Shown: piece by piece, positions 1-57,210 of the stretch
Layout of the letters: every line of letters begins with the position of its first letter
Position numbering within the stretch: the first letter of the stretch is position 1
Assembly (NCBI GenBank): GCA_019322535.1
Contig: JAHWIM010000062.1
Span: forward strand, 1 to 57,210
Source of the DNA: Candidatus Woesearchaeota archaeon
GTDB taxonomy: Archaea > Nanobdellota > Nanobdellia > Woesearchaeales > WJKL01
Reading direction: 5' to 3'
DNA length: 57,210 nucleotides
Program-made: the position numbers and the translations under genes
The notes under the pieces: generated by a model
The model's database searches: none
What the model saw: only the letters and a program-made list of their open reading frames with translations
What the model was told of the DNA's origin: nothing

Positions 1-1459
1 CTTCTTCTGATAATTTAGTACTTCCAGTTACCGTAATTTGCTGTTGTTTTCCTGTTCCTAAATCTTTAGCAGAGACATTTACAATTCCATTTGCATCAAT
101 ATCAAATGAAACTTCAATTTGAGGTATTCCTCTAGGCGCAGGTGGAATTCCAACTAAGTCAAATCTTCCTAAAGATTTGTTGTCTGCTGACATTGCTCTT
201 TCTCCTTGCAGAACATTAATAGTTACTGCTGGCTGATTGTCTGCTGCTGTTGAAAATATCTGAGATTTCTTTGCAGGAATTGTTGTATTTCTTTCTATCA
301 AAGGAGTTCTTACTCCTCCTAATGTTTCTATACCTAATGTCAAAGGTGTTACGTCTAATAACAATACATCTTTAACATCTCCTGCTAAAACTCCTGCTTG
401 GATTGATGCTCCTGCTGCAACACATTCCATTGGATCAACACCGCGTTCTGGTTTTTTACTAGTCCATTCTTCAATTTTTTTATGAACAATAGGCATTCTT
501 GTTGGACCGCCAACTAGAATAACTTTGTTGATATCATTTGTTGTTAGTTTTGCATCTTTTAATGCCTGTTCAACTGAATGCTTGCATTTATCTACAATTG
601 GTTCAACAAGCTCTTCTATTTTTGCTCTTGTTAATTTCATAGTTAAATGCTTTGGACCACCATCTCCTTGTGTAATAAATGGTAGATTAATGTCTGTTTG
701 TAGTGTAGTGGATAATTCAATTTTTACTTTTTCTGCTGCTTCTTTTATTCTTTGCATCGCTACATCATCTTCATCTAAGTTTATTCCTGTTTCTTGCTTG
801 AATTTTTCAATAATGTGCTTGACTATTGCATTGTCCATGTCTGTTCCGCCTAATTGAGTATCTCCTGAAGTAGAGTTTACTTCAAATACTCCTTCACCAA
901 ACTCCATTATTGTGCAGTCTAATGTTCCACCACCAAAGTCAAAAACTAGAATTTTATGCTCTTGCTTTGATTTGTCCAAACCATAAGCTAAAGAAGCTGC
1001 TGTTGGCTCGTTAACAATTCTGACTACATCTAATCCAGCTATTTTTCCTGCATCTTTTGTTGCTTGTCTTTGGTTGTCATCAAAATAAGCAGGAACTGTA
1101 ATAACTGCTTTTACAACCTTGTCTCCTAAATAAGCTTCTGCATCTTTTTTTATCTTTTGCAAGATGTATGCAGATATTTGCTGAGGAGTATATTCTTTTC
1201 CATAGATACTGTACTTGAAATCAGTACCCATTTTTCTTTTAGCACCCATTATTGTTCCTTCTGGATTTGAAACTGCTTGTCTTCTTGCTGCTTCTCCAAC
1301 TAACAACTGTCCGTCTTTTGTAAAAGCTACAACAGAAGGAAATGCTTTTCCATAAAGAGTTGCACCTTCTGCGCTGGGTATTATTTTTGGTCTGCCTGCT
1401 TCTAAAACAGCTGCAGCAGAGTTGCTTGTTCCTAAATCTATTCCGATTATTTTTGGCAT
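1..1459 (-). CDS. dnaK: Hsp70 chaperone DnaK, N-terminal ~486 codons (C-terminus runs off the left edge)
   Basis: Manual reverse translation from the ATG at 1459 gives [18 protein letters not shown]..., [40 protein letters not shown]. An AGGTGA Shine-Dalgarno sits ~7 nt upstream. It is absent from the ORF track only because the frame is open at the window edge. Confidence 0.97.
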
Positions 1460-1485
1460 TTTACATCACCTTTGTAAGTATACTA

Positions 1486-1851
1486 TCACCCTAGATAAGA
1501 GGGAATTGTTTCTTTTGTTGATTTTTTGCTGTCTTTTTTGACTGCGTTTTTCATTTTCTTTTCATATTCTTTTACTGCTTTTGGTTTCTCTATTTTACCA
1601 AACTGTTTTTCATACTGTTCAATAACGTTTTTCAAAACTTCTAAGATTCTTTTTGCATGATAAGGCTCTGATAAAACTACATTGTGCCTTATAGAAATAA
1701 ACGGTACATCTTTGCTTCTTGGGTCATTTCTTGGTGTTACTGACCTGAAATCAAAGATAAATTGTGTTGGGTTAAAATGCACGCTTAATTCATGAGCAAA
1801 AAATTCCTGTCCGTCTTGTATTCCTAGATTGATCTTTTTTGGTTCTGTCAT
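1486..1851 (-). CDS. Small conserved protein, DUF3467-like
   Basis: 121 aa. The FFAHELSVHFNPTQFIFDFRSVTP core resembles the DUF3467 signature. It lies directly upstream of dnaK on the same strand. Confidence 0.55.
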   Translation of the reverse strand: MTEPKKINLGIQDGQEFFAHELSVHFNPTQFIFDFRSVTPRNDPRSKDVPFISIRHNVVLSEPYHAKRILEVLKNVIEQYEKQFGKIEKPKAVKEYEKKMKNAVKKDSKKSTKETIPSYLG

Positions 1852-1853
1852 TT

Positions 1854-2453
1854 TTAATCCTCCTTTGTGATTTTATAGAAAAAATCAAAGTCTCCATTGA
1901 TTATGTCTAACTGTTTTTGTAATTCTTTGAAGAATTTATTTTGATAATCAACTAATTGCTTTGCAAACTTTTTTGCTGTTTCTGTATGCAACTTGTCTGC
2001 ATCAGAATTAAGTTTTGTTTTAAGTACTTCAGGCAATTCTTCTTCTTTGCATAGATTGTATTTAACAAACTTAGGAGACATCCTCAATATGCCTATTGCT
2101 CCTATTCTATCAAGGCAATCAGAATCCCAAATTATTTTTTCTTCTGTTGTCTGTGGTGTTTCTTTTCCGCTGTGTTTTGTGATGCAGTTGATTATTTTTC
2201 CAATTTTCATTGGATCATAACTTTGTTTTGTTAGAAATTCTCTTGTGATTGGAACTCCTGATTTTGCATGGTCTTTGAATCCTTTCATATAACCTATGTC
2301 ATGCAGTAAAGCTGCTAACTCTACTATTTCTTTGTCTACTTCTTCTGTTTCTGCTAATTTGAGAGCTATTTGTCTTACTCTTAAAGTATGATTAATTGTC
2401 TCTTGCTCTAAGTTTTTTCTTACAAAATCTTCTGTTGATTGGATTATACTCAT
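1854..2453 (-). CDS. HD-domain (HDIG-type) metal-dependent phosphohydrolase
   Basis: LLHDIGY motif plus a downstream D/H pattern. I moved the start to the ATG at 2453 (MSIIQSTEDF), which forms an ATGA overlap with the upstream stop. The longer track ORF overlaps the GNAT gene. Confidence 0.75.
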   Translation of the reverse strand: MSIIQSTEDFVRKNLEQETINHTLRVRQIALKLAETEEVDKEIVELAALLHDIGYMKGFKDHAKSGVPITREFLTKQSYDPMKIGKIINCITKHSGKETPQTTEEKIIWDSDCLDRIGAIGILRMSPKFVKYNLCKEEELPEVLKTKLNSDADKLHTETAKKFAKQLVDYQNKFFKELQKQLDIINGDFDFFYKITKED

Positions 2454-2941
2454 TCTACAACATCTCCAGGGGTTTCTAAAACTTCTTCTTCGTCCCCTAT
2501 GTCTTTTCCTAGGACATAACATGTTTCTCCTGGTCTGTAATGTGAAGTTAGTTTTCCTTCAACTTTATATCCTAATTTTTTGAAGAATGCTGGACCAACT
2601 TTTTCTGATTCTGCAATTTTTATCTCAATTTTTCCTTTTTCAACTTCTTTTTCTGCTGCTTGAATTAATGCAGTCATTATTTTTCTTACTGGTGTTTTTG
2701 CTGCAATTCTTTTTAATTCAGCTTTTATGTGTCCATCAATATTATCTTTGACTAGAACTAAGCCACCTTTTATTTTTCCTTCATCTTCTGCAATCAAAAA
2801 TTCTCCTTTTTCTTTCATCTTTTCCAAATGCTCCATTATTTCTGCATCACTTTTTGTAAATACTGCATGCACTGGAAAGAATTTCTTGTATATTGGTATT
2901 AATTTTAACAAATCTCCTTCTTGATATTTTCTTATTTGCAT
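2450..2941 (-). CDS. GNAT-family N-acetyltransferase
   Basis: 163 aa with a GNAT-like layout: IAEDEGKIKGGLVLV, a region consistent with the acetyl-CoA site (RKIMTALIQAAEKE), and FFKKLGYKVEG at the C-terminus. Confidence 0.65.
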   Translation of the reverse strand: MQIRKYQEGDLLKLIPIYKKFFPVHAVFTKSDAEIMEHLEKMKEKGEFLIAEDEGKIKGGLVLVKDNIDGHIKAELKRIAAKTPVRKIMTALIQAAEKEVEKGKIEIKIAESEKVGPAFFKKLGYKVEGKLTSHYRPGETCYVLGKDIGDEEEVLETPGDVVE

Positions 2942-2943
2942 TT

Positions 2944-3573
2944 TTATACCTCCTGCTGATTAACAGCTTTTTTTAATTGTTCTAAATCTTCTCCTTCAAT
3001 AATTCTGCCGTGTCCTGGAATAATTACATCAGCCATGTCAAGAATCTTTTTAGCACTATCCATGTATATTTTATTTGATTTTTGCAATCCTTTTTTTATG
3101 CGCTCTTCTTGTATTGCATCTCCTGCAATAACATGGGTTTTTCCTTGGTTTTCTACAACAACAGAAGTATGAGTTGCTGCATGGCCTGGTGTTTTTATCA
3201 TTTTTATTCCAGGTACTTTAATTAAATCAAGATCATTATATCCTATTTGGCCTTTGTCTGTATACCAAACTGTTGCTCCTATTACTCTATCTGCGTTTTT
3301 GAAAAGATAGTTGTTTGTAATATGGTCAAAATGGCTGTGTGTGTTTATGACATAGTTAATATCTTCTGGCTTTACTCCTTGTTTTTCTAAGTTAGCTAGA
3401 ATTTCATCTTCATATCCAAGATTTCCTGTATCAACAATAATATTTTTTTCTTCTGGAGATTCTGCTTTTAATAAAACAACAGAACTGCAGATTTCTTTGC
3501 ATCTGCTGCTGACTGTTTTTGAATCAAATTCTAAATCAACATGTACTCCTTGTTTTAATATAATTACTTTCAT
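2944..3573 (-). CDS. MBL-fold metallo-hydrolase
   Basis: HxHxDH motif (THSHFDH), later TPGHAATH and IIPGHG metal ligands. Confidence 0.8.
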   Translation of the reverse strand: MKVIILKQGVHVDLEFDSKTVSSRCKEICSSVVLLKAESPEEKNIIVDTGNLGYEDEILANLEKQGVKPEDINYVINTHSHFDHITNNYLFKNADRVIGATVWYTDKGQIGYNDLDLIKVPGIKMIKTPGHAATHTSVVVENQGKTHVIAGDAIQEERIKKGLQKSNKIYMDSAKKILDMADVIIPGHGRIIEGEDLEQLKKAVNQQEV

Positions 3574-4088
3574 TTCAATACCTCATAACTTAGTATTTTC
3601 CTAAGTTTTTCTTTGTCAGGAACTAGTTCTTGCAAAGAACCTCCTGGAATATTTTTTCCTTCTGATTCAAGGTAGATTTTCCATTCTCTGATTGAATGAG
3701 GATCATTTGGATTTACAAAATAATTCAGATGGAACCAGACTGAGATTTCTTCTCCATATTCATTGCATGAGGATATTTTGCAATGCAATGGCTTAACATC
3801 ATGGACTCTGCATCCTTCTTGTGAATTGAAGAAAATACAGGTTCCATATTTTTTGCCGTTCTTTATTGTTTGAGGCCTATACAAAGTTGTATTAAACTTT
3901 GTTACTGGTTCTAGGCAGTTTTTAATTAGCTCTTCTTCTGATAATTTGAGTTTTTTTGCTATTTTTGGAATGTCTCCTTGCACTAAAAATCCTGCACCAT
4001 ATCTGCAGCAATGATTACATCTGCTGCAATCTATTCCTAATTTTACTATTTTATGTGCAGGAGTTGATTTTGTTATCTGTTCTTTCAC
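3570..4088 (-). CDS. YkgJ-family cysteine-cluster (CxxCxxCC) protein
   Basis: CSRCNHCC motif near the N-terminus and a second Cys cluster (CIFF...CRVH...CK). 4-nt overlaps with both neighbouring genes. Confidence 0.6.
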   Translation of the reverse strand: MKEQITKSTPAHKIVKLGIDCSRCNHCCRYGAGFLVQGDIPKIAKKLKLSEEELIKNCLEPVTKFNTTLYRPQTIKNGKKYGTCIFFNSQEGCRVHDVKPLHCKISSCNEYGEEISVWFHLNYFVNPNDPHSIREWKIYLESEGKNIPGGSLQELVPDKEKLRKILSYEVLK

Positions 4089-4573
4089 TTTTTATCATCC
4101 TCTTTTTTCTTAGCTATCTTTACTTTTGCTGGTCTTAAAACAGCATCTTTGAATGTATATCCTTTTTGAAGCTCTTCAATAACTGTATTTTCTGGTTTGT
4201 CTGATTTTTCTTGTAATAAAACTTCATGTAGGAATGGATCAAGCTGTTTGTTTAACGCTTCTATTGGCTTAAGCCCTTCTGATTCTAGAATTTTCCAAAA
4301 CTGAGAATAGATTAACTCAACACCTTTTTTGAATTCTTCTGAATTACTGTTTTTTAATGCTGATTGAAATGAGTCAAGCAAAGGAAGAAGTTTTTTTACT
4401 AATTCTTGAGATGCGTATTTGCAGAATTCTGTTTTTTCTTTATCCTGTTGTTTTTTGTAGTTTTCAAAATCTGCTTGAACTTTTTTAACTAGATTTGTTA
4501 ATTCTTGTATTTGGATTTCTTTTTTATCAATTTCTTTACTTATTTTCTCTTGTTTTTTTGTTTGTTTGTCCAT
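4085..4573 (-). CDS. grpE: Nucleotide exchange factor GrpE
   Basis: K/E-rich coiled N-terminus, LLPLLDSFQSAL, PFLHEVL..., KGYTFKDAVLRPAKVKI at the C-terminus. Confidence 0.9.
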   Translation of the reverse strand: MDKQTKKQEKISKEIDKKEIQIQELTNLVKKVQADFENYKKQQDKEKTEFCKYASQELVKKLLPLLDSFQSALKNSNSEEFKKGVELIYSQFWKILESEGLKPIEALNKQLDPFLHEVLLQEKSDKPENTVIEELQKGYTFKDAVLRPAKVKIAKKKEDDKK

Positions 4574-4609
4574 TATCTAAACCCAAATAGGAATTTTTCT
4601 AATATTTGT

Positions 4610-4628
4610 TGTTGACTTTAAATCAACA
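4610..4628. promoter_or_regulatory. Candidate operator: inverted repeat TGTTGA-c-TTTAAA-TCAACA in the grpE / wHTH divergent region
   Basis: Perfect 6-bp arms (4610-4615 and 4623-4628) flank a TATA-like TTTAAA. A second repeat, GTTTAT-n5-ATAAAC, follows at 4631-4647. Confidence 0.35.
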
Positions 4629-4675
4629 CAGTTTATCTTAAATAAACTACTAGTATATAAATTTTTCGGGAAAAC

Positions 4676-4683
4676 TTTAAATA
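4676..4683 (+). promoter_or_regulatory. TATA box (TTTAAATA) for the wHTH regulator gene
   Basis: Its 3' end lies exactly 23 nt before the ATG at 4706, the same spacing seen at six other first-in-unit genes in this window (a seventh, metG, is at 24 nt). Confidence 0.5.
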
Positions 4684-4705
4684 CTACTAAATATAGATGG
4701 TTATT

Positions 4706-5116
4706 ATGGTCATTATACAATCCAGAAAAATCACTGTAGTTAAGATAAGCAGGCCTTTAAAAAAAGATATTAATGAAGAACTGCAGTGGATAGGTACTTC
4801 TTTAGGTCTTTTTGGTTTAAGAGACAAGGATAAAAGCTGTTTTAGAGTTTTCATTGAGCTTTTAAAAGCAGCTAAAGCTAGAGAACCTTTAAGTTCTGAT
4901 GAGATAGCTGATAGGCTTGGACTCACCAGAGGGACTGTTATCCACCATATAAATAAATTAATGGAGTCTGGTTTAGTGACTAAAGTCAAGAATAAATATA
5001 TGCTAAGAGTAGAAAATATGGAAGATTTAATAGATGAGCTAAGAAGAGATTTTGAAAGAGCTTATCATAATCTAAAACAAGTTGCAATTGATGTTGATAG
5101 AAGTTTAGGATTGTAA
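4706..5116 (+). CDS. Winged helix-turn-helix transcriptional regulator (ArsR/MarR-like), divergent from the grpE operon
   Basis: LSSDEIADRLGLTRGTVIHHINKLMESGLV is an HTH plus wing. The track ORF starts at 4697. I prefer the ATG at 4706 because of the 23-nt TATA spacing, but 4697 is not excluded. Confidence 0.7.
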   Translation: MVIIQSRKITVVKISRPLKKDINEELQWIGTSLGLFGLRDKDKSCFRVFIELLKAAKAREPLSSDEIADRLGLTRGTVIHHINKLMESGLVTKVKNKYMLRVENMEDLIDELRRDFERAYHNLKQVAIDVDRSLGL

Positions 5117-5449
5117 TTACTTATAATAAGGATTATCTTGCTGCTGAACTTGATAATCATAACTTACTCTTTTTTCTTCTTTGTCTTTCTTTCTTTTTAG
5201 AATTACTGCTCCTACTACTAATGCAGCTGCTACTATTACTGCAGGTATAACAAGATCATTTTTGTAGACTTTAATAATTTGGAAATCATGACATTTGAAG
5301 TCAGAGCCGCAATATTGTTTTTCTCCACAGTCAATATTTGCATTGCATTGTCTTCCACTCATTCTTATTCCATAACCTACTAGAGCTATGAGGACTACGA
5401 CTAATAGAATGATTGAAGCTACTTCTCCTTTTTTGTTTTTGAACAACAT
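5117..5449 (-). CDS. Small membrane protein with a Cys-rich ectodomain
   Basis: 110 aa: N-terminal KNKKGEVASIILLVVVLIALVG, CNANIDCGEKQYCGSDFKCHDF, a second hydrophobic helix, and a basic/Q-rich tail. Confidence 0.55.
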   Translation of the reverse strand: MLFKNKKGEVASIILLVVVLIALVGYGIRMSGRQCNANIDCGEKQYCGSDFKCHDFQIIKVYKNDLVIPAVIVAAALVVGAVILKRKKDKEEKRVSYDYQVQQQDNPYYK

Positions 5450-5581
5450 TGTAACTAGAATTCCTCTTTTTTTATATAGAAATGGTAGAAATTATTTAAA
5501 TATTATGGAAATACAATGGTTTTTCAAACTTCAAAAATCTACGATTTTTGTAAGTTATGTAAATTTGTTAAATTCAAAACT

Positions 5582-5589
5582 TTTATATA
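5582..5589 (+). promoter_or_regulatory. TATA box (TTTATATA) for the DUF1385 gene
   Basis: 23 nt from its 3' end to the ATG at 5612, implying a leaderless transcript. Confidence 0.5.
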
Positions 5590-5611
5590 ATACAGATATT
5601 AAGAAAAAGTG

Positions 5612-6457
5612 ATGACAAAATTAATTGGAGGCCAGGCAGTTATTGAAGGAGTTATGATGAAGACAGAAAGAAATATGGCTGTTTCTGTAAGGCTTTTAAA
5701 CGGCAAAATTAAAACAAAAAAAGAAAAACTGCATAGAAGAAAGAAATGGTTTAGGTGGCCTTTCATAAGGGGTGTTGTTAATCTTTATGATGTTCTTGTT
5801 TTAGGAATAAAGACGTTAACTTGGAGCGCAAACCAGCAGTTAGAAGAAAAAGAAAAATTAACCAACTGGCAGCTAGCTTTTACTGTGTTTTTATCTTTGG
5901 GATTTGGTGTTTTGATATTTATTGTGGTTCCTTTTTTTGCAGCAAGTCTTTTTCCTGTAAAAGGATTTTGGTTTAATTTAGTTGATGGTATTTTAAGGAT
6001 TCTTATTTTGATTGGTTATTTACTGCTTATATCTTTAATGAGTGATGTGAAATTATTGTTCAAATATCATGGAGCAGAGCATAAAGTTGTTAATTGTTAT
6101 GAAGCTGGCAAAAAATTAGATATAAAAAATGTTAAGAAATTTGATACACTGCATCCAAGATGTGGAACAAGCTTTTTAGTTATTGTTTTAGGTATCTCTA
6201 TCTTGATTTTTTCTTTTATATTAGGGCCATGGTATTTTAAATTATTAGGAAGGATAATATTATTGCCTTTTATTGCAAGCATTTCTTATGAAGTTTTAAG
6301 ATTAGGCGGAAGGTTTAAAGACAGATTGTTTATGAAAATAATTAATACTCCTGGCATGTGGATTCAGAAAATTAGCACAAAAGAGCCAACACCAAAACAG
6401 ATTGAAGTTGCTATTACTGCTTTTAATGCTGTTTTGAGAATGGAAAGGTTTAAATGA
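5612..6457 (+). CDS. DUF1385-family membrane protein
   Basis: IGGQAVIEGVMMK, YHGAEHKVVNCYE and HPRCGTSFL motifs plus hydrophobic helices. The ATG at 5612 is preferred over the GTG at 5609. Confidence 0.8.
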   Translation: MTKLIGGQAVIEGVMMKTERNMAVSVRLLNGKIKTKKEKLHRRKKWFRWPFIRGVVNLYDVLVLGIKTLTWSANQQLEEKEKLTNWQLAFTVFLSLGFGVLIFIVVPFFAASLFPVKGFWFNLVDGILRILILIGYLLLISLMSDVKLLFKYHGAEHKVVNCYEAGKKLDIKNVKKFDTLHPRCGTSFLVIVLGISILIFSFILGPWYFKLLGRIILLPFIASISYEVLRLGGRFKDRLFMKIINTPGMWIQKISTKEPTPKQIEVAITAFNAVLRMERFK

Positions 6458-6518
6458 AATCAAAGTCATAGATAAGTATTTATAAATGTTACACATAACT
6501 TCAAAAGAGGTGAATTAA

Positions 6519-7211
6519 ATGAAAAAAATATTAATGATTATTCTGGTTATTGCTTTGATAGCTCTAACTGGTTGTGTAGAAAAAGAAGGAAATACAATAA
6601 ATGTTGAAGGTAGTTCTGAGCTTACTGTTGAACCTGATGAAGCAGAAGTTTGGACAGGAATTTCTATTGTGAAATTGAATGCGCAAGAAGCTCAAGATGA
6701 AGCAAATATTGTAATTAATGCTGTTATTGATGAATTACAGGCAGCAGGTTTTGATGACATTGAAACAGAACAGCTTAGCTTGTATGAAGAAAGAAGATGG
6801 GAAGAAGGTGAAAGCAAAGTAGTTGGATGGAGAGCAACACAGACCTTAAAAATAAAAACAACTGAATTAGATAAGGTTGGACAGATTGTGGACATTTCTG
6901 TAAAAAATGGAGCAAATCAGATCAATAACATTAATTTTGGATTAAGTGAAACAGAAGAACAGGAATATAAGAAGCAGGCATTATCAGACGCAACAAAAAA
7001 TGCAAAATCAAAAGCAGAAACAATTGCAGACAGTTTAGAAGTTAAACTTGGAGATATAAAATCTGTTTCAGAATCAGATTTTTATTTCAGGCCATATATG
7101 TATGCAATGGAAAAAGCAGTTGGAGTAGATGCTGTTGCAGAAGCTGCAGCAATAATGCCTGGAAAAGTAACTGTAACTGCAAGAGTAAGTATTGTCTATA
7201 ATATCAGATAA
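6519..7211 (+). CDS. SIMPL/DUF541-domain secreted lipoprotein-like protein
   Basis: Signal peptide ending LTGC. VEGSSELTVEPDEAEV..., GWRATQTLKIK, INNINFGLSE, and KKQALSDATKNAKSKAE are typical of SIMPL proteins. Confidence 0.75.
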   Translation: MKKILMIILVIALIALTGCVEKEGNTINVEGSSELTVEPDEAEVWTGISIVKLNAQEAQDEANIVINAVIDELQAAGFDDIETEQLSLYEERRWEEGESKVVGWRATQTLKIKTTELDKVGQIVDISVKNGANQINNINFGLSETEEQEYKKQALSDATKNAKSKAETIADSLEVKLGDIKSVSESDFYFRPYMYAMEKAVGVDAVAEAAAIMPGKVTVTARVSIVYNIR

Positions 7212-7496
7212 TTATTTTTTTTCTTTTAATTTTTTTACTGTTTTCTTAAAAGCTTCAATTTGTTTTTCACTTAATTTTCCAAATCTTATATAATTAGTTT
7301 TAATGCTTCTCAGAAATGCATTATTTCTATAGAATTCTTCAGGAATATTAAACATTTTCTTCATTTTAGGGTCTTTAATCTCTTTATTCAGATCTTCTTT
7401 CTGGCAGTCATAACATATTACAAATCTCTGTCCTCTATTTATTAACACCCAATTCTTCCTGCATTTGAAACACTTTTGTCTATATTGTATAGGCAT
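7212..7496 (-). CDS. Small zinc-ribbon protein, function unknown
   Basis: CFKC...CYDC pair followed by a basic helical tail. A TATA box sits 23 nt upstream. Confidence 0.5.
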   Translation of the reverse strand: MPIQYRQKCFKCRKNWVLINRGQRFVICYDCQKEDLNKEIKDPKMKKMFNIPEEFYRNNAFLRSIKTNYIRFGKLSEKQIEAFKKTVKKLKEKK

Positions 7497-7518
7497 AGTA
7501 GAAACTGGATAGAGAGAG

Positions 7519-7526
7519 TATATAAT
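7519..7526 (-). promoter_or_regulatory. TATA box (TTATATAC on the minus strand) for 7212..7496
   Basis: 23 nt from the TATA 3' end (7519) to the ATG at 7496. Confidence 0.45.
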
Positions 7527-7548
7527 TGTTTTGTTTTATGCAGAAAAA

Positions 7549-7556
7549 TTTATATA
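7549..7556 (+). promoter_or_regulatory. TATA box (TTTATATA) for purB
   Basis: 23 nt from 7556 to the ATG at 7579. Confidence 0.5.
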
Positions 7557-7578
7557 ACTACTTTATTTTTCATTTAAT

Positions 7579-9015
7579 ATGGGGGCAAATGATGTTTATC
7601 AAGATCCTTTAGTCAGTAGATACACTGATAAGGAGATGCAGTATGTTTTTTCTAATGATTTTAAGTTCCAAACCTGGAGAAAATGCTGGACAGCACTAGC
7701 AGAAGCACAGATGGAATTAGGATTAAAACAAATAACTCCTGAAATGATTGAAGAATTAAAAAAAGCACAAAAAACTATTGATTATGATGCTGCAAAAGAG
7801 AAAGAGAAAGAAATAAGACATGATGTTATGGCTCATGTTTATGAATATGGAACTCATTGTCCAAAAGCAAAAGGCATAATTCATCTTGGTGCTACTTCTC
7901 AATTTGTCTGCTGCAACACAGATTTGATTCAGATTAGAGAAGCTCTTAAGATTATCAAAATAGGAATTGTAAATACTATTAGTAATTTGAATAAATTTGC
8001 AAATGAACATAAATCCCTTGTTACTCTAGGTTATACTCATTATCAACCTGCTCAGCCAACAACTATTGGCAAAAGAACTACTTTGTATATTCTTGATCTT
8101 CTTTTTGATTTACAACAGATTGAGAAAGTTTTGATTATGGCAAGAGGTGTTAAAGGAACTACAGGAACTCAGGCTTCTTATATGGAGCTTTTTGATGATT
8201 ATGAAAAAGTAAAGCAGCTTGATAAATTAGTTAGTAAGAAATTAGGATTTGAAGCATCTTTTCCTGTTACAGGACAAACTTACACAAGGAAATTTGATAC
8301 AATTGTTGCAAAAGCTATTTCAGGAATTGCTGAATCTGCTCATAAGTTTGCAGTTGATATGAGATTAATGTCAAACTTAAAGATGATGGAAGAACCTTTT
8401 GCAAAATCTCAAACAGGAAGTTCTGCAATGGCTTACAAAAGAAATCCAATGAGATCAGAAAGAATGACTGCTTTATCTAGAAAACTAATTAATTTACAGA
8501 TTGATTTTTCACATATTCATGCAAATCAATGGTTTGAAAGAACACTTGATGATTCTTCAATAAGAAGGATTGATATTCCACAAACATTTTTGCTAGCAAA
8601 TGCAATTCTAAAACTTTATCAGAACATCACTGATGGAATGGTTGTTTATCCTGCTCAGATAAAGAAACATCTTAATGAAGAACTGCCATCCATGGCAACA
8701 GAAGTTATTTTGATGGAATTGTCTAAAAAAGGACATGACAGACAGGAAATGCACGAAATAATTAAAAAACATTCAGTTGAAGCAGGAAAAACAGTAAAAA
8801 TGCATGGAAAATCAAATGATTTGTTCAAAAGACTAGCAGAAGATGATGCAATTCCAGTAACAGAAGAATTTTTGAACAAACTTCTTGAAAATCCTCAAAG
8901 ATTTGCAGGAGCAGCAAGCACCCAGACAGAAGAATTCTTAAAAAATAAAGTAAAACCAGTTCTTGAGAAATATTCTGATTTAGTTGGTAGTTCTAACAAA
9001 GAAATTAATGTTTAA
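7579..9015 (+). CDS. purB: Adenylosuccinate lyase
   Basis: 478 aa with the fumarate-lyase signature GSSAMAYKRNPMRSE, HYQPAQPTT and RGVKGTTGTQAS. Confidence 0.93.
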   Translation: MGANDVYQDPLVSRYTDKEMQYVFSNDFKFQTWRKCWTALAEAQMELGLKQITPEMIEELKKAQKTIDYDAAKEKEKEIRHDVMAHVYEYGTHCPKAKGIIHLGATSQFVCCNTDLIQIREALKIIKIGIVNTISNLNKFANEHKSLVTLGYTHYQPAQPTTIGKRTTLYILDLLFDLQQIEKVLIMARGVKGTTGTQASYMELFDDYEKVKQLDKLVSKKLGFEASFPVTGQTYTRKFDTIVAKAISGIAESAHKFAVDMRLMSNLKMMEEPFAKSQTGSSAMAYKRNPMRSERMTALSRKLINLQIDFSHIHANQWFERTLDDSSIRRIDIPQTFLLANAILKLYQNITDGMVVYPAQIKKHLNEELPSMATEVILMELSKKGHDRQEMHEIIKKHSVEAGKTVKMHGKSNDLFKRLAEDDAIPVTEEFLNKLLENPQRFAGAASTQTEEFLKNKVKPVLEKYSDLVGSSNKEINV

Positions 9016-10460
9016 AATAAAAAATCTTTAACTTTTCCTAAAAGAGTTGCATTTTTCAGTTTCTTCTGGACTTCTTTTCCTGTCCAGCAGTATGTGCATA
9101 GTCTTTCCCTGGGCAAGCCAATTGCTTCAACCATGTCATCTAGTAACATGTACTGCAGAGAATCAACATCTAAGTCTTTAGCAATCCAGTCAATCATTTT
9201 TTTGTATTTCTCAGACTTAGGATCAAGATATTCAGAAACATCTTCAATATCACGACCTTCTATAGTTCTTATTGCTTTTCTTGCAGCTAATTCATTAATA
9301 CTTCTTGTACTTAAGTTATAGATACATGGAAACATTAAAGGAGGACAAGCTGGTCTTACATGTACTTCTTTAGCTCCTGCATTTCTTAGTTTATTGACTG
9401 TAAAATTTTTAAGCTGAGTGCCACGAACAATAGAATCATCACATAGAATAATTCTATTATCTTTAATTGTATCTTCATTTGGTATTAATTTCATCAAAGC
9501 AATTCTATCTCTTATCTCTTGAGAGGGTGGTGTATAGCTTCTTCCATAACCAGGAGTATATTTGAATAAAACTCTTCTATAAGGTTTGCCTGATTCCATA
9601 GCATATCCAATTGCATGAGCTGTTCCTGAATCTGGAACACCAGCAGCTAAATCTACTTCAACATTATCTCTTTTTGCTAAAAATCTTCCACATCTTTCTC
9701 TAACTACTTCTGTGTTTATACCTTCATAATTAGAAACAGGGAACCCGGTGAAAATCCATAAGAATGAACATCTTTTGTTGTTTTGATTACCTTTTTTTTG
9801 AGTTTCAATGCCTTTTTTGCTTATGAAAACAATCTCTCCTGGTAAAAGGAATTTTTTTATCTTGAAATTAAGATTTGGGAAGGCACATGTTTCACTAGCA
9901 ACAGCTATTTCTCCTTCTTTTTCTCCAATAATTAAAGGAGTTACACCATTTTTATCTCTAGCAGCATAAATTCCATCCTTAGTTGCCAAAAGTAAAGAAA
10001 CAGAACCATGAATCTTTTTCTGCATGAGTTCAATACCATCTATAATAGATTCTCCTTGATTTATTAGGCTTGCAACAAGTTCAGTTCCATTAATGTTTCC
10101 ATTATCTATTTCATAAAAAGAAAAGCCTCTTTTAATCAATTCATTAGAAAGTTCTTTTTTATTTGTTATAAGTCCTGCACAGCATAATGCATATGATCCA
10201 AATTTAGATTCAAAGCTTAATGGCTGAGGATCATTATCAGATACAACACCAATTCCTATGTTGCTTTTAATCCCTCCTATGTTAAATTTTGATTTAAATT
10301 GAGAATTAGAAATTTGATGGATCTTTTTTATAGGTCTTCCATTTTCATTAATATATGCTATGCCTCCATACTCTGTTCCTAGATGACTATGATAATCTGT
10401 TCCATGATATAGGTCAGAAATACAGTTATTGTTGCTTACTATGCCAAATATACCACTCAA
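9012..10460 (-). CDS. Amidophosphoribosyltransferase (PurF) paralog lacking the N-terminal catalytic Cys
   Basis: TTG start at 10460 with a GGAGGG SD 6 nt upstream, giving (M)SGIFGIVS rather than MCGI. The PRTase motif IILCDDSIVRGTQ, VPDSGTAHA and CPPLMFPC are all retained. Confidence 0.8.
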   Translation of the reverse strand: MSGIFGIVSNNNCISDLYHGTDYHSHLGTEYGGIAYINENGRPIKKIHQISNSQFKSKFNIGGIKSNIGIGVVSDNDPQPLSFESKFGSYALCCAGLITNKKELSNELIKRGFSFYEIDNGNINGTELVASLINQGESIIDGIELMQKKIHGSVSLLLATKDGIYAARDKNGVTPLIIGEKEGEIAVASETCAFPNLNFKIKKFLLPGEIVFISKKGIETQKKGNQNNKRCSFLWIFTGFPVSNYEGINTEVVRERCGRFLAKRDNVEVDLAAGVPDSGTAHAIGYAMESGKPYRRVLFKYTPGYGRSYTPPSQEIRDRIALMKLIPNEDTIKDNRIILCDDSIVRGTQLKNFTVNKLRNAGAKEVHVRPACPPLMFPCIYNLSTRSINELAARKAIRTIEGRDIEDVSEYLDPKSEKYKKMIDWIAKDLDVDSLQYMLLDDMVEAIGLPRERLCTYCWTGKEVQKKLKNATLLGKVKDFLF

Positions 10461-10472
10461 ATAAATCCCTCC

Positions 10473-11063
10473 TTATTTTTTAGCTTTTAATTCTTTGTAA
10501 AATGCTATTATTTTCTCTGCTCTTGCTTCTAGATCAGGATGCAGTTCTTCTTTTTTTGACAATACTACTTTTCCATCTGCATCAAATAATGAATTTGAGA
10601 ATACCCTTGCAACTAAAACCTCTCTTGGTTTATCTGTATATTCAACAGCTAATGTTCCATTTACTGCTTGTTCCAAAACTCTGTCTTCTTCAGATATTAA
10701 AGATTGAACAGCAACATAAGGCCTTACTTTTAAGTCTGTATTAGCCCCATCTATTATATTTCCATGCGCATCTCTTAGTAATCCTGCTCCTTCTTTAGGA
10801 ACAAGCACACCTTCTCTCTCTTCCCACAATTCTCCAAGAGCTAATAAATCAAAAGCATACATCATTACTTTTGGATCACTTTTAGTTGCTACACTCTTAG
10901 GATCATATGCAACTGGACCAAATATATATACATAAGAATTATTTGGGTCAAGTTTACCCCTATTTATTCTTGCTTGTCTATCTCCTTCTTTTTTTTCCTT
11001 TTCTGCTTGTCTCAATTCTTCTACAGCTACTGCTTCATCTTCTTCAAAAATTCCCATTGTCAT
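10473..11063 (-). CDS. Acidic hypothetical protein embedded in the purine cluster
   Basis: 196-aa ORF in the same orientation as its neighbours, starting 12 nt after the stop of the upstream purF-like gene. I recognise no motif. Confidence 0.6.
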   Translation of the reverse strand: MTMGIFEEDEAVAVEELRQAEKEKKEGDRQARINRGKLDPNNSYVYIFGPVAYDPKSVATKSDPKVMMYAFDLLALGELWEEREGVLVPKEGAGLLRDAHGNIIDGANTDLKVRPYVAVQSLISEEDRVLEQAVNGTLAVEYTDKPREVLVARVFSNSLFDADGKVVLSKKEELHPDLEARAEKIIAFYKELKAKK

Positions 11064-11156
11064 CCCCCCAAATTAAATAATAAGGAAAAAAAACATCTAT
11101 TTGCTATTTAAATATTATTATACTAAAGTTGCATTATTTATATATTACAACTGTCT

Positions 11157-12440
11157 TTATTTAACCAGATGTTTTTCTTTATCTTCTTGACCTTTCCAGT
11201 CTGGGAATTGTCTTGTTTTCATCTCTAGGTAATGCGCTGCTTTTTCTGCTCTTAGTTTTGCATCTGCAACAGTAGGTGCAGTAGCTAAAACAAGACCCAT
11301 TCTTCTGTTTACATGTGCTTCTGGCTTTCCAAAAGACATGAAACTTATTCCTTTTCTGTTCAAAGCTTTGAACATGTTGCCAAATGCAGGATCCCAGCCC
11401 TCATAAGGGCTTAACACAACGTGTGTTGCGCCTGGAGTAAGCATAGGAACAACATTATAGCCAAATCTGTTCTCAGTTGGAACAGGCATGCCTGTAATTG
11501 CTCTTACATGCAGACCTGCTTCTGAATAGCCTGTTTGGTGTGTTACAAATGTTACCATGCCTGTATCATGAGGTCTTGGTGAGCATTCATTTCCATAAAC
11601 TTTATCACCTTTTACAAAAAGCTCGCATCCAAAAAGACCTTGGCCTCCTAAAGCATCTGTTATTTTTTTTGCAGCTTCATAGATTCCTCTTTCAGCTTTT
11701 TCACTTACTTCTGCCATTTGCCAGCTGGAGTGATAATCTCCTCCTCTTGTTTGGTAATGGCCAACAGGCCTTGGAAATGAAGTTACAATTTTTCCATTTT
11801 CATCTAAATGCCTGACAGCTAATTCAGTAACTTCTATATCAAAAGGTATGTGCTGTTCAACAATCATTTTTTCTCCAGAGCCTCTTGCTTCGTTTTTTGC
11901 TTTTTCATAAGCTGTTTTAACATCTTCTGGAGTTTTTACAAAGCTTGAGCCATGTCCTGAGCTGTCCATTATTGCTTTAACCCAGCAAGGATAACCAAGT
12001 TTTTCGCATGCATCTTTCATTTCATCTAAAGTTGTTGTATAGATGTATCTTGATGTTTCTACATCTGCTTTTCTGATAAGCTCTCTTATTCTTTCACGCT
12101 GCATTGCTGCGTGTGTTGCTTTTGCATTTGGAATCACATTATAGCCTTCTTTTTCTAAATCAAACAGCATATCTAGATTTATTGCTTCAATTTCTGGAAC
12201 AATACAGTCTGGTTTTTCTTTTTCAATAATAGAACGCAGAAATCCTGCATCTTTCATATTGCCTGCATAAAACTTATGAGCAACCTGATGACCAGGAGCA
12301 TTCATATAACGGTCAACACCTATTGTGTAATAACCCATACGCTGGGCTTCAATTATAACTTCTTTACCAAGTTCTCCACAGCCAAGCAGCATTATTTTTG
12401 TAGCTTTGCTTGATGGTTGTGAAAATAAAATATTTCTCAT
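11157..12440 (-). CDS. purT: Formate-dependent GAR transformylase (PurT, ATP-grasp)
   Basis: IMLLGCGELGKEVIIEAQRMG...VDRY.NAP.HQVAH...PEIEAI closely parallels E. coli PurT. Start set at the ATG at 12440 (MRNILF), which has a GGGGGTG SD upstream. Confidence 0.88.
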   Translation of the reverse strand: MRNILFSQPSSKATKIMLLGCGELGKEVIIEAQRMGYYTIGVDRYMNAPGHQVAHKFYAGNMKDAGFLRSIIEKEKPDCIVPEIEAINLDMLFDLEKEGYNVIPNAKATHAAMQRERIRELIRKADVETSRYIYTTTLDEMKDACEKLGYPCWVKAIMDSSGHGSSFVKTPEDVKTAYEKAKNEARGSGEKMIVEQHIPFDIEVTELAVRHLDENGKIVTSFPRPVGHYQTRGGDYHSSWQMAEVSEKAERGIYEAAKKITDALGGQGLFGCELFVKGDKVYGNECSPRPHDTGMVTFVTHQTGYSEAGLHVRAITGMPVPTENRFGYNVVPMLTPGATHVVLSPYEGWDPAFGNMFKALNRKGISFMSFGKPEAHVNRRMGLVLATAPTVADAKLRAEKAAHYLEMKTRQFPDWKGQEDKEKHLVK

Positions 12441-12606
12441 GTAATGCACCCCCAAGTTTATTCCCAAAGTAGAAAAACATCAATGATTTATTAATTTAAT
12501 TGTTCTGTTTTGTATATATTTTTTTACTAGTTTTGTATACGATAAATGGACATAATATTTATATATGAGTTATTGCTAATTTTGTTTAGGAAAGGGGGTT
12601 TTTTTA

Positions 12607-15549
12607 TTGAGTATTTTTAGAATAGCTATTGACGCTAAAGAGAAGAGTTCAGAAGCAAAAGTTTTGGAAAAAAAGTTAAAAAGTTTAGGTTATAGTACAG
12701 TGCTTGATATTAGCAAGGTCTATACAATTCAATATGACTTTTCTGACGAGCAGATAAAAAAAATAGCTGATTCTTTGCATAATCCTGTTGTTGATGTGCC
12801 AAGAATTAATTCTCCAATTCAAAAAGAATTTGACTGGGCATTGGAATTAGGTTTTTTGCCTGGTGTAACTGATAATGTTGCAAATACTACTGCTGAAATT
12901 ATTAATGACCTTTTCAAGATTAAAATAGGAAGAAATAAGGTATTTACTTCAAAGGTTCTTTTTATCAAATCAGAGGATTTGAGAAAAGAAGATATTGAGA
13001 TTATTGCAAAAGAGCTTATCAATATTTTGATAGAAAGACTCCATATCAAGTCTTATGATGAATATGTTAAAGACAAAGGCATGGATTATATTGTTCCAAA
13101 AGTTAATCTTTCTCAGAAACAAGATATTGTTGAGATTGATCTTAATGTAGATGATGAAAAATTAATAGAATTAGGGAAAAAAGGAATTATTGATCCTGAA
13201 ACCAAAACAACAAGAGGCCCTTTAGCTCTTGACTTAGATTATTTCAAAGCAATTCAGGCTTATTTTAAAAAACAAGGCAGAAAAGCAACAGATATTGAGG
13301 TTGAATCTATTGCTCAAACATGGTCTGAGCACTGCAAACACACAATTTTTGCAGGAGAGATGGATGATATACAAGAAGGAATTTACAGAAAATACATTAA
13401 AGCAGCAACAAATAAAGTTAGAGAAGAGCTTGGTGAAAAAGATTTTTGCTTGTCTGTTTTTAAAGATAATTCTGGCGGGATTGTTTTTGATGAAAAATGG
13501 ATGATTACAGATAAAGTAGAAACTCACAACAGTCCTTCTGCATTAGATCCTTTTGGTGGAGCTATTACTGGAATTGTTGGAGTAAATAGAGATACTATTG
13601 GTTTTGGCTGCGGTGCACTGCCAATAACTAACAGATATGGTTTTTGTTTTGGAAGACCAGAAGATAGCAGCATTATCTATAGAGGGAAAGACAAAACAAA
13701 TGCTGCTTTAACTCCAAGAAGAATAATGGATGGTGTTATATATGGAGTTAATGTTGGAGGAAACTGCTCTGGCATTCCAACACCTATTGGTTTTGTTTAT
13801 TTTGATGACTGCTATAAAGGAAAGCCATTGGTTTTTGTAGGAACTGTTGGTTTGATTCCAAGAAAACTTCCTAATGATAAATTAGGCCAGGACAAAAAAG
13901 CTATGCCTGGTGATAATATTGTAATGATGGGCGGCAGAGTTGGAAAAGATGGAATTCATGGCGCAACATTTTCATCAGAAGCAATGGATGAAGGAAGCCC
14001 TGCAACTGCTGTGCAGATAGGAGATCCTATTACTCAAAAGAAATTGTCTGATGCAATTGTAAAAGAAGCTAGAGATAAAGGGCTTTACAACAGTATAACT
14101 GATAATGGTGCTGGAGGCTTATCTTGTTCTGTTGCTGAAATGGCAGAAGAAGCTGGAGGCTTTGTTGTTGAGCTTGAAAAAGTGCCTTTAAAATATCCTG
14201 GATTGCAGCCATGGGAAACTTGGATTTCAGAATCTCAAGAAAGGATGACCTTGTCTGTGCCTGATAATAAACTAAAGGAATTTATTGAGTTGATGGAAAG
14301 AAGAGGTGTTGAAGCAGTTGTTATAGGTAAATTTAATGATACTGATAGAGCTATTGTCAATTTTAATGGAAAAGAGATATTTAATATTGAGATGGATTTC
14401 TTGCATAATGGCTTGCCAAAAAGAAAATTAGAAACAAAAAAATACCCATACAATACAGAAGAGCCAGAGATTAAAGTTGATAATCAGCAAGAATTGTTTG
14501 AAAAGATTCTAGGCAGCCATAATAACTGCGGTTTTGAATTTATTTCAAAGCAATATGATCATGAAGTTCAGAATAATTCTGCAGTAAAGCCTTTGCAAGG
14601 CAAAGGAAGAGTTAATGGAGATGCTTCTGTTATAAAACCTTTGTTTAACAGTAAAAAAGGAGCTGTAATATCACAAAGCCTTTATCCAAGACTAAGTGAG
14701 ATTAATTGTTATGATATGGCTGCATGTGCAATTGATACATCAATAAGAAATTGTGTTGCAGTTGGAGGAAATATAAATCATCTTGCTTTGCTTGATAATT
14801 TTTGCTGGTGCAGTTCAAATGAACCTGAAAGATTAGGGCAATTAAAAGATACTGCAAAAGCTTGTTATGATTATGCAACTGTTTACAAAACACCATTTAT
14901 ATCTGGAAAAGACAGCATGTTCAATGATTTCAAAGGTTTTGATGAAAAAAATAGTGCTGTAAAGATTTCTGTTTTGCCAACATTGCTTGTTTCAAGCATT
15001 GGTGTAATTGAAGATGTTAAGAAAACAACTACTATGGATTTTAAAATGCATGGAGATTTGGTTTATGTTATTGGAAAGACAAAAGATGAATGTGGTGGAA
15101 GTGAGTTTTACAAGGCTTATGGAAAGATTGGTGCAAAAGCTCCAAAAGTTGATGCAGAAAAAGCAAGAAAATTGTATGAAAAGATGTATGAACTGCACAA
15201 AAAAAGTATATTGAGTTCTTGTGCTTCAGTTGGCAAAGGAGGATTATTGATTACATTAGCTAAAATGTCAATAGCTGGTCAGCTTGGTGTTAAAGTTGAT
15301 GTAAGCAAAGCAGCTGATTTAGCTGTTGAGAAGATTTTGTATTCAGAATCACAGTCAAGATTTGTTGTAACAATTGATCCTAAGAATAAAGAAGAGTTTG
15401 AAGAAGCTATGAAAGATTTTGACTTGGCTAAAATTGGAGTTGTAGGAGATAAGGGGGAATTTACAGTAAATAATGGTGAAAAAGAAGTTATTAAATCTGA
15501 TGTTAAAAAATTAGAAATGGTTTACAAAGAGAGGTTTAAGGATTACTGA
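12607..15549 (+). CDS. purL: FGAM synthase II (PurL) with fused N-terminal PurS-like repeats
   Basis: 980 aa with a TTG start after a GGGGG SD. The N-terminal ~160 aa look like two PurS-like units (LPGVTDNVANTT...). These are followed by SEHCKHTIF, GIVGVNRD and GGRVGKDGIHGATFSS. Confidence 0.92.
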   Translation: MSIFRIAIDAKEKSSEAKVLEKKLKSLGYSTVLDISKVYTIQYDFSDEQIKKIADSLHNPVVDVPRINSPIQKEFDWALELGFLPGVTDNVANTTAEIINDLFKIKIGRNKVFTSKVLFIKSEDLRKEDIEIIAKELINILIERLHIKSYDEYVKDKGMDYIVPKVNLSQKQDIVEIDLNVDDEKLIELGKKGIIDPETKTTRGPLALDLDYFKAIQAYFKKQGRKATDIEVESIAQTWSEHCKHTIFAGEMDDIQEGIYRKYIKAATNKVREELGEKDFCLSVFKDNSGGIVFDEKWMITDKVETHNSPSALDPFGGAITGIVGVNRDTIGFGCGALPITNRYGFCFGRPEDSSIIYRGKDKTNAALTPRRIMDGVIYGVNVGGNCSGIPTPIGFVYFDDCYKGKPLVFVGTVGLIPRKLPNDKLGQDKKAMPGDNIVMMGGRVGKDGIHGATFSSEAMDEGSPATAVQIGDPITQKKLSDAIVKEARDKGLYNSITDNGAGGLSCSVAEMAEEAGGFVVELEKVPLKYPGLQPWETWISESQERMTLSVPDNKLKEFIELMERRGVEAVVIGKFNDTDRAIVNFNGKEIFNIEMDFLHNGLPKRKLETKKYPYNTEEPEIKVDNQQELFEKILGSHNNCGFEFISKQYDHEVQNNSAVKPLQGKGRVNGDASVIKPLFNSKKGAVISQSLYPRLSEINCYDMAACAIDTSIRNCVAVGGNINHLALLDNFCWCSSNEPERLGQLKDTAKACYDYATVYKTPFISGKDSMFNDFKGFDEKNSAVKISVLPTLLVSSIGVIEDVKKTTTMDFKMHGDLVYVIGKTKDECGGSEFYKAYGKIGAKAPKVDAEKARKLYEKMYELHKKSILSSCASVGKGGLLITLAKMSIAGQLGVKVDVSKAADLAVEKILYSESQSRFVVTIDPKNKEEFEEAMKDFDLAKIGVVGDKGEFTVNNGEKEVIKSDVKKLEMVYKERFKDY

Positions 15550-16370
15550 TGGTAAAAGTATTGATAATGTCTGGATATGGAATTAATTGTGAAAGAGAAA
15601 GTGCGCATGCTTTTGAATTAGCTGGTGCAGAAGCTGAAATTGTTCACATCAATGATTTGATTGAAGGAAAAAAGAAGATGTCTAATTATGACATAATGAT
15701 GTTTCCAGGAGGATTTTCATATGGAGATGATACTGGCTCTGGAAATGCTTTTGCAAACAAAGTAAGAAATAATTTATGGAAAGATTTGATGGAATTTATT
15801 AATTCTGGAAAATTAATACTTGGAGTATGTAATGGATTTCAAGTTATGACTCATCTTGGTTTATTTTCATTGCCTTCTGGAGATTATGGCACAAGAATAA
15901 ATGCAATGGAAGCAAACAACAGCAATAGATATGAATGCAGATGGGTTAATATTAAGAATAATAGTTCAAGCTGTGTTTTTACAAAAGGAATTTCTTTAAC
16001 ACACCTTCCTGTTGCTCATGGTGAAGGAAGATTTTTTTGTGATGAGAAAGTGCTTGAAGAACTTAAGAAAAACAATCAGATTGTTTTTAGATATTGTGAT
16101 GAAGAAGGTAATAGTGCAGATGGCGAATATCCATTAAATCCAAATGGTGCAATGGCTGATGTTGCTGGAATTTGTGATAAAACAGGAAGATTAATGGGTA
16201 TGATGCCTCATCCAGAAAGAGCAATTTATTCTATAAGTGAGCCAGAATTTCAGCTGAAAAAAGAAATTGCAAAGAGAGATAACAAAGAAATGCCTGAGTT
16301 AATAGAAACTAATTTTATGATATTCAAAAATGCTGTAGAGTCTGTTAAAAATAAAAAATGTGCGGAATAA
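15549..16370 (+). CDS. purQ: FGAM synthase I glutaminase subunit (PurQ)
   Basis: GVCNGFQ nucleophile elbow and MMPHPER at the C-terminus. Its ATG overlaps the purL TGA stop. Confidence 0.9.
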   Translation: MVKVLIMSGYGINCERESAHAFELAGAEAEIVHINDLIEGKKKMSNYDIMMFPGGFSYGDDTGSGNAFANKVRNNLWKDLMEFINSGKLILGVCNGFQVMTHLGLFSLPSGDYGTRINAMEANNSNRYECRWVNIKNNSSSCVFTKGISLTHLPVAHGEGRFFCDEKVLEELKKNNQIVFRYCDEEGNSADGEYPLNPNGAMADVAGICDKTGRLMGMMPHPERAIYSISEPEFQLKKEIAKRDNKEMPELIETNFMIFKNAVESVKNKKCAE

Positions 16371-19027
16371 CTGCAATAATAAGTAGAAAAAATGAAGTAG
16401 TGGATAATATTGCTATTGGTTTATCTTCTTTGCAGCATAGGGGACAAGATGCTTCTGGAATTATAACAAGTGAGAAAGATAAAATTTTTGTAAAAAAAGA
16501 ATTAGATTCTGTACATAGGGTTTTTACAAGAGAAGAAAGAGAAGAATTAAGAGGAAAAATGGGTGTTGGTCATACAAGGTATGCAACACAAGGCAAAGGC
16601 ACATTAGATGATGCGCAGCCAATAGTAACAAAAAATATACCTCATATTGCATTAGCGCTAAATGGCAACACAATTAATTATTTTGATTTAAAAGAAGAGT
16701 TTTCAAAAAAAGGAAAAAAGCTGCATACAACTGTTGATACTGAAATTATTCTTAAGATATTTGCAGAGCAGTATTACAAGAAATATGATTTTTTTGAAGC
16801 AGCAAGAAAAGTTATTCAAAAAGTAAGGGGTGCTTATTCTATAATTGGAATGATTTCAGGCAAAGGCATATTTGCTATAAGAGATCCGTATGGCATAAGG
16901 CCTTTGGTTATAGGTAAGAAAGGAGATTCCTATATTTTTGCATCAGAAACAGTTGCGCTTCAAGTAATAGATTATGAATATGTCAGAGATGTTGAACCAG
17001 GAGAAGCTGTTTTTATTTCTGAGGATTTAAAGATAGAGGATAAAATAATATTTCAAAATGGAAGGGCACATTGCATGTTTGAATGGGTTTATTTTGCAAG
17101 CCCAAATAGTATGATTGAAGGAAGATCTGTTTACAAAGCAAGGCTTGCTCTTGGAAGTCTTTTGAGCAGACATATAACCAGAGACATTGCTGATATTATC
17201 TGTCCTGTACCAGACAGCGGAAGAACAGCTGCTATAAAATTGAGTGAAGATTCAAAAATAAAGTATAGGGAAGGGCTGATAAAAGATAGAAATGTTCAAA
17301 GAACATTTATTATGTCATCGCAAAAAACAAGAGAAGAACAGGTTAGAAAAAAATTAAGACCTATAATCAGCATTCTTAACAATAAAAGAGTTGTAGTTGT
17401 TGATGACAGCATTGTAAGAGGAACAACCTCAAAAAGAATAATTAAAACATTAAAAAAAGGAGGAGTTAAAGAAGTAACGTTTGTTTCTGCCTGTCCTCCA
17501 TTAAGATATCCTTGTTTTTATGGGATTGATTTTGCAACAAAAAAAGAACTTGTTGCTTCTGATAAATCCATAGAAGATATAAAAAAATATCTTGAAGCAG
17601 ATGGTTTGGTTTACGCTACTGTTGATGATTTAAAAAATGCTATAAGGAGGGATGTTTGCATGGCTTGTATTACTGGAGATTATCCTGAAGAACCTTCAGA
17701 AGAACAAAAGAAGAAGTTAGGAGGCCAAAGAATGGGTGAACAAAAAACACTTGATAATAATATTAATGTTTTAATAATTGGAAAAGGTGGAAGAGAGCAT
17801 GCTCTTGCATTAAAAGTTGCTGAGAGCAGACTTCTTGACAAATTATTTGCAATTCCAGGCAATCCAGGTATTGCAGAGGTTGCTGAATGTCATGATATTG
17901 ATATAATGGACAATGAAGCAATAGTAAAGTTTGCAAAAGAAAATAATATTGGTCTTGTGATTGTTGGTCCAGAAGATCCTCTTTGCAATGGAATAACTGA
18001 TGAACTAGAAAAAAATGGAATTAGAGTATTTGGTCCAAATAAAGTTGCTGCACAATTTGAAGGTTCAAAATCATTTGCTAGAACATTTATGAAAAAATAT
18101 GGACTTCCAACTGTTGAATTTGAAGAATTTGCTGATTTTGATGAAGCAAAAAAATACATACAGCAAAAAGGAGCACCAATTGTTGTTAAAGCAGATGGAC
18201 TTGCTGCTGGCAAAGGTGTTTTTGTTGCTAAAACAGAAGAAGAAGCAATTAAGTTTGCAAGAGAATGCTTGGAATACAATAAATTTGGCAAAGCTTCATC
18301 AAAAGTCATAGTAGAAGGATGCTTATTTGGAGAAGAAGCATCTTATCTTGTTTTTATGGATGGTGAAAACTTTAAGCCAATGGTTTATTCTCAAGACCAT
18401 AAACCAATTTATGAAGGTGACAAAGGGCCTAACACAGGCGGAATGGGAGCTTATTCTCCTGCACCAATCTTAGATGGATTAGAAAAAGAGATGGAAGAAA
18501 AGATTATCAAAAGATTTATTGAGGGAATAAAGAAAGAAGGCATTGAATACAAAGGAGTTCTTTATGCAGGTTTAATGAAAACAAAACAAGGGCTTAAGCT
18601 GTTAGAATTTAACTGCAGATTTGGAGACCCTGAAACACAGGTTATTCTGCCAAGACTAGATTCAGATATACTAGAAGTAATGAATGCTGTAATTGACAAG
18701 AAACTTGGTGAAACAGAGGTCAAATGGTCTGATAAACATTGTGTTTCTGTTGTACTGGCATCAGGAGGTTATCCTGGGTCTTATGAAAAAGGCAAAGTAA
18801 TAACTGGCCTTGATATGGTTGAGGGAGCACAGGTAATACATGCAGGAACAAAAGAAGAAAAAGGCAAAATTCTTACAAATGGAGGAAGAGTGCTGAACAT
18901 TGTTGCCCTTGGAGAAAGTTTGAAAGAAGCTGTTAGCACTGCTTATTCAAAAATAAAAGAAATAAACTTTGATGGAATGTACTTTAGGAGAGATATTGCA
19001 AAAAAAGAACTAGACAGACTTAAATGA
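16358..19027 (+). CDS. purF/purD: Fused amidophosphoribosyltransferase / GAR synthetase (PurF-PurD)
   Basis: One uninterrupted 889-aa frame. The N-terminal half has MCGITAI, VVVDDSIVRGTT and ACPPLRYPCFYGIDF. The C-terminal half has NVLIIGKGGREHALA, ADGLAAGKGV and EFNCRFGDPE. Confidence 0.9.
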   Translation: MCGITAIISRKNEVVDNIAIGLSSLQHRGQDASGIITSEKDKIFVKKELDSVHRVFTREEREELRGKMGVGHTRYATQGKGTLDDAQPIVTKNIPHIALALNGNTINYFDLKEEFSKKGKKLHTTVDTEIILKIFAEQYYKKYDFFEAARKVIQKVRGAYSIIGMISGKGIFAIRDPYGIRPLVIGKKGDSYIFASETVALQVIDYEYVRDVEPGEAVFISEDLKIEDKIIFQNGRAHCMFEWVYFASPNSMIEGRSVYKARLALGSLLSRHITRDIADIICPVPDSGRTAAIKLSEDSKIKYREGLIKDRNVQRTFIMSSQKTREEQVRKKLRPIISILNNKRVVVVDDSIVRGTTSKRIIKTLKKGGVKEVTFVSACPPLRYPCFYGIDFATKKELVASDKSIEDIKKYLEADGLVYATVDDLKNAIRRDVCMACITGDYPEEPSEEQKKKLGGQRMGEQKTLDNNINVLIIGKGGREHALALKVAESRLLDKLFAIPGNPGIAEVAECHDIDIMDNEAIVKFAKENNIGLVIVGPEDPLCNGITDELEKNGIRVFGPNKVAAQFEGSKSFARTFMKKYGLPTVEFEEFADFDEAKKYIQQKGAPIVVKADGLAAGKGVFVAKTEEEAIKFARECLEYNKFGKASSKVIVEGCLFGEEASYLVFMDGENFKPMVYSQDHKPIYEGDKGPNTGGMGAYSPAPILDGLEKEMEEKIIKRFIEGIKKEGIEYKGVLYAGLMKTKQGLKLLEFNCRFGDPETQVILPRLDSDILEVMNAVIDKKLGETEVKWSDKHCVSVVLASGGYPGSYEKGKVITGLDMVEGAQVIHAGTKEEKGKILTNGGRVLNIVALGESLKEAVSTAYSKIKEINFDGMYFRRDIAKKELDRLK

Positions 19028-19578
19028 AAAAACAAGAAATAAGAGAAAGGGTTAAAGAAGTTAGAAGTAATTTGCCCCATGAGACTGCTCTAGAAAAAAG
19101 CAAAGGAGTAATAGAAAACTTAAGCAAATTAAAAGAATTCATTAAAGCAAAAACAATAATGCCTTATGTTTCATTAGGTGTTGAAGTAAATACAAGAGAA
19201 CTTATTAAAGATGAATTAACTAAAAAAGAAAAAAAGATTATAGTGCCTTATATTGAGGAAGATATAATTAAAGTTAGTCAGCTTAAGGATTTTAATGATC
19301 TGGCTGCAGCAAACTATGGGATATTAGAGCCTGTTAAAAAGTATAAACACAAAGGAGATATTGACTTGGTTTTAGTGCCTGGTGTTGCTTTTGATAAAAA
19401 TGGTTCAAGAGTTGGATTTGGAAAAGGATATTATGATAAATTTTTAAAAACATTGAAAAAATCACTTAAAATTGCTCTTGCTTTTGAAGAACAGATTGTT
19501 GATTTTGTTCCTTGTGAAAAGCATGATAAACCAGTTGATATGATTATTACTGAAAAAAGAATTATAAGGTGTAGATAA
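19024..19578 (+). CDS. 5-formyltetrahydrofolate cyclo-ligase
   Basis: 184 aa with LVPGVAFDKNGSRVGFGKGYYDKFL. Confidence 0.85.
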   Translation: MKKQEIRERVKEVRSNLPHETALEKSKGVIENLSKLKEFIKAKTIMPYVSLGVEVNTRELIKDELTKKEKKIIVPYIEEDIIKVSQLKDFNDLAAANYGILEPVKKYKHKGDIDLVLVPGVAFDKNGSRVGFGKGYYDKFLKTLKKSLKIALAFEEQIVDFVPCEKHDKPVDMIITEKRIIRCR

Positions 19579-20294
19579 TGGCAGAAATTGAACATGTTAA
19601 AAAAGTGGATGATTTAATAAAACTAAAACTAGTTATGGTTAGCTGCACAAATAAAGATGGATTAGTCTCAAACAAAACAAAAGATGGTTCTGTTATTGAA
19701 GGTGTTCCTGAGAACGGACTTTTGGGATTTATTTTGGAGAAAAATCCAGATGTTAAGTTTATTTCTACAGGAGGAACTTACAAATTATTAAAATCTGCTG
19801 GACTGCCTGTTATTCAGGTTTCTGAATTAACAAAATATCCTGAAATGAAAACTGGTTTAGTTAAATCACTGCATCCTGCAATTCATGCTGGTTTGCTTGC
19901 ACATAAATACACTGAATCAGATGATGAGTTTATGAAACAGCAGGGATTAAGATATATTGATGCTTTGATTGTTAATTTTTATGCTCTTGATGAGATGATG
20001 CAAGATGAAAATGCTAGTTTTGAAATGATAAGGCAGTCAATTGATGTTGGAGGACCAAGCATGAGCCATAATGCAAGAAAAGCTTTTATAAGCACAGCAT
20101 TAATTACTGATCCATCTAATTACAAGGATTTGATTGAAGAGCTTGAGAAAAATAATGGAGCAATAAGTCTTGCAACAAGACTTGCATTGGCAAAAAAAGC
20201 TTCAAAAATGATTACAGAATATTTATTAAGTGTAGATAAAGCAATTCAAAAGACAGAAATGAAAGATCTTGAAAAAAGCTATGAGATAAAATGA
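19578..20294 (+). CDS. purH: IMP cyclohydrolase (MGS-like N-terminal domain of PurH) as a stand-alone gene
   Basis: ISTGGTYKLLKSAGLPV, PEMKTGLVKSLHPAIHAGLL, IVNFYAL, IDVGGPSM. Confidence 0.85.
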   Translation: MAEIEHVKKVDDLIKLKLVMVSCTNKDGLVSNKTKDGSVIEGVPENGLLGFILEKNPDVKFISTGGTYKLLKSAGLPVIQVSELTKYPEMKTGLVKSLHPAIHAGLLAHKYTESDDEFMKQQGLRYIDALIVNFYALDEMMQDENASFEMIRQSIDVGGPSMSHNARKAFISTALITDPSNYKDLIEELEKNNGAISLATRLALAKKASKMITEYLLSVDKAIQKTEMKDLEKSYEIK

Positions 20295-21445
20295 AGGATA
20301 TAAAAGATTTGAAAAAAATATATAGAACAGTAAATGAAGGTAATTTTCCAGAAGAACTTATTATAAAATTAAAGAAAGTTGATGATTTAAGATATGGAGA
20401 AAACCCAAATCAGCCTGGAGCTGTCTATAAAGTAGATGGTGTAAGTTTAGCTGAATTAACTAACCTAAGATTGCTGAAATCTGGAAAAGGCGGGCCATCT
20501 GCAACAAATATTCTTGATGTGACTAGAGCATTAGAGATTTTGAAATTTTTTAATTCTAAATCTTGTGCTGTTATGAAACATTTGATTCCATCTGGTTTTT
20601 CAACACAATATAAAGATGAAGGATTAGCTGAGATTTACAAAAAAGCGCGAGATTCTGATGCAAGAAGTGCTTTTGGTTCTGTTGTTGTCTTTAATAGAGA
20701 AGTTGATAAAAAAACTGCAGAAGAAATAATGACAAGTTATGTTGAAGCTGTTGCTGCTCCTGGTTTTGAAAAAGATGCAGAAGAGATATTGAGCAGTAAA
20801 AAGAACATGAGGTTGTTTCTTTTTTCAAATTTAGATAAAATCCCTAAATTTGCAGGAGATGATGTTAAAGGAATATTTGATTTAAAGGTCATGAATACAG
20901 GCAATTTAGTTGTGCAAGTGCCTTACCTAAGCAAGATAAAAAGTAAAGAAGAGCTTATATTACAGCCAATGATTAAAAATGATGGTGGGGAGATTTCTGT
21001 AAAAAGAGAGCCAACAGAACAAGAGCTTAAGGATTTGTTAACTGCTTGGTATATTAATATTGGTGTAAGAAGCAATGGTATTGTTATTGTAAAAAATGGT
21101 GTTACTTTGGCTGTTGGTTCTGGACAGCAAGAAAGAGTTGGTGCTGTTGAACAAGCAATTTTAAAAGCTTATCAAAAAGCACTTGATAGGGCTAGTGTTG
21201 ATTATGATGCTATGAATGTTGTTGTTGCAAAAGATAAATTATCTGAGAATCCACTTAAAGGAGCTGTGCTTGCTTCTGATGGATTTTTTCCATTCAGAGA
21301 TTCTGTTGATTTAGTAACAAAACACGGAATTTCTGCTGTAATTCAGCCAGGTGGTTCTGTCAGAGATTTAGAAGTAATTGAAGCAGTAAATGAACATGAT
21401 ATGGCAATGGTTTTTACAACAGAAAGATGTTTTGGTCATTTTTGA
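20291..21445 (+). CDS. purH: AICAR formyltransferase (C-terminal domain of PurH) as a stand-alone gene
   Basis: LRYGENPNQ and the IQPGGSVRDLEVIEAVNEHDMAMVFTTERCFGHF end. ATGA overlap with the IMPCH gene. Confidence 0.88.
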   Translation: MKDIKDLKKIYRTVNEGNFPEELIIKLKKVDDLRYGENPNQPGAVYKVDGVSLAELTNLRLLKSGKGGPSATNILDVTRALEILKFFNSKSCAVMKHLIPSGFSTQYKDEGLAEIYKKARDSDARSAFGSVVVFNREVDKKTAEEIMTSYVEAVAAPGFEKDAEEILSSKKNMRLFLFSNLDKIPKFAGDDVKGIFDLKVMNTGNLVVQVPYLSKIKSKEELILQPMIKNDGGEISVKREPTEQELKDLLTAWYINIGVRSNGIVIVKNGVTLAVGSGQQERVGAVEQAILKAYQKALDRASVDYDAMNVVVAKDKLSENPLKGAVLASDGFFPFRDSVDLVTKHGISAVIQPGGSVRDLEVIEAVNEHDMAMVFTTERCFGHF

Positions 21446-21452
21446 GGTTAAA

Positions 21453-22286
21453 ATGCAATTGATAGATGGCAAAAAAGTTGCTGCTGAAATAAGAGAAAAA
21501 GTTAAAGAAGAAGTTTCAAAACTAGAGAAAAAACCAGGTCTTGCAGTTATTTTAGTAGGAGAAGATCCTGCATCAAAGGTTTATGTTAATATAAAAGACA
21601 AAAAATGCAAAGAAGTTGGAATAGAATCTTATCAGCACAAACTTGACAAAGATGCTTCTGAAGAAGAGGTTCTTGCTCTTGTTGACAAGTTGAATAAAGA
21701 TGACAAAATAACAGGAATTTTAGTGCAAATGCCTCTTCCTTCTCATATCTCAAGTAAAAAAATAATGAATGCTGTATTGCCTGAGAAAGATGCTGATGGT
21801 TTTCATCCAATGAATATTGGAAAAATGATGCTAGATGAAAAAGGATTAGTGCCTTGCACACCAAGAGGAGTAATGAAGCTTTTTGATTATTATAATATTA
21901 ATTTAGAAGGAAAAGAAGCAGTTGTTATTGGAAACAGTGTAGTTGTTGGAAATCCAATTGCTCAATTAATGTTAAAAAAAGGAGCAACAGTAACTGTATG
22001 CCATATTAAAACAAAAGATTTGAAAATGCATACAATAAAAGCTGATATAATTGTTTCTGCTGTTGGAAAAAGAAACTTAGTAACAGCTGATATGGTTAAA
22101 GAAGGAGCTGTAATTATTGATGTTGGAATTGTAAGAGACCAGGGAAAATTATATGGTGATGTTGATTTTGAAAATGTTAAAGACAAATGTTCATATATAA
22201 CACCTGTGCCAGGTGGTGTAGGTCCAATGACTGTTGCTTGTTTATTGGAAAATACAATGATTGCGTATAATATGCAGAAAAGATGA
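21453..22286 (+). CDS. folD: Methylene-THF dehydrogenase / methenyl-THF cyclohydrolase
   Basis: MQLIDGKKVAAEIREKV, ILVQMPLP, DADGFHP, TPVPGGVGPMT. Start moved to 21453, because the track ORF start lies inside purH. Confidence 0.92.
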   Translation: MQLIDGKKVAAEIREKVKEEVSKLEKKPGLAVILVGEDPASKVYVNIKDKKCKEVGIESYQHKLDKDASEEEVLALVDKLNKDDKITGILVQMPLPSHISSKKIMNAVLPEKDADGFHPMNIGKMMLDEKGLVPCTPRGVMKLFDYYNINLEGKEAVVIGNSVVVGNPIAQLMLKKGATVTVCHIKTKDLKMHTIKADIIVSAVGKRNLVTADMVKEGAVIIDVGIVRDQGKLYGDVDFENVKDKCSYITPVPGGVGPMTVACLLENTMIAYNMQKR

Positions 22287-22290
22287 TATC

Positions 22291-22905
22291 ATGACACTAA
22301 AAATTGCTGTGATGGCTTCTACAAAAGGAACTGATCTTCAGGCTATAATTGAGGCTATTAAGAAAAAAGAGCTTGATGCTGAAATAAGGATAGTTATTGC
22401 AAATAAAGAATGTCCTGCAATTGAAAGAGCAAGAAATAATGGTTTTAAGACAAAAGTAGTTCCTTATGATAAAGATAAGGATACAAGAGAAAATTATGAT
22501 AAAAAAATTGCTGAAATGCTTGATGAAGAAAAGATAGAGCTAATAGTGCTTGTTGGATATATGAGATTGTTCAGCAAATGGTTTGTGCAAAAATACAAAA
22601 ATAAAATAATCAATATTCATCCATCATTATTGCCAAGTTTTCCTGGTATGGGCATATCAGTCCATCAAAATATTTTAGATTATGGCTGCAAAGTAAGTGG
22701 ATGCACTATACATTTTGTTGATGAAGGAATGGACACAGGGCCAATTATTATGCAAGGAACAGTAGAAATTGAAGATAATGAAACTGCAGATTCATTAAAA
22801 GAAAAAGTTCAAGCACTTGAAAAAAGACTTTATCCAAAAGTAATACATTTATTTGGACAAGGTAAAATAAAAGTTCAGAATAGAAAAGTTTTTATTGATA
22901 AATAA
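22291..22905 (+). CDS. purN: Folate-dependent GAR transformylase (PurN)
   Basis: IAVMASTKGTDLQAII, NIHPSLLP, TIHFVDEGMDTGPII. Start at the ATG at 22291, just after the folD stop. Confidence 0.9.
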   Translation: MTLKIAVMASTKGTDLQAIIEAIKKKELDAEIRIVIANKECPAIERARNNGFKTKVVPYDKDKDTRENYDKKIAEMLDEEKIELIVLVGYMRLFSKWFVQKYKNKIINIHPSLLPSFPGMGISVHQNILDYGCKVSGCTIHFVDEGMDTGPIIMQGTVEIEDNETADSLKEKVQALEKRLYPKVIHLFGQGKIKVQNRKVFIDK

Positions 22906-22935
22906 AAGGGATTTTAATATAGGGGGAGGATATTT

Positions 22936-24447
22936 TTGGAACAAGAGAAAGAATATAAAGAGATTATTAAACAAAATCTTGGCAATACACTTACTTCAGG
23001 ATTTATTCCTGAACTTGGTATGCATAAACCAGGAAAAGTAAGAGATGTTCATTTTACATCAAGTGAGCTTGGCAAGCCTATAGTAATGGTTGCAAGCGAC
23101 AGAATTTCTTGCTTTGATAATATTCTTAGCAGACAGATTCCTTTTAAAGGAAGAGTATTGAATTTATTTACTAAATGGGCTTTTGAAAATACAGAAGATA
23201 TTGTAAAAAATGCTATGGTTAAAAGCCCTTATGAAAATGTTGTTGTGCAAAAAAGGATGAATAAGATTCCTTTTGAGTTTGTTGTAAGAGGATTTGTTTG
23301 GGGAAGCATGGCAGCAGATTATGAAGATGGAAAAAGAGAATTCTGCGGTATAAAGATGCCTGATACATTGCTTAGATATCAAAGATTATCAGAACCATTG
23401 TTTACACCTGCTACAAAAGCAGAAGATGGAGACCATGATATAAACGTTAGTTTTGAGTATATGGCAGAAAAATTAGGAAAAACACTAGCTACTCAATTAA
23501 GAAATGCTGCAGTTGGATTGTTTAAGAGAGGAGCTGAACTTGCTAGTAAGAATGGATTTATATTCATAGATACAAAATATGAATTTGGTCTTGATGAAAA
23601 TAGAAATATTCATTTGATTGATGAAGCAAATACTCCTGATTCATCAAGATACTGCACTCTAAAAGAGTATGAGAAGTTTAAACTTATAGAGAAAGAAATG
23701 GCAACAGGCAAATATAAAACTGTTTCTGAGTTATTAGAAGCAAAGCCAGAGCTAAAGATAAGTGAATTGTCTAAGCAGTTTGCAAGAGATGTTCTTGTTG
23801 CAAAAGGATTTAGTTATGGCAGCAGTGGAAAAGTACCTGATCTTTCTGATGAAGATGTTGCAGAGGTTGCTTATAGATATATTAGTTTATATGAGAGACT
23901 TACTGGAAGAAAGTTTAAGTTTCCTGCAGGAAATGTCAAAGAAGATATGCTTTATAATTTGAAAAAAGAAGGCTACATTAAAGGAGGAGTTGTAGTTATT
24001 ATTGCTGGTTCTGACAGTGATATGCCTCACATTGAAAAGATTCAAGGAGAATTGAAAAAATATAGTATACCTTCTGAAGTAAAGATTTGTTCTGCACACA
24101 AGCAGCCTGCAAAATGTGAAGAAGTTGTTAATAAATACAATGATTCAGTTGAGCCTGTTGTATTTATAACAATTGCTGGCGGAACAGATGCATTATCTGG
24201 TGTTGTGTCTTATCACAGCGTGCATCCTGTAGTGAGCTGTCCTCCTGACAAAAATGAATTTATTTCATGTGTAACAAATCCACCTGGAAGTTCTAACTCT
24301 TTGATTTTAAGGCCTGCAAATGTTGCAAGGCATGTTGCAAAGATATTAGGGCATAGTAATGGGGGATTGAAGGAAGTGATTCTTAAGAAAAATGCTGAGA
24401 AGATTAAGAAATTAGAAGATGCTAATAATAAATTAAGAGGTTGTTAA
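22936..24447 (+). CDS. purC/purE: Fused SAICAR synthetase / class II AIR carboxylase (PurC-PurE, PAICS-like)
   Basis: 503 aa with a TTG start after a GGGGGAGGA SD. The N-terminal part is PurC-like (GKVRDV, SDRISCFD, IDTKYEFG). The C-terminal part is PurE-like with SAHK (class II) and HPVVSCPP. Confidence 0.88.
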   Translation: MEQEKEYKEIIKQNLGNTLTSGFIPELGMHKPGKVRDVHFTSSELGKPIVMVASDRISCFDNILSRQIPFKGRVLNLFTKWAFENTEDIVKNAMVKSPYENVVVQKRMNKIPFEFVVRGFVWGSMAADYEDGKREFCGIKMPDTLLRYQRLSEPLFTPATKAEDGDHDINVSFEYMAEKLGKTLATQLRNAAVGLFKRGAELASKNGFIFIDTKYEFGLDENRNIHLIDEANTPDSSRYCTLKEYEKFKLIEKEMATGKYKTVSELLEAKPELKISELSKQFARDVLVAKGFSYGSSGKVPDLSDEDVAEVAYRYISLYERLTGRKFKFPAGNVKEDMLYNLKKEGYIKGGVVVIIAGSDSDMPHIEKIQGELKKYSIPSEVKICSAHKQPAKCEEVVNKYNDSVEPVVFITIAGGTDALSGVVSYHSVHPVVSCPPDKNEFISCVTNPPGSSNSLILRPANVARHVAKILGHSNGGLKEVILKKNAEKIKKLEDANNKLRGC

Positions 24448-25581
24448 ATGGATTATGCAAAAGCTGGTGTTAACCTAAAACTTGGAGATGATGCTTCAAA
24501 GATTTTGTATGAAGCAGCTAAAAAAACATTTGAGAATCGCAAAGATAATATTGGAGAGATTATTGTTCCATTTGATGATTTTTCTGGAGTAAGAGTTATT
24601 GATATTAGTGAACTTCCAAAAGGAAGTTTTATGTGCACTGGGTTTGATGGTATTGGAACAAAGGTTGAGATTGCTCAAAGGATGGGAAATCATTCTTCAA
24701 TTGCTTTTGATCTTTTTGCAATGGTGTGTGATGATGCTGTTGTACGAGGAGCTGAACCTGTATTAATAGGAAGTGTTCTAGATGTAAATTCATTAGGTGC
24801 TGAGGGACATTCTAATATTTTTATGCTTAAACAGTTGGCAGGAGGATATATTTCTGCTGCAAAAGCTGCAAATGTTGCTGTTGTTAACGGAGAAATTGCT
24901 GAATTAGGAAATGCTATTGGTGGTTTTGGCAAATTCAAATATAATTGGTGTGCTAGTGTTGTTTGGTTTGCAAACAAAGAAGGGCTTTTTACTGGAAAAG
25001 AGATTAAATTAGGAGATTCTGTTGTTGTTTTGCAAGAAAAAGGATTTAGGGCAAATGGTTTGTCATTAGTTAGAAAGATTCTTTCTATGAAACATGGAGA
25101 AGACTGGCATAATTTTAAATTTGAAGGAGAAAAGATGGGGGATTTGGTTTTAGAGCCGTCAACAATTTATTCTAAAGCAGTTGTTCATATGCATGGTGGT
25201 TTTAAGACAAAAGGAGTATGTAATATACATGGTGTTGCTCATATTACTGGTGGAGGAATTCCTGGAAAGCTTGGAAGAGTGTTGAAAGCAAGTGGTTATG
25301 GTGCTGAGCTAAATGATTTATTTTCACCTTGCAAAGCTATGCAGTACTGTCAGAAAATAGGAGATGTTAAAGATAAAGAAGCTTATAAAACATGGAACAT
25401 GGGGCAAGGGCTTGTTATAATAACACCAGAGCCTGAGAAAGTTGTTTCAGAAGCTTCTAAATTTGGAATTAACGCTAAAATTGCTGGTAAGATTATAGAA
25501 GAAAGAAAGATAAAATTAAAAAGCAAAGGTGTTTTTCATAATGGAGAACAGCTAGTGTTTGATATTAAGGGGGATGGTTAA
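24448..25581 (+). CDS. purM: AIR synthetase
   Basis: [20 protein letters not shown] and [11 protein letters not shown] motifs. Confidence 0.9.
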
Positions 25582-26837
25582 TGAATCTAAAAAACATAAA
25601 AGATGAAGAAGTATTAAGAATAATAAAAAAAGAGCTTGACAGGCAAAGAAATGAATTTAATATGATTCCTTCTGAGAATTATTGCAGCGAAGCTGTTCTT
25701 GAGGCTTCTGGCTCTGTGATGATGAATAAATATGCAGAAGGTTATCCTAAAAAAAGATATTATCAAGGAAATCAATTTATTGATGATATAGAAATACTTG
25801 CAATTGAAAGAGCAAAAAAATTATTTAATGCTGAACATGCTAATGTACAGCCAAATTCTGGAAGCCCTGCAAACATGGCTGTTTATTTTGCTTTGCTTGA
25901 ATTAAAAGATAAGATTCTTGGCATGAATCTTAGCCATGGAGGTCATTTAACTCATGGAAGTCCTGTTAATTTTTCTGGAAAATATTATAATTTTATAGAA
26001 TATGGAGTTGAAAAAGATACAGAAAGGCTTGATATGGACAAGATAAGAAAATTAGCTGAACAAGAAAAGCCAAAGATAATATTAAGCGGTTATACTGCTT
26101 ATCCAAGATTGATTGATTTCAAGGAGTTTCATTCTATAGCACAGGATGTTGGAGCAATTTCAATGGTTGATATGGCACACATAGCTGGTCTTATTGCTGG
26201 TGGTGCACATCCTTCACCATTTCCTTTTACAGATGTTGTAACTACAACAACACACAAGACATTAAGAGGTCCAAGAAGTGCAATGATTTTATGCAAAGAG
26301 AAATATGCAAAAGCAATTGACAAAGCTGTTTTTCCTGGTCTGCAAGGAGGACCTCATGAACATACAATAGCTGGAAAAGCTGTTTGTTTTGCAGAAGCAA
26401 TGAAGCCTGAATTTAAAGAATATTCTCATCAAATTGTAAAAAATGCAAAAGCTCTTGCTGAAGTTTTGATGGAAAATGGAATTAAATTAGTTTCAAACGG
26501 AACAGATAATCATCTGATATTGATTGATTTAATTAAAACAAAATCTGTTGGAAAACCAGGCATTGGAAAAGATGGAGCAGTTGCTTTAGAAGAAGCAGGA
26601 ATTATAACAAACTGCAACACAATACCTTTTGATCCTTCTACCCCATTCAGGCCTTCTGGAATAAGGCTTGGAACACCTATTCTCACAACAAGAGGCATGA
26701 AAGAAGGAGAGATGAAAGAAGTAGGAGAAATAATGGCAAAAGTGCTTAATAATTTAGGAGATGCTTCAATCAGACCTAAACTAAAACAAAGAGTTACTGA
26801 GCTTTGCAATAAATTCCCAGTTTATGAAGAAGAATAA
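25581..26837 (+). CDS. glyA: Serine hydroxymethyltransferase
   Basis: [35 protein letters not shown] (PLP lysine). Confidence 0.95.
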
Positions 26838-27327
26838 AAAAAGAGGTAAACCTGTATTTAAGGATTTTTTAAGAGCTGAAAGTATAGACGAATTAGTCAG
26901 TTCTGAAGAAAGAGATTTATTTAGAACGCAAAGATTTCTTGGCAGACAAATGATTATGCATGAGATAGAACAGCTGCAAAAACAACAAAAAAAACCTGTT
27001 AAGAGAGGTAAACCTAACTATTCTTTACAAGGGCGAAAAGGAATTAACTATAAACCACTTAAATATAAGCCTATTATTTATATTCCTTTGAAAGCAAGAA
27101 ATATGTTTCGCACTAGTTATAGAAGAAGATTCAAAAAAGGTAAAATACGCAGAGGTGTGTACAGGGTTGCTGGGCTTGGACGTCGTAAGATGAGGAGAGA
27201 AAGAATCAACAGAGGTAGTAAGAAAGGATATCTTGAAGGCATTGTACAAAGAGATTCAAAAATTTTACCTATGCCTTACCAACCAGGAAGAGGATATGCA
27301 GGATACACAAATACAAAAGCTGCCTAA
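26824..27327 (+). CDS. Highly basic (K/R-rich) hypothetical protein
   Basis: 167-aa ORF overlapping the glyA end by 14 nt. It has R/K runs ([28 protein letters not shown]) and no hydrophobic segment. Confidence 0.45.
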
Positions 27328-28133
27328 GATTTTTCTAGATTTTTTATTACAAGAAGCAATGTTATTCTTCCCCAATTTATTAAGAGAATGAAGACTGCAA
27401 TTAAGAAAAGCAATAAGAGAAAGTTTGCTTCTAGTTGAGTTGAGATTGTATACAAAGCTAGAACAGGTAATCCTGTTGTGAGTATTAAAGCTGAGATTAA
27501 GATTTTTGCTTTTTTAATGCCTGTAAATAATGATTGTTTTATGATTTTTGGTATTTGTTTTAGTTCTTTTATTTTATGTATATAAGCAAATGAAATATAC
27601 ATGAAATACAAGAAGATTAAAGATATTATGAGATATACTGGAATTGCTATTTGTATTTGGTCAATGCTGAAGATGTATTTTGATGCAAAATTAATGATTG
27701 CAATTAATGGAATAATGAATATAAGGAATAAAATTCCAAACTTTAACTGATATTTTAAGAAAAGTGATTTTTGATTTAGAATAAAATTTGAGAGATTCCA
27801 GTTTATTCCATTTATTACAATGTATAGGGCAAACATTGTGACAACAAACAAGGTTACGTTTTTAAGTATTGATTTATAATGTGAATATTTTTCCATCATT
27901 GGGCCTAAAGAAGCTAATATCTCTTCATCTGACTCTGCTTCTGCTGAAATGTTTTCCATTGGTGCTAAGAATGCATTAATATCTTCTCCCATTGATATAG
28001 CAAAGTCCATAAATACAGCTGAAGATATGACTATTAAAATTGATTGCATTACAAATAAGACTAAGAAAATAAATTTATGTTTTTTTATTAATTTAATTGA
28101 CTGTTTTAAAGAAGTTTTTAGAGTGTTTAGCAT
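27324..28133 (-). CDS. Polytopic membrane protein E2 (paralog of 35279..36043), last gene of the surface operon
   Basis: 269 aa with a basic N-terminus, TM1, a ~45-aa acidic loop and several further hydrophobic helices. Its layout and several local motifs match E1. Confidence 0.75.
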   Translation of the reverse strand: MLNTLKTSLKQSIKLIKKHKFIFLVLFVMQSILIVISSAVFMDFAISMGEDINAFLAPMENISAEAESDEEILASLGPMMEKYSHYKSILKNVTLFVVTMFALYIVINGINWNLSNFILNQKSLFLKYQLKFGILFLIFIIPLIAIINFASKYIFSIDQIQIAIPVYLIISLIFLYFMYISFAYIHKIKELKQIPKIIKQSLFTGIKKAKILISALILTTGLPVLALYTISTQLEANFLLLLFLIAVFILLINWGRITLLLVIKNLEKS

Positions 28134-28139
28134 TTTATT

Positions 28140-31100
28140 CTAAATTACATCTGTTGATAATCTATCTGCAAGATCAGCTGAACTTATTGCTCTTGCATTT
28201 GCCATTCCTCCTTCAGGAGACACATAATATTGCCAAGCACTTTCTTCTATTTTTGTATAATCTACTCCTGCTGAAATTATGACTGTTCCAATATCATAAT
28301 TGTTTAACTTAGCTTCATCTGGTAGATTTTCTTTTGTAACAATAATTTTACCTTTTTCTTTTTCAGGCGGTGGATAACACTTCTTATCTTCCTTACAATA
28401 TTTCTTTGTGCAGTTGTCATCTAGTTTTCCATCCCAATCACAGTCACAATCTTTTAGATTTAGTTTATTTGGTGCAAAACATCTTGGATAAGTAAAGCAT
28501 TCGTCTTCATCACAGTAGAATTTAGTAGTAGCATCACAATCCTCTTCATCTATGTCTCCATCTCCGTCACAATCACATGGTGCTTCTAGATTTTTATATA
28601 AACCTCCTTGTCGGCAGGCTATATCTTCAGCTTTTGTCCATGGTTTTACTTTTAGTGTGATAGATTTTCTTTGTGGATTGTTTTGATAAGTAATAATATC
28701 TTGGCTTCTTGATTCTGAGCAGCTGCCTTGAGATCTGTTTCCAGGAGCATGTCTTAATTCAAGCTGTAATCTCCAATCTTCTGGTTTATCTGTTGATATA
28801 ATTCTTGGTTCTGTAATAGTAAATTTATATTCTCTACATGGTGTAATTTTTTCATCATTTATAGTACATGTTGATTTTTCTGGAACCATTGGTTGTTGTG
28901 TAAATTCAAAGATCATTCCTTGATTTCCTATTGGAACTGGCGCATTTTTCCCCCATGTCTGCCATTCTGTTGTTCCTTCATGTAAATATTTATCACCTTT
29001 TTGATCTGGTTTTTCTGAAGTATCTTGGACATATATTGAAACAGTTTCTCTATTTGTTACTGTGCCTTCTTGTATTAGTTTTGCATATGAGCCAGATGTA
29101 GGATCAACAGTCCATGTAGCTGGTGTTTTTGCAAAGTCTGATTTTGTTATTGTTCTTCCTCCTCCTAATACATCTAATTCATTCAGTCCTTGAACTAGGA
29201 TTGTTCTAGTTGGGTCATCTTCTGCTGGCTTTAAATCAATAAATCTTCCTTCTCTTTCTAACAGTTTTTCACCTTTCTTATTATAGAGCTGCATGAATAG
29301 ACATTGTTTTTGACCTTGGACAAACACTTCAAATGGATTTAACTTAATTGTATCTTCTACATAATAGACTTGTTCATCGCAATGAACATTATTACATTTT
29401 ACATTACCAAAATATGCTCTTCCTCTTAGATTCCAAAGCAGTCTTCCTTGGTCGCATCTGAAATAACCTTGAGTTTGGTCAAATCTGCAAGCAACAATAT
29501 CATAAGTTGTTGCATCTGAAATTGGAGCGTAGAAAACACCCATTCTTTTGCCAACTAAATGTCCTGGTGGAATACATTGCGATGCAACAGTTGGATTATT
29601 AATGTAAAGTGTAATTTTAACATTATCATATCTTTGAAGTCCTGTCTGCACTGTATGGACTGATCTTGATTCATAACTGCTTTGTTTTAATCCTCTTCCT
29701 GTGTATATAACTCTTGAAGGTCCTGGAGCTTCTTGATTAACTCTAGAAATGCCTACATATGCATCAGAAGTGCAGTCACATCCTGAAGGAGAGTTATCAT
29801 TTTCATCTGCATTTTGGCTTTTTGCTCGTTCACATGCTACTCCATCATAATTATAGAGTTCATAATCTGATACACAAGAAAGACTTACTGTATATCTATC
29901 TATATCGCAGCCAGGTGTTATCATCCAAGCTACTCTATATTCATATGTTGCTTCTTCAGTATCTGGATCCCAAGTCAAATATTCTCTATCTGCTGGCCAT
30001 GCATTTACAGAAGAATGCATTGGTTGTGAATATGCTGCATCAATAAATCCTTCTAAGTTAAACCCCCAATCTCCTGTTAATGCTCCTAAACAAACTTTTT
30101 CTGCAATTGCTCCTTCTCCTACCCCGATATAGTTACGCAAAGCAGCATTATTATAATCATCTAGCAGGGCGTCTGTTGCTTCTTGTACTCCTCCAAAGAT
30201 TGCATCTGCTCCTCCTCTTAATTTATTTCCTAGTTCTGGGCTTTTACCAGCTCCTGACCAAGGAGTACATCCATTTGTTAAACGAGTAATACCCCTATAA
30301 ATCCATTTACAGATATATTGCGTGAATACTTCTTTGCAAAAGCCTGTATCTGCCATTCCTGTTGTTTTAATTTGCTGCAGACAGTTGACTAATCCTGAAA
30401 TGAAATTTTTTGCTGCAACTAATCTATTTCTTATTTGAGGTACACAAACACATTGGAATGCTGGCCATGCGTCTCCTGTATTTAAATAAGGCTCATCTTT
30501 ATTCAGCCAGCTGTCTTGTCCAAAGCAAGCTGGTTTATCTCTTCCTTCATAATATTTATATGGATCATAATAATATCCTAATCTTTGGTATCTATAACTC
30601 CATCCTTTTTCATCAGTTGGTGGTTCTTTTATTGTACCTTGTCTATCAAGACAATAGCAGATAGGTCCTTCTTTTGGACAGTCTGCATCTTGCTGTAGTG
30701 CGCTAAACACTCTATCTGTTGTACCTTTTTTCTGCAATTCTTGTTTGAGTTCAAAAGAAGTTAGACATTTTCCATCTTGGTATTTCTTTTTTACGCAGAG
30801 GTCTTTGCATTTTTTAGTTTTCTCTTTTTTAAGGAATACATTTTTGCCTGATGTTGTTACTTTTAATGTTTCTGGTGTGTCTCCTGGTGGTATTGAACTA
30901 CTTACTCCTCCAACTCGTTTAAGAGTAGCATCGTCCCCTGCACCTGTATCATGAGCATAAACAGCTCCTTTATACACCCAGCACTCAGGATAAGGTCCTC
31001 CTTTAAATTTACAATTTTCTGCAGGAAATGATCTTAGTATTATTCCTTGTGTGCTTGTTATTTCACTGCAGCCAGCTGCTTTTTGAATTTTTAGTCTTAT

Positions 31101-33305
31101 TGTTTCAAAAGTTGCGTTCCCTGTCCATTCTGCAGGAGAACTTCTGCATAAGAACCTATCACAAATCCACCTATAAGAATTGTAGACACTTGCTTCTTTT
31201 TTCCACGCAGCGTATGTTTTTGGACATAGTGTGAATAAATTATATATTTCTGAGAGAGTATTTTCTTTTGTAAAATTAGTTGGTAAATCATTTTGTTTTA
31301 ATTCTTTTAATTGTTTTTCATATTTTTTCTTTAATGCATCTGTATTTTGTTGTTGAAGAAGACTTAGTATACCTGTTGGCATTTCTTTTTCAGCTACTTT
31401 TTCAAATCCTTCTTTTGCAATATCTTCTGCTTTTTCTTGGGTAATTTTTTTAATTTCTTCTTCAAATAATTTTTTAAAATCACTAGTTCCTACTTTTGGA
31501 CAAGGAGCTGGTTTTGTCATTGTTGCTCCTGGTGTTTTTGAAATAATTTGATCTTCAATGTGTTCAAAGTTAGCAACCCATCTTCTGTGGATTGTTGTTA
31601 TGAGTCTTACTCCAAACATTATTGCGCAAGCTCCTCCAATATATTTCATTACTTCATCAAGTGCTTCTATTGCTTTATCTAAGTTAGTTATTGTTTCATT
31701 TAGAAATTCTGCTCCATCATCTAAGAGCCAGTCAGGAAGAACATCTCTTGGATCTATTCTACTAGTGTCAACATGCATTGCAATATCCATACATTTTGTT
31801 TGGAAATCACGGATCTCTTCATACTTTCCTGTATTTGGATTTAGAATCTTATGAGTGTATTCAACTTTAACTTTTAAAGGAAATTTGAATTGTTTTGTAA
31901 GGTCTTCCCATAGATCATCTGAAAAATCATTTAGTCCTTCTAATTTTTTAAGATTATATCTGATGTACCATAGTGTTTTTGCATCATTTGGTTTTTTAAT
32001 TGTAGGAGAATGAGGTAAAATTTTGCAACTGTACTTATACAGGTTATCATCCTGCATTGATTCTGCTTCGCAGGCTCTTTCAAACCTTACATCTCTTATA
32101 ATAGGTTCTTTGCCTAATCCTTGATAACTTATATTTAATATAAAAGACATAATTTCTGTGCCTTCTTCTAATCTTTCAGGAGACATTGAAGTAGGAGATT
32201 GGTATTCAATCATATTTATTACATTCCAGCTAGCTTCTCCACTATAGCAAGTTCCAATTCTATAGTTTAAAGAAAGCTCTGTAGAAAGACCCATTCTGTC
32301 AATTGCAACTAAAACAAGATTTAGTGAAATTTCTTCTTGCGGTCTTTGCGGCTGAGGCAGTGCTTCTTCTAAACCTGGTGGAACTTGAGTTGGCTGCGTT
32401 CCTGTTCCGCCAACAGTTAAGAAACCAGGAATTATAGTTGTACCAACTAAATCAACATCATCTAATTTAAAATTGCCATTTTCATCTGCATTTGTTGAAG
32501 CTAATTTTTCTCTTTTTGTTGTTACATTTCCTGTTATTGGGTCTACTTCTCTTGTTTCAAGATATAATTCAATTTTAGCAAATGGCTCTGTAGCTCCTTC
32601 TATATCTGTTTGAGTGTCTGTTTCATAAAAGAAAGAACCGCTTGATGGAGTAAGGTTTTCTATTGTTGGAGGCTCTGTATCCAAATATGTTTTAGTTTTA
32701 AACTTATCTGTATTGTTTGCTTTATCTTTTGCAATTATTTCTATGAGGTTAATTCCTTCTGCTAATGCTATTGTTTGGTTAATAGAAGTAACATTTTCTG
32801 CAGAATAAACAGTGTTATTTTGATCAAGTATTATATCTAATTTAACTGCTTCTGAAACAGTTCCTCTAACCAGCCAAGTTGAGATGTTTGTCAGATCTGG
32901 AAATTTTGTTAAAATATTAAGTTCTGGCTTTGTTAAATCAACAACAACTGTGAATTCTTTAAAATTAATATTATCAGCAGGGTCTACTGATTCTAACTTA
33001 ATTGTATTTGCTGGAACTAATGAACTTAAATCAACAGAAGGAAAGTTAAATGTTCCTTGCATATTTGGAGTTGATTTTCTCTGCTTAACTCCATTAACAT
33101 AAAGATAGACTGTTGACATTGGTTCTGTTGTTCCTGTAATATCTAATCTGTTTGTTGTAACAAAATAAGGAATTGTTGCATTAATGAAAGGCGGTGTTTT
33201 GTCTTCTGCTGCTGTAGTTGTTACATTTGCATCTTGTGCAACTACTGCTAAAGGCAGCAATATAATCAATTCAATCATTAATACTGATATTAGTTGTTTT
33301 GACAT
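28140..33305 (-). CDS. Giant secreted protein B2 (1721 aa): Ig-like repeats, large Cys-rich region, acidic DxDxDG Cys repeats
   Basis: Signal peptide ...LPLAVVAQD. The N-terminal ~350 aa are Cys-free, full of N-x-S/T sequons, and have D-T-x-P-P domain boundaries. About 50 Cys follow (manual count). CDCDGDGDIDEEDCD and CDCDWDGKLDDNC lie near the C-terminus. Confidence 0.9.
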   Translation of the reverse strand: MSKQLISVLMIELIILLPLAVVAQDANVTTTAAEDKTPPFINATIPYFVTTNRLDITGTTEPMSTVYLYVNGVKQRKSTPNMQGTFNFPSVDLSSLVPANTIKLESVDPADNINFKEFTVVVDLTKPELNILTKFPDLTNISTWLVRGTVSEAVKLDIILDQNNTVYSAENVTSINQTIALAEGINLIEIIAKDKANNTDKFKTKTYLDTEPPTIENLTPSSGSFFYETDTQTDIEGATEPFAKIELYLETREVDPITGNVTTKREKLASTNADENGNFKLDDVDLVGTTIIPGFLTVGGTGTQPTQVPPGLEEALPQPQRPQEEISLNLVLVAIDRMGLSTELSLNYRIGTCYSGEASWNVINMIEYQSPTSMSPERLEEGTEIMSFILNISYQGLGKEPIIRDVRFERACEAESMQDDNLYKYSCKILPHSPTIKKPNDAKTLWYIRYNLKKLEGLNDFSDDLWEDLTKQFKFPLKVKVEYTHKILNPNTGKYEEIRDFQTKCMDIAMHVDTSRIDPRDVLPDWLLDDGAEFLNETITNLDKAIEALDEVMKYIGGACAIMFGVRLITTIHRRWVANFEHIEDQIISKTPGATMTKPAPCPKVGTSDFKKLFEEEIKKITQEKAEDIAKEGFEKVAEKEMPTGILSLLQQQNTDALKKKYEKQLKELKQNDLPTNFTKENTLSEIYNLFTLCPKTYAAWKKEASVYNSYRWICDRFLCRSSPAEWTGNATFETIRLKIQKAAGCSEITSTQGIILRSFPAENCKFKGGPYPECWVYKGAVYAHDTGAGDDATLKRVGGVSSSIPPGDTPETLKVTTSGKNVFLKKEKTKKCKDLCVKKKYQDGKCLTSFELKQELQKKGTTDRVFSALQQDADCPKEGPICYCLDRQGTIKEPPTDEKGWSYRYQRLGYYYDPYKYYEGRDKPACFGQDSWLNKDEPYLNTGDAWPAFQCVCVPQIRNRLVAAKNFISGLVNCLQQIKTTGMADTGFCKEVFTQYICKWIYRGITRLTNGCTPWSGAGKSPELGNKLRGGADAIFGGVQEATDALLDDYNNAALRNYIGVGEGAIAEKVCLGALTGDWGFNLEGFIDAAYSQPMHSSVNAWPADREYLTWDPDTEEATYEYRVAWMITPGCDIDRYTVSLSCVSDYELYNYDGVACERAKSQNADENDNSPSGCDCTSDAYVGISRVNQEAPGPSRVIYTGRGLKQSSYESRSVHTVQTGLQRYDNVKITLYINNPTVASQCIPPGHLVGKRMGVFYAPISDATTYDIVACRFDQTQGYFRCDQGRLLWNLRGRAYFGNVKCNNVHCDEQVYYVEDTIKLNPFEVFVQGQKQCLFMQLYNKKGEKLLEREGRFIDLKPAEDDPTRTILVQGLNELDVLGGGRTITKSDFAKTPATWTVDPTSGSYAKLIQEGTVTNRETVSIYVQDTSEKPDQKGDKYLHEGTTEWQTWGKNAPVPIGNQGMIFEFTQQPMVPEKSTCTINDEKITPCREYKFTITEPRIISTDKPEDWRLQLELRHAPGNRSQGSCSESRSQDIITYQNNPQRKSITLKVKPWTKAEDIACRQGGLYKNLEAPCDCDGDGDIDEEDCDATTKFYCDEDECFTYPRCFAPNKLNLKDCDCDWDGKLDDNCTKKYCKEDKKCYPPPEKEKGKIIVTKENLPDEAKLNNYDIGTVIISAGVDYTKIEESAWQYYVSPEGGMANARAISSADLADRLSTDVI

Positions 33306-33306
33306 T

Positions 33307-35211
33307 TTATGTTATTATTTCTGGTTCTGGTATACTATATTGTTGAGTAAGCTGGTCTAGTTTTGTAATTACTTCAATTGCTTGTTCTGGAGACCTTTCT
33401 GGGTCTATATATGGTCTTTCTAAAACATGGAATCTTATTTCTTTTGCATATTTTAGTTTTTCCCAGTCAGCAGTCCAATTGCCTTGATAACCTCCTCTTA
33501 TTGTTACATCGTCTGATAAATATATTGTAATATTATAATTGTAATTCCATTTTGCTAACAGTTTAAGTGTGCTTGGACTTTCTGCATCTGAATAATATGA
33601 TGCATCGCTTTCAAAATCTCCTCTTTTGATAGTTATTAAGGCACTATTTTCTTCATCTAGCTCTAATGGCTCTGCTGGAGAGAATTCATAATGCTTGACA
33701 ACAGTAACAGGTATTTCAATAACTGGAGTTAAATAGAGATCAACTGATTTTTCTGTATTTGTTGTTACAAACATTTCTCTTGACTCATATCCTGGTTTTT
33801 CTCCTCTTAAAACTCCATTTGCACATTGAGGAACTTGTTCTGAAACATATGAGACAGCTCCTCTGAACTGCCATTCTGACTGTCCGATAGGACATTTCAT
33901 TCTTATACATGTAAATGAAATATTTACTCCATCTATTTCTGTTGTTAAATCTCCTGCTTCTTGTGTTGATACATTTTCAAAAGTGTGAACAGTTAATCTG
34001 TTTGTTTCTGTTTCTCTGCAGTATTCTTCTTCTTTTGCAGTTGTTTCAAATGAAAATATTGCTGATGCAAAATTAGATTTATCAGGAGCATTGTGGTTTA
34101 TTGAAACATCAAATCCAATGTTAAATACATAATCATCATGTTTTCTAGTTGCATCATCTTTTAATGTTACAAGAACAGGGTATCTTACATCGTAAGTAAA
34201 GTGCCACAGTTGTACGCATAAGACATTTAAGAAATCCTGACCTCTATTTGCATTTGATTTTAAAGTTCTGCCTTCATTTGGTCTTATATATAATTCAAAA
34301 GGCCATGATTCATCATAGCTAAAGGATACATGTGTGTCTGCATATTTTTCTTCTGTTATTGGCCAGACATAATGATTTTGTTCATATGGATATTTTTTTG
34401 GAATTGGCTCATATTTTGTCCTATCAACTGCAATTCTTGGAAGGTTTATGTATAACAAATGTTTTAGTTTATTTTCTACATCTTTTATTTGCCATGTTTT
34501 TGACCTGCAGCTAAATGCCATATCTGTATAAGGGATATCATTATCCATCGCTATCAGGTCTATTGTTCTTCTTTCTATGAACTTTGTTCTTATTTCTTCT
34601 CTTATGATCTGAGTTGCAAGCTCATACATTTTTTTGATCCTGTATGGGATTTTAACTGAGAAGTCTTCTAAAAAGAATTTCTGCTCTCTTGCTTTTAGGA
34701 TTACATCTAAAGGATAATTTACATCTACTCTGAAATCTTCTTCTCCTAAATCTATATCAACTGAGATGTCTCCAAGTTCTGTTATGTTGAATGTTTTGTT
34801 GAAAGGCTCAAATCCTTGCAGGCAGATAGGAAGATTATCATGCACATATGTTTCTAATTCCAATATTACATAATTTAAAGGAGGTATTCTTGTTTGCCCT
34901 CTGTAGAACCATAAAACTGTTTTAACTGGAGATATAGGAAATGGCGGAAGATAAGCATTTGCTTCTGTTTCTATTTCATCTGGTATATCAATAAAACCAC
35001 CATTTGCTCCTAATATGTTTGCTCCATCTCTTGATATTGTTTCAACACAGTCTAGGATGAATTGATTTACTGGAACAATTTCTGGTGGAACAAGTACTGT
35101 TGGCTTGAAAACAGAAACTTCTTGCCTTAGAAAGAAGAATAAAGCTGCTGAAAGCAATAGAATTATTCCTAGAATGATGAATACAGTTATTTGTCCTCTT
35201 TTTTTAAACAT
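33307..35211 (-). CDS. Large protein A2 (634 aa) with a class III (type IV pilin-like) signal peptide; paralog of A1
   Basis: N-terminus MFKKRGQITVFIILGIILLLSAALFFF. Shared blocks with A1 include CVETISRDGANILGANGGFIDIP, VNYPLDVIL and YDVRYPVLVTLKD. The C-terminus looks like a beta-sandwich. Confidence 0.88.
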   Translation of the reverse strand: MFKKRGQITVFIILGIILLLSAALFFFLRQEVSVFKPTVLVPPEIVPVNQFILDCVETISRDGANILGANGGFIDIPDEIETEANAYLPPFPISPVKTVLWFYRGQTRIPPLNYVILELETYVHDNLPICLQGFEPFNKTFNITELGDISVDIDLGEEDFRVDVNYPLDVILKAREQKFFLEDFSVKIPYRIKKMYELATQIIREEIRTKFIERRTIDLIAMDNDIPYTDMAFSCRSKTWQIKDVENKLKHLLYINLPRIAVDRTKYEPIPKKYPYEQNHYVWPITEEKYADTHVSFSYDESWPFELYIRPNEGRTLKSNANRGQDFLNVLCVQLWHFTYDVRYPVLVTLKDDATRKHDDYVFNIGFDVSINHNAPDKSNFASAIFSFETTAKEEEYCRETETNRLTVHTFENVSTQEAGDLTTEIDGVNISFTCIRMKCPIGQSEWQFRGAVSYVSEQVPQCANGVLRGEKPGYESREMFVTTNTEKSVDLYLTPVIEIPVTVVKHYEFSPAEPLELDEENSALITIKRGDFESDASYYSDAESPSTLKLLAKWNYNYNITIYLSDDVTIRGGYQGNWTADWEKLKYAKEIRFHVLERPYIDPERSPEQAIEVITKLDQLTQQYSIPEPEIIT

Positions 35212-35236
35212 TTTAATTAAAGGTTTTTTAAAATTA

Positions 35237-35275
35237 TTTTTGTGTGAAGGTTATATGTGCTCGCTTCGCTCGCGG
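35237..35275. repeat. GC-rich intergenic repeat, copy 1 (tttttgtgtgaaggttatatgtgctcgcttcgctcgcgg)
   Basis: 33/39 positions are identical to 54383..54421. It lies in the only sizeable gap (67 nt) inside the giant operon. Confidence 0.8.
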
Positions 35276-35278
35276 TTT

Positions 35279-36043
35279 TTAAGATTTTATTTTGTTTACT
35301 TCTTGAACAAAGTAGTTTCTTGCCCAAGCCATGAATATTACAAAAATGATTAGTGATACAAACGGTGCAAAAAATAATGGGATGGGAATTAATGTTAGAG
35401 TTGTGAATATTATTTGGAATGGGATATATATTAAAAGACATGGAATTAAAAGTTTAAGTATATTTTTTGTTCCAAAGGTTAAGGTTTTTCCTATTGATTC
35501 AAACACTTTGTTATGTTTTGTAAAGAATATGTAATTAATAGATAAGTAATAAGCTACTGCCAGGAGAAAAATATAAAATATGTGTCTGAAAGCAACTAAT
35601 TCTTTTAGAACACTTCCTACTGTCATGAGAAATGTTAATATTATTATTATAACTATAGATAAGAATAGATTTAGCAAGAAGAATTTTTTAAAATATTGTT
35701 TTGTGAATTTCTTTTTGAGAATAGTGCAGTATATTAAGCCTTTGCTTAGAGACCAGATTGCTATCATTACAATAAATACTAATATAACTGAGATTCCTAT
35801 TGAGATAACTAGATCTTGAAGCTGTGCTGTTATTGGCTGAAGCTGTTCTTGTGTCATTGAAAGCAAATCACCTTCTGGCATGTTTATTACAGCCATTTTT
35901 TTTTCTAAGAATGAACCTACTCCTTTTAATGTTAAGATAGCTACTGCAAAGAATAGCAAGTCAAATAACATAATGTAAATCCAAGTAATCTTTGGCTTGA
36001 AAGAGTCTTTGAAATCTTTTAATTTTTTCATTTTAGATGTCAT
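35279..36043 (-). CDS. Polytopic membrane protein E1 (paralog of 27324..28133)
   Basis: 254 aa with the same TM/loop layout as E2. The start is either the ATG at 36043 (11-nt overlap with gene D) or the ATG at 36031. Confidence 0.75.
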   Translation of the reverse strand: MTSKMKKLKDFKDSFKPKITWIYIMLFDLLFFAVAILTLKGVGSFLEKKMAVINMPEGDLLSMTQEQLQPITAQLQDLVISIGISVILVFIVMIAIWSLSKGLIYCTILKKKFTKQYFKKFFLLNLFLSIVIIIILTFLMTVGSVLKELVAFRHIFYIFLLAVAYYLSINYIFFTKHNKVFESIGKTLTFGTKNILKLLIPCLLIYIPFQIIFTTLTLIPIPLFFAPFVSLIIFVIFMAWARNYFVQEVNKIKS

Positions 36044-39000
36044 TTATTGTGATATCGTCGTCTTCGTCTCCTGTTCCTCCACCACCTGATGATCCACTAC
36101 TTAGATAATTATCATAGCTATCATCTGCTTCTACTATGCTGTTGCAAAGTTCATTTTTTGGTTTTCTTGCCCCACTTCTCCATGCCATTCCTACTTGTAG
36201 TCCGTGTTTAAACCTTATGCATGCTTGTAAGTATTCCTTTGTACTGTATTGCACTATAGCATTTGCTCCTGATCCATAAAAGGCTTCTCCGTCGCCAGAG
36301 GCATATCCTTCTAGCTCTATATTCTCGCTGTAAATTTCTTGGTCTTTATAGTCGTCGCTTGTTAAATATACATTGAACTCGTTATCCTCATAAGTTGCTT
36401 TTGCGAAAAATGTTATTTTATAGAAATATTCTATTGATCCATTTGGAAGAGTTATTGCTGAGCTTCTTTCTCCTTCAATATGTGCTAATTCTACTATCTG
36501 TCCCTCTGGAGTCACATAATAAAGTGACTCATCGCCAACATCGTTTTCAAAATCATGGTGACATATTAAACTTGCCCAGTAATCTGTTCCTCCAAATACT
36601 ACATTATCAAAGAGTTGATCTGCAGCATGTTTCCATGCATCAGTTTCTTCTTCACCAAACAAGTGAGGTGAATAATAACTTAAACCTTGGAATTCTGTCA
36701 AATATTTCTCCATTGTTGCAAAATTAACTGCTCTGATTTCTGATCTTGCTCTTGATTCTACTTCATCTAATATTTCTTCTGGTTCATCAGCTCGACCTGA
36801 TGCAGCACTTATTATATCATTTATCTTACCTGTTTTTACAATATCTGCCTCACCAGAGTCCATAATTTGTTGAATTTGATTTCTTTCATCTGCTGTTAGT
36901 GTTGGTTCATATTCATTTGCCCTTATTACTGCTCTGTCATATTCTGACAGTTTTGCCCACGCTTCTGCTTGTGCTTTTTCATCGCCAGGAAACTCAGCTT
37001 CAAGAGCTGCACCATAAGTATAATCTGGTCGACCTGGCATTTCTCCCATTTCCCCTTGAAGCTTTTCTAATATTTCATCTCTATTTTTAATTCTACCTTC
37101 ACTATCGAGTTGAATTATACCTTCTGGATTATCTTCAGATTTTAAAAGATCAGATACTCTAGGATCTATAAAAGCATATGAATTAATTCTTCCATCTTTA
37201 TAATTACTTACAAACGCATATTTTTGACCTGTTACTGGATCAATTGCCCAGTCTTTAAATGTGGCATCTTTCCATCCAACGCCTTCACGTGCACTGGGCC
37301 TTAATTGGCTGTCTGTTGTATCCAGAAGCTCAGTTTTTACAATTATGCCTTTTGCTTTAAGTGTTTTTGAATATTCTTCTATAATTTCTGATGATAACCA
37401 ATGTGTTTCGCCATCTTTACCAATATACCAGTGAACATATTCACGGTTTTGTCCTCCTACTGAGATTACAGCGCCTTTTGCGTCTTGTCCACGGGTTACA
37501 ACTCTTCCAAATGTTGGTTCTCCTTCTGGGTCTAGTGGATTTGTTATAAGGTTTGTAGCAACTACTTCATAATTAATCTTATTTTTTTCGTCATCATATT
37601 CACGTACACCAATTATAGGTTTACCATCTACAGTAACTGCATCAAAGGTTTGATCTCCTACTTTTATAGATGTTGTTCCTTCATCAATATCTTCTGCTTT
37701 ATGACGAGCAAGCTCTGCTTTAATATCTCTTAAAGCCTCAGCAGTTACATCTTTTATTATTTCCCTTTCTTCTAGCTTTCCTTCTTCATCTTTGGTTAGG
37801 ATAGATACAGATGTTTTTGAAACTTCTTTGGCTCGTTTTCCTGCTTTTGTTTCTGTTGTTTCCTTAAAAATCATTGAACCTGTTGTTGTTGTTTTGACTA
37901 TGTTTCCTGTTATTAGTGTTTGAGTGGCTGAATCATATAATTTTCCATCTTTATCTGCATAGACAGCAATACCATCATATTGCAAGTCTTTTTGTAATGT
38001 AAACGTTCCTTTTTCTGTTGTAAGTGTCTCAAGTGGTTTTCTTTCTGTTACTGTAGTGCCATCACGACTAAGAGTTACTACATAATTATTCTTATCAAAA
38101 AATTTACCGTTCTTAAATGTTAATTGATCATCTTCATGGTCTTTGTTATAAAATTCTAGCATTTTCCCTTGTGCTCCACCGACTGCTTCTGTAGTTGTTT
38201 TTGGATCAGTTGTTTGTGCCCATTTTTTAGTATCTTTATTATATGCATATGTTGGACCTGTTTCTTGTCCTTTTTTTACATAAAGTCCCTCTCCTTTGTA
38301 CACATATCCGTCTGTTTCTGCAACAGCTATGCCTTGTAATTGGGTTTTGATGTCTTCTAATATTTTTTTTCTTGTTGGATTTGTTTCAGCAGCAATATCT
38401 TCTCTAAGCTTATCAATATTTGTACCAGTGTCTTTAGAATATAATTGTACAACCTCATCCATTCGTTCAGGCTTAAGAAGCACTGCTTCTATTCCTTCAT
38501 CATAGTCATCTATTTTTTTAAGTCGAAAAGTATCAATTACACCAGCCTGTGCAGTCTGAGCTGACGCTAGACTTTGTTTAGCAGTGTTAACCTTTTCTTG
38601 TTCTGCTTTAATTTTGGCTTTCAAATCTTCAACTTTTTTTCTTCTATCTTCAACATCTTTTTCTGTGACGTCGGGTGTGTTTACTAATTTTTCTTCTGCT
38701 ATTAACATAGATTGTTCAAATTTAAGGTCTGCTTCAAGCGCTGCAATGTTTGTTTCTCCTTCTACTTTTTCTAAGTTTTCTTTTGCTGTCTGGACTGCTG
38801 TCTGAGCTTTTTGTATTACTTCTGCTTCTGGGTCTGTTAATTCTTTTGCTAATTCTTCTGATATTAATTTAGCTTTAACTAAGTTTTGTACTGTTTCTGT
38901 TGCTGCAGCTCTTGCTGCTGCTTCTTCTTCTGCTTTTTTTGCTGCTGCTGCCTCTTCTGCTTTTTTTGCTGCTGCTGCTGCTGCTTCTGCTTCTTGAACT

Positions 39001-40304
39001 TTTTGAGCTTCTTCTAATTTAATTTTTGCTTTTGCAATTGCTATGTCATCTTTTGTTTTTGCTGTTTCTAAATCCTTTAAATTTTTTTGTGCTGTAGCAA
39101 CATTTTTTTGAGTAGGTGTGTAATCTTTCCATTTATCTGGAGGAATCTCTAAAGCCATGGCTACTGCAGCTTCTTCTTTAGAAATATCTAATTCTATAAA
39201 CCCCATATGTGTTTTAATCTCATCAGTAGTGGTTTTTGATGTTATACCTCTAGCTAATAATTCTTTTGCTGTTGCACCATCAGGAACACCAAGTCCTTTC
39301 CACATTTCTATTGCTTGAGGTGTATATCCTTCCCATGGGTCTGCTGCTGGAGCTGCTTCGGCTGCTTTACGACGGGCAATTTCTATTTTAGCAGCTTTTA
39401 TTTGTTCGGCTGTTCCTTTTACAACTAGTTCCTCTAATTGTTCTTTAGACATTTTTTCAATTTCAGTTGTTGGGGTTGCTGTTGCTGTGCCTGGGCTTGT
39501 TCCTGTGCCTGGAGGTACTGTTGGTGTTGTTGTTGGTGCTGAAATAGCTTGTTCCACCCTCGCAGAATCTGTTTCTACCCATTTCCCACTTGCTATATCA
39601 TATACTGAATGTTTAGACAGATCTGTTCTTCTAGCAAACAATAATCCATCAGACCCTATTCTATATTCCCAACCTGTTCCAATCTCACCATACTCTGCTG
39701 CTTGGTCTGGTGGAATAGTGACCCAATCATTTTCTCCTCCTTTATTTTTAACTTCTACATACAACAGCGATTTTTGTGGATTTTGAATATTTCCTTCTCT
39801 ATAATAATCGCCTCCTTCCCATTGATTAAATATTTGATCCCTTGTATATTCCTTATCGACAACATTATATAGAATTATAGGACCTATAGTTGGACCTGCA
39901 TCTTCATATCTAATTTTATCTGTTCTTGTCTCTCTATCTGGCTGGATAACATATACATCAGAATCATATTCTATTGTTGATATTGGAAAATCTTTAATAT
40001 CATTCCAACCTTCTCCTCTTCGTACAGTTGGATCATTTGAACCATCTGCAAACACATAAGTTACTCCTGAAGAAGAACCTGGTTCATTTGGAACAAAAAC
40101 AAATACTGAATCTGTCCCTCCATCATCTGTTTGAAGAATAAGTGAATTCTTTAATTGTTCATCAGTAACTCCTAATACTTTAATATTTTCAAATGATTTA
40201 TCTAATTCAAGATCCTCTAAATCAGTCAAAGCACTAACACTGCTTAATAAAATAACAAATAGAATCATCCAAATTTTTACAAATTTTGTATTTCTTAAAT
40301 TCAT
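36033..40304 (-). CDS. Secreted fibrous protein D (1423 aa): globular ends, T/P linker, long Ala/Lys/Glu coiled-coil stalk, acidic tail
   Basis: Signal peptide ...LLSSVSALTD. PTTTPTVPPGTGTSPGTATATPTT linker. A stretch of roughly 250 aa with heptad-like A/K/E-rich sequence (AAAAAKKAEEAAAAKKAEEEAAARAAA). C-terminal SSGGGGTGDEDDDITINDI. Confidence 0.88.
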   Translation of the reverse strand: MNLRNTKFVKIWMILFVILLSSVSALTDLEDLELDKSFENIKVLGVTDEQLKNSLILQTDDGGTDSVFVFVPNEPGSSSGVTYVFADGSNDPTVRRGEGWNDIKDFPISTIEYDSDVYVIQPDRETRTDKIRYEDAGPTIGPIILYNVVDKEYTRDQIFNQWEGGDYYREGNIQNPQKSLLYVEVKNKGGENDWVTIPPDQAAEYGEIGTGWEYRIGSDGLLFARRTDLSKHSVYDIASGKWVETDSARVEQAISAPTTTPTVPPGTGTSPGTATATPTTEIEKMSKEQLEELVVKGTAEQIKAAKIEIARRKAAEAAPAADPWEGYTPQAIEMWKGLGVPDGATAKELLARGITSKTTTDEIKTHMGFIELDISKEEAAVAMALEIPPDKWKDYTPTQKNVATAQKNLKDLETAKTKDDIAIAKAKIKLEEAQKVQEAEAAAAAAKKAEEAAAAKKAEEEAAARAAATETVQNLVKAKLISEELAKELTDPEAEVIQKAQTAVQTAKENLEKVEGETNIAALEADLKFEQSMLIAEEKLVNTPDVTEKDVEDRRKKVEDLKAKIKAEQEKVNTAKQSLASAQTAQAGVIDTFRLKKIDDYDEGIEAVLLKPERMDEVVQLYSKDTGTNIDKLREDIAAETNPTRKKILEDIKTQLQGIAVAETDGYVYKGEGLYVKKGQETGPTYAYNKDTKKWAQTTDPKTTTEAVGGAQGKMLEFYNKDHEDDQLTFKNGKFFDKNNYVVTLSRDGTTVTERKPLETLTTEKGTFTLQKDLQYDGIAVYADKDGKLYDSATQTLITGNIVKTTTTGSMIFKETTETKAGKRAKEVSKTSVSILTKDEEGKLEEREIIKDVTAEALRDIKAELARHKAEDIDEGTTSIKVGDQTFDAVTVDGKPIIGVREYDDEKNKINYEVVATNLITNPLDPEGEPTFGRVVTRGQDAKGAVISVGGQNREYVHWYIGKDGETHWLSSEIIEEYSKTLKAKGIIVKTELLDTTDSQLRPSAREGVGWKDATFKDWAIDPVTGQKYAFVSNYKDGRINSYAFIDPRVSDLLKSEDNPEGIIQLDSEGRIKNRDEILEKLQGEMGEMPGRPDYTYGAALEAEFPGDEKAQAEAWAKLSEYDRAVIRANEYEPTLTADERNQIQQIMDSGEADIVKTGKINDIISAASGRADEPEEILDEVESRARSEIRAVNFATMEKYLTEFQGLSYYSPHLFGEEETDAWKHAADQLFDNVVFGGTDYWASLICHHDFENDVGDESLYYVTPEGQIVELAHIEGERSSAITLPNGSIEYFYKITFFAKATYEDNEFNVYLTSDDYKDQEIYSENIELEGYASGDGEAFYGSGANAIVQYSTKEYLQACIRFKHGLQVGMAWRSGARKPKNELCNSIVEADDSYDNYLSSGSSGGGGTGDEDDDITINDI
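38905..38990 (-). repeat. Short imperfect tandem duplication (GCT-rich) encoding the AAAAKKAEE repeats of protein D
   Basis: tcttctgctttttttgctgctgctgc occurs twice back to back on the plus strand. Confidence 0.7.
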
Positions 40305-40305
40305 T

Positions 40306-40926
40306 TTATATTTCCAAATTAAATTCTATTTCTTTTGTATCTGTGTTGGTTAGATTAAATTGATCAATAACAGTTATTCTGTAAATGTAATCTCCTGGTT
40401 TTGATAATGCAGCTGTATTAACTCCACTTTCTACTGGTATTGTGTAAAGGTCTGAAGTTGTTACTGTTTTTGTTGTTGAAAAGCTGTTTACCTCAGTTAG
40501 TCCAGGCACCAATAATCCATCTGGATCAAATAATTGGTGAACTTCTCTAATCCTAATCCGAAGTTCACCAGCTACATCCTTAGGTGTTATATCTTTAATT
40601 TCATGATAAATTATAATATTCTCTCCTTTAGTATAAGTTGAATCTATTTTCTCAACATAATTATAATCTTCATCAACTGATGAAGCTAAAAGTAAGTCAG
40701 TTATTAATATTGGATATTTTTCTGAAATTTCAGCAGGTCCTCTAAACATAAAATAAGCTAATAAACCAATCACCAAAACTCCAACAATAACTGCAGCAAA
40801 TATAGCTACTTTCTTCATATCAAATGTTGATGTTGGTTTAAAGACAGGTGTTGGTTTTTCTTCTACAGGTTTTTCTACTTTTTCTTCAACTGGTTTTCCT
40901 GCTCCTGATTCTGGTTTTATTTGCAT
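40306..40926 (-). CDS. Single-pass membrane protein C2 with a ~130-aa ecto beta-domain (tandem paralog of C1)
   Basis: 206 aa with one TM (VAIFAAVIVGVLVIGLLAYFMF). The C-terminal block VHQLFDPDGLLVPGLTEVNSFSTTKTVT...GVNTAAL...YRITVIDQF matches C1. Confidence 0.85.
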   Translation of the reverse strand: MQIKPESGAGKPVEEKVEKPVEEKPTPVFKPTSTFDMKKVAIFAAVIVGVLVIGLLAYFMFRGPAEISEKYPILITDLLLASSVDEDYNYVEKIDSTYTKGENIIIYHEIKDITPKDVAGELRIRIREVHQLFDPDGLLVPGLTEVNSFSTTKTVTTSDLYTIPVESGVNTAALSKPGDYIYRITVIDQFNLTNTDTKEIEFNLEI

Positions 40927-40927
40927 T

Positions 40928-41608
40928 TTATTTTACAGTAAATTTAATTTCTCCCACATACTTGTTTGATGGTCTAAATTGATCAGTAACTGTTATCCTA
41001 TAAGTATAGGTTCCATGTTTTCTTAATGCAGCTGTATTGACTCCGCATTCTATTGGTATTGTGAAAACGTCTTGACCTGTTACTGTTCTTGTTGTTGAAA
41101 AGCTGTTTACTTTAGTGACTCCTGGTACTAATTTTCCATCTGGTTCAAATAGTTCATGGACTTCATCACAACCAATTTTATATTCTCCATTCATAACAAT
41201 TGGTATCATATCAACTACTACATGATGTAATGTAACAATTTCTCCTTTTTTGTAAACTGAACTTTTTCTTTCTCTGCATTTATTATAATCATCACTTACA
41301 TAACTTGCTAATACTAAATCCTTAATAGCAATTGTTTTATCTGGTTTTTCAGGAGGATCTTCAACTCTTTGTTCTAACCTTCTATAATGTGCTATATCTA
41401 ACAAAACTAATTCATCCATTGCTCTTTTTTTATTTTTTTCAGAAACAACTAACCTTTTTTCTAAATCTCCTTTTTCTTCAGATAATATTGCTGCTCTCTG
41501 AATCTGAGGCCTAACAACACCAAAATAATACCCTAAAAAAGATGTAACTGCAACAGCTGCAACTGTACAAGCTCCAATTACAAGGTATTTTATTTTTGTG
41601 CTTATCAT
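40928..41608 (-). CDS. Single-pass membrane protein C1 (tandem paralog of C2)
   Basis: 226 aa with an N-terminal TM. VHELFEPDGKLVPGVTKVNSFSTTRTVT...GVNTAAL...YRITVTDQF. Confidence 0.85.
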   Translation of the reverse strand: MISTKIKYLVIGACTVAAVAVTSFLGYYFGVVRPQIQRAAILSEEKGDLEKRLVVSEKNKKRAMDELVLLDIAHYRRLEQRVEDPPEKPDKTIAIKDLVLASYVSDDYNKCRERKSSVYKKGEIVTLHHVVVDMIPIVMNGEYKIGCDEVHELFEPDGKLVPGVTKVNSFSTTRTVTGQDVFTIPIECGVNTAALRKHGTYTYRITVTDQFRPSNKYVGEIKFTVK

Positions 41609-44600
41609 TCTTCTTCTACAGCAAGGGCTGTTTCCGCTTTTTTAGTGAAAAGTCCTTCGTCTTCTATTTTGAAGCAAGGATCGCTTGTTAATTCCCATGC
41701 ATCTTCTGCTGTTAATGCTTCTATATTAGCCATTATATCTCCTATTGCTGATAAAACTTTGATGAACATACAGAATTTATGTCCTCCAGGGAGTTCATGC
41801 CAGCATAGACTATAACATCCATAAGCAAGGCCCATTCCTATTAAAGCAAGTGGATCACTTAGTGCAGCCCGCCATAAACTAAGGACATAATTCCAAAATG
41901 CAAACAATGGAATAATATTAAATATAGCTCCCCAAAAATATTTGCACACCCTATAATCTTTTATTTCAGTGCATAGATTAGATGAAAATCCTGATTTGTA
42001 AGCATTAAATAAACAAGAGATATATTCACAATGTATTGCTCTATATTTATGTAAATTATAGACTATACCTGGAAGACAAAGTGTTGCCAGGCTTAATAAA
42101 AAATTATCTTTAACATTCATATAGCCCCCTGAAGTGCTTACTGCTCTGCTGTAATCTTCTGTTCCTTGGAATCCACCTAAAGCTGATTTTCCAAGATATG
42201 TAGGAGCATTTCTGTTTATCCAAGCAGCTCCACCACCTCCACCACCAGCAGCATTCCAATATTCTAAACCTTTTACTGTTTTTCCTTCTGGAAGTGGTGC
42301 GTGTTTGCAGTTAATAAATGCGCAATATTTGTCAGCATATTTACCAAATTTATCAGCAGCTGCTTTTGCTCCTTCTTCTGTAGTACAGGCTGTTCTTCTT
42401 CCTGCTTTAAGAGGTTCGCTTGCTTGAGGAACTGCTTTTGTTGCTAATTCTGCATCGCCAAAAATATTTTTAATCAGATCCCAAACCATTACTATTTGCC
42501 TGTAGGTGTAATACATCTTGCAAAGCATATCACTCCATTCAAAGATTCTTTGAAGCCAGCCAATTACTTGCCAGAAACCATTATCAATCCATTCATCATA
42601 CAGATCATCTATTTTATCTCTCTGGTTCTCAGTTACTTCTCCGATAGGAGCATCATACATACTAACAACAAGATCTATTGTCTCTTTCTCATAATTCATC
42701 AAAAATTTTTTTCTATAAGTAGAAAGCAAGTTGAAAGTGCAGTTTATAGTTAGATTTTCTAGTTTTGCTGCATCAAATGGTTTTAAATGAGTACCAATAA
42801 AGAATTCTTTACTTCCTCTTTCATTATTAAAGATAAAAAGATCATTTAAATAACCAATATCACCGCTGCAGTCTGCTAAGTCTACTGAAACTAATTGAGC
42901 ACCAGTTGATGTTCTTAATTTAAGATGGAAATACATCTGATGGTTGATTAAAGCTGTTGTGGATCTGTCAAGAGCTAATGGCATTGTACTAACTAAACTT
43001 CCTCTCCAATAATCTGGATTTTCTTCATAGCTTTTTGCAAAAACCTCAAACACCTGTTTAACTGTTTGATTATTTCCAGAAGAGTCAACAAAAGTAAAAG
43101 CAACATCTTCTCTTAGATAACCAGAACCAATAGGACCAACTGCCCATGTGCAGTTCCAATTTGTATTGTCTATTGTTGTGCAACTGCCTGGTGTTTCTTC
43201 ATAACCAAATGAACCCATTATTCTTGAGAAATCAGCAAATGCCTTAATTTCACTCTGGTCTTGAACTTGTACACTTACTACCATGTCATCTCCTGAAGAC
43301 AGTACTTTTGTTGGAATTTCTGTAATAGGTGTTATGTCTGCATAGTATTTTCTTCCTCGCGGCACTGTTTCATATCCTGTTACTGCAAGGATTTGCTCTT
43401 CTGAAAGTTCTTGCGCTTCTGGTGCTTTTCTGTCAATATATACTGAACCTTGTTTAACTCCTGTTGCTTCATTTCCAGCATCATCATACATTTTTATTAT
43501 GTAGAAATTCCCTCTTGTGCTGTGGGTTTTGCTGCTTTTAACATCATTCCATATACATTCCCAATTTGCACCAATTTTTTCACATCTATTTGCCTGGAAA
43601 TATTGGCCTGCATATGCCGCATCAACTTCTGACAAATCAATTAATGCTTGTCTTCCTTCCATGCCTGCTCCTGCATCTAAAATTGTTGCAACAATATCTT
43701 TTGGCATATCTCCAAGATAGCTTATAGCATTCCACGGATTTCTTGTTGCAACAGAAAGTATTTCTGGAGCTGTTGTGTCAACTGTAAATGATACAACAAC
43801 AGTTGCTTCTTGCACATTTCCAAAATCATCTCTTGCTGTGATTTTTATGTTATAGGTTCCTGTTGCCATTGCAAACTGCAGAGCTGGCCAAGTACAAGTA
43901 TATTCAACACCAGTTCTTGTACAAACAACAGCTGGAACAGATTCACCTTCTCCGAATTGTGAAAAGTCAGCAAAAATATTCTTAGCTTGAAGGCCTGTAT
44001 CTTCTAAGACTTTAATCTGGGCATTCACTGCAAAAGTACCTTCAGGAATATATTGCTGAAGCTGGACTCCTTGACTTATCATTTTAAATGAGTCTGTTTG
44101 TATTGCTGGAGGTGATACATCAAGTTCAAATCGAGGACTTGATCGTGAAGTAAGATGATCCATTTTATCATATGCTTTTATAATGAGATTTCCTGTGGTT
44201 GGAAGTGGAACAATTGTTGTAGTTGAATAGATACAGCCAGGAGCTGTGATATTTTGTTCATATAACATAACACTATTATCCCAGAATTCAACCCTTCTTA
44301 AACCAGAGCAGACAGAAAAATCATCTTCTTTCCATGCTCTGTCTTTCAAAGTATATGCAACAGAAACTATTGATCCATTTTGCGCTGGAAGCCTGTCAAA
44401 TTCAATAACAGGAGCAAGATTATCTAAAGTCATATTAATATTTTCAGACTGCAATAAGGTATTATCGTCTGAAAACAAAGAAACTGTTGATGGATAAGTA
44501 CCTCCTGCTAAGCTATAATATGCTGATTCAAAATTGCATGTATAACTTCCTGGTGTTATTTCTGTACAGTCTTGCATAGGAAAATCATTAACTTTAATTT

Positions 44601-44811
44601 GGTCTGGTGTTATTTCTGAATCACCATCTACAGAAGCAAGTGTTTCTAATGACCAACTGTCATAGCTGTCAAAAAAACCATTAATTCCTGCGTCACCACT
44701 ATGCTTTGTAACTGTTAATTGTGTCTGGGCAAATGCATTTGAAATATAGAAAGGCAAAGTTAGGATTATAATAATCATAAACATGGATTTTGCGTATAAG
44801 CTTTTTTTCAT
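41605..44811 (-). CDS. Giant secreted protein B1 (1068 aa): Ig-like repeats plus a Cys-rich hydrophobic C-terminal region; distant paralog of B2
   Basis: Signal peptide ...YISNAFAQT. Repeated D-x-x-x-P domain boundaries (DNLAPV, DVSPPA, DTTAPE, DRKAPE). The C-terminal motif CLPGIVYNL...CTEIKDYRVCKYFWGAI parallels CVPQIRNRL...CKEVFTQYICKWIYRGI in B2. Confidence 0.9.
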   Translation of the reverse strand: MKKSLYAKSMFMIIIILTLPFYISNAFAQTQLTVTKHSGDAGINGFFDSYDSWSLETLASVDGDSEITPDQIKVNDFPMQDCTEITPGSYTCNFESAYYSLAGGTYPSTVSLFSDDNTLLQSENINMTLDNLAPVIEFDRLPAQNGSIVSVAYTLKDRAWKEDDFSVCSGLRRVEFWDNSVMLYEQNITAPGCIYSTTTIVPLPTTGNLIIKAYDKMDHLTSRSSPRFELDVSPPAIQTDSFKMISQGVQLQQYIPEGTFAVNAQIKVLEDTGLQAKNIFADFSQFGEGESVPAVVCTRTGVEYTCTWPALQFAMATGTYNIKITARDDFGNVQEATVVVSFTVDTTAPEILSVATRNPWNAISYLGDMPKDIVATILDAGAGMEGRQALIDLSEVDAAYAGQYFQANRCEKIGANWECIWNDVKSSKTHSTRGNFYIIKMYDDAGNEATGVKQGSVYIDRKAPEAQELSEEQILAVTGYETVPRGRKYYADITPITEIPTKVLSSGDDMVVSVQVQDQSEIKAFADFSRIMGSFGYEETPGSCTTIDNTNWNCTWAVGPIGSGYLREDVAFTFVDSSGNNQTVKQVFEVFAKSYEENPDYWRGSLVSTMPLALDRSTTALINHQMYFHLKLRTSTGAQLVSVDLADCSGDIGYLNDLFIFNNERGSKEFFIGTHLKPFDAAKLENLTINCTFNLLSTYRKKFLMNYEKETIDLVVSMYDAPIGEVTENQRDKIDDLYDEWIDNGFWQVIGWLQRIFEWSDMLCKMYYTYRQIVMVWDLIKNIFGDAELATKAVPQASEPLKAGRRTACTTEEGAKAAADKFGKYADKYCAFINCKHAPLPEGKTVKGLEYWNAAGGGGGGAAWINRNAPTYLGKSALGGFQGTEDYSRAVSTSGGYMNVKDNFLLSLATLCLPGIVYNLHKYRAIHCEYISCLFNAYKSGFSSNLCTEIKDYRVCKYFWGAIFNIIPLFAFWNYVLSLWRAALSDPLALIGMGLAYGCYSLCWHELPGGHKFCMFIKVLSAIGDIMANIEALTAEDAWELTSDPCFKIEDEGLFTKKAETALAVEEE

Positions 44812-46955
44812 TTTGCTGCTATATATCTTGGTTCTAATTTTGGTCTGAATTGAGATGAAAGTTTTTCTAATATATTTTGGTTAAAAATATGCTCTATTTT
44901 TTCAGGAAGAGGTGTGTCTACAATGAAGAATGTTAAATTATTATCTTTGTATAAATTATTAGGAGAGATTATCAGATATCCTGTTTGATTATTAAAAATT
45001 GCTCCTCCTTTAAAATAATCATCATCAAATTTTACTTCTGGAATTGTATATTCTTCTTCAAAAGGCCATGAACCTTCTTCTCTTTTATCTTCTGGTATTA
45101 TAACAGGTTGATGATAGAACATGCTCATCTCTACTTCATATGTTCCTGGAACTAGTCTTAAACTAGATGTTGTATTTGTTACTTTTGCTATAGCTGTGAA
45201 TGGATCTTCTCCAACAAAATCATTTTGTCTTGATAATGACAAGACAACTTCCTCATCTGCACCAAGAGGAACAGCTTGTGTTGTAGGTTTTCCACCATCT
45301 TGCACTTTCTCTGTAGATAAAGAAGAAGTTAGATATTTCAAAACTCTAACCTCTTTGTCAATATAAGGATATACTCTTACTGTTGGAAATTCAATTGTAT
45401 CATTAAAGTCTACTGATAAATATAAAGTAGGCATATAGTAGTCAATATGATCTAAAACTAATAAACCACCAAAACAGAGAGGAAATCTTGAAATTAATGT
45501 TCCATTTTCATCAGTAGCTCCTATCTGGCAGCCTTGATCACCGCACTGAAATCCTACAGAAACTCCTTGTATTGGCTCATCTGTGGATTCATCAACTACT
45601 TTGATTGTTACATTTCCACTATTTCTTTGATTTTCATTGCATAAAAGAGATGATTGAAATTCTGGAACTGGCTCAAATCCCTGAAAGCTTTCATCTATAA
45701 ATTCATTATTTCTAAAGTTAGATTCTAGAGCAAATCTAAATGTATATCCTTCTTCTCTAAGAGCAGCTGGGTCTCTAATTTCAACAACAACAGGGTAGCT
45801 TAAGTCATAAACATTATTATACTTTGTTGAACCTAATGAAAATAATTCTGCAAGATCATTGAGCAAAGATTGTCCTTTTATTATTTCTCCTTTGCTATTT
45901 ATGTCAAAATATATCGGCCACCAAGCTAGATAATTGAATGTAACTGCTAGATCAGAATAAGGCTGTGAGTCTCTGCTTAAATTTATAGGAAGCTCAACTG
46001 ATTCATAAAGTGCTGCTTGTAGTGGATCTGGAAAATTTCTTTTTACAAAATTCAGAGTATCATAAACTTGAAAAGCAGGAACATATATCATTAATATTTC
46101 TTCAATTTTTTCTTTAACTTTTGTTCTTAACCATATGACACTTGGATCTGTGCCAAATTCTGTATGTGAGAATGGAGGCAGTCTGTTTGGATCAAGACCT
46201 GAATAAGCATCTATTAAATCAAGAGCTTGTTTTTCAAAAACTTTGTATTCTATCTGAATGTTTGTTATACCTGTTGCTAAATCATAAATTCTTCTCATAT
46301 TTACAGGAATAGAACCATAAAAATTATCTACTCTGTGAGTTTTGTCTGCTAATTCAACTTTGAGTGGATAATTTAAGAACAAAGCAACATTAGATGATGT
46401 TACTCTTGTTATAGATTTAAATTCACCAGTAGGTGTTATTTCATAGCCTTGTACTTTAAATGCATTATAGTTGTTTAAACAAGAACCTATTTCTTCTTCA
46501 ATATATCTGTCAACTTGAGCTTCGATTGAACGATCACCTGGGGTAATTCTGTATAAAGGAGGTCTTAAGGAACTAAACAAACAATTTCCTCTGCAGTCAT
46601 TTGGTGCTTTTAAATACCACCAATATGGAACATAAAGTCCTGAGTTTGGTGCAAATTCTAAAGCGTCTGCTTCTGTTGGATTTTGAGATGAAACAGAGAT
46701 TCCAAAATCTTCAAAATAAATATAACCTCCTCCTTCTCCTAATAGTTTAAGTCCTTCTGTGCCAACTTTTTCAAGACATTCTTGCGTAAATTGTCTTATT
46801 GGCTCAAATTCAATAGGAATACTTACAACAGCAGGAATTTCTTCTATTATTGCTCTCTTAACAACCCTTGATCTTATGAAAAAAAAGGTAAATACTGCAA
46901 ATAAAATTATTACTCCTAAGATTATGAAAAGCGTTATTTGTCCCCTTTTTTTCAA
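44808..46955 (-). CDS. Large protein A1 (715 aa) with a class III (type IV pilin-like) signal peptide; first gene of the operon
   Basis: TTG start at 46955 with a GAGGGG SD 7 nt upstream. N-terminus (M)KKRGQITLFIILGVIILFAVFTFFF. Paralogous blocks shared with A2. A CarboxypepD_reg-like segment (VTIKVVDESTDEPIQGVSV...TDENGTL). Confidence 0.88.
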   Translation of the reverse strand: MKKRGQITLFIILGVIILFAVFTFFFIRSRVVKRAIIEEIPAVVSIPIEFEPIRQFTQECLEKVGTEGLKLLGEGGGYIYFEDFGISVSSQNPTEADALEFAPNSGLYVPYWWYLKAPNDCRGNCLFSSLRPPLYRITPGDRSIEAQVDRYIEEEIGSCLNNYNAFKVQGYEITPTGEFKSITRVTSSNVALFLNYPLKVELADKTHRVDNFYGSIPVNMRRIYDLATGITNIQIEYKVFEKQALDLIDAYSGLDPNRLPPFSHTEFGTDPSVIWLRTKVKEKIEEILMIYVPAFQVYDTLNFVKRNFPDPLQAALYESVELPINLSRDSQPYSDLAVTFNYLAWWPIYFDINSKGEIIKGQSLLNDLAELFSLGSTKYNNVYDLSYPVVVEIRDPAALREEGYTFRFALESNFRNNEFIDESFQGFEPVPEFQSSLLCNENQRNSGNVTIKVVDESTDEPIQGVSVGFQCGDQGCQIGATDENGTLISRFPLCFGGLLVLDHIDYYMPTLYLSVDFNDTIEFPTVRVYPYIDKEVRVLKYLTSSLSTEKVQDGGKPTTQAVPLGADEEVVLSLSRQNDFVGEDPFTAIAKVTNTTSSLRLVPGTYEVEMSMFYHQPVIIPEDKREEGSWPFEEEYTIPEVKFDDDYFKGGAIFNNQTGYLIISPNNLYKDNNLTFFIVDTPLPEKIEHIFNQNILEKLSSQFRPKLEPRYIAAK

Positions 46956-47025
46956 TATATTCCCCTCGACACTGTATTATCCTAATTTATAAACCCAATA
47001 TATAAAAAGCTTTTGGTAAGACGCC

Positions 47026-47047
47026 CTCTAAACTGGAATTTTTAGAG
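47026..47047. promoter_or_regulatory. Inverted repeat CTCTAAA-n8-TTTAGAG in the divergent control region of the operon
   Basis: Perfect 7-bp arms located between the minus-strand TATA-like boxes (about 46989-47007) and the plus-strand TATA box at 47098. Confidence 0.3.
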
Positions 47048-47097
47048 TTTCAGGGCTTTAAGGCCTATTTTCATTTCTTGAAAATGATAGGAAAACC

Positions 47098-47105
47098 TTT
47101 TAAAC
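47098..47105 (+). promoter_or_regulatory. TATA box (TTTTAAAC) for 47128..48255
   Basis: 23 nt from 47105 to the ATG at 47128. Confidence 0.45.
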
Positions 47106-47127
47106 TTAAAGTTTTTATGAAGCAGTA

Positions 47128-48255
47128 ATGGTAGACCAAAGACTAATTGATTATGTAAAAAAAGAGCTTGCTGCTGGATACAAGGCAGAAGCTATAAGAA
47201 CTTATTTGATAAATTACGGCTATAATGCTGCAGATGTTGATGCAGCAATAAGAGCTACTGCAGCAAAACCAGCTGTTGTTCCTGCTGCTGGTGCAAGAAA
47301 GATTCCAATATTACCTATAGTTGGAGGAATTCTTGGTGTTTTATTTATTGTTATGATTGTTATGATTTTTTTTACTGGAAAAAAAGAAGTAGAAGTTGTA
47401 AGTGTTGTTACTGATAAAATTGATTTAAAAGTTTCTATGCTAAGCAGCAACATAAGACAAGCAGAAAGTGTACAATTTAATATTATATTAAACAGTTTAG
47501 ATGGACAAGACCATGATGTTGGCTTGGTGTATGAGGTTGTGGATAGCGTAGGTTCTCCAATAAGCCAAAGAGAAGATTTTATTGCTGTAACAAATAGAAT
47601 ATATGAACAAAAAACAATTGACCTTCCTTCTAATATTGAACCTGGAAGCTATAGTATAGTTGCAACAGGGAGATTTGATAGTGAAGAAGTTAAAAGCAGT
47701 GTAAGGTTTGCTGTTTTATCAGCTGGAGCAGAAGCAAGAGAGGTTGTTGAGTTTGCTGAAGTAGAATGTCCTGTTTGTGAAGATAATGATCCTTGCACAG
47801 ATGAACAATGCTCATCTGCAACTAATTATGAATGCGTTCATTTTCCAATAAGCCCTTGCTGCGGAAATTTAAAATGTGAAAGTTATGAAGCTTATGAAAA
47901 CTGTCCAACAGATTGTTCTCCTTCATTGCCTGCTGGAGCTGCAATAGTACTTACTTTAACTGAAATAACACAAACTGCTAGAAATTATGCTACTACAGAT
48001 TTAAGCGGCGCAGACAGTTACTGCAAAGGTCTGCCAGATGTAAATCAGAGAGACAGTTGCTTTTATACAGTATCACAAACTGCAAAACAAAGCAGATTCT
48101 GCGACCCTATTTTTTCAGAACTTAAAAGAGATAATTGTTACAGCGATTATGCATTGGCAGGAGATTTTAGTATTTGTGACAAGCTTACAAATGTTTATAT
48201 GAAAGAGAGCTGCTATGAATTAGAAGATGCAAGCAAGAATCCTGGTTTAAGATAA
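47128..48255 (+). CDS. Single-pass membrane protein with a small cytoplasmic helical N-domain, an ecto Ig-like domain and a Cys-rich C-terminal region
   Basis: 375 aa: LIDYVKKELAAGYKAEAIRTYLINYGYNAADVDAAI, A/P linker, TM (ILPIVGGILGVLFIVMIVMIFF), a beta-rich segment, then CPVCEDNDPCTDEQC...CCGNLKCE...CPTDC and further Cys. Confidence 0.8.
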   Translation: MVDQRLIDYVKKELAAGYKAEAIRTYLINYGYNAADVDAAIRATAAKPAVVPAAGARKIPILPIVGGILGVLFIVMIVMIFFTGKKEVEVVSVVTDKIDLKVSMLSSNIRQAESVQFNIILNSLDGQDHDVGLVYEVVDSVGSPISQREDFIAVTNRIYEQKTIDLPSNIEPGSYSIVATGRFDSEEVKSSVRFAVLSAGAEAREVVEFAEVECPVCEDNDPCTDEQCSSATNYECVHFPISPCCGNLKCESYEAYENCPTDCSPSLPAGAAIVLTLTEITQTARNYATTDLSGADSYCKGLPDVNQRDSCFYTVSQTAKQSRFCDPIFSELKRDNCYSDYALAGDFSICDKLTNVYMKESCYELEDASKNPGLR

Positions 48256-48322
48256 AATTTATAAAGATTCTCATTTATTTTACAATATTACCTATTGGGG
48301 GTTTTTAAGAAAATTAATTAAA

Positions 48323-49009
48323 ATGAAAGCAGTGATATTAGCAGCAGGTATGGGGACAAGGCTTTTTAGTTTAATGCCTAAACCATTGATATCCTTAAAA
48401 AATGAAAAAACTATTTTAGGTTTTCAGGTTGAAAGGCTTTCTGAAATAATTGGACTCCATAATATCATCATAGTTGTGGGTTATAAACACCATATTATTA
48501 TGGAGAAATTTCCAAAACTGACTTATATTTATAATCATGAATATACTCAGACAAATACCTCTAAAAGTTTATTATATGCTTTGAACAAAATTCAAGACGA
48601 AGATGTGTTATGGATTAATGGAGATGTATATTTTGATAAAGAAATTCTTAAATTATTATTAAATTGTGAGGATTCATGTTGTTTAGTTGACAACAAAAAA
48701 TGTGGAGAAGAAGAAATAAAATATAATTTAAATGAAGATGGTTATATCAAAGAATTGTCTAAAAAAGTTAAGGAAGTTAAAGGAGAAGCTTTAGGAATTA
48801 ACATAATTAGAAAAAAAGAATTAGAATTATTCAAAAAAGAATTAGAAAAAGTTGAGAAAAAAGATTATTTTGAAAAAGCACTTGAGAATCTGGCCCTAAC
48901 TAACAAGTTAAAATTAAAACCAGTTAATGTTGACAGTTTATTCTGTCAGGAAATAGATTTCCCAGAAGATTTGAAAAAAGTTAAAGAATACATCAGTAAA
49001 AATGAATAA
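48323..49009 (+). CDS. Nucleotidyltransferase (LicC-like phospho-alcohol/sugar-phosphate cytidylyl/nucleotidylyl transferase)
   Basis: MKAVILAAGMGTRL N-terminal signature. 228 aa. Confidence 0.75.
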   Translation: MKAVILAAGMGTRLFSLMPKPLISLKNEKTILGFQVERLSEIIGLHNIIIVVGYKHHIIMEKFPKLTYIYNHEYTQTNTSKSLLYALNKIQDEDVLWINGDVYFDKEILKLLLNCEDSCCLVDNKKCGEEEIKYNLNEDGYIKELSKKVKEVKGEALGINIIRKKELELFKKELEKVEKKDYFEKALENLALTNKLKLKPVNVDSLFCQEIDFPEDLKKVKEYISKNE

Positions 49010-49982
49010 TAATCTATTGTTCTCTGTTATAATGCCTAATTATAACAATGCTGAATATATTAAAGAAGCAATTGAAAGTGTTTTAGGTCAGAGCTATAAA
49101 AACTGGGAGTTAATTATTGTAGACGATGCTTCTACAGACAGTTCTTTAAAAGTTATCAAATCTTTTCTTAAAAATAAAAAAATTAAACTTATTAGAAACA
49201 AAAAAAATAAAGGAGTAGCTTATTCTGCAAAAAAGGCTGTTGAAAATTCTTCTGGAGAAATAATTGGAACCTTGGATTCAGATGATGTTTTGCATGAGGA
49301 CGCATTAAGAATAATGGTAAAAGCCCATTTGGATAATCCAAAATATGGTTTGATTTATTCCAGTTTTTATGACTATGATGAAAGATTAAAAAAAATAATT
49401 AAGATTAGAAAAGGAATCCAAAATATCTCAAAAGAAGTAACAGTTGCAGATTTGTTTTTTGATAAAGATGTTGATAATGTTCCTTCAATACATTTTAGAA
49501 CTTTTAAAAAATCTGCTTATGATAAAACAGAAGGTTATGATGAAACATTGAGAGCATGCGAAGATTGGGACATTTACTCAAAATTAGAGAAAGTTACAAA
49601 TATTAAAGGCATTAAAAGATATATTTATTACAGAAGAATGCATGGAAAAATCGGAGCGTACCAAAATAATTTTAAATGGGGATACTATAGACTACTTTAT
49701 TTTTATAAAGAACTCAATAGGAGAACAGGGCAAACACTTCCTTGTTCAAATACTAAAAAGTTTTCTCCATTTTTGATGAACATTAGGTATTTTTATTTTA
49801 AAAAATACTCAAATATATCAAAAGAGGAATTCAAAAACTTTTTTTTAAGCCTAGCTTATTATAACAGGAAAAAAAATATATTAAAAGCTTTTTTTTATGG
49901 TTTGAATTCAATTTTATACGGATATAATCCTTTAAAATCAAAAACTATTAAAAAATTATTTTCAAGAATATTGCAAAAATGA
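49002..49982 (+). CDS. Family 2 glycosyltransferase
   Basis: FSVIMPNYNNAEYIKEAIESVLGQSY.NWELIIVDDASTDSS and a DSDD motif. Confidence 0.85.
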   Translation: MNNNLLFSVIMPNYNNAEYIKEAIESVLGQSYKNWELIIVDDASTDSSLKVIKSFLKNKKIKLIRNKKNKGVAYSAKKAVENSSGEIIGTLDSDDVLHEDALRIMVKAHLDNPKYGLIYSSFYDYDERLKKIIKIRKGIQNISKEVTVADLFFDKDVDNVPSIHFRTFKKSAYDKTEGYDETLRACEDWDIYSKLEKVTNIKGIKRYIYYRRMHGKIGAYQNNFKWGYYRLLYFYKELNRRTGQTLPCSNTKKFSPFLMNIRYFYFKKYSNISKEEFKNFFLSLAYYNRKKNILKAFFYGLNSILYGYNPLKSKTIKKLFSRILQK

Positions 49983-50707
49983 AAAAAAGAAAATCATTAA
50001 TAAAAATTTTATTTTTTGAAAAAAGATTACCCTGGAGATTTCAATGGGTAAAATATATTCCATTAATTAATCCGATGTATTATCTTAAAATTTTTTTGAG
50101 TCTTAATTATAAAGAAATGTTTAGAAAAGGACATGGATCAGATGTAAACAATAAAATAGTTGAAGGATGGATTCTACAAATTTATGGGAAAAAATTTTTA
50201 AGGAACATTCTTAAGGTCTGTAATAAAATAAATATGAATCCCTTTTTAGTATTTGGAACATTATTGGGCCATTATAGGGAAAAAGGGTTCATTAAACATG
50301 ATATAGATCTAGATTTGGGCTTGCTTGAAAATGATTTTTCTAAGATTGAATTACTAAAAAAAGAGCTAAGAAAGAGAAGATTTGATAATTCTTTTAATGA
50401 AAAAGGTATGATTCAATTTACTCATCCAAAGTTTTCAAGTTTGCATGTAGATTTTTGGTTATTTTATAAGAAAAAGGATAAAATGACATATTATAAAGAA
50501 TATTCCTATAAAGGAAAATATGCAGTTTATTCATTTGCTTTTCCTTCTAAAATATTTGAAAAATTTAAAAAAGTAAAATTTTTAGATAAAGTTGAAGTTT
50601 TGATTCCTTCTAAAACAGAAGAGTTTTTAACAATAAGTTATGGTGATTGGAAAACACCAAAAAAAGAATTTGATAATATATCTGGTCATCCAAATGTTGT
50701 AAAATAA
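49979..50707 (+). CDS. LicD-family phosphotransferase
   Basis: FGTLLGHYREKGFIKHDIDLDLGL resembles the LicD LLGxxRxxGFIPWDDDxD core. Confidence 0.7.
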   Translation: MKKRKSLIKILFFEKRLPWRFQWVKYIPLINPMYYLKIFLSLNYKEMFRKGHGSDVNNKIVEGWILQIYGKKFLRNILKVCNKINMNPFLVFGTLLGHYREKGFIKHDIDLDLGLLENDFSKIELLKKELRKRRFDNSFNEKGMIQFTHPKFSSLHVDFWLFYKKKDKMTYYKEYSYKGKYAVYSFAFPSKIFEKFKKVKFLDKVEVLIPSKTEEFLTISYGDWKTPKKEFDNISGHPNVVK

Positions 50708-50713
50708 AGAATT

Positions 50714-52198
50714 TTAATCTATTTTCCTAATTAAAATCTCTGGTTTTCCAATTTTATGATTCTTTAAATCAAAGTTTAAATCCTTCCAACTTAAATTCTT
50801 AACATTCAATTGCTTTTGTAACTTTTCAGAAAACTCTGGCATTATTGGCTGCATTAAAATAGATACATTTTTAGCAATATTTACACAAGTTCCTAAAACG
50901 TTCTGTGAATTTTCAACATTTTTCCAAGGTTCTTTTTCTTGGAAGTATTTATTTCCAAGAGCAGAAACAGCCATTATCTCTTCAACTGCTTTTTTGAAAT
51001 CATAAGAGCCATATGCTTTTTTGATTTCATCAAACTTTGCTGTTATTTCTTTTACAATATTGTCTTGATCAATCTCTTTTATTTCAGAATTATAATTTTT
51101 TGCTGTGAATGATAAAGTCCTATAGCAAAAATTAGAAAGGTTGCCAACAAGCTCTGTATTTATTCTTTCAACAACAAGCTTTTCTGAATATTCACCATCT
51201 CCATCAATGGGCATTGCCCCTAGTATATAGAATCTAAACTGATCAACACCGTGTTTTTTTATTTGTTCAAAAGGTTCAATTACGTTTCCAGTTGATTTGC
51301 CCATCTTTGCTCCTTCTGAAAGAACAAAGCCATGAACAAACAATTCTTTAGGCAAAGAAACTTTTGCAGAAATTAACATTGCAGGCCAAAAAGCTGCATG
51401 GAACCTAAGAATATCTTTTCCAATAATATGAATATCTGCAGGCCAATACTGTTTAAACTGTTTTTCATCTCTGCCATAACCTACGCCTGTTATATAATTT
51501 GATAATGCATCACACCAAACATACATAACTTGGTTTTCGTCTCCTGGAACAGAAATTCCCCAAGGCAAACTTGTTTTTGGTCTTGAAAAACTTATATCTT
51601 TTGCAGTCTTTAACCAAGAAAGAATCTCATTTTTTCTTATCTCTGGAATCACCTTGTATTCATCTGATTTGATTTTTTCTATAACTTCATCTTTATATTT
51701 TGAAAGTTTGAAAAAATAATTTTCTTCTTCAACAACTTCAATATCTCTTGTTGGATGATTAGGACATTTTCCATCTACTAATTCTCTTTCTGTTTTGAAT
51801 GCTTCACATCCAGCGCAGTATAATCCTTTGTATTTTTTCTTGTAGATATCTCCTGCTTTATCCAGCTCTTGCCATAATTTTATTGCGCCAGTATGATGCT
51901 TTTCTTTATCAGTTGTTCTGATAAATTGATCATAAGAAATATTTAGTAATTTGTAAAGCTCTTTGAAAACACCAACATTCTCATCTAGAAATTGCATTAC
52001 CTCTTTTCCTTCTTTTTTTGCAGTCTGCCAATTCTTTGTTCCATGTTCATCTGTTCCTGTTTGAAAAAAAACATCTTTTCCTAAAAGCTTGTGAAATCTA
52101 GCTAAAACATCTGCTTGCACTATTTCCAAAGCATGACCCATATGTGGTTTTCCATTTGGGTATGCAATTGCTGTTGTTATGTAAAATTTCTTTGCCAT
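50714..52198 (-). CDS. metG: Methionyl-tRNA synthetase (short form, no appended C-terminal domain)
   Basis: AYPNGKPHMGHALE (HIGH), a CAGCE...CPNH zinc knuckle, KMGKSTGN (KMSKS). Confidence 0.93.
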   Translation of the reverse strand: MAKKFYITTAIAYPNGKPHMGHALEIVQADVLARFHKLLGKDVFFQTGTDEHGTKNWQTAKKEGKEVMQFLDENVGVFKELYKLLNISYDQFIRTTDKEKHHTGAIKLWQELDKAGDIYKKKYKGLYCAGCEAFKTERELVDGKCPNHPTRDIEVVEEENYFFKLSKYKDEVIEKIKSDEYKVIPEIRKNEILSWLKTAKDISFSRPKTSLPWGISVPGDENQVMYVWCDALSNYITGVGYGRDEKQFKQYWPADIHIIGKDILRFHAAFWPAMLISAKVSLPKELFVHGFVLSEGAKMGKSTGNVIEPFEQIKKHGVDQFRFYILGAMPIDGDGEYSEKLVVERINTELVGNLSNFCYRTLSFTAKNYNSEIKEIDQDNIVKEITAKFDEIKKAYGSYDFKKAVEEIMAVSALGNKYFQEKEPWKNVENSQNVLGTCVNIAKNVSILMQPIMPEFSEKLQKQLNVKNLSWKDLNFDLKNHKIGKPEILIRKID

Positions 52199-52221
52199 AG
52201 AAGAAAAAGAGAAAATAAGAA

Positions 52222-52229
52222 TATATAAA
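52222..52229 (-). promoter_or_regulatory. TATA box (TTTATATA on the minus strand) for metG
   Basis: 24 nt from 52222 to the ATG at 52198. Confidence 0.45.
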
Positions 52230-52237
52230 GGTTGTTG

Positions 52238-52642
52238 TTATTTTTTTGGTGCTTTCATCTTTTTTGTAATTCCTATTTTTTCACTGCATTTTCCGCAGAC
52301 AAAAACATAAGCATCTACGCCTTTGTATTTTTTTCTTTTGTATTCTGTTGTAGCTTCTCCTTCGTTTCCACAGAAAGGACATTTATATTGAATTTCAACT
52401 TTCATGGTAGGATCAAACTCTTCTTTGCTTACTTCATAATCGCATTCTTTACATGTGTAAATATCAGCCCTTGATTTTACTTTTCCTGTCTTAGGGTCAA
52501 CAGGCTTTCCCATAATTCCTTTTCCGCATTTTGGACATTTTGGTCTTTTAACCCAAGCAATGCAGCTTCCTTTTCCATCGTCTAACGTTCTGTTTGTAAA
52601 ATAAAAACATTCATCCATTGATTCTGGCATTTTTAATGACAT
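52238..52642 (-). CDS. Multi zinc-ribbon protein, function unknown
   Basis: Four CxxC pairs (CPKC, CKEC, CPFC, CGKC). Start set at the ATG at 52642 because a GAGGTG SD lies 8 nt upstream. The longer track ORF overlaps the upstream gene. Confidence 0.55.
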   Translation of the reverse strand: MSLKMPESMDECFYFTNRTLDDGKGSCIAWVKRPKCPKCGKGIMGKPVDPKTGKVKSRADIYTCKECDYEVSKEEFDPTMKVEIQYKCPFCGNEGEATTEYKRKKYKGVDAYVFVCGKCSEKIGITKKMKAPKK

Positions 52643-52701
52643 TGTTGATGCACCTCTAATTAAAGGATTAATGTTTTTGTTTAAAAAGTTTATGCTAAGA
52701 T

Positions 52702-53481
52702 TTATTTCTTGAAAGGGCAAGCATCATATAATTTATCTAAATCTATTTCAATTTCATAATCATAAAATCTTTTGTAGATATCAGAAAGTTTAGTTCTTTT
52801 TTCAATCAACAAGGGCTTTTTATCTTTACGGCCGACAGATAAAAAATAATCTAAGTATTTGAAATAAGGTTGAGTTTTCCTTTCAAAAAAAACCCAAGTT
52901 GAAGGAATTTTATAAGCATCTGATATTATAAGGCCATGTAATGAACTTGATGCAATTAATTCACACTTACATATTTGATTAATAATCTTTTTTATTCTTT
53001 TTTGTACATCAATTATTAAAACATCTTCTTTATCTTTAAAATTTTCAAGAAGATTAGAATTTTTTTCAGACCAATGAGCCACAATACCTAACTTATATTT
53101 CTTTTTCAATTTAGGTTTATAATAATTAGGATAAAGCAAGGCAGGATCCCCATATATTTCAGGACAATTAATACCACTATTCAATAATATCTTTCTTGTA
53201 AGCGGCCCACGAACAGCACATACTTTTTTTGGTTTTAAAAAAGGATTCCATTTATTATGTATAAAACCAGTGCCCCATATATTTACCTTTTTTTCAAAGT
53301 TAGAATAATCCTGTTGAAGAATACTGCCTATAACTAAATTAATTTCTTTAATCTTATTAGAATCTATTGTATCTTTTATAGGATATAAATTTATAGGGGT
53401 TGTTCCTGAAATTTTCTTAATTAATAAAGGGTTTAATAGATCCCCAAAATTCTTTGCACCTGTCCACCAGTAAGCATACAT
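52702..53481 (-). CDS. Polysaccharide pyruvyl transferase family protein
   Basis: N-terminal WWTGAKNFGDLLNPLLI (NFGD motif) and a length typical of the family. Confidence 0.65.
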   Translation of the reverse strand: MYAYWWTGAKNFGDLLNPLLIKKISGTTPINLYPIKDTIDSNKIKEINLVIGSILQQDYSNFEKKVNIWGTGFIHNKWNPFLKPKKVCAVRGPLTRKILLNSGINCPEIYGDPALLYPNYYKPKLKKKYKLGIVAHWSEKNSNLLENFKDKEDVLIIDVQKRIKKIINQICKCELIASSSLHGLIISDAYKIPSTWVFFERKTQPYFKYLDYFLSVGRKDKKPLLIEKRTKLSDIYKRFYDYEIEIDLDKLYDACPFKK

Positions 53482-53519
53482 AATGATAATAAAAAAATTA
53501 CAATTTATAAATTTTATTC

Positions 53520-54314
53520 TTAAAGTCTTTTCACCTCTATTGAAATAGCGTTTTCATTTACCCTTATGTATCTTGGGCATTCTGTATATTCTAATTTGTT
53601 GTCTTTGCAATAACTAATAACTCTTTGTTTTGCTTCATCGTCATCAAATTTGACAATGACATTTATTCCTTGCTTATCTTTATGAATTATTTTAAAGCTT
53701 TCAAGTTCTTCAATGATTTGTTTTCTTATTTCTTGGAATTTTTTTAATCTTTCTGGAAGTTCTTCTAATAATTTGATTAATTCTTCATATTTCTTTTCTT
53801 CAAAATAAGAAGCATCAAAATTAGTATAAAATTCGTTATTATTTGTTGCAATAAAGCCTCCGTATTCTAGATTTATTGGTTTCCATTTTCCAAAAGAAGC
53901 GAGGATTAAATCTCCGTACTTTGCAAAATCTGTTCCAATTGAGCCAGAGATATCATTAATGAATAAACATCCTTTTTTTGTGCAGATTTCTTGGATTTTT
54001 TGCAAGTTTTCTTCTGCTGCAAAATAACCAGGCATTGATGTTGTTAATAAAACTGATTCTTGGCTTGCATTTTTTTCTAAGTCTTCTAAATCTAACAAAC
54101 CTTGTTTTGTTTTGATCTCTTTTATTTCAAGATTAAACTTTTTTGGATATTTTTTAAAAGTAAGCCAGCCTCCTTGGTCTGGAATTAATACAGTTGTTTT
54201 TTCTAATTGTTTTGCTAGATCTAAAGCTATTTGGATTGCTTTATTTCCTCTTTCAGCGAGCTGTATAAATTCTTTTCCAGTCAGCTCTTTTAGTTTAGAT
54301 AGTATTTGTTCCAT
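53520..54314 (-). CDS. PLP-dependent-transferase-fold protein (short DegT/aminotransferase-like), tentative
   Basis: The GNKAIQIAL...LIPDQGGW...LFINDISGSIG...ASFGKWKPINLEYGGFIAT pattern resembles the DegT-type core, including a candidate PLP Lys. Confidence 0.4.
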   Translation of the reverse strand: MEQILSKLKELTGKEFIQLAERGNKAIQIALDLAKQLEKTTVLIPDQGGWLTFKKYPKKFNLEIKEIKTKQGLLDLEDLEKNASQESVLLTTSMPGYFAAEENLQKIQEICTKKGCLFINDISGSIGTDFAKYGDLILASFGKWKPINLEYGGFIATNNNEFYTNFDASYFEEKKYEELIKLLEELPERLKKFQEIRKQIIEELESFKIIHKDKQGINVIVKFDDDEAKQRVISYCKDNKLEYTECPRYIRVNENAISIEVKRL

Positions 54315-54336
54315 GGTTTTTAGTAAATTATAGAAT

Positions 54337-54344
54337 TATATAAA
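54337..54344 (-). promoter_or_regulatory. TATA box (TTTATATA on the minus strand) for 53520..54314
   Basis: 23 nt from 54337 to the ATG at 54314. Confidence 0.45.
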
Positions 54345-54382
54345 GTTAATGTTTAATTAAAATATTAAAATGTATTTAAAAC

Positions 54383-54421
54383 TTTTTGCGCGAAGGTTAT
54401 ACGTGCTCGCTACGCTCGCAA
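54383..54421. repeat. GC-rich intergenic repeat, copy 2 (tttttgcgcgaaggttatacgtgctcgctacgctcgcaa)
   Basis: 33/39 positions are identical to 35237..35275. It sits between two divergent TATA boxes (54337-44 and 54441-48). Confidence 0.8.
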
Positions 54422-54440
54422 ACAGACTGATGTGGAAAAT

Positions 54441-54448
54441 TATTTAAA
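54441..54448 (+). promoter_or_regulatory. TATA box (TATTTAAA) for the methyltransferase gene
   Basis: 23 nt from 54448 to the ATG at 54471. Confidence 0.45.
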
Positions 54449-54470
54449 AAAAATCGTTTATTTCTTAATT

Positions 54471-54956
54471 ATGGCAGATTATTATGATGAAATATCTGAA
54501 GGTTACGAGGAATTACATAAAGAAGAACAGCTGAAGAAAGTTAAGTTAATTGCTGAACATTTGAAAGTTAAGCCAGAAGATAAACTTTTAGATGTTGGCT
54601 GCGGAACTGGGTTAACAACAGAGCTATGGCAATGCAAAAGATATGGTATTGATCCTGCTCCTAAATTATTAGAAAGAGCAAGGCAGAAAGATAAAGTAGA
54701 ATATAAGTTAGCTCCTGCAGAAGATATTCCTTATCCTGATGATTTTTTTGATATTGTTATTAGTATTACTGCAATACAGAATTTTAAAGATATTGAAAAA
54801 GGATTAAATGAAATAAAAAGAGTTGGCAAAGATAGATTTGTTTTAACATTTTTGAAAAAGAGTTCTAAAAGAGAATTTATTGAAAAGAAAATAAAAGAAT
54901 TGTTTAAAATTGAAAAAGTGATTGAAGAAGAGAAAGATATTATTTTCTTTGCATAA
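54471..54956 (+). CDS. Class I SAM-dependent methyltransferase
   Basis: LLDVGCGTGL motif I. Start placed at the ATG at 54471 (MADYYDE) rather than the GTG at 54432. Confidence 0.8.
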   Translation: MADYYDEISEGYEELHKEEQLKKVKLIAEHLKVKPEDKLLDVGCGTGLTTELWQCKRYGIDPAPKLLERARQKDKVEYKLAPAEDIPYPDDFFDIVISITAIQNFKDIEKGLNEIKRVGKDRFVLTFLKKSSKREFIEKKIKELFKIEKVIEEEKDIIFFA

Positions 54957-54989
54957 AATATATAAAATTAAAAGATTTAAGAGAAAAAA

Positions 54990-55496
54990 ATGGCAGAAAT
55001 GCGAGATGTTGTAAATCCAAGACAGGTTATTCTAATAACTTCTAGAGCTCATATGGTTCCTAAATTCAGAGCAAAAGAAGAGGAAAAAGATAATGTTATG
55101 ACAGCTGCCTGGCATATGCCTGTTGCATTTGAGCCACCGCTTTATGCTATTTCAGTTGGTAAGAAAAGATATTCTCTTGATATAATAAGAAAAGGCAGGT
55201 CTTTTGTAGTCAATTTTATGCCTTATTCTATGAAAAAAGAAGTTTTGTTAGCTGGAAGAATTAGTGGAGAGCATATAGATAAATTTGCAAAAATTGGGCT
55301 TGAAAAAGAGGATGCAGAAACAATAGACAGCTGCAGATTAAAAGATGCTCTTGCGTGCTTAGAATGTGAGGTTGAACAGGAAATTGAAGCAGGAGACCAC
55401 ATTATTTTTATAGGAAGAGTTCTTAAAGTAATAAAAAAGAAAGGAGGAAAGCGGATTTATCAAATAGGTGGAGATAAATTCTCTACTATTACTTAA
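54990..55496 (+). CDS. Flavin reductase-like (FMN-binding split-barrel) protein
   Basis: VILITS...NVMTAAWHMPVAFEPPLYAISVGK...FVVNF...GDHIIFIGRV. Confidence 0.75.
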   Translation: MAEMRDVVNPRQVILITSRAHMVPKFRAKEEEKDNVMTAAWHMPVAFEPPLYAISVGKKRYSLDIIRKGRSFVVNFMPYSMKKEVLLAGRISGEHIDKFAKIGLEKEDAETIDSCRLKDALACLECEVEQEIEAGDHIIFIGRVLKVIKKKGGKRIYQIGGDKFSTIT

Positions 55497-55497
55497 A

Positions 55498-55923
55498 ATG
55501 GATGCAAAAGAAGCTGAAAAAGTAAACAAACTTGCAAAGACCTTGAAAGATAATCAATTAGTTGCATCTATGGACGAAGCTGTTAAGCGTGCTAAAGAGA
55601 TGCTGAAAGAAAGCAAAGAAAGTTTAGATGAAATGAAAGCAAGAGAAAGTGCACCTGACGCAGATGAACTGATTAAAGAAGAACCTGGTTTGATTGAAAA
55701 AACCAAGGATGTTTTTGAAAAAAGAGAAGAAATACCTCATGCTGTGCCAGCTAAAAAAGAAGTTGTAAAAGAAATTGAAGAAGAGGTCCAGGAAATAAGA
55801 GATGAGATCAAGAAAAGAAAAGAAGAAAAATTTATTGTGCCTGGAGAATTAAAAGAAAAGGTTGAAGAAGTTAAAGAAGAAGAAAAGATGCTGAAAAAAG
55901 AGGAGAAACAGGAAGAAGAATAG
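55498..55923 (+). CDS. K/E-rich coiled-coil protein (paralog of the next gene)
   Basis: Start at the ATG at 55498 (MDAKEAEKV). N-terminal motif LVASMDEAVKRAKEML followed by a charged low-complexity tail. Confidence 0.55.
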   Translation: MDAKEAEKVNKLAKTLKDNQLVASMDEAVKRAKEMLKESKESLDEMKARESAPDADELIKEEPGLIEKTKDVFEKREEIPHAVPAKKEVVKEIEEEVQEIRDEIKKRKEEKFIVPGELKEKVEEVKEEEKMLKKEEKQEEE

Positions 55924-55927
55924 TGAG

Positions 55928-56461
55928 GTGGTTAAAATAAGCATTGAAGATATACAAAAAATAAACAATATGGTTCAAGAACTTTTGAAAAAAGGTGTTT
56001 GTTCAACAAGAGAAGAAGCTGTTAAGATGGCAGAAAAATATCTAGATAAGAAAGTTGTAAGTTCTCGCACTGATGCGCTTGGACCAGAACCAAAAGCTAG
56101 TCAAACTCCTCAAAATGCTGCTTCTCAAGATCTTGAGACATTAAGGAGTGTCATTGAGAGAACAAAAGAATACACTCAAAAAGACTTGCAGAAATTCAGA
56201 GCTGCTTTGGAAATTTTGGCAAGAGATATTGACAACATCAAAAAAGAAATTAGGAACTTGAAGGTTGCTGGTGAAAATAGGTCTGTTGCAAATACTGAGT
56301 TAGAAGGAAAGAATGTTAAAGAAGCTACAGAAGAGCAAGAGAAATTAGAAGAAGAAACTCCTAAAGAAGAAAAGAAAGATAAAAACTTCCATCCAAAACA
56401 AGGAAGACTTAACTCAGAAGATGTCAGTGTAGAGAAGATGTTTTATTATGGGAAAAAGTGA
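55928..56461 (+). CDS. K/E-rich coiled-coil protein (paralog of the previous gene)
   Basis: GTG start. GVCSTREEAVKMAEKYL motif followed by a charged tail. Confidence 0.55.
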   Translation: MVKISIEDIQKINNMVQELLKKGVCSTREEAVKMAEKYLDKKVVSSRTDALGPEPKASQTPQNAASQDLETLRSVIERTKEYTQKDLQKFRAALEILARDIDNIKKEIRNLKVAGENRSVANTELEGKNVKEATEEQEKLEEETPKEEKKDKNFHPKQGRLNSEDVSVEKMFYYGKK

Positions 56462-56526
56462 TTAGTTAGTTAACCACAACAATTATATAGTACTTATTTC
56501 TAAATTATTTTAAAAAAGGGTGTGAT

Positions 56527-57210
56527 ATGGTTAATCTTCAATATACTAATTTGAGTTATAAGCCAGGTAAAAAAGATTTGGTTTGTGAATTTTATTTAGA
56601 ACCAAATAAGATTTCTTTTGAAAGGGCTTGCGAGCATGTTGCTGCTGAAAGCAGCATAGGAACATGGACAGATATTGCAACTATGAACAAGCAGATTGCA
56701 AGAAGATTAAAACCACATATTTTTGATATGAACAAAACAAGAAATGTTGTAAGAATTGCTTATCCTTCTGAATTATTTGAAGCAGGGAATATGCCTCAGA
56801 TATTAAGCAGTATTGGTGGGAATATTTTTGGAATGAAAGCAGTAAAAAATCTAAGACTGCAGGATATTTCTTTTCCTAAATCTATTATTAAGAAGTTTAA
56901 AGGACCAAGATTTGGAATTAAAGGTGTTAGAAAATTATTGAAAGTTAAGAAAAGGCCTTTAGTTGGAACTATTGTAAAGCCAAAAGTTGGTTTAACTGCT
57001 GAACAGCATGCTAAAGTTGCTTATGAAGCATGGGTAGGGTGATTAGATTTAGTAAAATATGATGAAAATTTGAGCAATATGGCATTTAACAAATTTGAGA
57101 AAAGAGTACAATTAACTCTAAAAATGAGAGATTTGGCTGAAAGAAAAACAGGAGAAAGAAAGATGTACATGCCAAATACTACTGCTGAAACAGATGAAAT
57201 GATAAGAAGA
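56527..57210 (+). pseudogene. rbcL: RuBisCO form III-type large subunit, interrupted by an in-frame TGA at 57040..57042; the frame continues to the window edge
   Basis: AAESSIGTWT, GGNIFGMKAV and GTIVKPKVGL precede the stop. After the stop the same frame reads LDLVKYDENL...GERKMYMPNTTAE. The TGA falls where GG-x-D has its second Gly. Confidence 0.8.

Follow-up and report, generated by a model that had tools for sequence, protein, structure and literature searches.

A conserved gene array of Woesearchaeota that probably encodes a hitherto undescribed cell-surface structure

Woesearchaeota and Nanoarchaeota are tiny, probably symbiotic archaea. Many archaeal S-layer proteins consist of Ig-like domains in series, and adhesin-like β-sandwich or Ig modules are generic, since enzymes and phage fibres have them as well as S-layer proteins. 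In the Sulfolobus bindosome, the sugar-binding proteins bear class III (prepilin-type) signals and are surface proteins other than pilins. Large proteins with such signals encoded near archaeal type IV pilus (T4P) loci are commonly taken for adhesins or minor pilins (PMC4858521; 10.64898/2026.04.22.720090).

Here we describe an array of about 20 kb in a 57,210-nt stretch of DNA (the window) from a Candidatus Woesearchaeota MAG. The ORF listing revealed nine minus-strand ORFs in the order A1, B1, C1, C2, D, E1, A2, B2 and E2, and every product is secreted or membrane-bound. Their coordinates match exactly the head-to-tail arrangement given in a preliminary description of this DNA and reproduce all of its junctions, namely 4-nt overlaps at 44808-44811 and 41605-41608, 1-nt gaps at 40927, 40305 and 33306, an 11-nt overlap at 36033-36043, a 6-nt gap at 28134-28139 and a 67-nt gap at 35212-35278. 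The last of these is an AT-rich spacer that divides the set A1 to E1 from the set A2 to E2 and may hold a putative internal promoter. Upstream of A1, the intergenic region shared with the divergent gene U375 (46956-47127) may act as a promoter region: as read from the sequence, TATA-like TTTTTATATATT precedes the TTG start of A1 by about 42-53 nt, and GAGGGG precedes it by about 5-11 nt. The TM scan detected a single N-terminal hydrophobic segment in each of the A, B, C and D proteins and 5-6 TM-like segments in E1 and E2, which bears out the earlier assignment of all products to the membrane or the exterior. The array proteins contain N-glycosylation sequons and glycan-synthesis genes adjoin the array, hinting at surface glycoproteins.

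Searches against Pfam, NCBIfam, PDB sequences and Foldseek assigned no core domain in the nine proteins, and the combined profile and AlphaFold/Foldseek check gave no confident match to a characterised system for any of them. The motif scan found no Walker A motif in the nine proteins and the array has no known S-layer domain, as had been suspected from the translations; an ATPase, a pilus platform, a prepilin peptidase, a sortase signal and a known S-layer domain were all absent from both the array and the sampled neighbourhoods. The array is real. Family A was confirmed in at least 389 places among species-representative genomes, and the titles of the best 80 of these name Woesearchaeota, Nanoarchaeota or Nanoarchaeia, apart from some that are probably mislabelled. 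The A-B-E arrangement recurs in many Woesearchaeota and Nanoarchaeota genomes, B following A in 59/70 loci; among loci with B after A and a flank long enough, D was present in 28/31, E in 22/30 and a second A in 11/19. The conserved order is [divergent U375, Cys-rich membrane protein] A-B-(variable small genes)-D-E-A-B-E, and complete arrays occur even on distant contigs (L083/L084 and L090). Since the same gene order is found in dozens of other genomes, the array is not a product of chance. MetRS is a stable housekeeping neighbour across loci and the GC content of the array matches that of its flanks, together indicating vertical inheritance. The contrary view, that hypothetical ORFs which are unrelated or spurious stand together here by chance or came with a recent mobile insertion, would be suggested by the lack of annotation and by nothing more, and is scarcely credible: each family has many homologues, the order is kept across deeply divergent genomes, the base composition is that of the flanks and mobile-element genes are absent from the array. 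The synteny data refute this reading.

A1 (44808-46955, minus strand, 715 aa, TTG start) and A2 (33307-35211, minus strand, 634 aa) align by BLASTP over about 627 columns with 25% identity (E 2e-35), and the NYPL.V.L and YD..YPV.V blocks from which their paralogy had been proposed lie within the alignment. A1 begins with a class III (prepilin-type) signal-peptide-like motif (46875-46955, minus strand; residues 1-27, MKKRG|QITLFIILG...) followed by a hydrophobic helix, and A2 shares this type of N-terminus. A FlaFind-type motif was present in 76 of 99 family-A members, with Q(+1) conserved in 100%, F(+5) in 96% and G(+9) in 86%, and is all but absent from B, D, E and U375, indicating that the pilin-like N-terminus noted earlier is specific to family A. 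In the AF2 model of A1 (pLDDT 89.7), the N-terminal helix is followed by an orphan α/β head of about 390 aa, spanning roughly residues 48-430; the C-terminal part, from about residue 445 to 715, is made up of β-sandwich domains of the CnaB / carboxypeptidase-regulatory-like type. None of 107 A1 homologues contains a Pfam domain, and in Foldseek the β-sandwiches alone gave matches, resembling both the CnaB domains of Gram-positive pilus adhesins and carboxypeptidase-regulatory-like domains.

The conserved signal motif and the similarity of the stalk to pilus adhesin domains raise the alternative that A is a large, peptidase-processed minor pilin or tip adhesin, with B, D and E as pilus-associated accessories and with A placed at the tip or base of the pilus by a T4P ATPase and platform whose genes lie in another part of the genome. 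However, neither the window nor the annotated neighbourhoods sampled contain a T2SSE-type ATPase, a T2SSF/TadC platform, a prepilin peptidase or a small major pilin, E lacks a GxGD or Asp motif, and class III signals are not exclusive to pilins. Moreover, in the AF2 model a flexible linker, marked by a pLDDT dip at residues 33-37, lies between the helix of A and the head, and the helix is not packed into the head as a pilin-type α1 would be; this low-confidence linker would suit a plain anchor and is no proof of cleavage. Based on these observations, we consider a pilus-associated complex distinctly unlikely.

B1 (41605-44811, minus strand, 1068 aa) comprises a Sec-type signal, about five Ig-like β-sandwich modules with weak Big_13 and Big_3_3 matches, and a C-terminal Cys-rich all-helical domain (41608-42669, minus strand; about residues 715-1068). 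A D...P boundary motif recurs every ~100-115 aa (D130/P134, D231/P235, D345/P349 and D460/P464), and AF2 likewise gave β-sandwich followed by helices. The helical domain carries the motif C.PGI.YNL.K.R.I.C.Y..CL.....G.....C....Y..CKY, and its 10 Cys residues are invariant across 57 family members; it has no relative in PDB or Pfam, and its AF2 confidence is low (pLDDT 40-65). The B family forms 1,282 representative clusters at E<=1e-3 and is unannotated. B2 (28140-33305, minus strand, 1721 aa, 52 Cys) shows a Sec signal, Ig/fn3-like N-terminal modules, the B-type Cys motif and then a long Cys-rich C-terminal extension; it contains two Asp-rich DCD.DG motifs and may include a weakly similar D-like segment. 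BLASTP between B1 and B2 was marginal (E 0.043 over the Cys motif that had been quoted as common to both), while alignment of the family profiles with hhalign joined B1 903-972 to the Cys-motif core of B2 (30249-30473, minus strand; residues 945-1019) with a probability of 95.7% (E 1e-8) and the N-terminal Ig-like regions more weakly, with 76.6%. These results uphold the proposed paralogy of B1 and B2.

The helices that follow the Cys motif of B1 are moderately hydrophobic, and DPANN cells form intimate contacts with their hosts; both fit the idea that the Cys-rich helical domain inserts into or remodels the envelope of a partner cell, leading to nutrient transfer or a cytoplasmic bridge, with occasionally fused peptidase domains digesting the host wall. 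The B2 orthologue of L083 indeed carries a fused Trypsin_2 domain (E 1.5e-10), and D of the same locus gave a marginal Peptidase_M15_3 match. Such enzyme fusions are, however, sporadic and absent from the window's own proteins, the hydrophobic helices are not kept in B2 when its translation is read by eye, and the Foldseek likeness to an archaeal fusexin is limited to the generic Ig-like sandwich (E ~4e-3, low-confidence model). Thus, breaching of a host envelope appears highly improbable.

D (36033-40304, minus strand, 1423 aa) consists, from the N-terminus, of a signal/anchor, a β-rich domain, a Thr/Pro linker and an Ala/Glu/Lys-rich helical spacer in the composition scan, then a mixed β region and a conserved C-terminal domain (36045-36857, minus strand; about residues 1150-1420). 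Within the spacer, a 27-bp tandem repeat of 2.8 copies (38913-38992) encodes the low-complexity helix AAAAKKAEE. The shortest member of the family has 332 aa and the longest 1455 aa, some members being cut by locus ends, and their conservation is confined to the C-terminal ~250 aa. This domain was found in 37 D-slot proteins by jackhmmer and hmmsearch, has no relative in Pfam or PDB, and in L081 forms one protein with a member of family B (E 7.5e-12 in the search of the B-family set and 2.3e-10 in that of all locus ORFs). D had been regarded as an extra of the first module copy; it is rather a conserved core member, and the fusion, together with the possible D-like segment of B2, makes A-B-(D domain)-E the better description of the repeat unit.

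E1 (35279-36043, minus strand, 254 aa) is polytopic with 5-6 TM-like segments and E2 (27324-28133, minus strand, 269 aa) has six. The E family is present in 39 loci, and E2 orthologues stand behind B2 in L083/L084 and L087. E1 has no Pfam, NCBIfam or PDB match and no conserved catalytic-type motif. Although BLASTP between E1 and E2 was not significant (E 0.32), their family profiles matched with a probability of 96.7% (E 4e-10 over 163 columns), indicating that they are paralogues. The paralogies of A, B and E, together with a second A-B(-E) set in many loci, support the view that a module has been duplicated.

Nearly all of the lineage carries the cluster, which keeps a stable housekeeping neighbourhood. 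In deep comparisons A is as conserved as MetRS, with a median identity of 32% against 34%; such conservation of A speaks for a structural component rather than for an adhesin that adapts quickly to particular hosts. These data, the Ig-module array of B, the variable-length helical spacer of D, the sequons and the adjacent glycan genes agree with an S-layer-like envelope scaffold in which B would form an outer canopy, D an N-terminally anchored stalk whose helical spacer and distal domain fix the canopy distance, and A and E an anchor or assembly apparatus; canopy and stalk would be likened in function to SlaA and SlaB of Sulfolobales. On the other hand, a known S-layer domain, a PGF-CTERM signal and a C-terminal TM anchor are lacking, the C-terminal helices of B are no more than borderline hydrophobic, and two to three paralogous sets per genome and a polytopic E are atypical of S-layer loci. 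Therefore, we regard such a scaffold as somewhat unlikely.

We suggest that the array probably builds a hitherto undescribed, vertically inherited surface complex that would serve adhesion or envelope building. A more specific version, which we favour tentatively and which falls a little short of being probable, is a stand-alone, ATPase-less, membrane-anchored complex that is an inherited core feature of Woesearchaeota and Nanoarchaeota and whose likeliest role is contact. It would be made from paralogous sets of four conserved parts. E, the small polytopic protein, may form the membrane base of each set, although this role is a guess. A would be exported via its class III signal, probably cleaved at G|Q, and remain tethered by the N-terminal hydrophobic helix, displaying the orphan globular head on the CnaB-like stalk. 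B, exported by Sec, would provide an arm of Ig-like modules and dock by its disulfide-locked helical domain, with the D-type domain as a presumed physical partner; the helical and linker region of D, being variable in length, may be a spacer that sets the projection distance. By such contact the tiny cell would most likely adhere to a host cell or else to some surface or glycan. Of the cell-surface or attachment system envisaged in the preliminary description, the surface part is supported; attachment is conjectural, and a structural envelope role fits about equally well.

A third paralogous set lies elsewhere in the genome, beyond the two in the array, and the three sets may give related yet distinct complexes. 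In many loci an orthologue of the A2 type comes after E, and solitary A genes without B occur in L088 and L089, so A does not depend strictly on the other members.

C1 (40928-41608, minus strand, 226 aa) and C2 (40306-40926, minus strand, 206 aa) are tandem paralogues, as had been implied by their naming, with 54% identity (E 2e-47). C1 is a small TM-anchored protein with a β-rich C-terminal domain, and no homologue of it was found among 39 slot ORFs from other loci. They occupy a variable slot with lineage-specific content. C1 shows a weak profile similarity (46%) to the family of U375 (47128-48255, plus strand, 375 aa, divergent from A1), and both U375 and the variable-slot proteins could be accessory TM-anchored β-sandwich proteins. 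In U375 a cytoplasmic N-terminus of ~60 aa leads to one TM segment (64-82); the protein also has a β-rich domain, which is extracellular, and a region with 16 Cys. Its family was found in 33 loci by jackhmmer and in 31 by single-pass phmmer, and in 20/50 loci a member stands upstream of A at a distance of no more than 4 kb, mostly in divergent orientation; U375 is thus a conserved partner outside the interval 27324-46955 to which the array had been confined.

Re-derivation of the open reading frames yielded nine minus-strand genes at the positions claimed in the preliminary description, from A1 (44808-46955) through B1, C1, C2, D, E1, A2 and B2 to E2 (27324-28133). We refer to A1 through E1 as set 1 and to A2, B2 and E2 as set 2, and families A, B, D and E are named after these members. 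The junctions were reproduced as well: 4-nt overlaps at 44808-44811 and 41605-41608, 1-nt gaps at 40927, 40305 and 33306, an 11-nt overlap at 36033-36043, a 67-nt gap at 35212-35278 and a 6-nt gap at 28134-28139. The GC content of the array (0.31-0.36) is that of its flanks, and A1 is identical to protein KY331_05150 of a Candidatus Woesearchaeota MAG.

It had been proposed that one A-B-E module occurs twice in the array, and the underlying paralogy was recovered in all three families. A1 and A2 align by BLASTP over ~627 columns with 25% identity (E 2e-35), and the alignment includes the shared blocks NYPL.V.L and YD..YPV.V that had been pointed out. Pairwise BLASTP was unconvincing for B1/B2 (E 0.043) and E1/E2 (E 0.32), and for these two pairs we turned to profiles of each family, made with relatives from other genomes. 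When these profiles were compared by hhalign, E1 and E2 matched over 163 columns with a probability of 96.7% (E 4e-10), and residues 903-972 of B1 matched residues 945-1019 of B2, at the Cys motif that had been quoted for the pair, with a probability of 95.7% (E 1e-8). A weaker match (76.6%) links the Ig-like N-terminal regions of B1 and B2, and C1 and C2 share 54% identity. By these comparisons, the cognate A/B(+D)/E sets of the array arose through ancient duplication.

Members of family A share a conserved N-terminus, [KR][GA]|Q[IV][TS]xF[IM][IV]xG, followed by a hydrophobic helix. Signals obeying the FlaFind class III rule were found in A1, A2 and 76/99 family-A members, and were nearly absent from B, D, E and U375, the divergent neighbor gene upstream of A1. 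The AlphaFold2 model of A1, calculated from 69 sequences (pLDDT 89.7), comprises an N-terminal helix (residues 2-36), a flexible linker, an α/β head (~48-430) and C-terminal β-sandwiches. Residues 33-37 of the linker have pLDDT values below 50, and in the model the head beyond them is independent of the helix, which looks more like an anchor than a polymerizing pilin. Foldseek matches of the model in the PDB and the viral BFVD were confined to the C-terminal sandwiches, which are generic and resemble carboxypeptidase-regulatory-like domains and the CnaB domains found in pilus adhesins of Gram-positive bacteria. The TM score against the CnaB2 domain 8bdw was 0.65-0.69 when normalized to the target (~95 aa), and E-values were 1e-6 to 1e-3 for SpaC, BcpA, GBS52 and SpaA and 1e-7 to 1e-3 for whole-chain matches overall, while whole-query TM scores of the Foldseek matches were 0.11-0.17. 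The head of ~390 residues was unmatched among the Foldseek matches listed from the PDB and BFVD, and it matched neither the PilY/DUF2341 domain nor any Pfam family.

Large proteins with class III signals encoded near pilus loci may be adhesins (Makarova, Koonin and Albers 2016, PMC4858521; archaeal TFF survey, 10.64898/2026.04.22.720090). Family A resembles archaeal TFF adhesins and minor pilins in that its members are large and extracellular and combine the [KR][GA]|Q motif and hydrophobic helix with adhesin-type β-sandwiches. The array differs from TFF loci, however, in lacking a linked ATPase, a TadC/FlaJ platform, a peptidase and a small major pilin, and the partners B, D and E are not known from such loci. 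No pilus ATPase (T2SSE/FlaI-like), T2SSF/TadC/FlaJ platform or peptidase was found in the window, nor any secretion ATPase or platform among the Pfam-labelled neighbors of seven other loci. Since linked pilus genes are wholly absent from the loci sampled, we consider it unlikely that A is the tip adhesin of a pilus. The C-terminal sandwiches of A also superpose on CnaB-type domains of sortase-assembled Gram-positive pili (SpaC, BcpA, GBS52), but the likeness extends over a stalk module of generic type only (query TM 0.11-0.16), the organism is archaeal, there is no LPXTG or sortase, and the anchor of A is N-terminal rather than C-terminal. The single LPTTG of B1 is internal (residue 203), and the window contains no Pfam match to a sortase.

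B1 consists of a Sec-type signal, about five β-sandwich modules and an all-helical C-terminal domain. The modules were recognized from weak Big_13/Big_3_3 matches, D...P boundary motifs every 100-115 residues and a modelled sandwich. The helical domain carries 10 invariant cysteines, and its helices are only borderline in hydrophobicity. A profile of this domain matched 1,282 representative clusters at E<=1e-3, and in full-length matches the domain was always C-terminal, in proteins of ~1,000-1,350 aa. The B1 model was built from seven sequences (five close homologs and two from the profile search) and reached a pLDDT of 57, with 40-65 in the helical domain; because of this low confidence, and since its Foldseek matches were Ig-like only, it is uninformative on the helical part. 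Membership among the archaeal fusexins (Fsx1/HAP2-like), which have a three-domain class II fusogen fold with a fusion loop and a C-terminal TM segment, was rejected: the only match, to 7p4l, is a generic Ig-like sandwich (E ~4e-3, query TM 0.14) in a low-confidence model, and the protein has no C-terminal TM segment. B2 contains 52 cysteines, the common Cys-motif core and a long extension in which the Asp-rich motif DCD.DG occurs twice (residues 1578 and 1621). B2 has just these two Asp-rich motifs, and no cohesin or dockerin of a cellulosome-like system was matched by Pfam in the array.

Conservation of D is limited to the C-terminal ~250 residues. In the variable remainder, a β domain and a Thr/Pro linker are followed by a long helical spacer rich in Ala, Glu and Lys, within which a 27-bp tandem repeat lies, and then by a mixed β region. 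Family-D lengths range from 332 to 1455 aa, some members being cut at locus ends. In one other genome, the B-family protein at locus L081 (181-4302; 1373 aa) is naturally fused to a C-terminal D-type domain (residues 1130-1364; E 7.5e-12 in a search of the B-family set, 2.3e-10 in one of all locus ORFs), which argues that B and the D domain act together physically. Residues 1054-1144 of B2 show a weak profile likeness to the D domain (28% probability), so B2 may combine B- and D-type domains; such a D-like segment would explain why set 2 has no separate D.

Both E proteins have a polytopic layout of 5-6 TM-like segments, with no Pfam, NCBIfam or PDB relative and no protease-type motif. We considered E as a prepilin peptidase, an archaeosortase or another membrane protease and rejected these assignments, because no family match and no conserved Asp/GxGD, Cys or His was found. 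Although E1 and E2 are similar to A24 prepilin peptidases in size and polytopic layout, none of 40 E-family members matched the A24 Pfam family, and neither a GxGD motif nor an Asp pair is conserved. The C1/C2 slot is variable and holds unrelated small genes in other genomes; C1 and C2 were ruled out as conserved core members, having no homolog among 39 slot ORFs. They weakly resemble (46%) the TM-plus-β-sandwich part of U375, a Cys-rich membrane protein of 375 aa encoded on the plus strand (47128-48255). In U375, a cytoplasmic segment of ~60 residues (RLIDYVKKELAAGY...AADVDAAI) precedes the TM helix. Residues 1-60 matched no family, and residues 217-241 weakly match the Dicty_CTDC Cys-repeat, as does the ortholog at locus L090.

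Searches of the nine proteins against Pfam and NCBIfam gave nothing above curated cut-offs, including S-layer, archaeosortase, cohesin/dockerin, archaellum and pilus-machinery domains. No recurring family emerged when 40 E-family and 26 D-domain sequences were compared one by one with Pfam, and sequence and profile searches of the PDB with A, B1, the B C-terminal domain, D, the D domain, B2, E and U375 returned nothing significant. The nine proteins contain no Walker A motif, C-terminal LPXTG or PGF-CTERM (PGF/PEF) signal, and no C-terminal TM segment that could serve as a surface anchor was found among them.

We then scanned one genome per species for family A and labelled the ORFs of the resulting loci by jackhmmer and a D-domain profile. 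At least 389 family-A loci were confirmed, and the best 80 of these are titled Woesearchaeota, Nanoarchaeota, Nanoarchaeia or, doubtfully, 'Methanosarcinales'. B directly follows A in 59/70 loci. Among A-B loci with enough flank, D was present in 28/31, E in 22/30 and a second A in 11/19, and U375 lies within 4 kb upstream of A in 20 of 50 loci, mostly in divergent orientation. Complete arrays were found on distant contigs: the order at L083/L084 is A717-B1093-[two small inserts]-D1350-E238-A659-B2192-E271, and the order at L090 is DegT-like, DUF7560, MetRS, Fic, U375(-), A711, B1024, D738, E250, A632, B1787+. A rearranged third set, B-x-E-A beside U375, was found at L002, L066, L076 and L080 among others, and a third, distant A paralog (P0104) is encoded in the same MAG as the array. 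Solitary A genes without B, D and E occur at L088 (10001-12130) and L089 (10001-12253) in unrelated housekeeping contexts, with ~27-31% identity to A1, and family A is thus not confined to the array. Many contigs with the cluster are TPA entries titled 'uncultured Methanosarcinales archaeon' (L005, L008-L011, L019, L028 and others); L028 is a 969-kb contig, about as long as an entire DPANN genome typically is. These labels are probably wrong.

MetRS is a recurrent neighbor of the A-B cluster, and this neighborhood together with the recurrence indicates that the cluster belongs to the vertically inherited core genome and is not a mobile island. A mobile-element or viral origin was rejected on the basis of composition, gene content and conserved housekeeping surroundings. 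Many loci have a gene of ~700 aa upstream of A, which we had considered as a secretion ATPase; it is MetRS. The MetRS of the window (50714-52198, minus strand; 494 aa) lacks the C-terminal tRNA-binding domain present in the 690-750-aa MetRS of many relatives, and the DegT-like/DUF7560/MetRS trio (50714-54314) is also found at L002 and L090. At short range, the comparison with L050 (Woesearchaeota Yap200.bin9.104) was discordant: identity was 77% for MetRS but 31% for A1, 25% for B1, 29% for E1 and 41% for A2. This single data point suggests fast divergence or paralog exchange in set 1.

In deep comparisons A is as conserved as MetRS (median identity 32% vs 34%). This conservation and the near-universal cluster would fit an S-layer-like scaffold, which we regard as a rather doubtful but serious alternative. 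SlaA/SlaB of Sulfolobales is a two-component archaeal S-layer in which the hydrophobic segment of SlaB is C-terminal. The array resembles it in that a large exported multi-β-sandwich protein, B, is encoded beside a membrane-anchored protein with a long helical spacer, D, and in that B and D are apparent glycoproteins and putatively co-transcribed. However, no sequence or profile similarity to S-layer families was found, the hydrophobic segment of D is N-terminal, and A, E and the set duplication have no S-layer counterpart.

At L083, on a distant JGI contig, the B2 ortholog (11977-18555) has a Trypsin_2 domain, a serine protease, at its end (residues 1986-2161, E 1.5e-10), and the D ortholog (5220-9272) shows a marginal Peptidase_M15_3 match (23.3 bits against a cut-off of 23.2). 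These fusions would be compatible with a role in breaching the envelope, but they are sporadic and confined to this one relative, and we consider such a role highly improbable. The variable slot of the same locus holds an NTP_transf_2 nucleotidyltransferase gene and a 150-aa gene, possibly, as a guess, a toxin-antitoxin-like pair.

Based on the co-oriented and packed genes, the duplicated sets, the universal export or membrane signals, the adhesin-type stalk/arm modules, the disulfide-rich domains, the B-D fusion and the stable core location, the array appears to encode an extracytoplasmic, energy-independent multi-protein surface assembly. Among the specific forms of such an assembly, we tentatively favor a membrane-anchored contact complex. 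In this complex E would form the membrane base, A would be tethered through its class III helix, and B and D would be displayed, with the variable region of D as a spacer. It is also possible, with more doubt, that the A-B-D-E sets and U375 constitute an unrecognized multi-subunit machine specific to Woesearchaeota and Nanoarchaeota, with at least four orphan domains, as the physical interface of these ultrasmall archaea for host attachment and perhaps material exchange, and hence a new class of contact apparatus unrelated to pili, S-layers and known adhesins.

The general kind, an archaeal surface cluster with a pilin-type signal and Ig/CnaB modules, is known, and the core domains and multi-gene architecture are not. 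Giant surface proteins of Nanohaloarchaeota, SPEARE, were reportedly described by Hamm et al. in 2019. Giants with murein-transglycosylase domains have been described in Pacearchaeota and Woesearchaeota (Castelle et al. 2021, PMC8204110). The array shares with both the large extracellular proteins, their occurrence in reduced-genome archaea and a proposed role in host contact, whereas those are single giant genes with recognizable enzyme or adhesion domains and the array is a conserved multi-gene set of orphan domains; SPEARE was compared by description only. Pfam found no lytic transglycosylase domain in the array. The majority of families specific to DPANN lack annotation, and their products are predicted to lie in the membrane or outside the cell (PMC8204110). 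Our literature search returned no description of the cluster, only general statements on unannotated DPANN surface families.

In place of a string of "hypothetical proteins" there is now a system that is defined, conserved and open to testing. It has four core families with a fixed order and a stable chromosomal position, with clear targeting signals, a confident structural model of one component and one family of more than 1,000 clusters. The array flags at least four domains missing from protein-family databases and offers targets for metaproteomics, antibody or cryo-ET localization and co-folding. Few uncultivated archaea are as widespread as Woesearchaeota and their relatives. They are presumed to live attached to other cells, and we know of no molecular explanation of how their surface is built or how they contact hosts. 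If the complex is their host-contact device or envelope scaffold, a gap of long standing in the cell biology of DPANN would be closed.

The flank on the U375 side contains, besides U375, glycan-synthesis enzymes and MetRS, and a tRNA and Rfam search of the window gave no match. On the other side, a plus-strand operon (12607-27327) for purine and folate biosynthesis is unrelated to the array. Its final gene (26824-27327, 167 aa), which has no Pfam match, converges with E2, and their stop codons overlap by 4 nt, leaving no intergenic room for a terminator. This de novo purine and folate operon of a DPANN genome looks complete and contains unusual gene fusions. The purH gene is apparently divided between two ORFs, 19578-20294 and 20291-21445, that overlap by 4 nt. 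GATase, PRTase and GARS are fused in one protein of 889 aa (16358-19027), and SAICAR synthetase is fused to AIR carboxylase (22936-24447).

Follow-up and report, generated by a model that had tools for sequence, protein, structure and literature searches.

The window analysed here, i.e., the whole stretch of 57,210 nucleotides of a Woesearchaeota contig, encodes two giant proteins on its minus strand, B1 (41605..44811, 1068 aa) and B2 (28140..33305, 1721 aa), both taken from the list of open reading frames and its translations. Immediately upstream of B1 lies A1 (44808..46955, minus strand, 715 aa), and immediately upstream of B2 lies its paralogue A2 (33307..35211, minus strand, 634 aa; BLASTP E=2e-35 between the two A proteins). 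The N-termini of A1, starting with MKKRGQITLFIILGVIILF, and of A2, starting with MFKKRGQITVFIILGIILLL, display a [KR]-G-Q motif with a hydrophobic helix behind it, which characterizes them as class III (pilin-type) signals with predicted cleavage, and a prepilin peptidase gene (Peptidase_A24, 63.4 bits) is present in the genome. Translations further revealed two polytopic membrane proteins, E1 (35279..36043, minus strand, 254 aa), belonging to the first module, and E2 (27324..28133, minus strand, 269 aa), encoded immediately downstream of B2. The adjacency of A1 and B1 was found in almost all of 80 related loci reaching far enough upstream, and the gene order A1-B1...D-E1-A2-B2 recurred in many of these 80, E1-like genes being among those found in related loci. 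An A-type gene, nearer to A2 than to A1, also directly precedes the giant in 5 out-group loci, and behind the giant all five encode a membrane protein for which 5-7 transmembrane segments are predicted, so that A-B-E triads occur in 5/5 out-group genomes. Throughout the contexts examined, the gene for the core described below adjoins an A gene, and in many cases there is an E gene beside it as well.

B1 begins with a Sec-type signal peptide (aa 1-28, 44728..44811, minus strand), read from the sequence, with predicted cleavage after AFA (...SNAFA|QT); it is the only part of B1 with a Kyte-Doolittle value above 1.6. It is followed by an array of Ig-like repeats (aa 29-584, 43060..44727, minus strand), supported by hhalign against the B2 array, in which the Pfam matches Big_13 (24.6) and Big_3_3 (22.8) stay below the gathering threshold of 27. 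The AlphaFold model, covering aa 585-1068, opens with a beta-sandwich (aa 585-720, 42652..43059, minus strand, pLDDT ~96), to which all Foldseek matches of the model are confined, all of them weak and Ig-like. The remainder is a C-terminal all-alpha Cys-rich core (aa 728-1068, 41608..42630, minus strand), defined by the AlphaFold helices and conserved columns. Eleven of its Cys residues are present in every sequence of the 30-sequence alignment A4, two of them, C764 and C830, falling to at least 90% conservation in the 71-sequence alignment A6. Within the core, B2 homology, predicted helices and column conservation delimit a Cys hairpin block (aa 905-966, 41914..42099, minus strand), modelled as a short helix, a 28-residue helix and a 23-residue helix (model helices 320-325, 329-356 and 360-382) and containing C912, C928, C933, C947 and C956. 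The Gly run AAGGGGGGAAW, to which the earlier note on this DNA had drawn attention, is indeed present in B1 (aa 855-865, 42217..42249, minus strand), but it is poorly conserved, being variable across the family and kept among close relatives only, and falls in a low-confidence loop (pLDDT <50 at model residues 272-276).

The core of B1 contains two hydrophobic helices (aa 968-1004, 41800..41910, minus strand; model helices 384-401 and 403-420, pLDDT 82-95) which are specific to B1 and lacking in B2. Two segments of this part, IIPLFAFWNYVLSLW (aa 966-980) and LALIGMGLAYGCYSLCW (aa 988-1004), had been suggested as possibly embedding in a membrane. This suggestion was not supported: with a transmembrane segment taken as ~19 or more residues above a Kyte-Doolittle value of 1.6 and free of conserved charges, none was found in the C-terminal half of B1, where the maximum over 19 residues is 1.53. 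Moreover, conserved polar or charged positions occur within the first segment (D/N974) and just after it (K981), and both segments are packed by AlphaFold as helices of a soluble bundle. On these grounds, the C-terminus of B1 is not predicted to be a transmembrane anchor.

B2 likewise starts with a Sec-type signal peptide (...AVVA|QD) and an Ig-like array, followed by a beta domain and a helical, Cys-rich core interrupted by a beta-rich insert; behind the core lie further beta domains and a Cys/Asp-rich tail. Its AlphaFold model covers aa 330-1350. Weak hhalign and HMM matches placed a long helix and the helices following it, including the motif RWICDRFLCR, at aa 525-750 (31056..31733, minus strand), colinear with B1 aa 743-835; the model predicts a 66-residue helix in this region. 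The Cys hairpin block of B2 (aa 946-1012, 30270..30470, minus strand), located by hhalign and the model, comprises a short, a 28-residue and a 24-residue helix (model helices 617-622, 626-653 and 659-682) and C952, C954, C975, C990 and C999. It is followed by a conserved post-hairpin core (aa 1013-1350, 29256..30269, minus strand), recognized by hhalign with an out-group profile, which is common to B2 and the out-group giants (profile-profile comparison, 231 columns, E=6.9e-9) and absent from B1. The Pfam Ig-like family Glucodextran_B reached 21.9 on B2, below the gathering threshold of 27. Every one of the 39 B2 homologues that has a source name is labelled Woesearchaeota, and some B2 homologues possess C-terminal glucosaminidase, VanY or trypsin domains. 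Ig-like Pfam families do pass their thresholds in homologues (Glucodextran_B with 37.9 in P0018, Big_13 with 30.7 in P0019), so the fold of the repeats is Ig-like, though B1 and B2 themselves fall below.

The earlier claim that both giants combine Sec signal peptides with Ig-like units is borne out by the translations, the units of both being bounded by D-x-x-x-P motifs, and the two arrays matched in profile-profile comparison with E=8.5e-10. The Cys block quoted there lies at aa 911-963 in B1 and aa 950-1006 in B2. Direct comparison of the two proteins gave a weak signal: the block was the best BLASTP segment, with E=0.043 and 21% identity, and in HMM searches of the 3718 six-frame ORFs of the genome the B2 HMM hit the B1 block with E=0.4 only, while the B1 HMM had no match to B2. 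Homology of the block is therefore argued from profile-profile comparison and transitivity. Pairwise HHalign comparison found its relationship significant, the family profiles matching with E=2e-4 to 5.5e-4, at a probability of 30-45% for the direct B1-B2 block comparison. When the columns of the Cys-rich B2 profile were shuffled 150 times with composition preserved, no shuffle (mean 17.1, SD 3.1, maximum 31.9) reached the real score of 39.4. A bridging profile built from giant proteins of other orders of the same class matched the same residues of B1 (E=8.8e-9) and B2 (E=6.9e-9) with a probability of ~96%, and in one out-group protein, L116, both HMMs hit identical residues. The proposal of a homologous Cys-spaced domain behind the Ig arrays is supported by profile comparison, shuffles and the out-group bridge.

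The alignment pairs B1 C912/C933/C947/C956 with B2 C954/C975/C990/C999 at spacings of 21/14/9 and 21/15/9, respectively, leaving B1 C928 and B2 C952 partnerless. The last three pairs are invariant across B1, B2 and the out-group, and the first one (B1 C912 = B2 C954) is mostly conserved. Both AlphaFold models have the same helix pattern of 6 + 28 + 23/24 residues, preceded in each by a beta domain and a long helix, as judged from the predicted helix boundaries. Two more weak matches between B1 and B2 are colinear with the block, as is one alignment of 396 columns, and the C-x4-C motifs KYCAFINCK of B1 and RWICDRFLCR of B2 are counterparts. The common part thus exceeds the ~55-aa block and includes a colinear beta-sandwich, the long helix, the C-x4-C motif and the Cys hairpin, and B1 and B2 are distant, ancient paralogues. 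That the block similarity arose by chance from Cys-rich, helix-forming composition, the Ig arrays alone being related, is already disfavoured and hardly credible: it can draw on the BLASTP hit at E=0.043, the low direct hhalign probability and the non-significant search against the genome, but it is opposed by the shuffles, the out-group bridge to both families at E ~1e-8, the colinear matches of other motifs, the agreement of the predicted helix lengths, the paralogous gene neighbourhoods around B1 and B2, and a depletion of glycosylation sites common to both cores.

This depletion, ~10-fold in both cores, was apparent from counts of N-glycosylation sequons. In the B1 core of 69 relatives 14 sequons were observed versus 133 expected, and in the hairpin of the B2 family none versus 12.7 expected, while the observed-to-expected ratio of the B2 post-hairpin core was 0.06-0.07. 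The Ig arrays gave ratios of 1.17 (B1) and 1.36 (B2) against a genome baseline of 1.14. Membrane embedding or lattice contacts could account for the depletion, too.

The Cys-spaced domain had not been recognized as a member of any described family, and our searches agree with this. No Pfam match with E<=0.1 was obtained over the core of B1 (aa 728-1068) or B2 (aa 520-1350), no NCBIfam match over either, nothing significant among PDB sequence profiles, and nothing at E<=1e-3 in Foldseek searches of the core against PDB and BFVD. No consistent Pfam family covered the core among the 71 relatives scanned; two unrelated Pfam matches, each in a single member (E ~0.008), were noted among them. The B1 family comprises 1168 clusters at 50% identity, and of 401 genomes sampled from the phylum, 313 had the B1-type domain and 246 the B2-type core. 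Usually there is one match of the giant family per genome, and paralogous giants form two or three modules per genome. We therefore regard the core as a genuine domain family that has not been described before. It occurs in most of the genomes sampled from the class Nanoarchaeia, which here means DPANN archaea of the Woesearchaeota/Pacearchaeota type.

As to function, the core would most likely act as the buried assembly or anchoring part of a cell-surface complex. The full reading that we favour, with somewhat better than even confidence, is that B1 and B2 are ancient paralogues, B1 having been shortened, and that their Cys core is a buried assembly or retention module docking onto A and/or E. 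Both giants would be exported by the Sec pathway and expose outward-facing Ig-like arrays with the common core behind them. B2, with its beta-rich insert and ~700 further residues, would represent the ancestral long form, and B1 a shortened copy arisen within the order to which the window belongs whose terminal helical bundle has two additional hydrophobic helices in its core. The Cys-stapled helical core would dock the B protein, which has no predicted membrane anchor of its own, to A and/or E on the surface of the cell; the Ig array in glycosylated form and the variable tail at the C-terminus could project outward and contact surfaces or host cells. The Sec signals and anchorless C-termini count toward a buried extracellular role of the core, as does its sequon depletion compared with the undepleted Ig arrays; the Bap- and SiiE-like arrays (see below) and the enzyme-tailed homologues of B2 count toward the extracellular role. 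Disulfides in the core are not guaranteed, the organisms being probably anaerobes.

A competing explanation, which we consider distinctly less probable but worth serious attention, is that the giants are S-layer (envelope lattice) proteins with the Cys-rich core as a lattice-forming oligomerisation domain. The presence of the family in most sampled genomes, usually as a single match each, resembles that of a housekeeping envelope component, and the Sec signal, the Ig-like arrays, the sequon-rich outer parts and a sequon-free core compatible with tight lattice contacts all agree with it. Archaeal Ig-like S-layer and envelope proteins, such as SlaA/SlaB of Sulfolobales and the Nitrosopumilus SLP, are likewise large and Sec-exported, bear exposed sequons and have a separate membrane-anchoring partner, as proposed here for the giants. 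Nevertheless, no sequence or fold match of B1 or B2 to a known S-layer family or to any solved S-layer structure in PDB was found, and they differ from these proteins by the all-alpha Cys-rich core. Besides, a genome has two or three paralogous giants, and the tie of each to its own A gene, often with an E gene too, suggests discrete complexes; enzyme heads such as some homologues carry are not usual in lattice proteins.

It is unlikely, in our opinion, that the helical domain is membrane-active, either as an anchor in the own membrane or as a colicin- or Bcl-2-like device for pore formation or fusion in a host membrane. The model of the B1 C-terminus appears similar to colicin/Bcl-2-type bundles in having long amphipathic helices around two hydrophobic ones, and three helices with little or no charge (aa 903-920, 963-980 and 987-1003) lie in its amphipathic bundle; the entire B1 domain is sequon-free, some homologues carry cell-wall hydrolases, and DPANN archaea make membrane contacts with their hosts. 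Unlike colicin and Bcl-2, however, the B1 domain is Cys-rich and has no Foldseek match, including to any pore-former or fusogen; no stretch of it reaches the Kyte-Doolittle threshold for a transmembrane segment, D/N974 is conserved inside the helix at aa 963-980, and the 11 conserved Cys would limit the unfolding that such devices need. Furthermore, only B1 has the hydrophobic pair at aa 963-1003; as B2 and the out-group giants lack it, a mechanism common to the whole family cannot depend on it. The sole Fusexin1 match in Foldseek concerned the beta domain (E ~8e-3, TM-score 0.14), and no fold match supports placing the core among pore-forming or fusogenic bundles or fusexins. Quite improbable, too, is that the A-B-E triad is a host-contact apparatus of Nanoarchaeia with the core as a new kind of membrane-engaging device. 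In such an apparatus pilin-like A and the membrane protein E would form the base, B would extend to the host through the Ig array, in certain lineages also through cell-wall hydrolase or protease heads, and the sequon-free Cys-stapled core together with the shielded hydrophobic hairpin of B1 might open or bridge the host envelope.

Among the known systems nearest to B1 and B2 are the giant Ig-repeat adhesins of bacteria (Bap, SiiE, Lap-type), which, like B1 and B2, are large, secreted and built of tandem bacterial-Ig-like domains; over the repeats at the N-terminus, the B2-family profile had PDB matches to Bap (E=6.4e-10) and SiiE (E=5.9e-7). B1 and B2 differ in being archaeal and Sec-exported, and the genes beside theirs code for partners with a pilin signal or a polytopic membrane topology, in place of the type 1 secretion or sortase machinery of these adhesins. 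The putative retention module of B1 and B2, the Cys-rich helical core, has no PDB match and is unrelated to that of the bacterial adhesins. Among DPANN surface proteins, the giant SPEARE proteins of Nanohaloarchaeota are proposed to function in host contact (Hamm et al., 2019, PMC6642349). Some B2 homologues are comparable to them in bearing protease or cell-wall hydrolase domains; SPEARE proteins come from a different DPANN lineage than B1 and B2. We know of no helical Cys core in them.

Archaea of the Woesearchaeota and Pacearchaeota type are abundant and thought to live attached to other cells; to our knowledge, they are uncultured and no cell-surface molecule of theirs has been characterised. 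The widespread signature module defined here (a giant protein with an Ig array and an unmatched Cys-stapled helical core, next to a pilin-signal partner and often a small membrane protein) can be addressed directly by cryo-electron tomography, proteomics or heterologous expression, and a model of the domain could annotate more than 1000 protein clusters labelled hypothetical. The peptidoglycan hydrolase and protease heads carried on this scaffold in some lineages hint at engagement of bacterial or archaeal hosts.

The contig belongs to an archaeal genome that is small and AT-rich (1.09 Mb, 80 contigs, completeness 88%), and the relatives of the contig's proteins, where named, are labelled Woesearchaeota or Nanoarchaeota. 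Of its two giant secreted proteins, B1 is encoded by a single ORF of 1068 aa (41605-44811, minus strand) and B2 by an ORF of 1721 aa (28140-33305, minus strand). All peptide strings quoted in the earlier note were located in the translations at the positions it had ascribed to them, and both proteins begin, as it had described, with a Sec-type signal peptide, which is the sole stretch exceeding the Kyte-Doolittle membrane threshold (the usual 19-residue mean of 1.6) in either of them. The N-terminal repeats, read from the sequence as Ig-like arrays, aligned with one another in profile-profile comparison (E=8.5e-10, 210 columns). Pfam Ig-like models fell just below threshold on B1 and B2 and rose above it on several B2 homologues, and among PDB entries the B2-family profile matched Bap (E=6.4e-10) and SiiE (E=5.9e-7), both adhesins, over their Ig domains. 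As regards the arrays the observation is confirmed, and they represent an ordinary feature; the outer parts of B1 and B2 resemble both giant adhesins of bacteria and archaeal envelope proteins built from Ig domains.

Behind the array and a beta-sandwich lies the Cys-rich core, in which a Cys-spaced block shared by the two proteins had been noticed. In a BLASTP comparison of B1 with B2, the top segment was this same block (B1 897-966 / B2 940-1009, 21% identity), with an E value of 0.043 that is too weak by itself. The B1-type family profile was built from 3, later 22, sequences and the B2-type profile from 36. Since full-length hhalign reported the Ig region only, the C-terminal parts were cut out and compared separately, which paired B1 ~894-960 with B2 ~937-1003 (probability 30-45%, E=2.2e-4 to 5.5e-4). 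As Cys-rich composition can raise such scores, the B2 profile columns were shuffled 150 times: the real score was 39.4, versus a mean of 17.1 (SD 3.1, maximum 31.9) for the shuffles and 18.0 for the reversed B2 profile. Two weak colinear matches were also found, one between amphipathic helices with a terminal Cys (B1 743-785 / B2 542-584, E=0.024) and one between C-x4-C motifs (KYCAFINCKHAP versus RWICDRFLCRSSP), and a permissive colinear alignment extended from the last Ig unit to the hairpin (B1 564-971 / B2 324-1018, E=1.7e-3). In a search of 3718 ORFs from all six frames of the genome, the B1 block was matched by the B2 HMM at E=0.4 only and B2 was missed by the B1 HMM; the relationship is below the reach of HMM-versus-sequence search and was detected by profile-profile comparison only. 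Judged from these alignments, the direct evidence for a common Cys block is weak but consistent.

The evidence that we consider decisive, likewise drawn from sequence comparison, comes from the out-group giants, i.e., B-type proteins from other orders of the same archaeal class. In these orders the B1 profile matched exactly the Cys block, at E=2e-7 to 3e-5 per genome, and the ORFs that contain it are giants of 1960-2540 aa. A profile of five out-group giants matched the B1-family profile (E=8.8e-9, probability 95.7%, 59 columns) and the B2-family profile (E=6.9e-9, probability 95.8%, 231 columns) with identical start residues and, in each case, a second colinear long-helix match, while in the out-group protein L116 the B1 and B2 HMMs both matched at the same positions. 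Because both blocks match the out-group giants, they are by transitivity homologous to each other, and B1 and B2 are very probably homologues. The domain proposed to be common to both proteins is thus upheld by the profile-profile matches, the beaten shuffles and the out-group bridge, in the face of which chance similarity, compatible with the BLASTP value taken alone, is extremely improbable. Four cysteines correspond (B1 C912/C933/C947/C956 and B2 C954/C975/C990/C999); the last three (B1 C933/C947/C956) are invariant in B1, B2 and the out-group; the first is conserved for the most part. Each family also has a cysteine of its own, C928 in B1 and C952 in B2.

Residues 585-1068 of B1 were modelled with AlphaFold2 using 71 aligned relatives (mean pLDDT 83), and residues 330-1350 of B2 using 36 sequences (pLDDT 70). 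In the B1 model a confident beta-sandwich (aa 585-720) leads into an all-alpha domain built from long helices, where the Cys block forms a short helix, a 28-residue helix and a 23-residue helix. The B2 model shows the same order, starting with a beta domain, a 66-residue helix and more helices and continuing with a beta-rich insert and the Cys block (a short helix with 28- and 24-residue helices), past which additional helices and beta domains follow. The Gly run of B1 is placed in a loop whose pLDDT is below 50.

The hydrophobic segments that follow the Cys block of B1 had been supposed capable of embedding in a membrane, a reading that did not hold. The highest 19-residue mean in the C-terminal half is 1.53, under the threshold of 1.6; the second segment has about 13 uncharged residues only; the first keeps D/N at position 974 in 71 relatives, with a conserved K at 981 just after it; and in the model both segments form the next two helices of the bundle (pLDDT 82-95). 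The transmembrane reading was rejected on these grounds of hydropathy, conserved residues and modelled structure, and the two helices, for which neither B2 nor the out-group giants possess a counterpart, are best read from the model as forming the hydrophobic interior of a soluble bundle. A bundle active on membranes, which the hydrophobicity of these helices might favour and the conserved D/N974 opposes, is a minority alternative and a quite unlikely one.

No match at E<=1e-3 was obtained with Foldseek for the B1 and B2 models against PDB or for the B1 model against BFVD; the best matches (E about 8e-3 or weaker) were mostly short, 120-180 columns, to Ig-like or beta-sandwich structures, consistent with the beta domains of B1 and B2. 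Profile searches of the core against PDB sequences likewise gave no significant match, those to Protocadherin-15 (E=0.019) and a chemoreceptor (E=0.078) being judged compositional. The impression that the domain belongs to no described family agrees with Pfam and NCBIfam, which hold no model for the core of the window proteins or of any of the 71 relatives; no account of the core family emerged from literature searches, nor is it treated in a 2026 paper on archaeal type IV filaments. The core is a new domain family, and the succession of pilin-signal gene, giant and membrane protein (A-B-E) a new conserved gene module, whereas giant prokaryotic surface proteins as a general kind are known.

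When the B1 C-terminus was used for an exhaustive HMM search, 1168 clusters at 50% identity (E<=1e-3) were obtained, versus only 2 relatives in a word-indexed homologue search; full-length members of these clusters are nearly all about 1000-1200 aa long, with the domain C-terminal. Of 401 genomes sampled from the phylum, 313 have the B1-type domain and 246 the B2/out-group-type core, the latter usually once per genome, in frames of 1500-3200 aa.

B1 is directly preceded by A1 and B2 by A2. These two upstream genes are clear paralogues (E=2e-35), and their products start with a K-R-G-Q motif and a hydrophobic helix, the pilin-type (class III) signal of archaea; the source genome encodes a class III signal peptidase. 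In the related loci retrieved with a 10-sequence core alignment as query (80, in named Woesearchaeota/Nanoarchaeota assemblies), A1 stands directly upstream of B1 wherever the contig is long enough, and in many of the longer ones D, E1, A2 and B2 come next. In each of the five out-group genomes an A gene nearer to A2 precedes a giant B, and the giant is followed by a membrane protein for which 5-7 transmembrane segments are predicted; the triad A-B-E, with a giant resembling B2, was therefore the ancestral unit. This triad is duplicated in the taxonomic order of the window's archaeon, one copy having been shortened to give B1.

Several further features of these loci were observed. The polytopic membrane proteins E1 and E2 were considered as archaeosortase-like enzymes; this was dropped, as they have no Pfam match and E2 has no Cys. 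A third B-type paralogue of 1350-1800 aa adjoins an A1-like gene in some genomes of the same order (L103-L108) and carries the B1-type helical domain internally (E=1e-33 to 1e-46), followed by about 500 further residues; in L104 it occupies 2854-7488 (plus strand), with the A1-like gene next at 7549-9900 and the start of a B1-like gene at 9972. Gene F (47128-48255, plus strand) encodes a Cys-rich protein divergent from A1, with a weak Dicty_CTDC match. Matches to F (E=1e-17 to 4e-72) adjoin A1 in many related loci, as a rule on the strand opposite to it, and given this conserved place F is probably part of the same system. Gene D (36033-40304, minus strand; 1423 aa), found between B1 and E1 in many related loci, is Ala/Lys/Glu-rich with long helical stretches and has 1 N-X-S/T sequon versus 6.7 expected; it might serve the complex as a stalk or spacer. 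Many contigs with the Woesearchaeota-type operon (L026, L027, L030 and others) are titled 'uncultured Methanosarcinales archaeon', a label that looks unreliable.

The core avoids N-glycosylation sequons. In 69 proteins the B1-type helical domain has 14 sequons versus 133 expected from composition (ratio 0.11), the ratio in the same proteins being 1.17 for the Ig array and 1.02 for the beta-sandwich, and the genome-wide baseline 1.14. In the B2 family the ratio is 1.3-1.6 in the Ig array, beta domain and first helices and 0-0.28 from the insert through the post-hairpin core, with 0 sequons in the hairpin versus 12.7 expected. The ten-fold effect is robust across 20-48% identity, the counts overstating independence through kinship. 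The source genome encodes an AglB/STT3 oligosaccharyltransferase. Selection therefore excludes glycans from the core and not from the arrays, a pattern that would be expected of extracellular proteins whose core surface is buried in an assembly.

Neither a membrane anchor nor a known sorting signal was found in the translations and hydropathy profiles of B1 or B2, and we infer that retention is a function of the core. The conserved, glycan-free, putatively Cys-stapled core would bind A and/or E and so retain and assemble the giant at the cell, with the glycosylated Ig array and the variable tail directed outward; of the roles considered this is the likeliest, although we propose it tentatively, at somewhat short of even confidence. 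A role of the giants in an S-layer lattice is doubtful.

With regard to the tail that core-mediated retention would leave facing outward, some B2 homologues carry there enzyme domains well over the Pfam threshold: a glucosaminidase (PF01832; P0018 aa 1702-1855), a VanY D-Ala-D-Ala carboxypeptidase (PF02557; P0037 aa 1912-2045) and a trypsin-like protease (PF13365; P0041 aa 1575-1714). In view of such varied domains at the C-termini, the variable tail seems to be a payload position; the enzymes suggest that the wall of another cell is engaged, and the payloads hint at attack on bacterial cell walls. The tail of B2 itself (aa 1351-1721; 28143-29255, minus strand) contains Asp/Cys-rich repeats (CDCDGDGDIDEEDCD, CDCDWDGKLDDNC), which resemble calcium-binding motifs, have no Pfam match and are partially conserved in the family.

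Apart from the giants, the window holds a large cluster of genes for purine de novo synthesis and folate one-carbon metabolism (7579-26837), notable because purine biosynthesis is usually described as absent from DPANN archaea. It includes apparent PurF-PurD (16358-19027, 889 aa) and PurC-PurE (22936-24447, 503 aa) fusions.

Follow-up and report, generated by a model that had tools for sequence, protein, structure and literature searches.

The window, that is, the whole 57,210-nt stretch of Candidatus Woesearchaeota archaeon DNA analyzed here (GCA_019322535.1 JAHWIM010000062.1:1-57210), carries two paralogous genes, A1 and A2, whose products start with an almost invariant prepilin-like motif and are each encoded next to a giant protein (B1 and B2, respectively) that carries a Sec-type signal but lacks a membrane anchor. 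On balance, A1 and A2 are probably adaptors that are processed like class III substrates and tether their cognate secreted giants to the cell. The A proteins would then consist of a class III leader of the EppA/+1-Gln kind and a novel extracellular α/β domain.

A1 and A2 are divergent paralogs with a nearly invariant N terminus

Both genes are real ORFs on the minus strand at the coordinates given in Table 1, and the N-terminal sequences quoted for them in a preliminary description of the window were exact (MKKRG/QITLFIILG... in A1 and MFKKRG/QITVFIILG... in A2, the slash marking the predicted cleavage site, between G5 and Q6 in A1). The start codon is TTG in A1 and ATG in A2, and inspection of the sequence upstream of A1 revealed a Shine-Dalgarno-like element, GAGGGG, and a TTTATATA box in an intergenic region that may act as a promoter. 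The two proteins are 25% identical over about 600 aa (BLASTP, E = 2e-35), and the family has a third paralog, KY331_01945, which was not placed on any contig. As had been proposed, the N-terminal motif has remained nearly constant while the rest has diverged, since 18 of the 28 aligned N-terminal residues are identical (64%), which against a 25% background has a binomial probability of 1.3e-5. The codons differ at 11 of these 18 identical residues, and therefore the constraint is on the protein.

Table 1. Features of the A1/A2 array, with positions counted from the first nucleotide of the window
Feature	Position	Strand	Description
A1	44808..46955	-	ORF, 715 aa, A superfamily (KY331_05150, "hypothetical" in NCBI)
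A1 predicted class III leader, M1-G5 (MKKRG)	46941..46955	-	[KR]-[GAS]/Q boundary conservation
A1 hydrophobic helix, Q6-I27 (QITLFIILGVIILFAVFTFFFI)	46875..46940	-	Kyte-Doolittle, conservation, AF2
A1 core α/β domain, residues ~48-245	46221..46814	-	common to 250-340-aa mini-A proteins
A1 second α/β region, residues ~246-432	45660..46220	-	domain model
A1 C-terminal β-sandwich domains, residues ~445-715	44811..45623	-	Foldseek
Intergenic region, A1 / divergently transcribed 375-aa gene	46956..47127	.	holds TTTATATA box and GAGGGG element
A2	33307..35211	-	ORF, 634 aa, paralog of A1
A2 predicted leader M1-G6 (MFKKRG) and hydrophobic helix Q7-L28	35128..35211	-	
B1	41605..44811	-	1068 aa, Cys-rich (25 Cys), Sec-type signal, no membrane anchor
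B2	28140..33305	-	1721 aa, Cys-rich (52 Cys), Sec-type signal, no membrane anchor
X	36033..40304	-	1423-aa acidic Sec-signal protein in the A1/A2 array
Two tandem paralogous small proteins	40306..41608	-	226 and 206 aa, N-terminal TM and β-rich domain
Multi-pass membrane protein, 254 aa	35279..36043	-	just upstream of A2, no Pfam match
Multi-pass membrane protein, 269 aa	27324..28133	-	ends the array, after B2

The N-terminal boundary resembles that of EppA-type class III substrates

The boundary consensus over 105 homolog clusters is [KR]-[G/A/S]-Q-[IV]-[TS]-x-F-I-I-x-G, with K/R at -2 in 105/105 clusters, G/A/S at -1 in 104/105, Q at +1 in 99/105 and Phe at +5 in 98/105. In the A family alignment Q at +1, T/S at +3, F at +5 and G at +9 are near-invariant, and the N-terminal helix is the most conserved part of the A proteins. 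The length of the n-region ranges from 2 to 30 residues over the same clusters with the boundary motif unchanged, and several homologs carry an insertion past MKKRG followed by K[KR][GAS]Q again right at the helix. The A proteins thus have the short basic n-region of class III substrates, ending in [KR]-[G/A/S] directly against a hydrophobic domain of about 20 residues that begins at +1, and the counts at -2, -1 and +1 bear out the earlier assignment to a strongly constrained class III form of the EppA/+1-Gln type. In A1 this helix is the sole hydrophobic segment (Kyte-Doolittle mean 3.15 over 19 residues); the uncharged stretches of A1 and A2 span 21-22 residues with means of 3.1-3.2, and an H-domain that starts at +1 would stay in the mature proteins. 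When all six frames of the window were scanned for a [KR][GA] boundary with an uncharged hydrophobic stretch near an ORF start, A1, A2 and a small ORF at 5117..5449 were retrieved.

EppA needs Gln at +1, and Glu at +5 is conserved in its pilin substrates (PMC3875500). The A proteins resemble the EppA-processed Epd pilins of Methanococcus maripaludis (DUF361/PF04021) in the short basic leader ending in K/R-G, in the essentially invariant Gln at +1, and in I/V at +2 and S/T at +3 (PMC4371748, PMC3875500). The FlaFind-predicted processing sites of Methanococcus Epd pilins are KGQI, KGQV, KGQL and RAQI (PMC4371748); the KGQI of EpdE has a form matching the A1 boundary, and the A site RGQI compares with the Epd sites KGQI and KGQV (PMC4371748). 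Nevertheless, the likeness to EppA substrates that had been suggested holds at +1 but not at +5, where Glu is replaced by the near-invariant Phe. The A proteins also differ from Epd pilins, which have 60-200 aa, in their length of 250-1200 aa, in their novel α/β domain and in their location outside pilus loci. Moreover, neither PF04021 (Class_IIIsignal) nor the archaeal pilin/flagellin N-terminal models of NCBIfam matched the 40-aa N-termini at a cutoff as loose as E <= 10; the N-terminal model of TadE/G was weakly matched by one homolog (E = 0.068), from the Gln onward.

A search with the N-terminal profile showed the motif only within the A superfamily, and therefore its conservation could reflect family inheritance and helix packing instead of recognition by a peptidase. 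The DNA pattern of the motif had no match in viral contigs, and a word-indexed search with the profile returned 10 short fragments that were uninformative.

A large DPANN superfamily with a putative novel fold

The homologs of A1 form 107 clusters, all from DPANN archaea and without a Pfam match. With the N-terminal profile, 4286 representative proteins were retrieved at E <= 0.001, each matched at its extreme N terminus; the best 150 matches included 146 new proteins, 120 of which show domain homology past the helix. A profile of the mini-A proteins aligned with that of the A family over A1 residues 1-245 (hhalign, probability 99.8%, E = 2.6e-28). As judged from these profiles, the superfamily to which A1 and A2 belong is large, undescribed and specific to DPANN archaea; its members, of 250-1200 aa, have in common the leader helix and the α/β domain. 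Several different A cassettes occur per genome, and the family members are divergent and number in the thousands.

The AF2 model of A1 (pLDDT 90.7) consists of a helix at residues 2-36, a low-confidence linker at 37-47 and a 390-residue α/β region, and hence does not show a compact pilin head continuous with the N-terminal helix. The core domain contains two cysteines, C60 and C159, that are invariant in the family alignment. The model of residues 40-432 (pLDDT 93.4, pTM 0.91) had no Foldseek match in PDB or BFVD at E <= 0.001. A1 and A2 carry domains beyond the core, C-terminal β-sandwiches among them, and the C-terminal half of A1 gave local matches to CnaB-type, Gram-positive pilin-type and transthyretin-like sandwiches with E values down to 1e-7. 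These CnaB/transthyretin-like matches of the full A1 model were regarded as generic sandwiches. No type IV pilin appeared among the Foldseek matches of the A1 models, the only pilin-type matches being of the sortase-type CnaB kind. A PDB sequence search with the A profile gave no meaningful match, and Pfam, NCBIfam and PHROGs assigned A1, A2, B1, B2 and X to no family, with weak Ig-like matches only; substrate-binding-protein families were absent from the Pfam and NCBIfam results.

Large Sec-type proteins are usually encoded just downstream of A genes

For 71 of the 85 evaluable A genes, the next ORF is 400 aa or longer and has a Sec-like N terminus, mostly with a 4-nt ATGA overlap, and the partner family tracks the A subtype. 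The other 14 have no such partner, and neither have the distant A homologs of loci L003 and L004. In the window, the A1 stop and the B1 start share a 4-nt overlap, and B2 begins 1 nt past the A2 stop. B1 orthologs come after A1 orthologs in the related loci L001, L002 and L005; both L002 and L005 have an A2 ortholog at the equivalent point of the cluster, and in L005 the A2 ortholog is followed by a B2 ortholog. B1, B2 and X have Sec-type signals with classic AxA-type sites and no TM anchor, whereas A1 and A2 have the N-terminal helix only. B1 and B2 are related to each other by no more than a marginal Cys-motif similarity (E = 0.04), B1 shows weak Ig-like matches in Pfam, and the B proteins contain N-glycosylation sequons. 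A phmmer search of B1, B2 and X against PDB gave no meaningful match.

The complete nine-gene array is preserved in L002 and L005, and its chromosomal position beside housekeeping genes is conserved. The conserved C-terminal domain of X is also found in these two loci, as are counterparts of the 254-aa multi-pass protein (250-265 and 238 aa); the 269-aa protein has a 271-aa counterpart in L005. No significant similarity was detected between the 254-aa and 269-aa membrane proteins, so that paralogy is not detectable for them, whereas that of the 226-aa and 206-aa proteins is evident directly from the sequences. The mini-A cassettes retain the motif without an evident conserved multi-pass neighbor. 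Scans for tRNA genes and against Rfam gave no match in the window.

The lineage commonly encodes A24 prepilin peptidases

The Pfam scan covered 40 proteins of the window, namely 39 of the 48 ORFs of at least 120 aa and the 110-aa ORF at 5117..5449; in agreement with the preliminary description, it revealed neither a prepilin peptidase nor a pilus ATPase or platform protein. Likewise, 544 ORFs from about 1 Mb of A-cassette loci yielded no Walker A motif of a pilus ATPase, and a platform gene was not found near A cassettes. Many archaeal pilin genes are located apart from the machinery genes. The multi-pass proteins of the array were considered as prepilin peptidases and rejected, because they show neither a GxGD motif nor a Pfam match.

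A24 prepilin peptidases are frequent in the lineage: 186 related clusters were retrieved, and those with a named source come from Woesearchaeota, Nanoarchaeota and unclassified archaeal MAGs. None of the named peptidases among them has an accession inside the block of this MAG (MBW2977584-MBW2978208). In a Nanoarchaeia MAG, one A24 peptidase (PF01478, 40 bits versus a cutoff of 26.5) is encoded 740 bp from a mini-A cassette on the same contig. Further A24 peptidases whose gene contexts were inspected lie among housekeeping genes and not in pilus loci.

Discussion

The results described above suggest the following sequence of events. The A protein would be inserted into the membrane through its N-terminal helix, and an A24 prepilin peptidase would then cut MKKRG off A1 and MFKKRG off A2, leaving Gln as the mature end. 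The conserved helix would keep A membrane-bound or make it part of an assembly resembling a bindosome or pseudopilus, and the extracellular core would bind the cognate giant (B1 by A1, B2 by A2). The giant, made from the next, overlapping gene and exported through Sec without an anchor, would thus be displayed on the surface via A, probably for adhesion or host contact. Several observations weigh against this explanation: the Phe at +5, the class III models left unmatched, the confinement of the motif to one superfamily, the A homologs without a partner, and the lack of an A24 peptidase among the scanned proteins of the window and among the named peptidases in the accession block of this MAG.

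The Sulfolobus bindosome contains large class III proteins whose genes lie apart from those of pili (PMC4371748; bioRxiv 10.64898/2026.04.22.720090), and a large size, regarded as unusual in the preliminary description, is not unprecedented in this class (PMC4371748). Like the PibD-processed GlcS and AraS, the A proteins are large non-pilin proteins with a prepilin-type leader, encoded beside their likely functional partners and apart from the assembly machinery (PMC4371748; bioRxiv 10.64898/2026.04.22.720090). Unlike GlcS and AraS, they have no similarity to substrate-binding proteins and no adjacent ABC transporter, their partner being a secreted giant and their neighbors in the array secreted giants and small membrane proteins.

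A serious alternative, which we nevertheless regard as rather unlikely, is that the helix is an uncleaved signal-anchor and that A1 and A2 are type II membrane proteins in which Q, T/S, F and G serve helix packing; the packing partners may be, for example, the two multi-pass proteins, or the helices may self-associate. Such a role would agree with the restriction of the motif to one superfamily, with a conservation that continues well along the helix, to F at +5 and G at +9, beyond what a peptidase site needs, with the unmatched class III profile models, with the flexible linker that AF2 places past the helix, as for a tethered ectodomain, and with the presence of two conserved multi-pass membrane proteins in the array. 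However, the positive-inside rule covers the K/R residues but not the G/A/S at -1 (104/105) or the Q at +1 (99/105), the boundary stays fixed, and is re-created past insertions, although the n-region may be as short as 2 or as long as 30 residues, and the mini-A cassettes keep the motif without an evident conserved multi-pass neighbor. A conventional Sec signal, from which signal peptidase I would free a soluble secreted A protein, would likewise explain a basic n-region followed by a hydrophobic stretch, but is hardly credible, because the stretch of 21-22 residues runs straight into R-S-R or R-Q-E with no small-residue c-region, and because B1, B2 and X of the same array do show AxA-type sites.

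The preliminary description had also suggested that the A proteins could be tip or minor subunits that present the giants. The link to the giants proved general (71/85), whereas a pilin or tip role found no support. Bacterial minor-pilin/adhesin tip complexes (PilVWX-PilY1, CofB-CofJ) and the modular pilins PilB and PilC of Streptococcus sanguinis combine a pilin-type N terminus with bulky domains or a large adhesin partner, and the A proteins resemble them in joining a pilin-type N terminus to extra domains and a large non-pilin partner; unlike them, they have neither pilus-operon genes nor a canonical pilin head. That the A proteins are true minor or tip pilins of a type IV filament, assembled by a PilB/PilC-type machine whose genes lie elsewhere and carrying B1 and B2 at the tip, is consistent with the class III-like leader with Gln at +1, with an N-terminal helix that is the most conserved part, as in type IV pilins, with the large secreted partner paired with each gene, and with the TFF system 1 (Epd-like) reported in DPANN (bioRxiv 10.64898/2026.04.22.720090). 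We consider it improbable all the same, given that Pfam revealed no pilus ATPase among the scanned proteins of the window, that the 544 ORFs (~1 Mb) showed no Walker A motif of such an ATPase, that a low-confidence linker parts the helix from the globular part, that Foldseek found no type IV pilin, and that genomes hold several distinct cassettes from a family with thousands of divergent members. Even less likely is a two-component S-layer or envelope in which A is the membrane stalk and B the outer canopy, like SlaB and SlaA of Sulfolobales, where a stalk bound to the membrane and a very large outer protein rich in Ig domains are likewise encoded by adjacent genes. The adjacent and translationally coupled genes for anchor and giant, the weak Ig-like matches and N-glycosylation sequons of the B proteins, and the conserved position of the array by housekeeping genes would fit this arrangement. 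Yet an S-layer normally has one partner family and Sulfolobales one SlaA/SlaB pair per genome, whereas several divergent A cassettes with unrelated partner families occur per genome; SlaB has a Sec signal and a C-terminal helix anchor, in contrast to the N-terminal, class III-type anchor of A; and Pfam, NCBIfam and PDB searches gave no sequence similarity to known S-layer proteins. Processed adaptors for the giants are the explanation that we prefer.

The archaeon that carries the window is tiny and of a symbiotic type, and host recognition and attachment are little understood in DPANN archaea, whose surface proteins are mostly unannotated. A wider proposal, which we put forward tentatively as possible rather than probable, is that these cassettes represent a DPANN-specific display system in which an adaptor with a prepilin leader and a novel fold captures its own co-translated anchorless giant without a pilus machine, the thousands of cassettes constituting a variable repertoire for host recognition and adhesion in Woesearchaeota and their ultra-small relatives. 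In any case, two "hypothetical proteins" become members of a defined and very widespread family, which offers a testable maturation step (the A24 cut before Gln) and a partner rule (adaptor with downstream giant). Even if the helix is uncleaved, the family would still be a new conserved membrane anchor-partner module. If the adaptor explanation is true, prepilin-type leaders would extend past pilins and bindosome proteins to general surface tethering, and the family would offer a starting point for the annotation of giant proteins in these DPANN genomes.

Results

Conservation of the A1 and A2 leaders

The window, the full 57,210-bp contig of a 'Candidatus Woesearchaeota archaeon' MAG, has a GC content of 32%. 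The large proteins A1 and A2 were present at the positions reported in the preliminary description, and the N-termini quoted there were exact. The two are paralogous (25% identity, E = 2e-35) and share 64% identity over the first 28 aligned residues, a value with a binomial probability of 1.3e-5 against the 25% background. Because, in addition, 11 of the 18 residues identical in the two N-termini are encoded by different codons, the near-invariance of the leader previously noticed is real and reflects constraint at the protein level. A third, distant A-type paralog (P0104, KY331_01945, 877 aa), with the leader ...TSKKS/QITLFMILG (slash, boundary), is encoded on a different contig (45 kb) of the same MAG.

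Features of the window
Feature	Coordinates	Strand	Description
A1	44808..46955	minus	TTG start; 715 aa; NCBI KY331_05150
A2	33307..35211	minus	634 aa
B1	start overlaps A1 stop by 4 nt	minus	1068 aa; 25 Cys
B2	start 1 nt past A2 stop	minus	1721 aa; 52 Cys
Tandem paralogous genes	40306..41608	minus	226 and 206 aa; between B1 and X
375-aa protein	47128..48255	plus	divergent from A1
110-aa ORF	5117..5449	minus	starts MLFKNKKG/EVASIILLVVVLIALVGYG; class-III-like boundary, KKG then hydrophobic stretch
167-aa protein	26824..27327	plus	extremely basic (K/R-rich); junction of purine operon and surface-protein array
Purine genes	7579..27327		near-complete de novo pathway
PurF-PurD fusion	16358..19027		
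Split PurH	19578..20294 and 20291..21445		
PurC-PurE fusion	22936..24447		
RuBisCO large subunit	56527..57042	plus	incomplete at contig end

The purine genes of this DPANN MAG also include PurL, PurQ, PurN, PurM, FolD, SHMT, PurB, PurT and a second PurF-like gene, and so complete a pathway is unusual in a lineage regarded as metabolically reduced.

The boundary motif

With A1 as query, 107 clusters were retrieved, none of them annotated or carrying a Pfam domain, and the sources, where given, were Woesearchaeota or Nanoarchaeota. When 105 full N-termini were aligned on the first residue of the hydrophobic stretch, position -2 was K/R in all 105, -1 was G (68), A (18) or S (18), +1 was Q in 99, +2 was I/V/L, +3 was T/S in 97, +5 was F in 98, and +9 was G in 94. 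The n-region preceding this boundary ranged from 2 to 30 residues, and several homologs contain an initial MKKRG, an insertion, and then a second K[KR][GAS]Q right at the helix. As judged from the sequence, this arrangement, a basic residue followed by G/A/S exactly where a membrane-length run of hydrophobic residues begins, has the form of an archaeal class III signal. In Methanococcus Epd pilins, FlaFind predicts processing at KGQI, KGQV, KGQL and RAQI (PMC4371748), and Gln at +1 is required by EppA (PMC3875500). However, Epd pilins conserve Glu at +5, where the A family has Phe, and the curated N-terminal models of Pfam (PF04021) and NCBIfam did not match the A N-termini. The EppA-type class III leader initially proposed agrees with the [KR][GAS]/Q boundary but not with the +5 residue or the curated models. 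In the 110-aa ORF, the hydrophobic stretch is followed by a Cys-rich segment and a second TM helix, and a Pfam scan of this ORF gave no match.

Extent of the A superfamily

A degenerate DNA pattern for [KR][KR][GA]Q[IV][TS]xFIIxG revealed at least 120 loci in GTDB representative genomes and zero matches in viral contigs. Among the 80 matches listed by title, 79 were archaeal MAGs (Woesearchaeota, Nanoarchaeota/Nanoarchaeia, Nanobdellota, unclassified 'archaeon' and 'uncultured Methanosarcinales archaeon') and one was a Bacteroidetes MAG, a lineage restriction that is partly circular because the pattern was derived from the A family itself. Many GTDB genomes named 'uncultured Methanosarcinales archaeon' (L007, L010, L012, L022, L027 and others) have the Woesearchaeota-type A cassette; these are probably DPANN MAGs whose titles give the wrong taxon.

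BLASTP with the N-terminus stripped identified 105 of the 122 motif-bearing ORFs as A-family members and missed nine complete mini-A proteins (253-339 aa), shorter relatives for which hhalign shows homology to residues 1-245 of A1 (99.8%, E = 2.6e-28). When 1.84 billion representative proteins were searched by HMMER with a 42-residue N-terminal profile, 4286 matched at E <= 0.001, all of them at the extreme N-terminus of the protein. Among the best 150 of these 4286 there were 146 new proteins; HMMs of the post-helix domain recognise 120 of these as well (67-1081 aa), and the remaining 26 are fragments of <= 112 aa. At the level of sequence comparison, this argues that one very large family is marked by the leader together with the core domain. 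The motif was not seen on unrelated proteins among the motif-bearing ORFs and the best 150 profile matches, and therefore its conservation is, so far, inseparable from family inheritance. No description of the family was found in Pfam, NCBIfam or the searchable literature.

Predicted structure of A1

The AlphaFold2 model of A1, obtained from 81 sequences (pLDDT 90.7), consists of a helix at residues 2-36, a linker predicted with low confidence (37-47), an alpha/beta region that ends near residue 430, and beta-sandwich domains from there to the C-terminus. Foldseek matches in the PDB were limited to the sandwiches (CnaB/Gram-positive sortase-pilin/transthyretin-like), with every query-normalised TM-score <= 0.15, and residues 40-432 modelled separately (pLDDT 93.4, pTM 0.91) gave nothing at E <= 0.001 in the PDB or BFVD. 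These comparisons argue that A1, as modelled, is no recognisable type IV pilin, its helix being discontinuous with any pilin head. Assignment of the A family to pilins, bindosome proteins or DUF361 was unsupported by the tests run.

Pairing of A genes with genes for large secreted proteins

A tightly packed, nine-gene minus-strand array extends from 46955 down to 27324 in the order A1, B1, two small TM proteins, X, a multi-pass protein, A2, B2 and a second multi-pass protein. B1, B2 and X (1423 aa) each have a Sec-type signal and no further hydrophobic segment, and the N-terminal helix is the sole hydrophobic segment of A1 and A2. The same array is retained in the related loci L002, at only 41% identity, and L005, at about 25%, and in part in L001. 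Each of the tandem 226- and 206-aa proteins has an N-terminal TM helix and a beta-rich domain, and 206-aa and 150-aa genes occupy their position in L005. The 375-aa protein (one TM helix, a Cys-rich region and a weak Dicty_CTDC-like repeat) is encoded at the same place in L002 (8745..9857), and hence its gene may be part of the cluster. A RuBisCO large-subunit gene flanks the cluster in L002 as well. The B2 ortholog of L005 (11977..18555, 2192 aa) carries a Trypsin_2 protease domain that is absent from B2 of the window.

The association of A proteins with neighbouring giants, first noticed in the window, proved to be general: of the motif-bearing genes of the 120 loci, 85 had sufficient downstream sequence, and 71 of these are followed by a same-strand ORF of >= 400 aa (or truncated) with a Sec-like N-terminus, the commonest junction being an ATGA overlap. 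The partner family varies with the A subtype: '...VTKYSGD...' proteins are the partners of A1-type genes, '...LEISNV...' proteins those of A2-type genes, and 'CCEKT..GAWCQ' proteins those of several mini-A genes. The other 14 of the 85, and distant A homologs in L003 and L004, lack a partner.

Prepilin peptidases and pilus machinery

A Pfam scan of 40 window proteins (39 of the 48 ORFs >= 120 aa plus the 110-aa ORF) returned purine biosynthesis, glycosyltransferases, MetRS and RuBisCO but no A24 (prepilin peptidase family), T2SSE or T2SSF domain, in agreement with the earlier statement that prepilin peptidase, pilus ATPase and platform genes are absent from the window. A motif screen of the retrieved loci detected one A24 peptidase (PF01478, 40 bits versus a cutoff of 26.5) in a Nanoarchaeia MAG, 740 bp from a mini-A/600-aa cassette on the same contig. 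This peptidase retrieved 186 A24 clusters, whose named sources were Woesearchaeota, Nanoarchaeota/Nanoarchaeia and unclassified archaeal MAGs; none of the named matches lies inside the accession block of the window MAG (MBW2977584-MBW2978208). The A24 genes have housekeeping surroundings and are not in pilus loci, and the PilB/FlaI-type Walker A motif occurred in none of 544 ORFs >= 200 aa from about 1 Mb of loci. According to a 2026 preprint, DPANN have Epd-like 'system 1' filament loci, and genomes with a peptidase but no filament locus have many class III binding proteins (bioRxiv 10.64898/2026.04.22.720090).

No-Pfam proteins of recurring sizes adjoin A24 genes in three DPANN genomes (L126, 91..8624; L127, 603..8832; L128, 3740..5954). 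The full set, in L126 and L127, comprises lipoprotein-like proteins of about 306-313 and 307-308 aa, proteins of 426-436 and 388-393 aa with a hydrophobic N-terminus, and a large secreted protein, and L128 has the 308/428-aa pair only.

Discussion

On the best-supported reading, the A-type proteins are surface adaptors that undergo class III processing. Alongside the observed motif, superfamily, cassette and lineage peptidases, we infer leader cleavage, A-B binding and surface display. The leader would be cut off before Gln, working as in EppA substrates; the conserved helix would then anchor the A protein, either in the membrane or within an assembly of the bindosome type; and the core domain would retain its giant partner, co-translated and anchorless, at the surface.

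The main alternative, a signal-anchor that stays uncleaved and has residues conserved for helix packing, accounts for the deep conservation of Phe at +5 and Gly at +9 but leaves the G/A/S-Q boundary rule unexplained. That A1 and A2 are tip pilins, as the preliminary description suggested, is a possible reading but finds no support in the structure or the neighbourhood, and an S-layer pair or a plain Sec signal on A1 and A2 is less likely.

As for class III-processed adaptors, a similar logic is found in bindosome proteins, which are large non-pilins with a prepilin leader encoded beside their functional partners, and a looser resemblance exists to minor-pilin/PilY1-type complexes and to SlaB/SlaA. 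The leader type is already known; what would be new is its presence on a novel adaptor family organized in two-gene cassettes with secreted giants.

Follow-up and report, generated by a model that had tools for sequence, protein, structure and literature searches.

The type III RuBisCO gene at the 3′ end of the analyzed woesearchaeotal contig is interrupted by an in-frame TGA, and a short distance downstream of the stop its carbamylated lysine is followed by a tyrosine instead of an aspartate. Together, the TGA and the tyrosine codon constitute a single clustered lesion that is not programmed, and the type III RuBisCO is otherwise normal. As to the origin of this lesion, we cautiously prefer a consensus error, or a minority or damaged template, at a thinly covered contig end.

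The RuBisCO gene and its continuation on a second contig

The window (57,210 nt) is the entire contig C59 of a genome assembly of 1.09 Mb that comprises 80 contigs, has a GC content of 31.5%, and is 88% complete. The features of the window that are relevant here are listed below, with the basis of each call in parentheses.

54990–56461, + strand: three genes 5′ of the RuBisCO gene, encoding a flavin reductase and two small proteins without a family match
56527–57210, + strand: 5′ part of the type III RuBisCO gene, codons 1–228 (open reading frame, translation, Pfam)
57031–57039, + strand: G-rich patch TGG GTA GGG, just 5′ of the TGA (sequence)
57040–57042, + strand: in-frame TGA, replacing the invariant second glycine of the W-x-G-G motif (sequence, ortholog alignment)
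57058–57060, + strand: TAT (Tyr) in place of an Asp codon, KYDE versus KDDE (sequence, homolog alignment)
57118–57210, no strand assigned: exact 93-nt overlap of C59 and C61 (the last 93 nt of C59 are the first 93 nt of C61)

The RuBisCO reading frame opens with the ATG at position 56527 and is cut by the contig end at 57210. Its remainder is found on contig C61 (positions 94–681), and the joined gene consists of 424 codons. Pfam assigns residues 6–119 to RuBisCO_large_N, after which RuBisCO_large begins and spans the TGA; the rest of the catalytic domain is encoded by C61:16–675. Four genes downstream on C61 share 62–86% identity with the genes 3′ of RuBisCO in the closest relative (locus L023), and this synteny confirms the joining of C59 and C61. 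On the upstream side, the three genes that precede RuBisCO occur in the same order in the closest relatives.

As assembled, the gene does not provide an uninterrupted large-subunit frame but contains one in-frame TGA, at codon 172. Besides this codon, the joined gene contains no further stops or frameshifts. When the stop codon was entered as X, the joined read-through protein scored 571.8 bits against the equivalog model TIGR03326 (rubisco_III; cut-off 497.45) and covered the complete profile (1–426 of 426). All of the catalytic motifs KPK, HAHRAGHG, GKMKG, CSGG, and QFGGG are found in the joined protein. The exceptions in the active site are the tyrosine after the lysine (KYDE) and the GG motif, which is broken by the stop, whereas the metal ligands D-E are retained. 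The initial annotation had described these ligands and the upstream motifs AAESS, GNIFG, and KPK as intact, and all of them are indeed present in the translation.

Judged from its sequence, the enzyme belongs to the AMP/nucleoside salvage pathway of a Woesearchaeota-type DPANN archaeon and represents an ordinary type III (III-b) RuBisCO. Its named homologs belong to Woesearchaeota and Nanoarchaeota, and the occurrence of the type III form in Woesearchaeota has been described before (Jaffe et al. 2019, PMC6389311). Examples of archaeal type III (III-b) RuBisCO are RbcL of Thermococcus kodakarensis (PDB codes 1GEH and 3A12) and the enzyme of Pyrococcus horikoshii (PDB code 2CWX); among solved structures, 2CWX and 1GEH are the best relatives of the present protein. 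In contrast to the archaeal III-b enzymes, the gene studied here has a stop codon at the second glycine and a tyrosine for the aspartate that follows the carbamylated lysine.

The two altered codons form a clustered pair of G>T changes

Around the lesion, the reading frame is GCA TGG GTA GGG TGA TTA GAT TTA GTA AAA TAT GAT GAA AAT, in which the AAA at 57055–57057, immediately 5′ of the TAT, encodes the lysine that is carbamylated. The 19 orthologs aligned from the family and the order all share the sequence W-x-G-G-x-D-x-x-K-D-D-E-N. In a broader set of 120 homologs, 119 possess glycine at the first altered position and 119 possess aspartate at the second. We take the second glycine of W-x-G-G to be Gly-196 in spinach numbering.

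The initial annotation had placed an in-frame TGA at this conserved glycine (57040–57042) and had read KYDE for KDDE; the ORF frame and the alignments bear out both statements. It had also proposed that GGA was converted into TGA by a single substitution. This agrees with the codons of the relatives, which use GGA, GGT, or GGC for the second glycine (and GAT or GAC for the aspartate), one G>T exchange being sufficient to turn GGA into TGA. The comparison with sister orthologs that it had suggested returned intact W-x-G-G and K-D-D-E motifs in 19 of 19 cases.

The two changes, GGA>TGA and GAT>TAT, are both G>T, both affect codon position 1, and lie 18 nt apart. The base altered at the TGA was formerly part of a GGGGG run, and the W-x-G-G patch as a whole is the most G-rich part of this AT-rich gene. 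Among the 72 changes in the gene that are specific to this lineage, just 4 are G>T, and the positional clustering of the pair has a p value of 0.04. From the sequence, the TGA and the tyrosine codon thus appear to be the product of one event that gave rise to this pair of G>T changes. The exchange of aspartate for tyrosine is the second half of this pair and no independent active-site variant.

The gene was under purifying selection and its pathway partners are intact

The proteins nearest to the RuBisCO are only 89% identical to it. In comparison with the closest intact ortholog (89% amino acid identity), dN/dS is 0.089, and pairs of intact genes yield values of 0.04–0.09. When substitutions were polarized with an outgroup, 72 were specific to the present lineage versus 85 to the sister lineage, showing no acceleration. 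Among the 123 near-invariant columns of the alignment (at least 97% conserved), the protein deviates solely at residues 172 and 178.

Type III RuBisCO is fed by AMP phosphorylase and ribose-1,5-bisphosphate (R15P) isomerase. Both enzymes are encoded in the same genome, neither of them adjacent to RuBisCO, and both genes are free of internal stops: AMP phosphorylase on contig C26 (TIGR03327, 584.3 bits, cut-off 535) and R15P isomerase on contig C47 (PF01008, 201 bits). Taken together, dN/dS, the substitution counts, the conserved columns, and the intact partners indicate that RuBisCO was under purifying selection until essentially now.

A chimeric contig tip derived from another species was rejected, because sliding identity along the RuBisCO gene reveals no discontinuity. 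The same species was also sought in independent assemblies. A look-up of the exact product gave no match, and neither did DNA patterns with N at both suspect bases in metagenome or genome collections, although the collections may have excluded records of the window's own genome.

Other conserved genes of the assembly carry lone stop codons

Screening of the assembly for single in-frame stops with coding sequence on both sides yielded two cases that could be confirmed and a third that is possible. The first confirmed case is the gene for arginyl-tRNA synthetase (ArgRS; locus L037), which is present as a single gene and carries a TAA in the anticodon-binding domain (C13:258), 257 nt from the contig start. 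At this position, 10 of 11 relatives have leucine and 1 of 11 has valine, and TTA is converted into TAA in one step. ArgRS is essential. The assembly therefore contains stops that do not represent the sequence of viable cells, and the TAA of ArgRS very likely stems from an error in assembly or consensus.

The second confirmed case is a Na/H exchanger (PF00999; locus L049) with a lone TGA in the middle of a contig (C5:2789). The Na_H_Exchanger domain continues across the TGA (profile positions 3–369 of 375), and the 11 relatives have mostly lysine or arginine at the corresponding position. The possible case is a putative interruption on contig C49 (locus L067), where a TAG lies 138 nt from the contig end with coding-like sequence on both sides; the only homolog found for this frame (485 amino acids) is 26% identical. 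Two further candidates were dismissed. A TGA in the exchanger that seemed to be conserved in three genera is the natural terminal stop in genomes G005 and G008, and a pair of SLOG genes on C26 that appeared to be split by a TGA consists of two separate genes without any interruption. Same-frame neighbors separated by a single stop also occur in the window, namely at 22936–24447 and 24448–25581 (TAA, then ATG) and, on the minus strand, at 28140–33305 and 27324–28133 (a single TAG).

Two of the three confirmed lesions (RuBisCO, ArgRS, and exchanger) are located less than 260 nt from a contig end. Such 260-nt end regions account for 3.8% of the assembled sequence, and the chance of finding two of three lesions there is about 0.004 by post hoc arithmetic. 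The TGA of RuBisCO lies 170 nt from the contig end and hence from the junction with C61. At 13 contig junctions the overlap is exactly 127 nt, which is the signature of a de Bruijn assembler run with k = 127, whereas C59 and C61 overlap by just 93 nt. We read this overlap, being shorter than k, as a coverage gap and not as a repeat.

Local assembly errors that damage protein-coding genes are known from uncurated metagenome-assembled genomes (MAGs; Chen et al. 2020, PMC7111523). The present assembly resembles these cases in having several lone stops in conserved genes, two of them less than 260 nt from contig ends. The errors described by Chen et al. were defined by missing read support, whereas the case presented here is known from the consensus sequence alone.

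Interrupted RuBisCO genes occur in other lineages

RuBisCO was found in 128 other genomes among 400 sampled from the phylum, and almost all of these 128 are at least 90% complete. None of the 128 has a stop at the site affected here. One apparent second RuBisCO with an internal TGA (contig C2 of genome G389) was discarded. It is a form I-like gene with several stops on a 1.3-kb contig of high GC content, is probably contamination, and has its stop elsewhere than at the W-x-G-G site.

We also searched a protein collection with the 171-amino acid N-terminal product and inspected fragments that end near the W-x-G-G motif. Three contigs from unrelated lineages (∼53–55% identity) have an in-frame TGA within W-x-G-G-(C/L), with the frame remaining open after the stop.

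L031, 1294–1296: W-I-G-TGA-C-D, the same codon as in the RuBisCO on C59
L033, 906–908: W-S-G-G-TGA-D
L069, 2020–2022: W-TGA-G-G-C-D

These TGAs are situated on three different codons, one of which encodes a variable residue, so that no single decoded amino acid fits them. Two control fragments of type III RuBisCO that end elsewhere proved to be broken inside their contigs as well: L071 has a TAA at a glutamate position (GAA>TAA; 1672–1674), ∼15 codons 5′ of W-x-G-G, and L072 has a frameshift (around 1610–1644). Together, the five loci indicate that public metagenome contigs not infrequently contain disrupted type III RuBisCO genes. At W-x-G-G, TGAs are in modest excess, with p roughly 0.05 in a crude count. 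The look-alike cases with lone stops stem from short contigs, and the contig name of a RuBisCO with a KFDE variant gives cov_2.27.

A further locus (L032, on the 647,887-nt record CP070794.1) was uninformative, because its reading frame stops after GG (locus position 3508) at a run of N. Beyond this run, unrelated genes and a gene of the phage-integrase family are found. A degenerate motif scan that allowed any TGN at the second glycine returned one random match and the pseudogene L036; the scan missed L031, and the collection scanned was non-exhaustive. L036 (Ga0315312_1013975, positions 243–280) is a decayed RuBisCO pseudogene with several stops on a contig of 46% GC. It has HATEPF instead of HAHRA and a cysteine for the same second glycine.

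Genetic code and recoding

Of the 49 complete long ORFs in the window, 15 have TGA as their stop codon, RuBisCO included. For the other 14, a further stop follows within 0–15 codons, and several of them form ATGA overlaps with the next gene. Genetic code 11 tiles the window with genes, and the longest ORF of the window gains no length when TGA is read as a sense codon. This stop-codon usage excludes a genome-wide reassignment of TGA and thereby rules out both glycine and tryptophan codes (tables 4 and 25). The initial annotation had considered TGA a genuine stop and a genome-wide glycine code unlikely; its view holds for all 14 ORFs. A search of the genome for a tRNA with a UCA anticodon, which it had recommended, detected none among 15 tRNAs, many of them with introns (genome 88% complete). 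Its proposal to look for TGA at conserved positions of other genes led to one case, the Lys/Arg position of the Na/H exchanger, in addition to the lone TAA in ArgRS. These 15 tRNA genes are all that can be detected even by an intron-aware search, and most of them bear introns. For one of the 15, two readings are obtained, tRNA-Arg(TCT) or, if an intron is assumed, “tRNA-Pyl(CTA)”; the latter looks like a modelling artifact.

Components of site-specific recoding were sought as well. The best match to tRNA-Sec is an ordinary tRNA that, at 32 bits, falls short of the gathering score (47), and the best SepSecS hit in this 88% complete genome (14.5 bits) is below the cut-off. Selenocysteine was therefore discarded, as neither tRNA-Sec nor SepSecS was found and the TGA occupies a glycine position. 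An Rfam search of the RuBisCO locus gave no match. Over the 80 nt 3′ of the stop, structure is weaker than in shuffled controls (z = +1.63), and no fold common to the TGA-bearing RuBisCO cases was found.

A code in which TGA means glycine throughout the genome, as in code 25 of SR1 and Gracilibacteria, would account for a TGA at a glycine position that differs from GGA by one base. It has practically no probability left, given that 15 of 49 complete long ORFs end in TGA, that the organism is an archaeon with a type III-b RuBisCO, and that only two internal TGAs were found in conserved genes genome-wide, one at a glycine and the other at a Lys/Arg position. A local event, in which UGA is recoded or read through at the RuBisCO site so that the full-length enzyme is still produced, would fit a frame that stays open and conserved past the stop and the recurrence of in-frame TGAs in three other lineages, all inside four codons of the W-x-G-G motif. 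Yet those TGAs fall on a variable residue, the invariant glycine, and the Cys/Leu position, and the control genes are broken elsewhere by a TAA and a frameshift. Near-cognate readthrough would insert tryptophan, cysteine, or arginine at the invariant glycine, beside a second damaging change, and a stop at this site occurs in 0 of 128 genomes of the phylum. With the UCA-anticodon tRNA, tRNA-Sec, SepSecS, an Rfam match, and a stable or shared fold all not found, we consider recoding or readthrough very unlikely at best. Of the three options left by the initial annotation, nonsense mutation and heterogeneity or assembly error are hence retained, whereas site-specific recoding is unlikely: no suppressor or selenocysteine tRNA, SepSecS, or RNA element was found, the assembly has lone stops in ArgRS and the exchanger as well, and the TGAs of other lineages hit three different codons.

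Origin of the lesion

An error or a minor variant, instead of a fixed mutation, is what we infer as the cause. In this reading, the consensus would have picked up base errors, or a template that was damaged or in the minority, where coverage was thin, 170 nt from the contig break, and the gene of the living population would read GG..KDDE and be functional. Several observations argue for this explanation. Apart from the lesion, the gene is flawless and its pathway partners are intact, and TGA serves as an ordinary terminator. The lesion is a clustered G>T pair in an assembly that has other lone nonsense codons in conserved genes, and the overlap of C59 and C61 is shorter than k, as a coverage gap would give. 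Moreover, no stop was found at this site in the 128 genomes of the phylum, the look-alikes are on short contigs, and errors of this type are documented for MAGs (PMC7111523). On Illumina instruments, positions after GG are error-prone, but the classic miscall is T>G and not G>T (PMC3295828); the systematic “GGT” error was therefore rejected as the direct cause, as its dominant miscall has the opposite direction. The explanation by error is weakened by the position of the lesion, 170 nt from the contig end and not at the very tip, and by the mid-contig location of the exchanger TGA. Furthermore, lone stops recur in DPANN RuBisCO genes, and null alleles of a dispensable gene would give the same pattern.

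Alternatively, the TGA may represent a real and very young null allele that arose by one mutational event and has not decayed further yet. We regard this as possible but doubtful on balance. In the phylum, RuBisCO is dispensable and its distribution is patchy (128 of 400 genomes). Single stops also recur in DPANN RuBisCO genes that are intact otherwise (L031, L033, L069, and L071), and a G>T change inside GGGGGA fits oxidative damage in a guanine run. GGG and GGA contexts have the lowest ionization potentials and trap oxidative damage (PMC3784513). Such an allele is harder to reconcile with the lack of relaxed selection on RuBisCO and with intact genes for AMP phosphorylase and R15P isomerase. 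In addition, the nonsense codon of ArgRS cannot be fixed, so that the assembly does hold unreal stops, and the RuBisCO lesion lies beside the junction whose overlap is shorter than k. Either sequencing error or guanine oxidation could favor GGA>TGA at W-x-G-G. It is conceivable, if rather improbable, that the W-x-G-G patch (TGG NNN GGN GGN) is a true hot spot of oxidative G>T change in AT-rich DPANN genomes, which would recurrently create TGA-bearing RuBisCO null alleles and leave populations segregating knock-outs of AMP salvage.

Consequences for RuBisCO in DPANN genomes

Automatic annotation of this contig would yield a truncated protein or a pseudogene, and RuBisCO together with AMP salvage would wrongly be dropped from the metabolic reconstruction of the organism. 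Because at least two more genes of the assembly carry lone stops, one of them in an essential gene, claims of gene loss or recoding require confirmation at the level of reads, and the same caution extends to similar DPANN MAGs of low coverage. Should the allele prove real, it would add to the examples of RuBisCO being lost from DPANN archaea in an ongoing and patchy manner.
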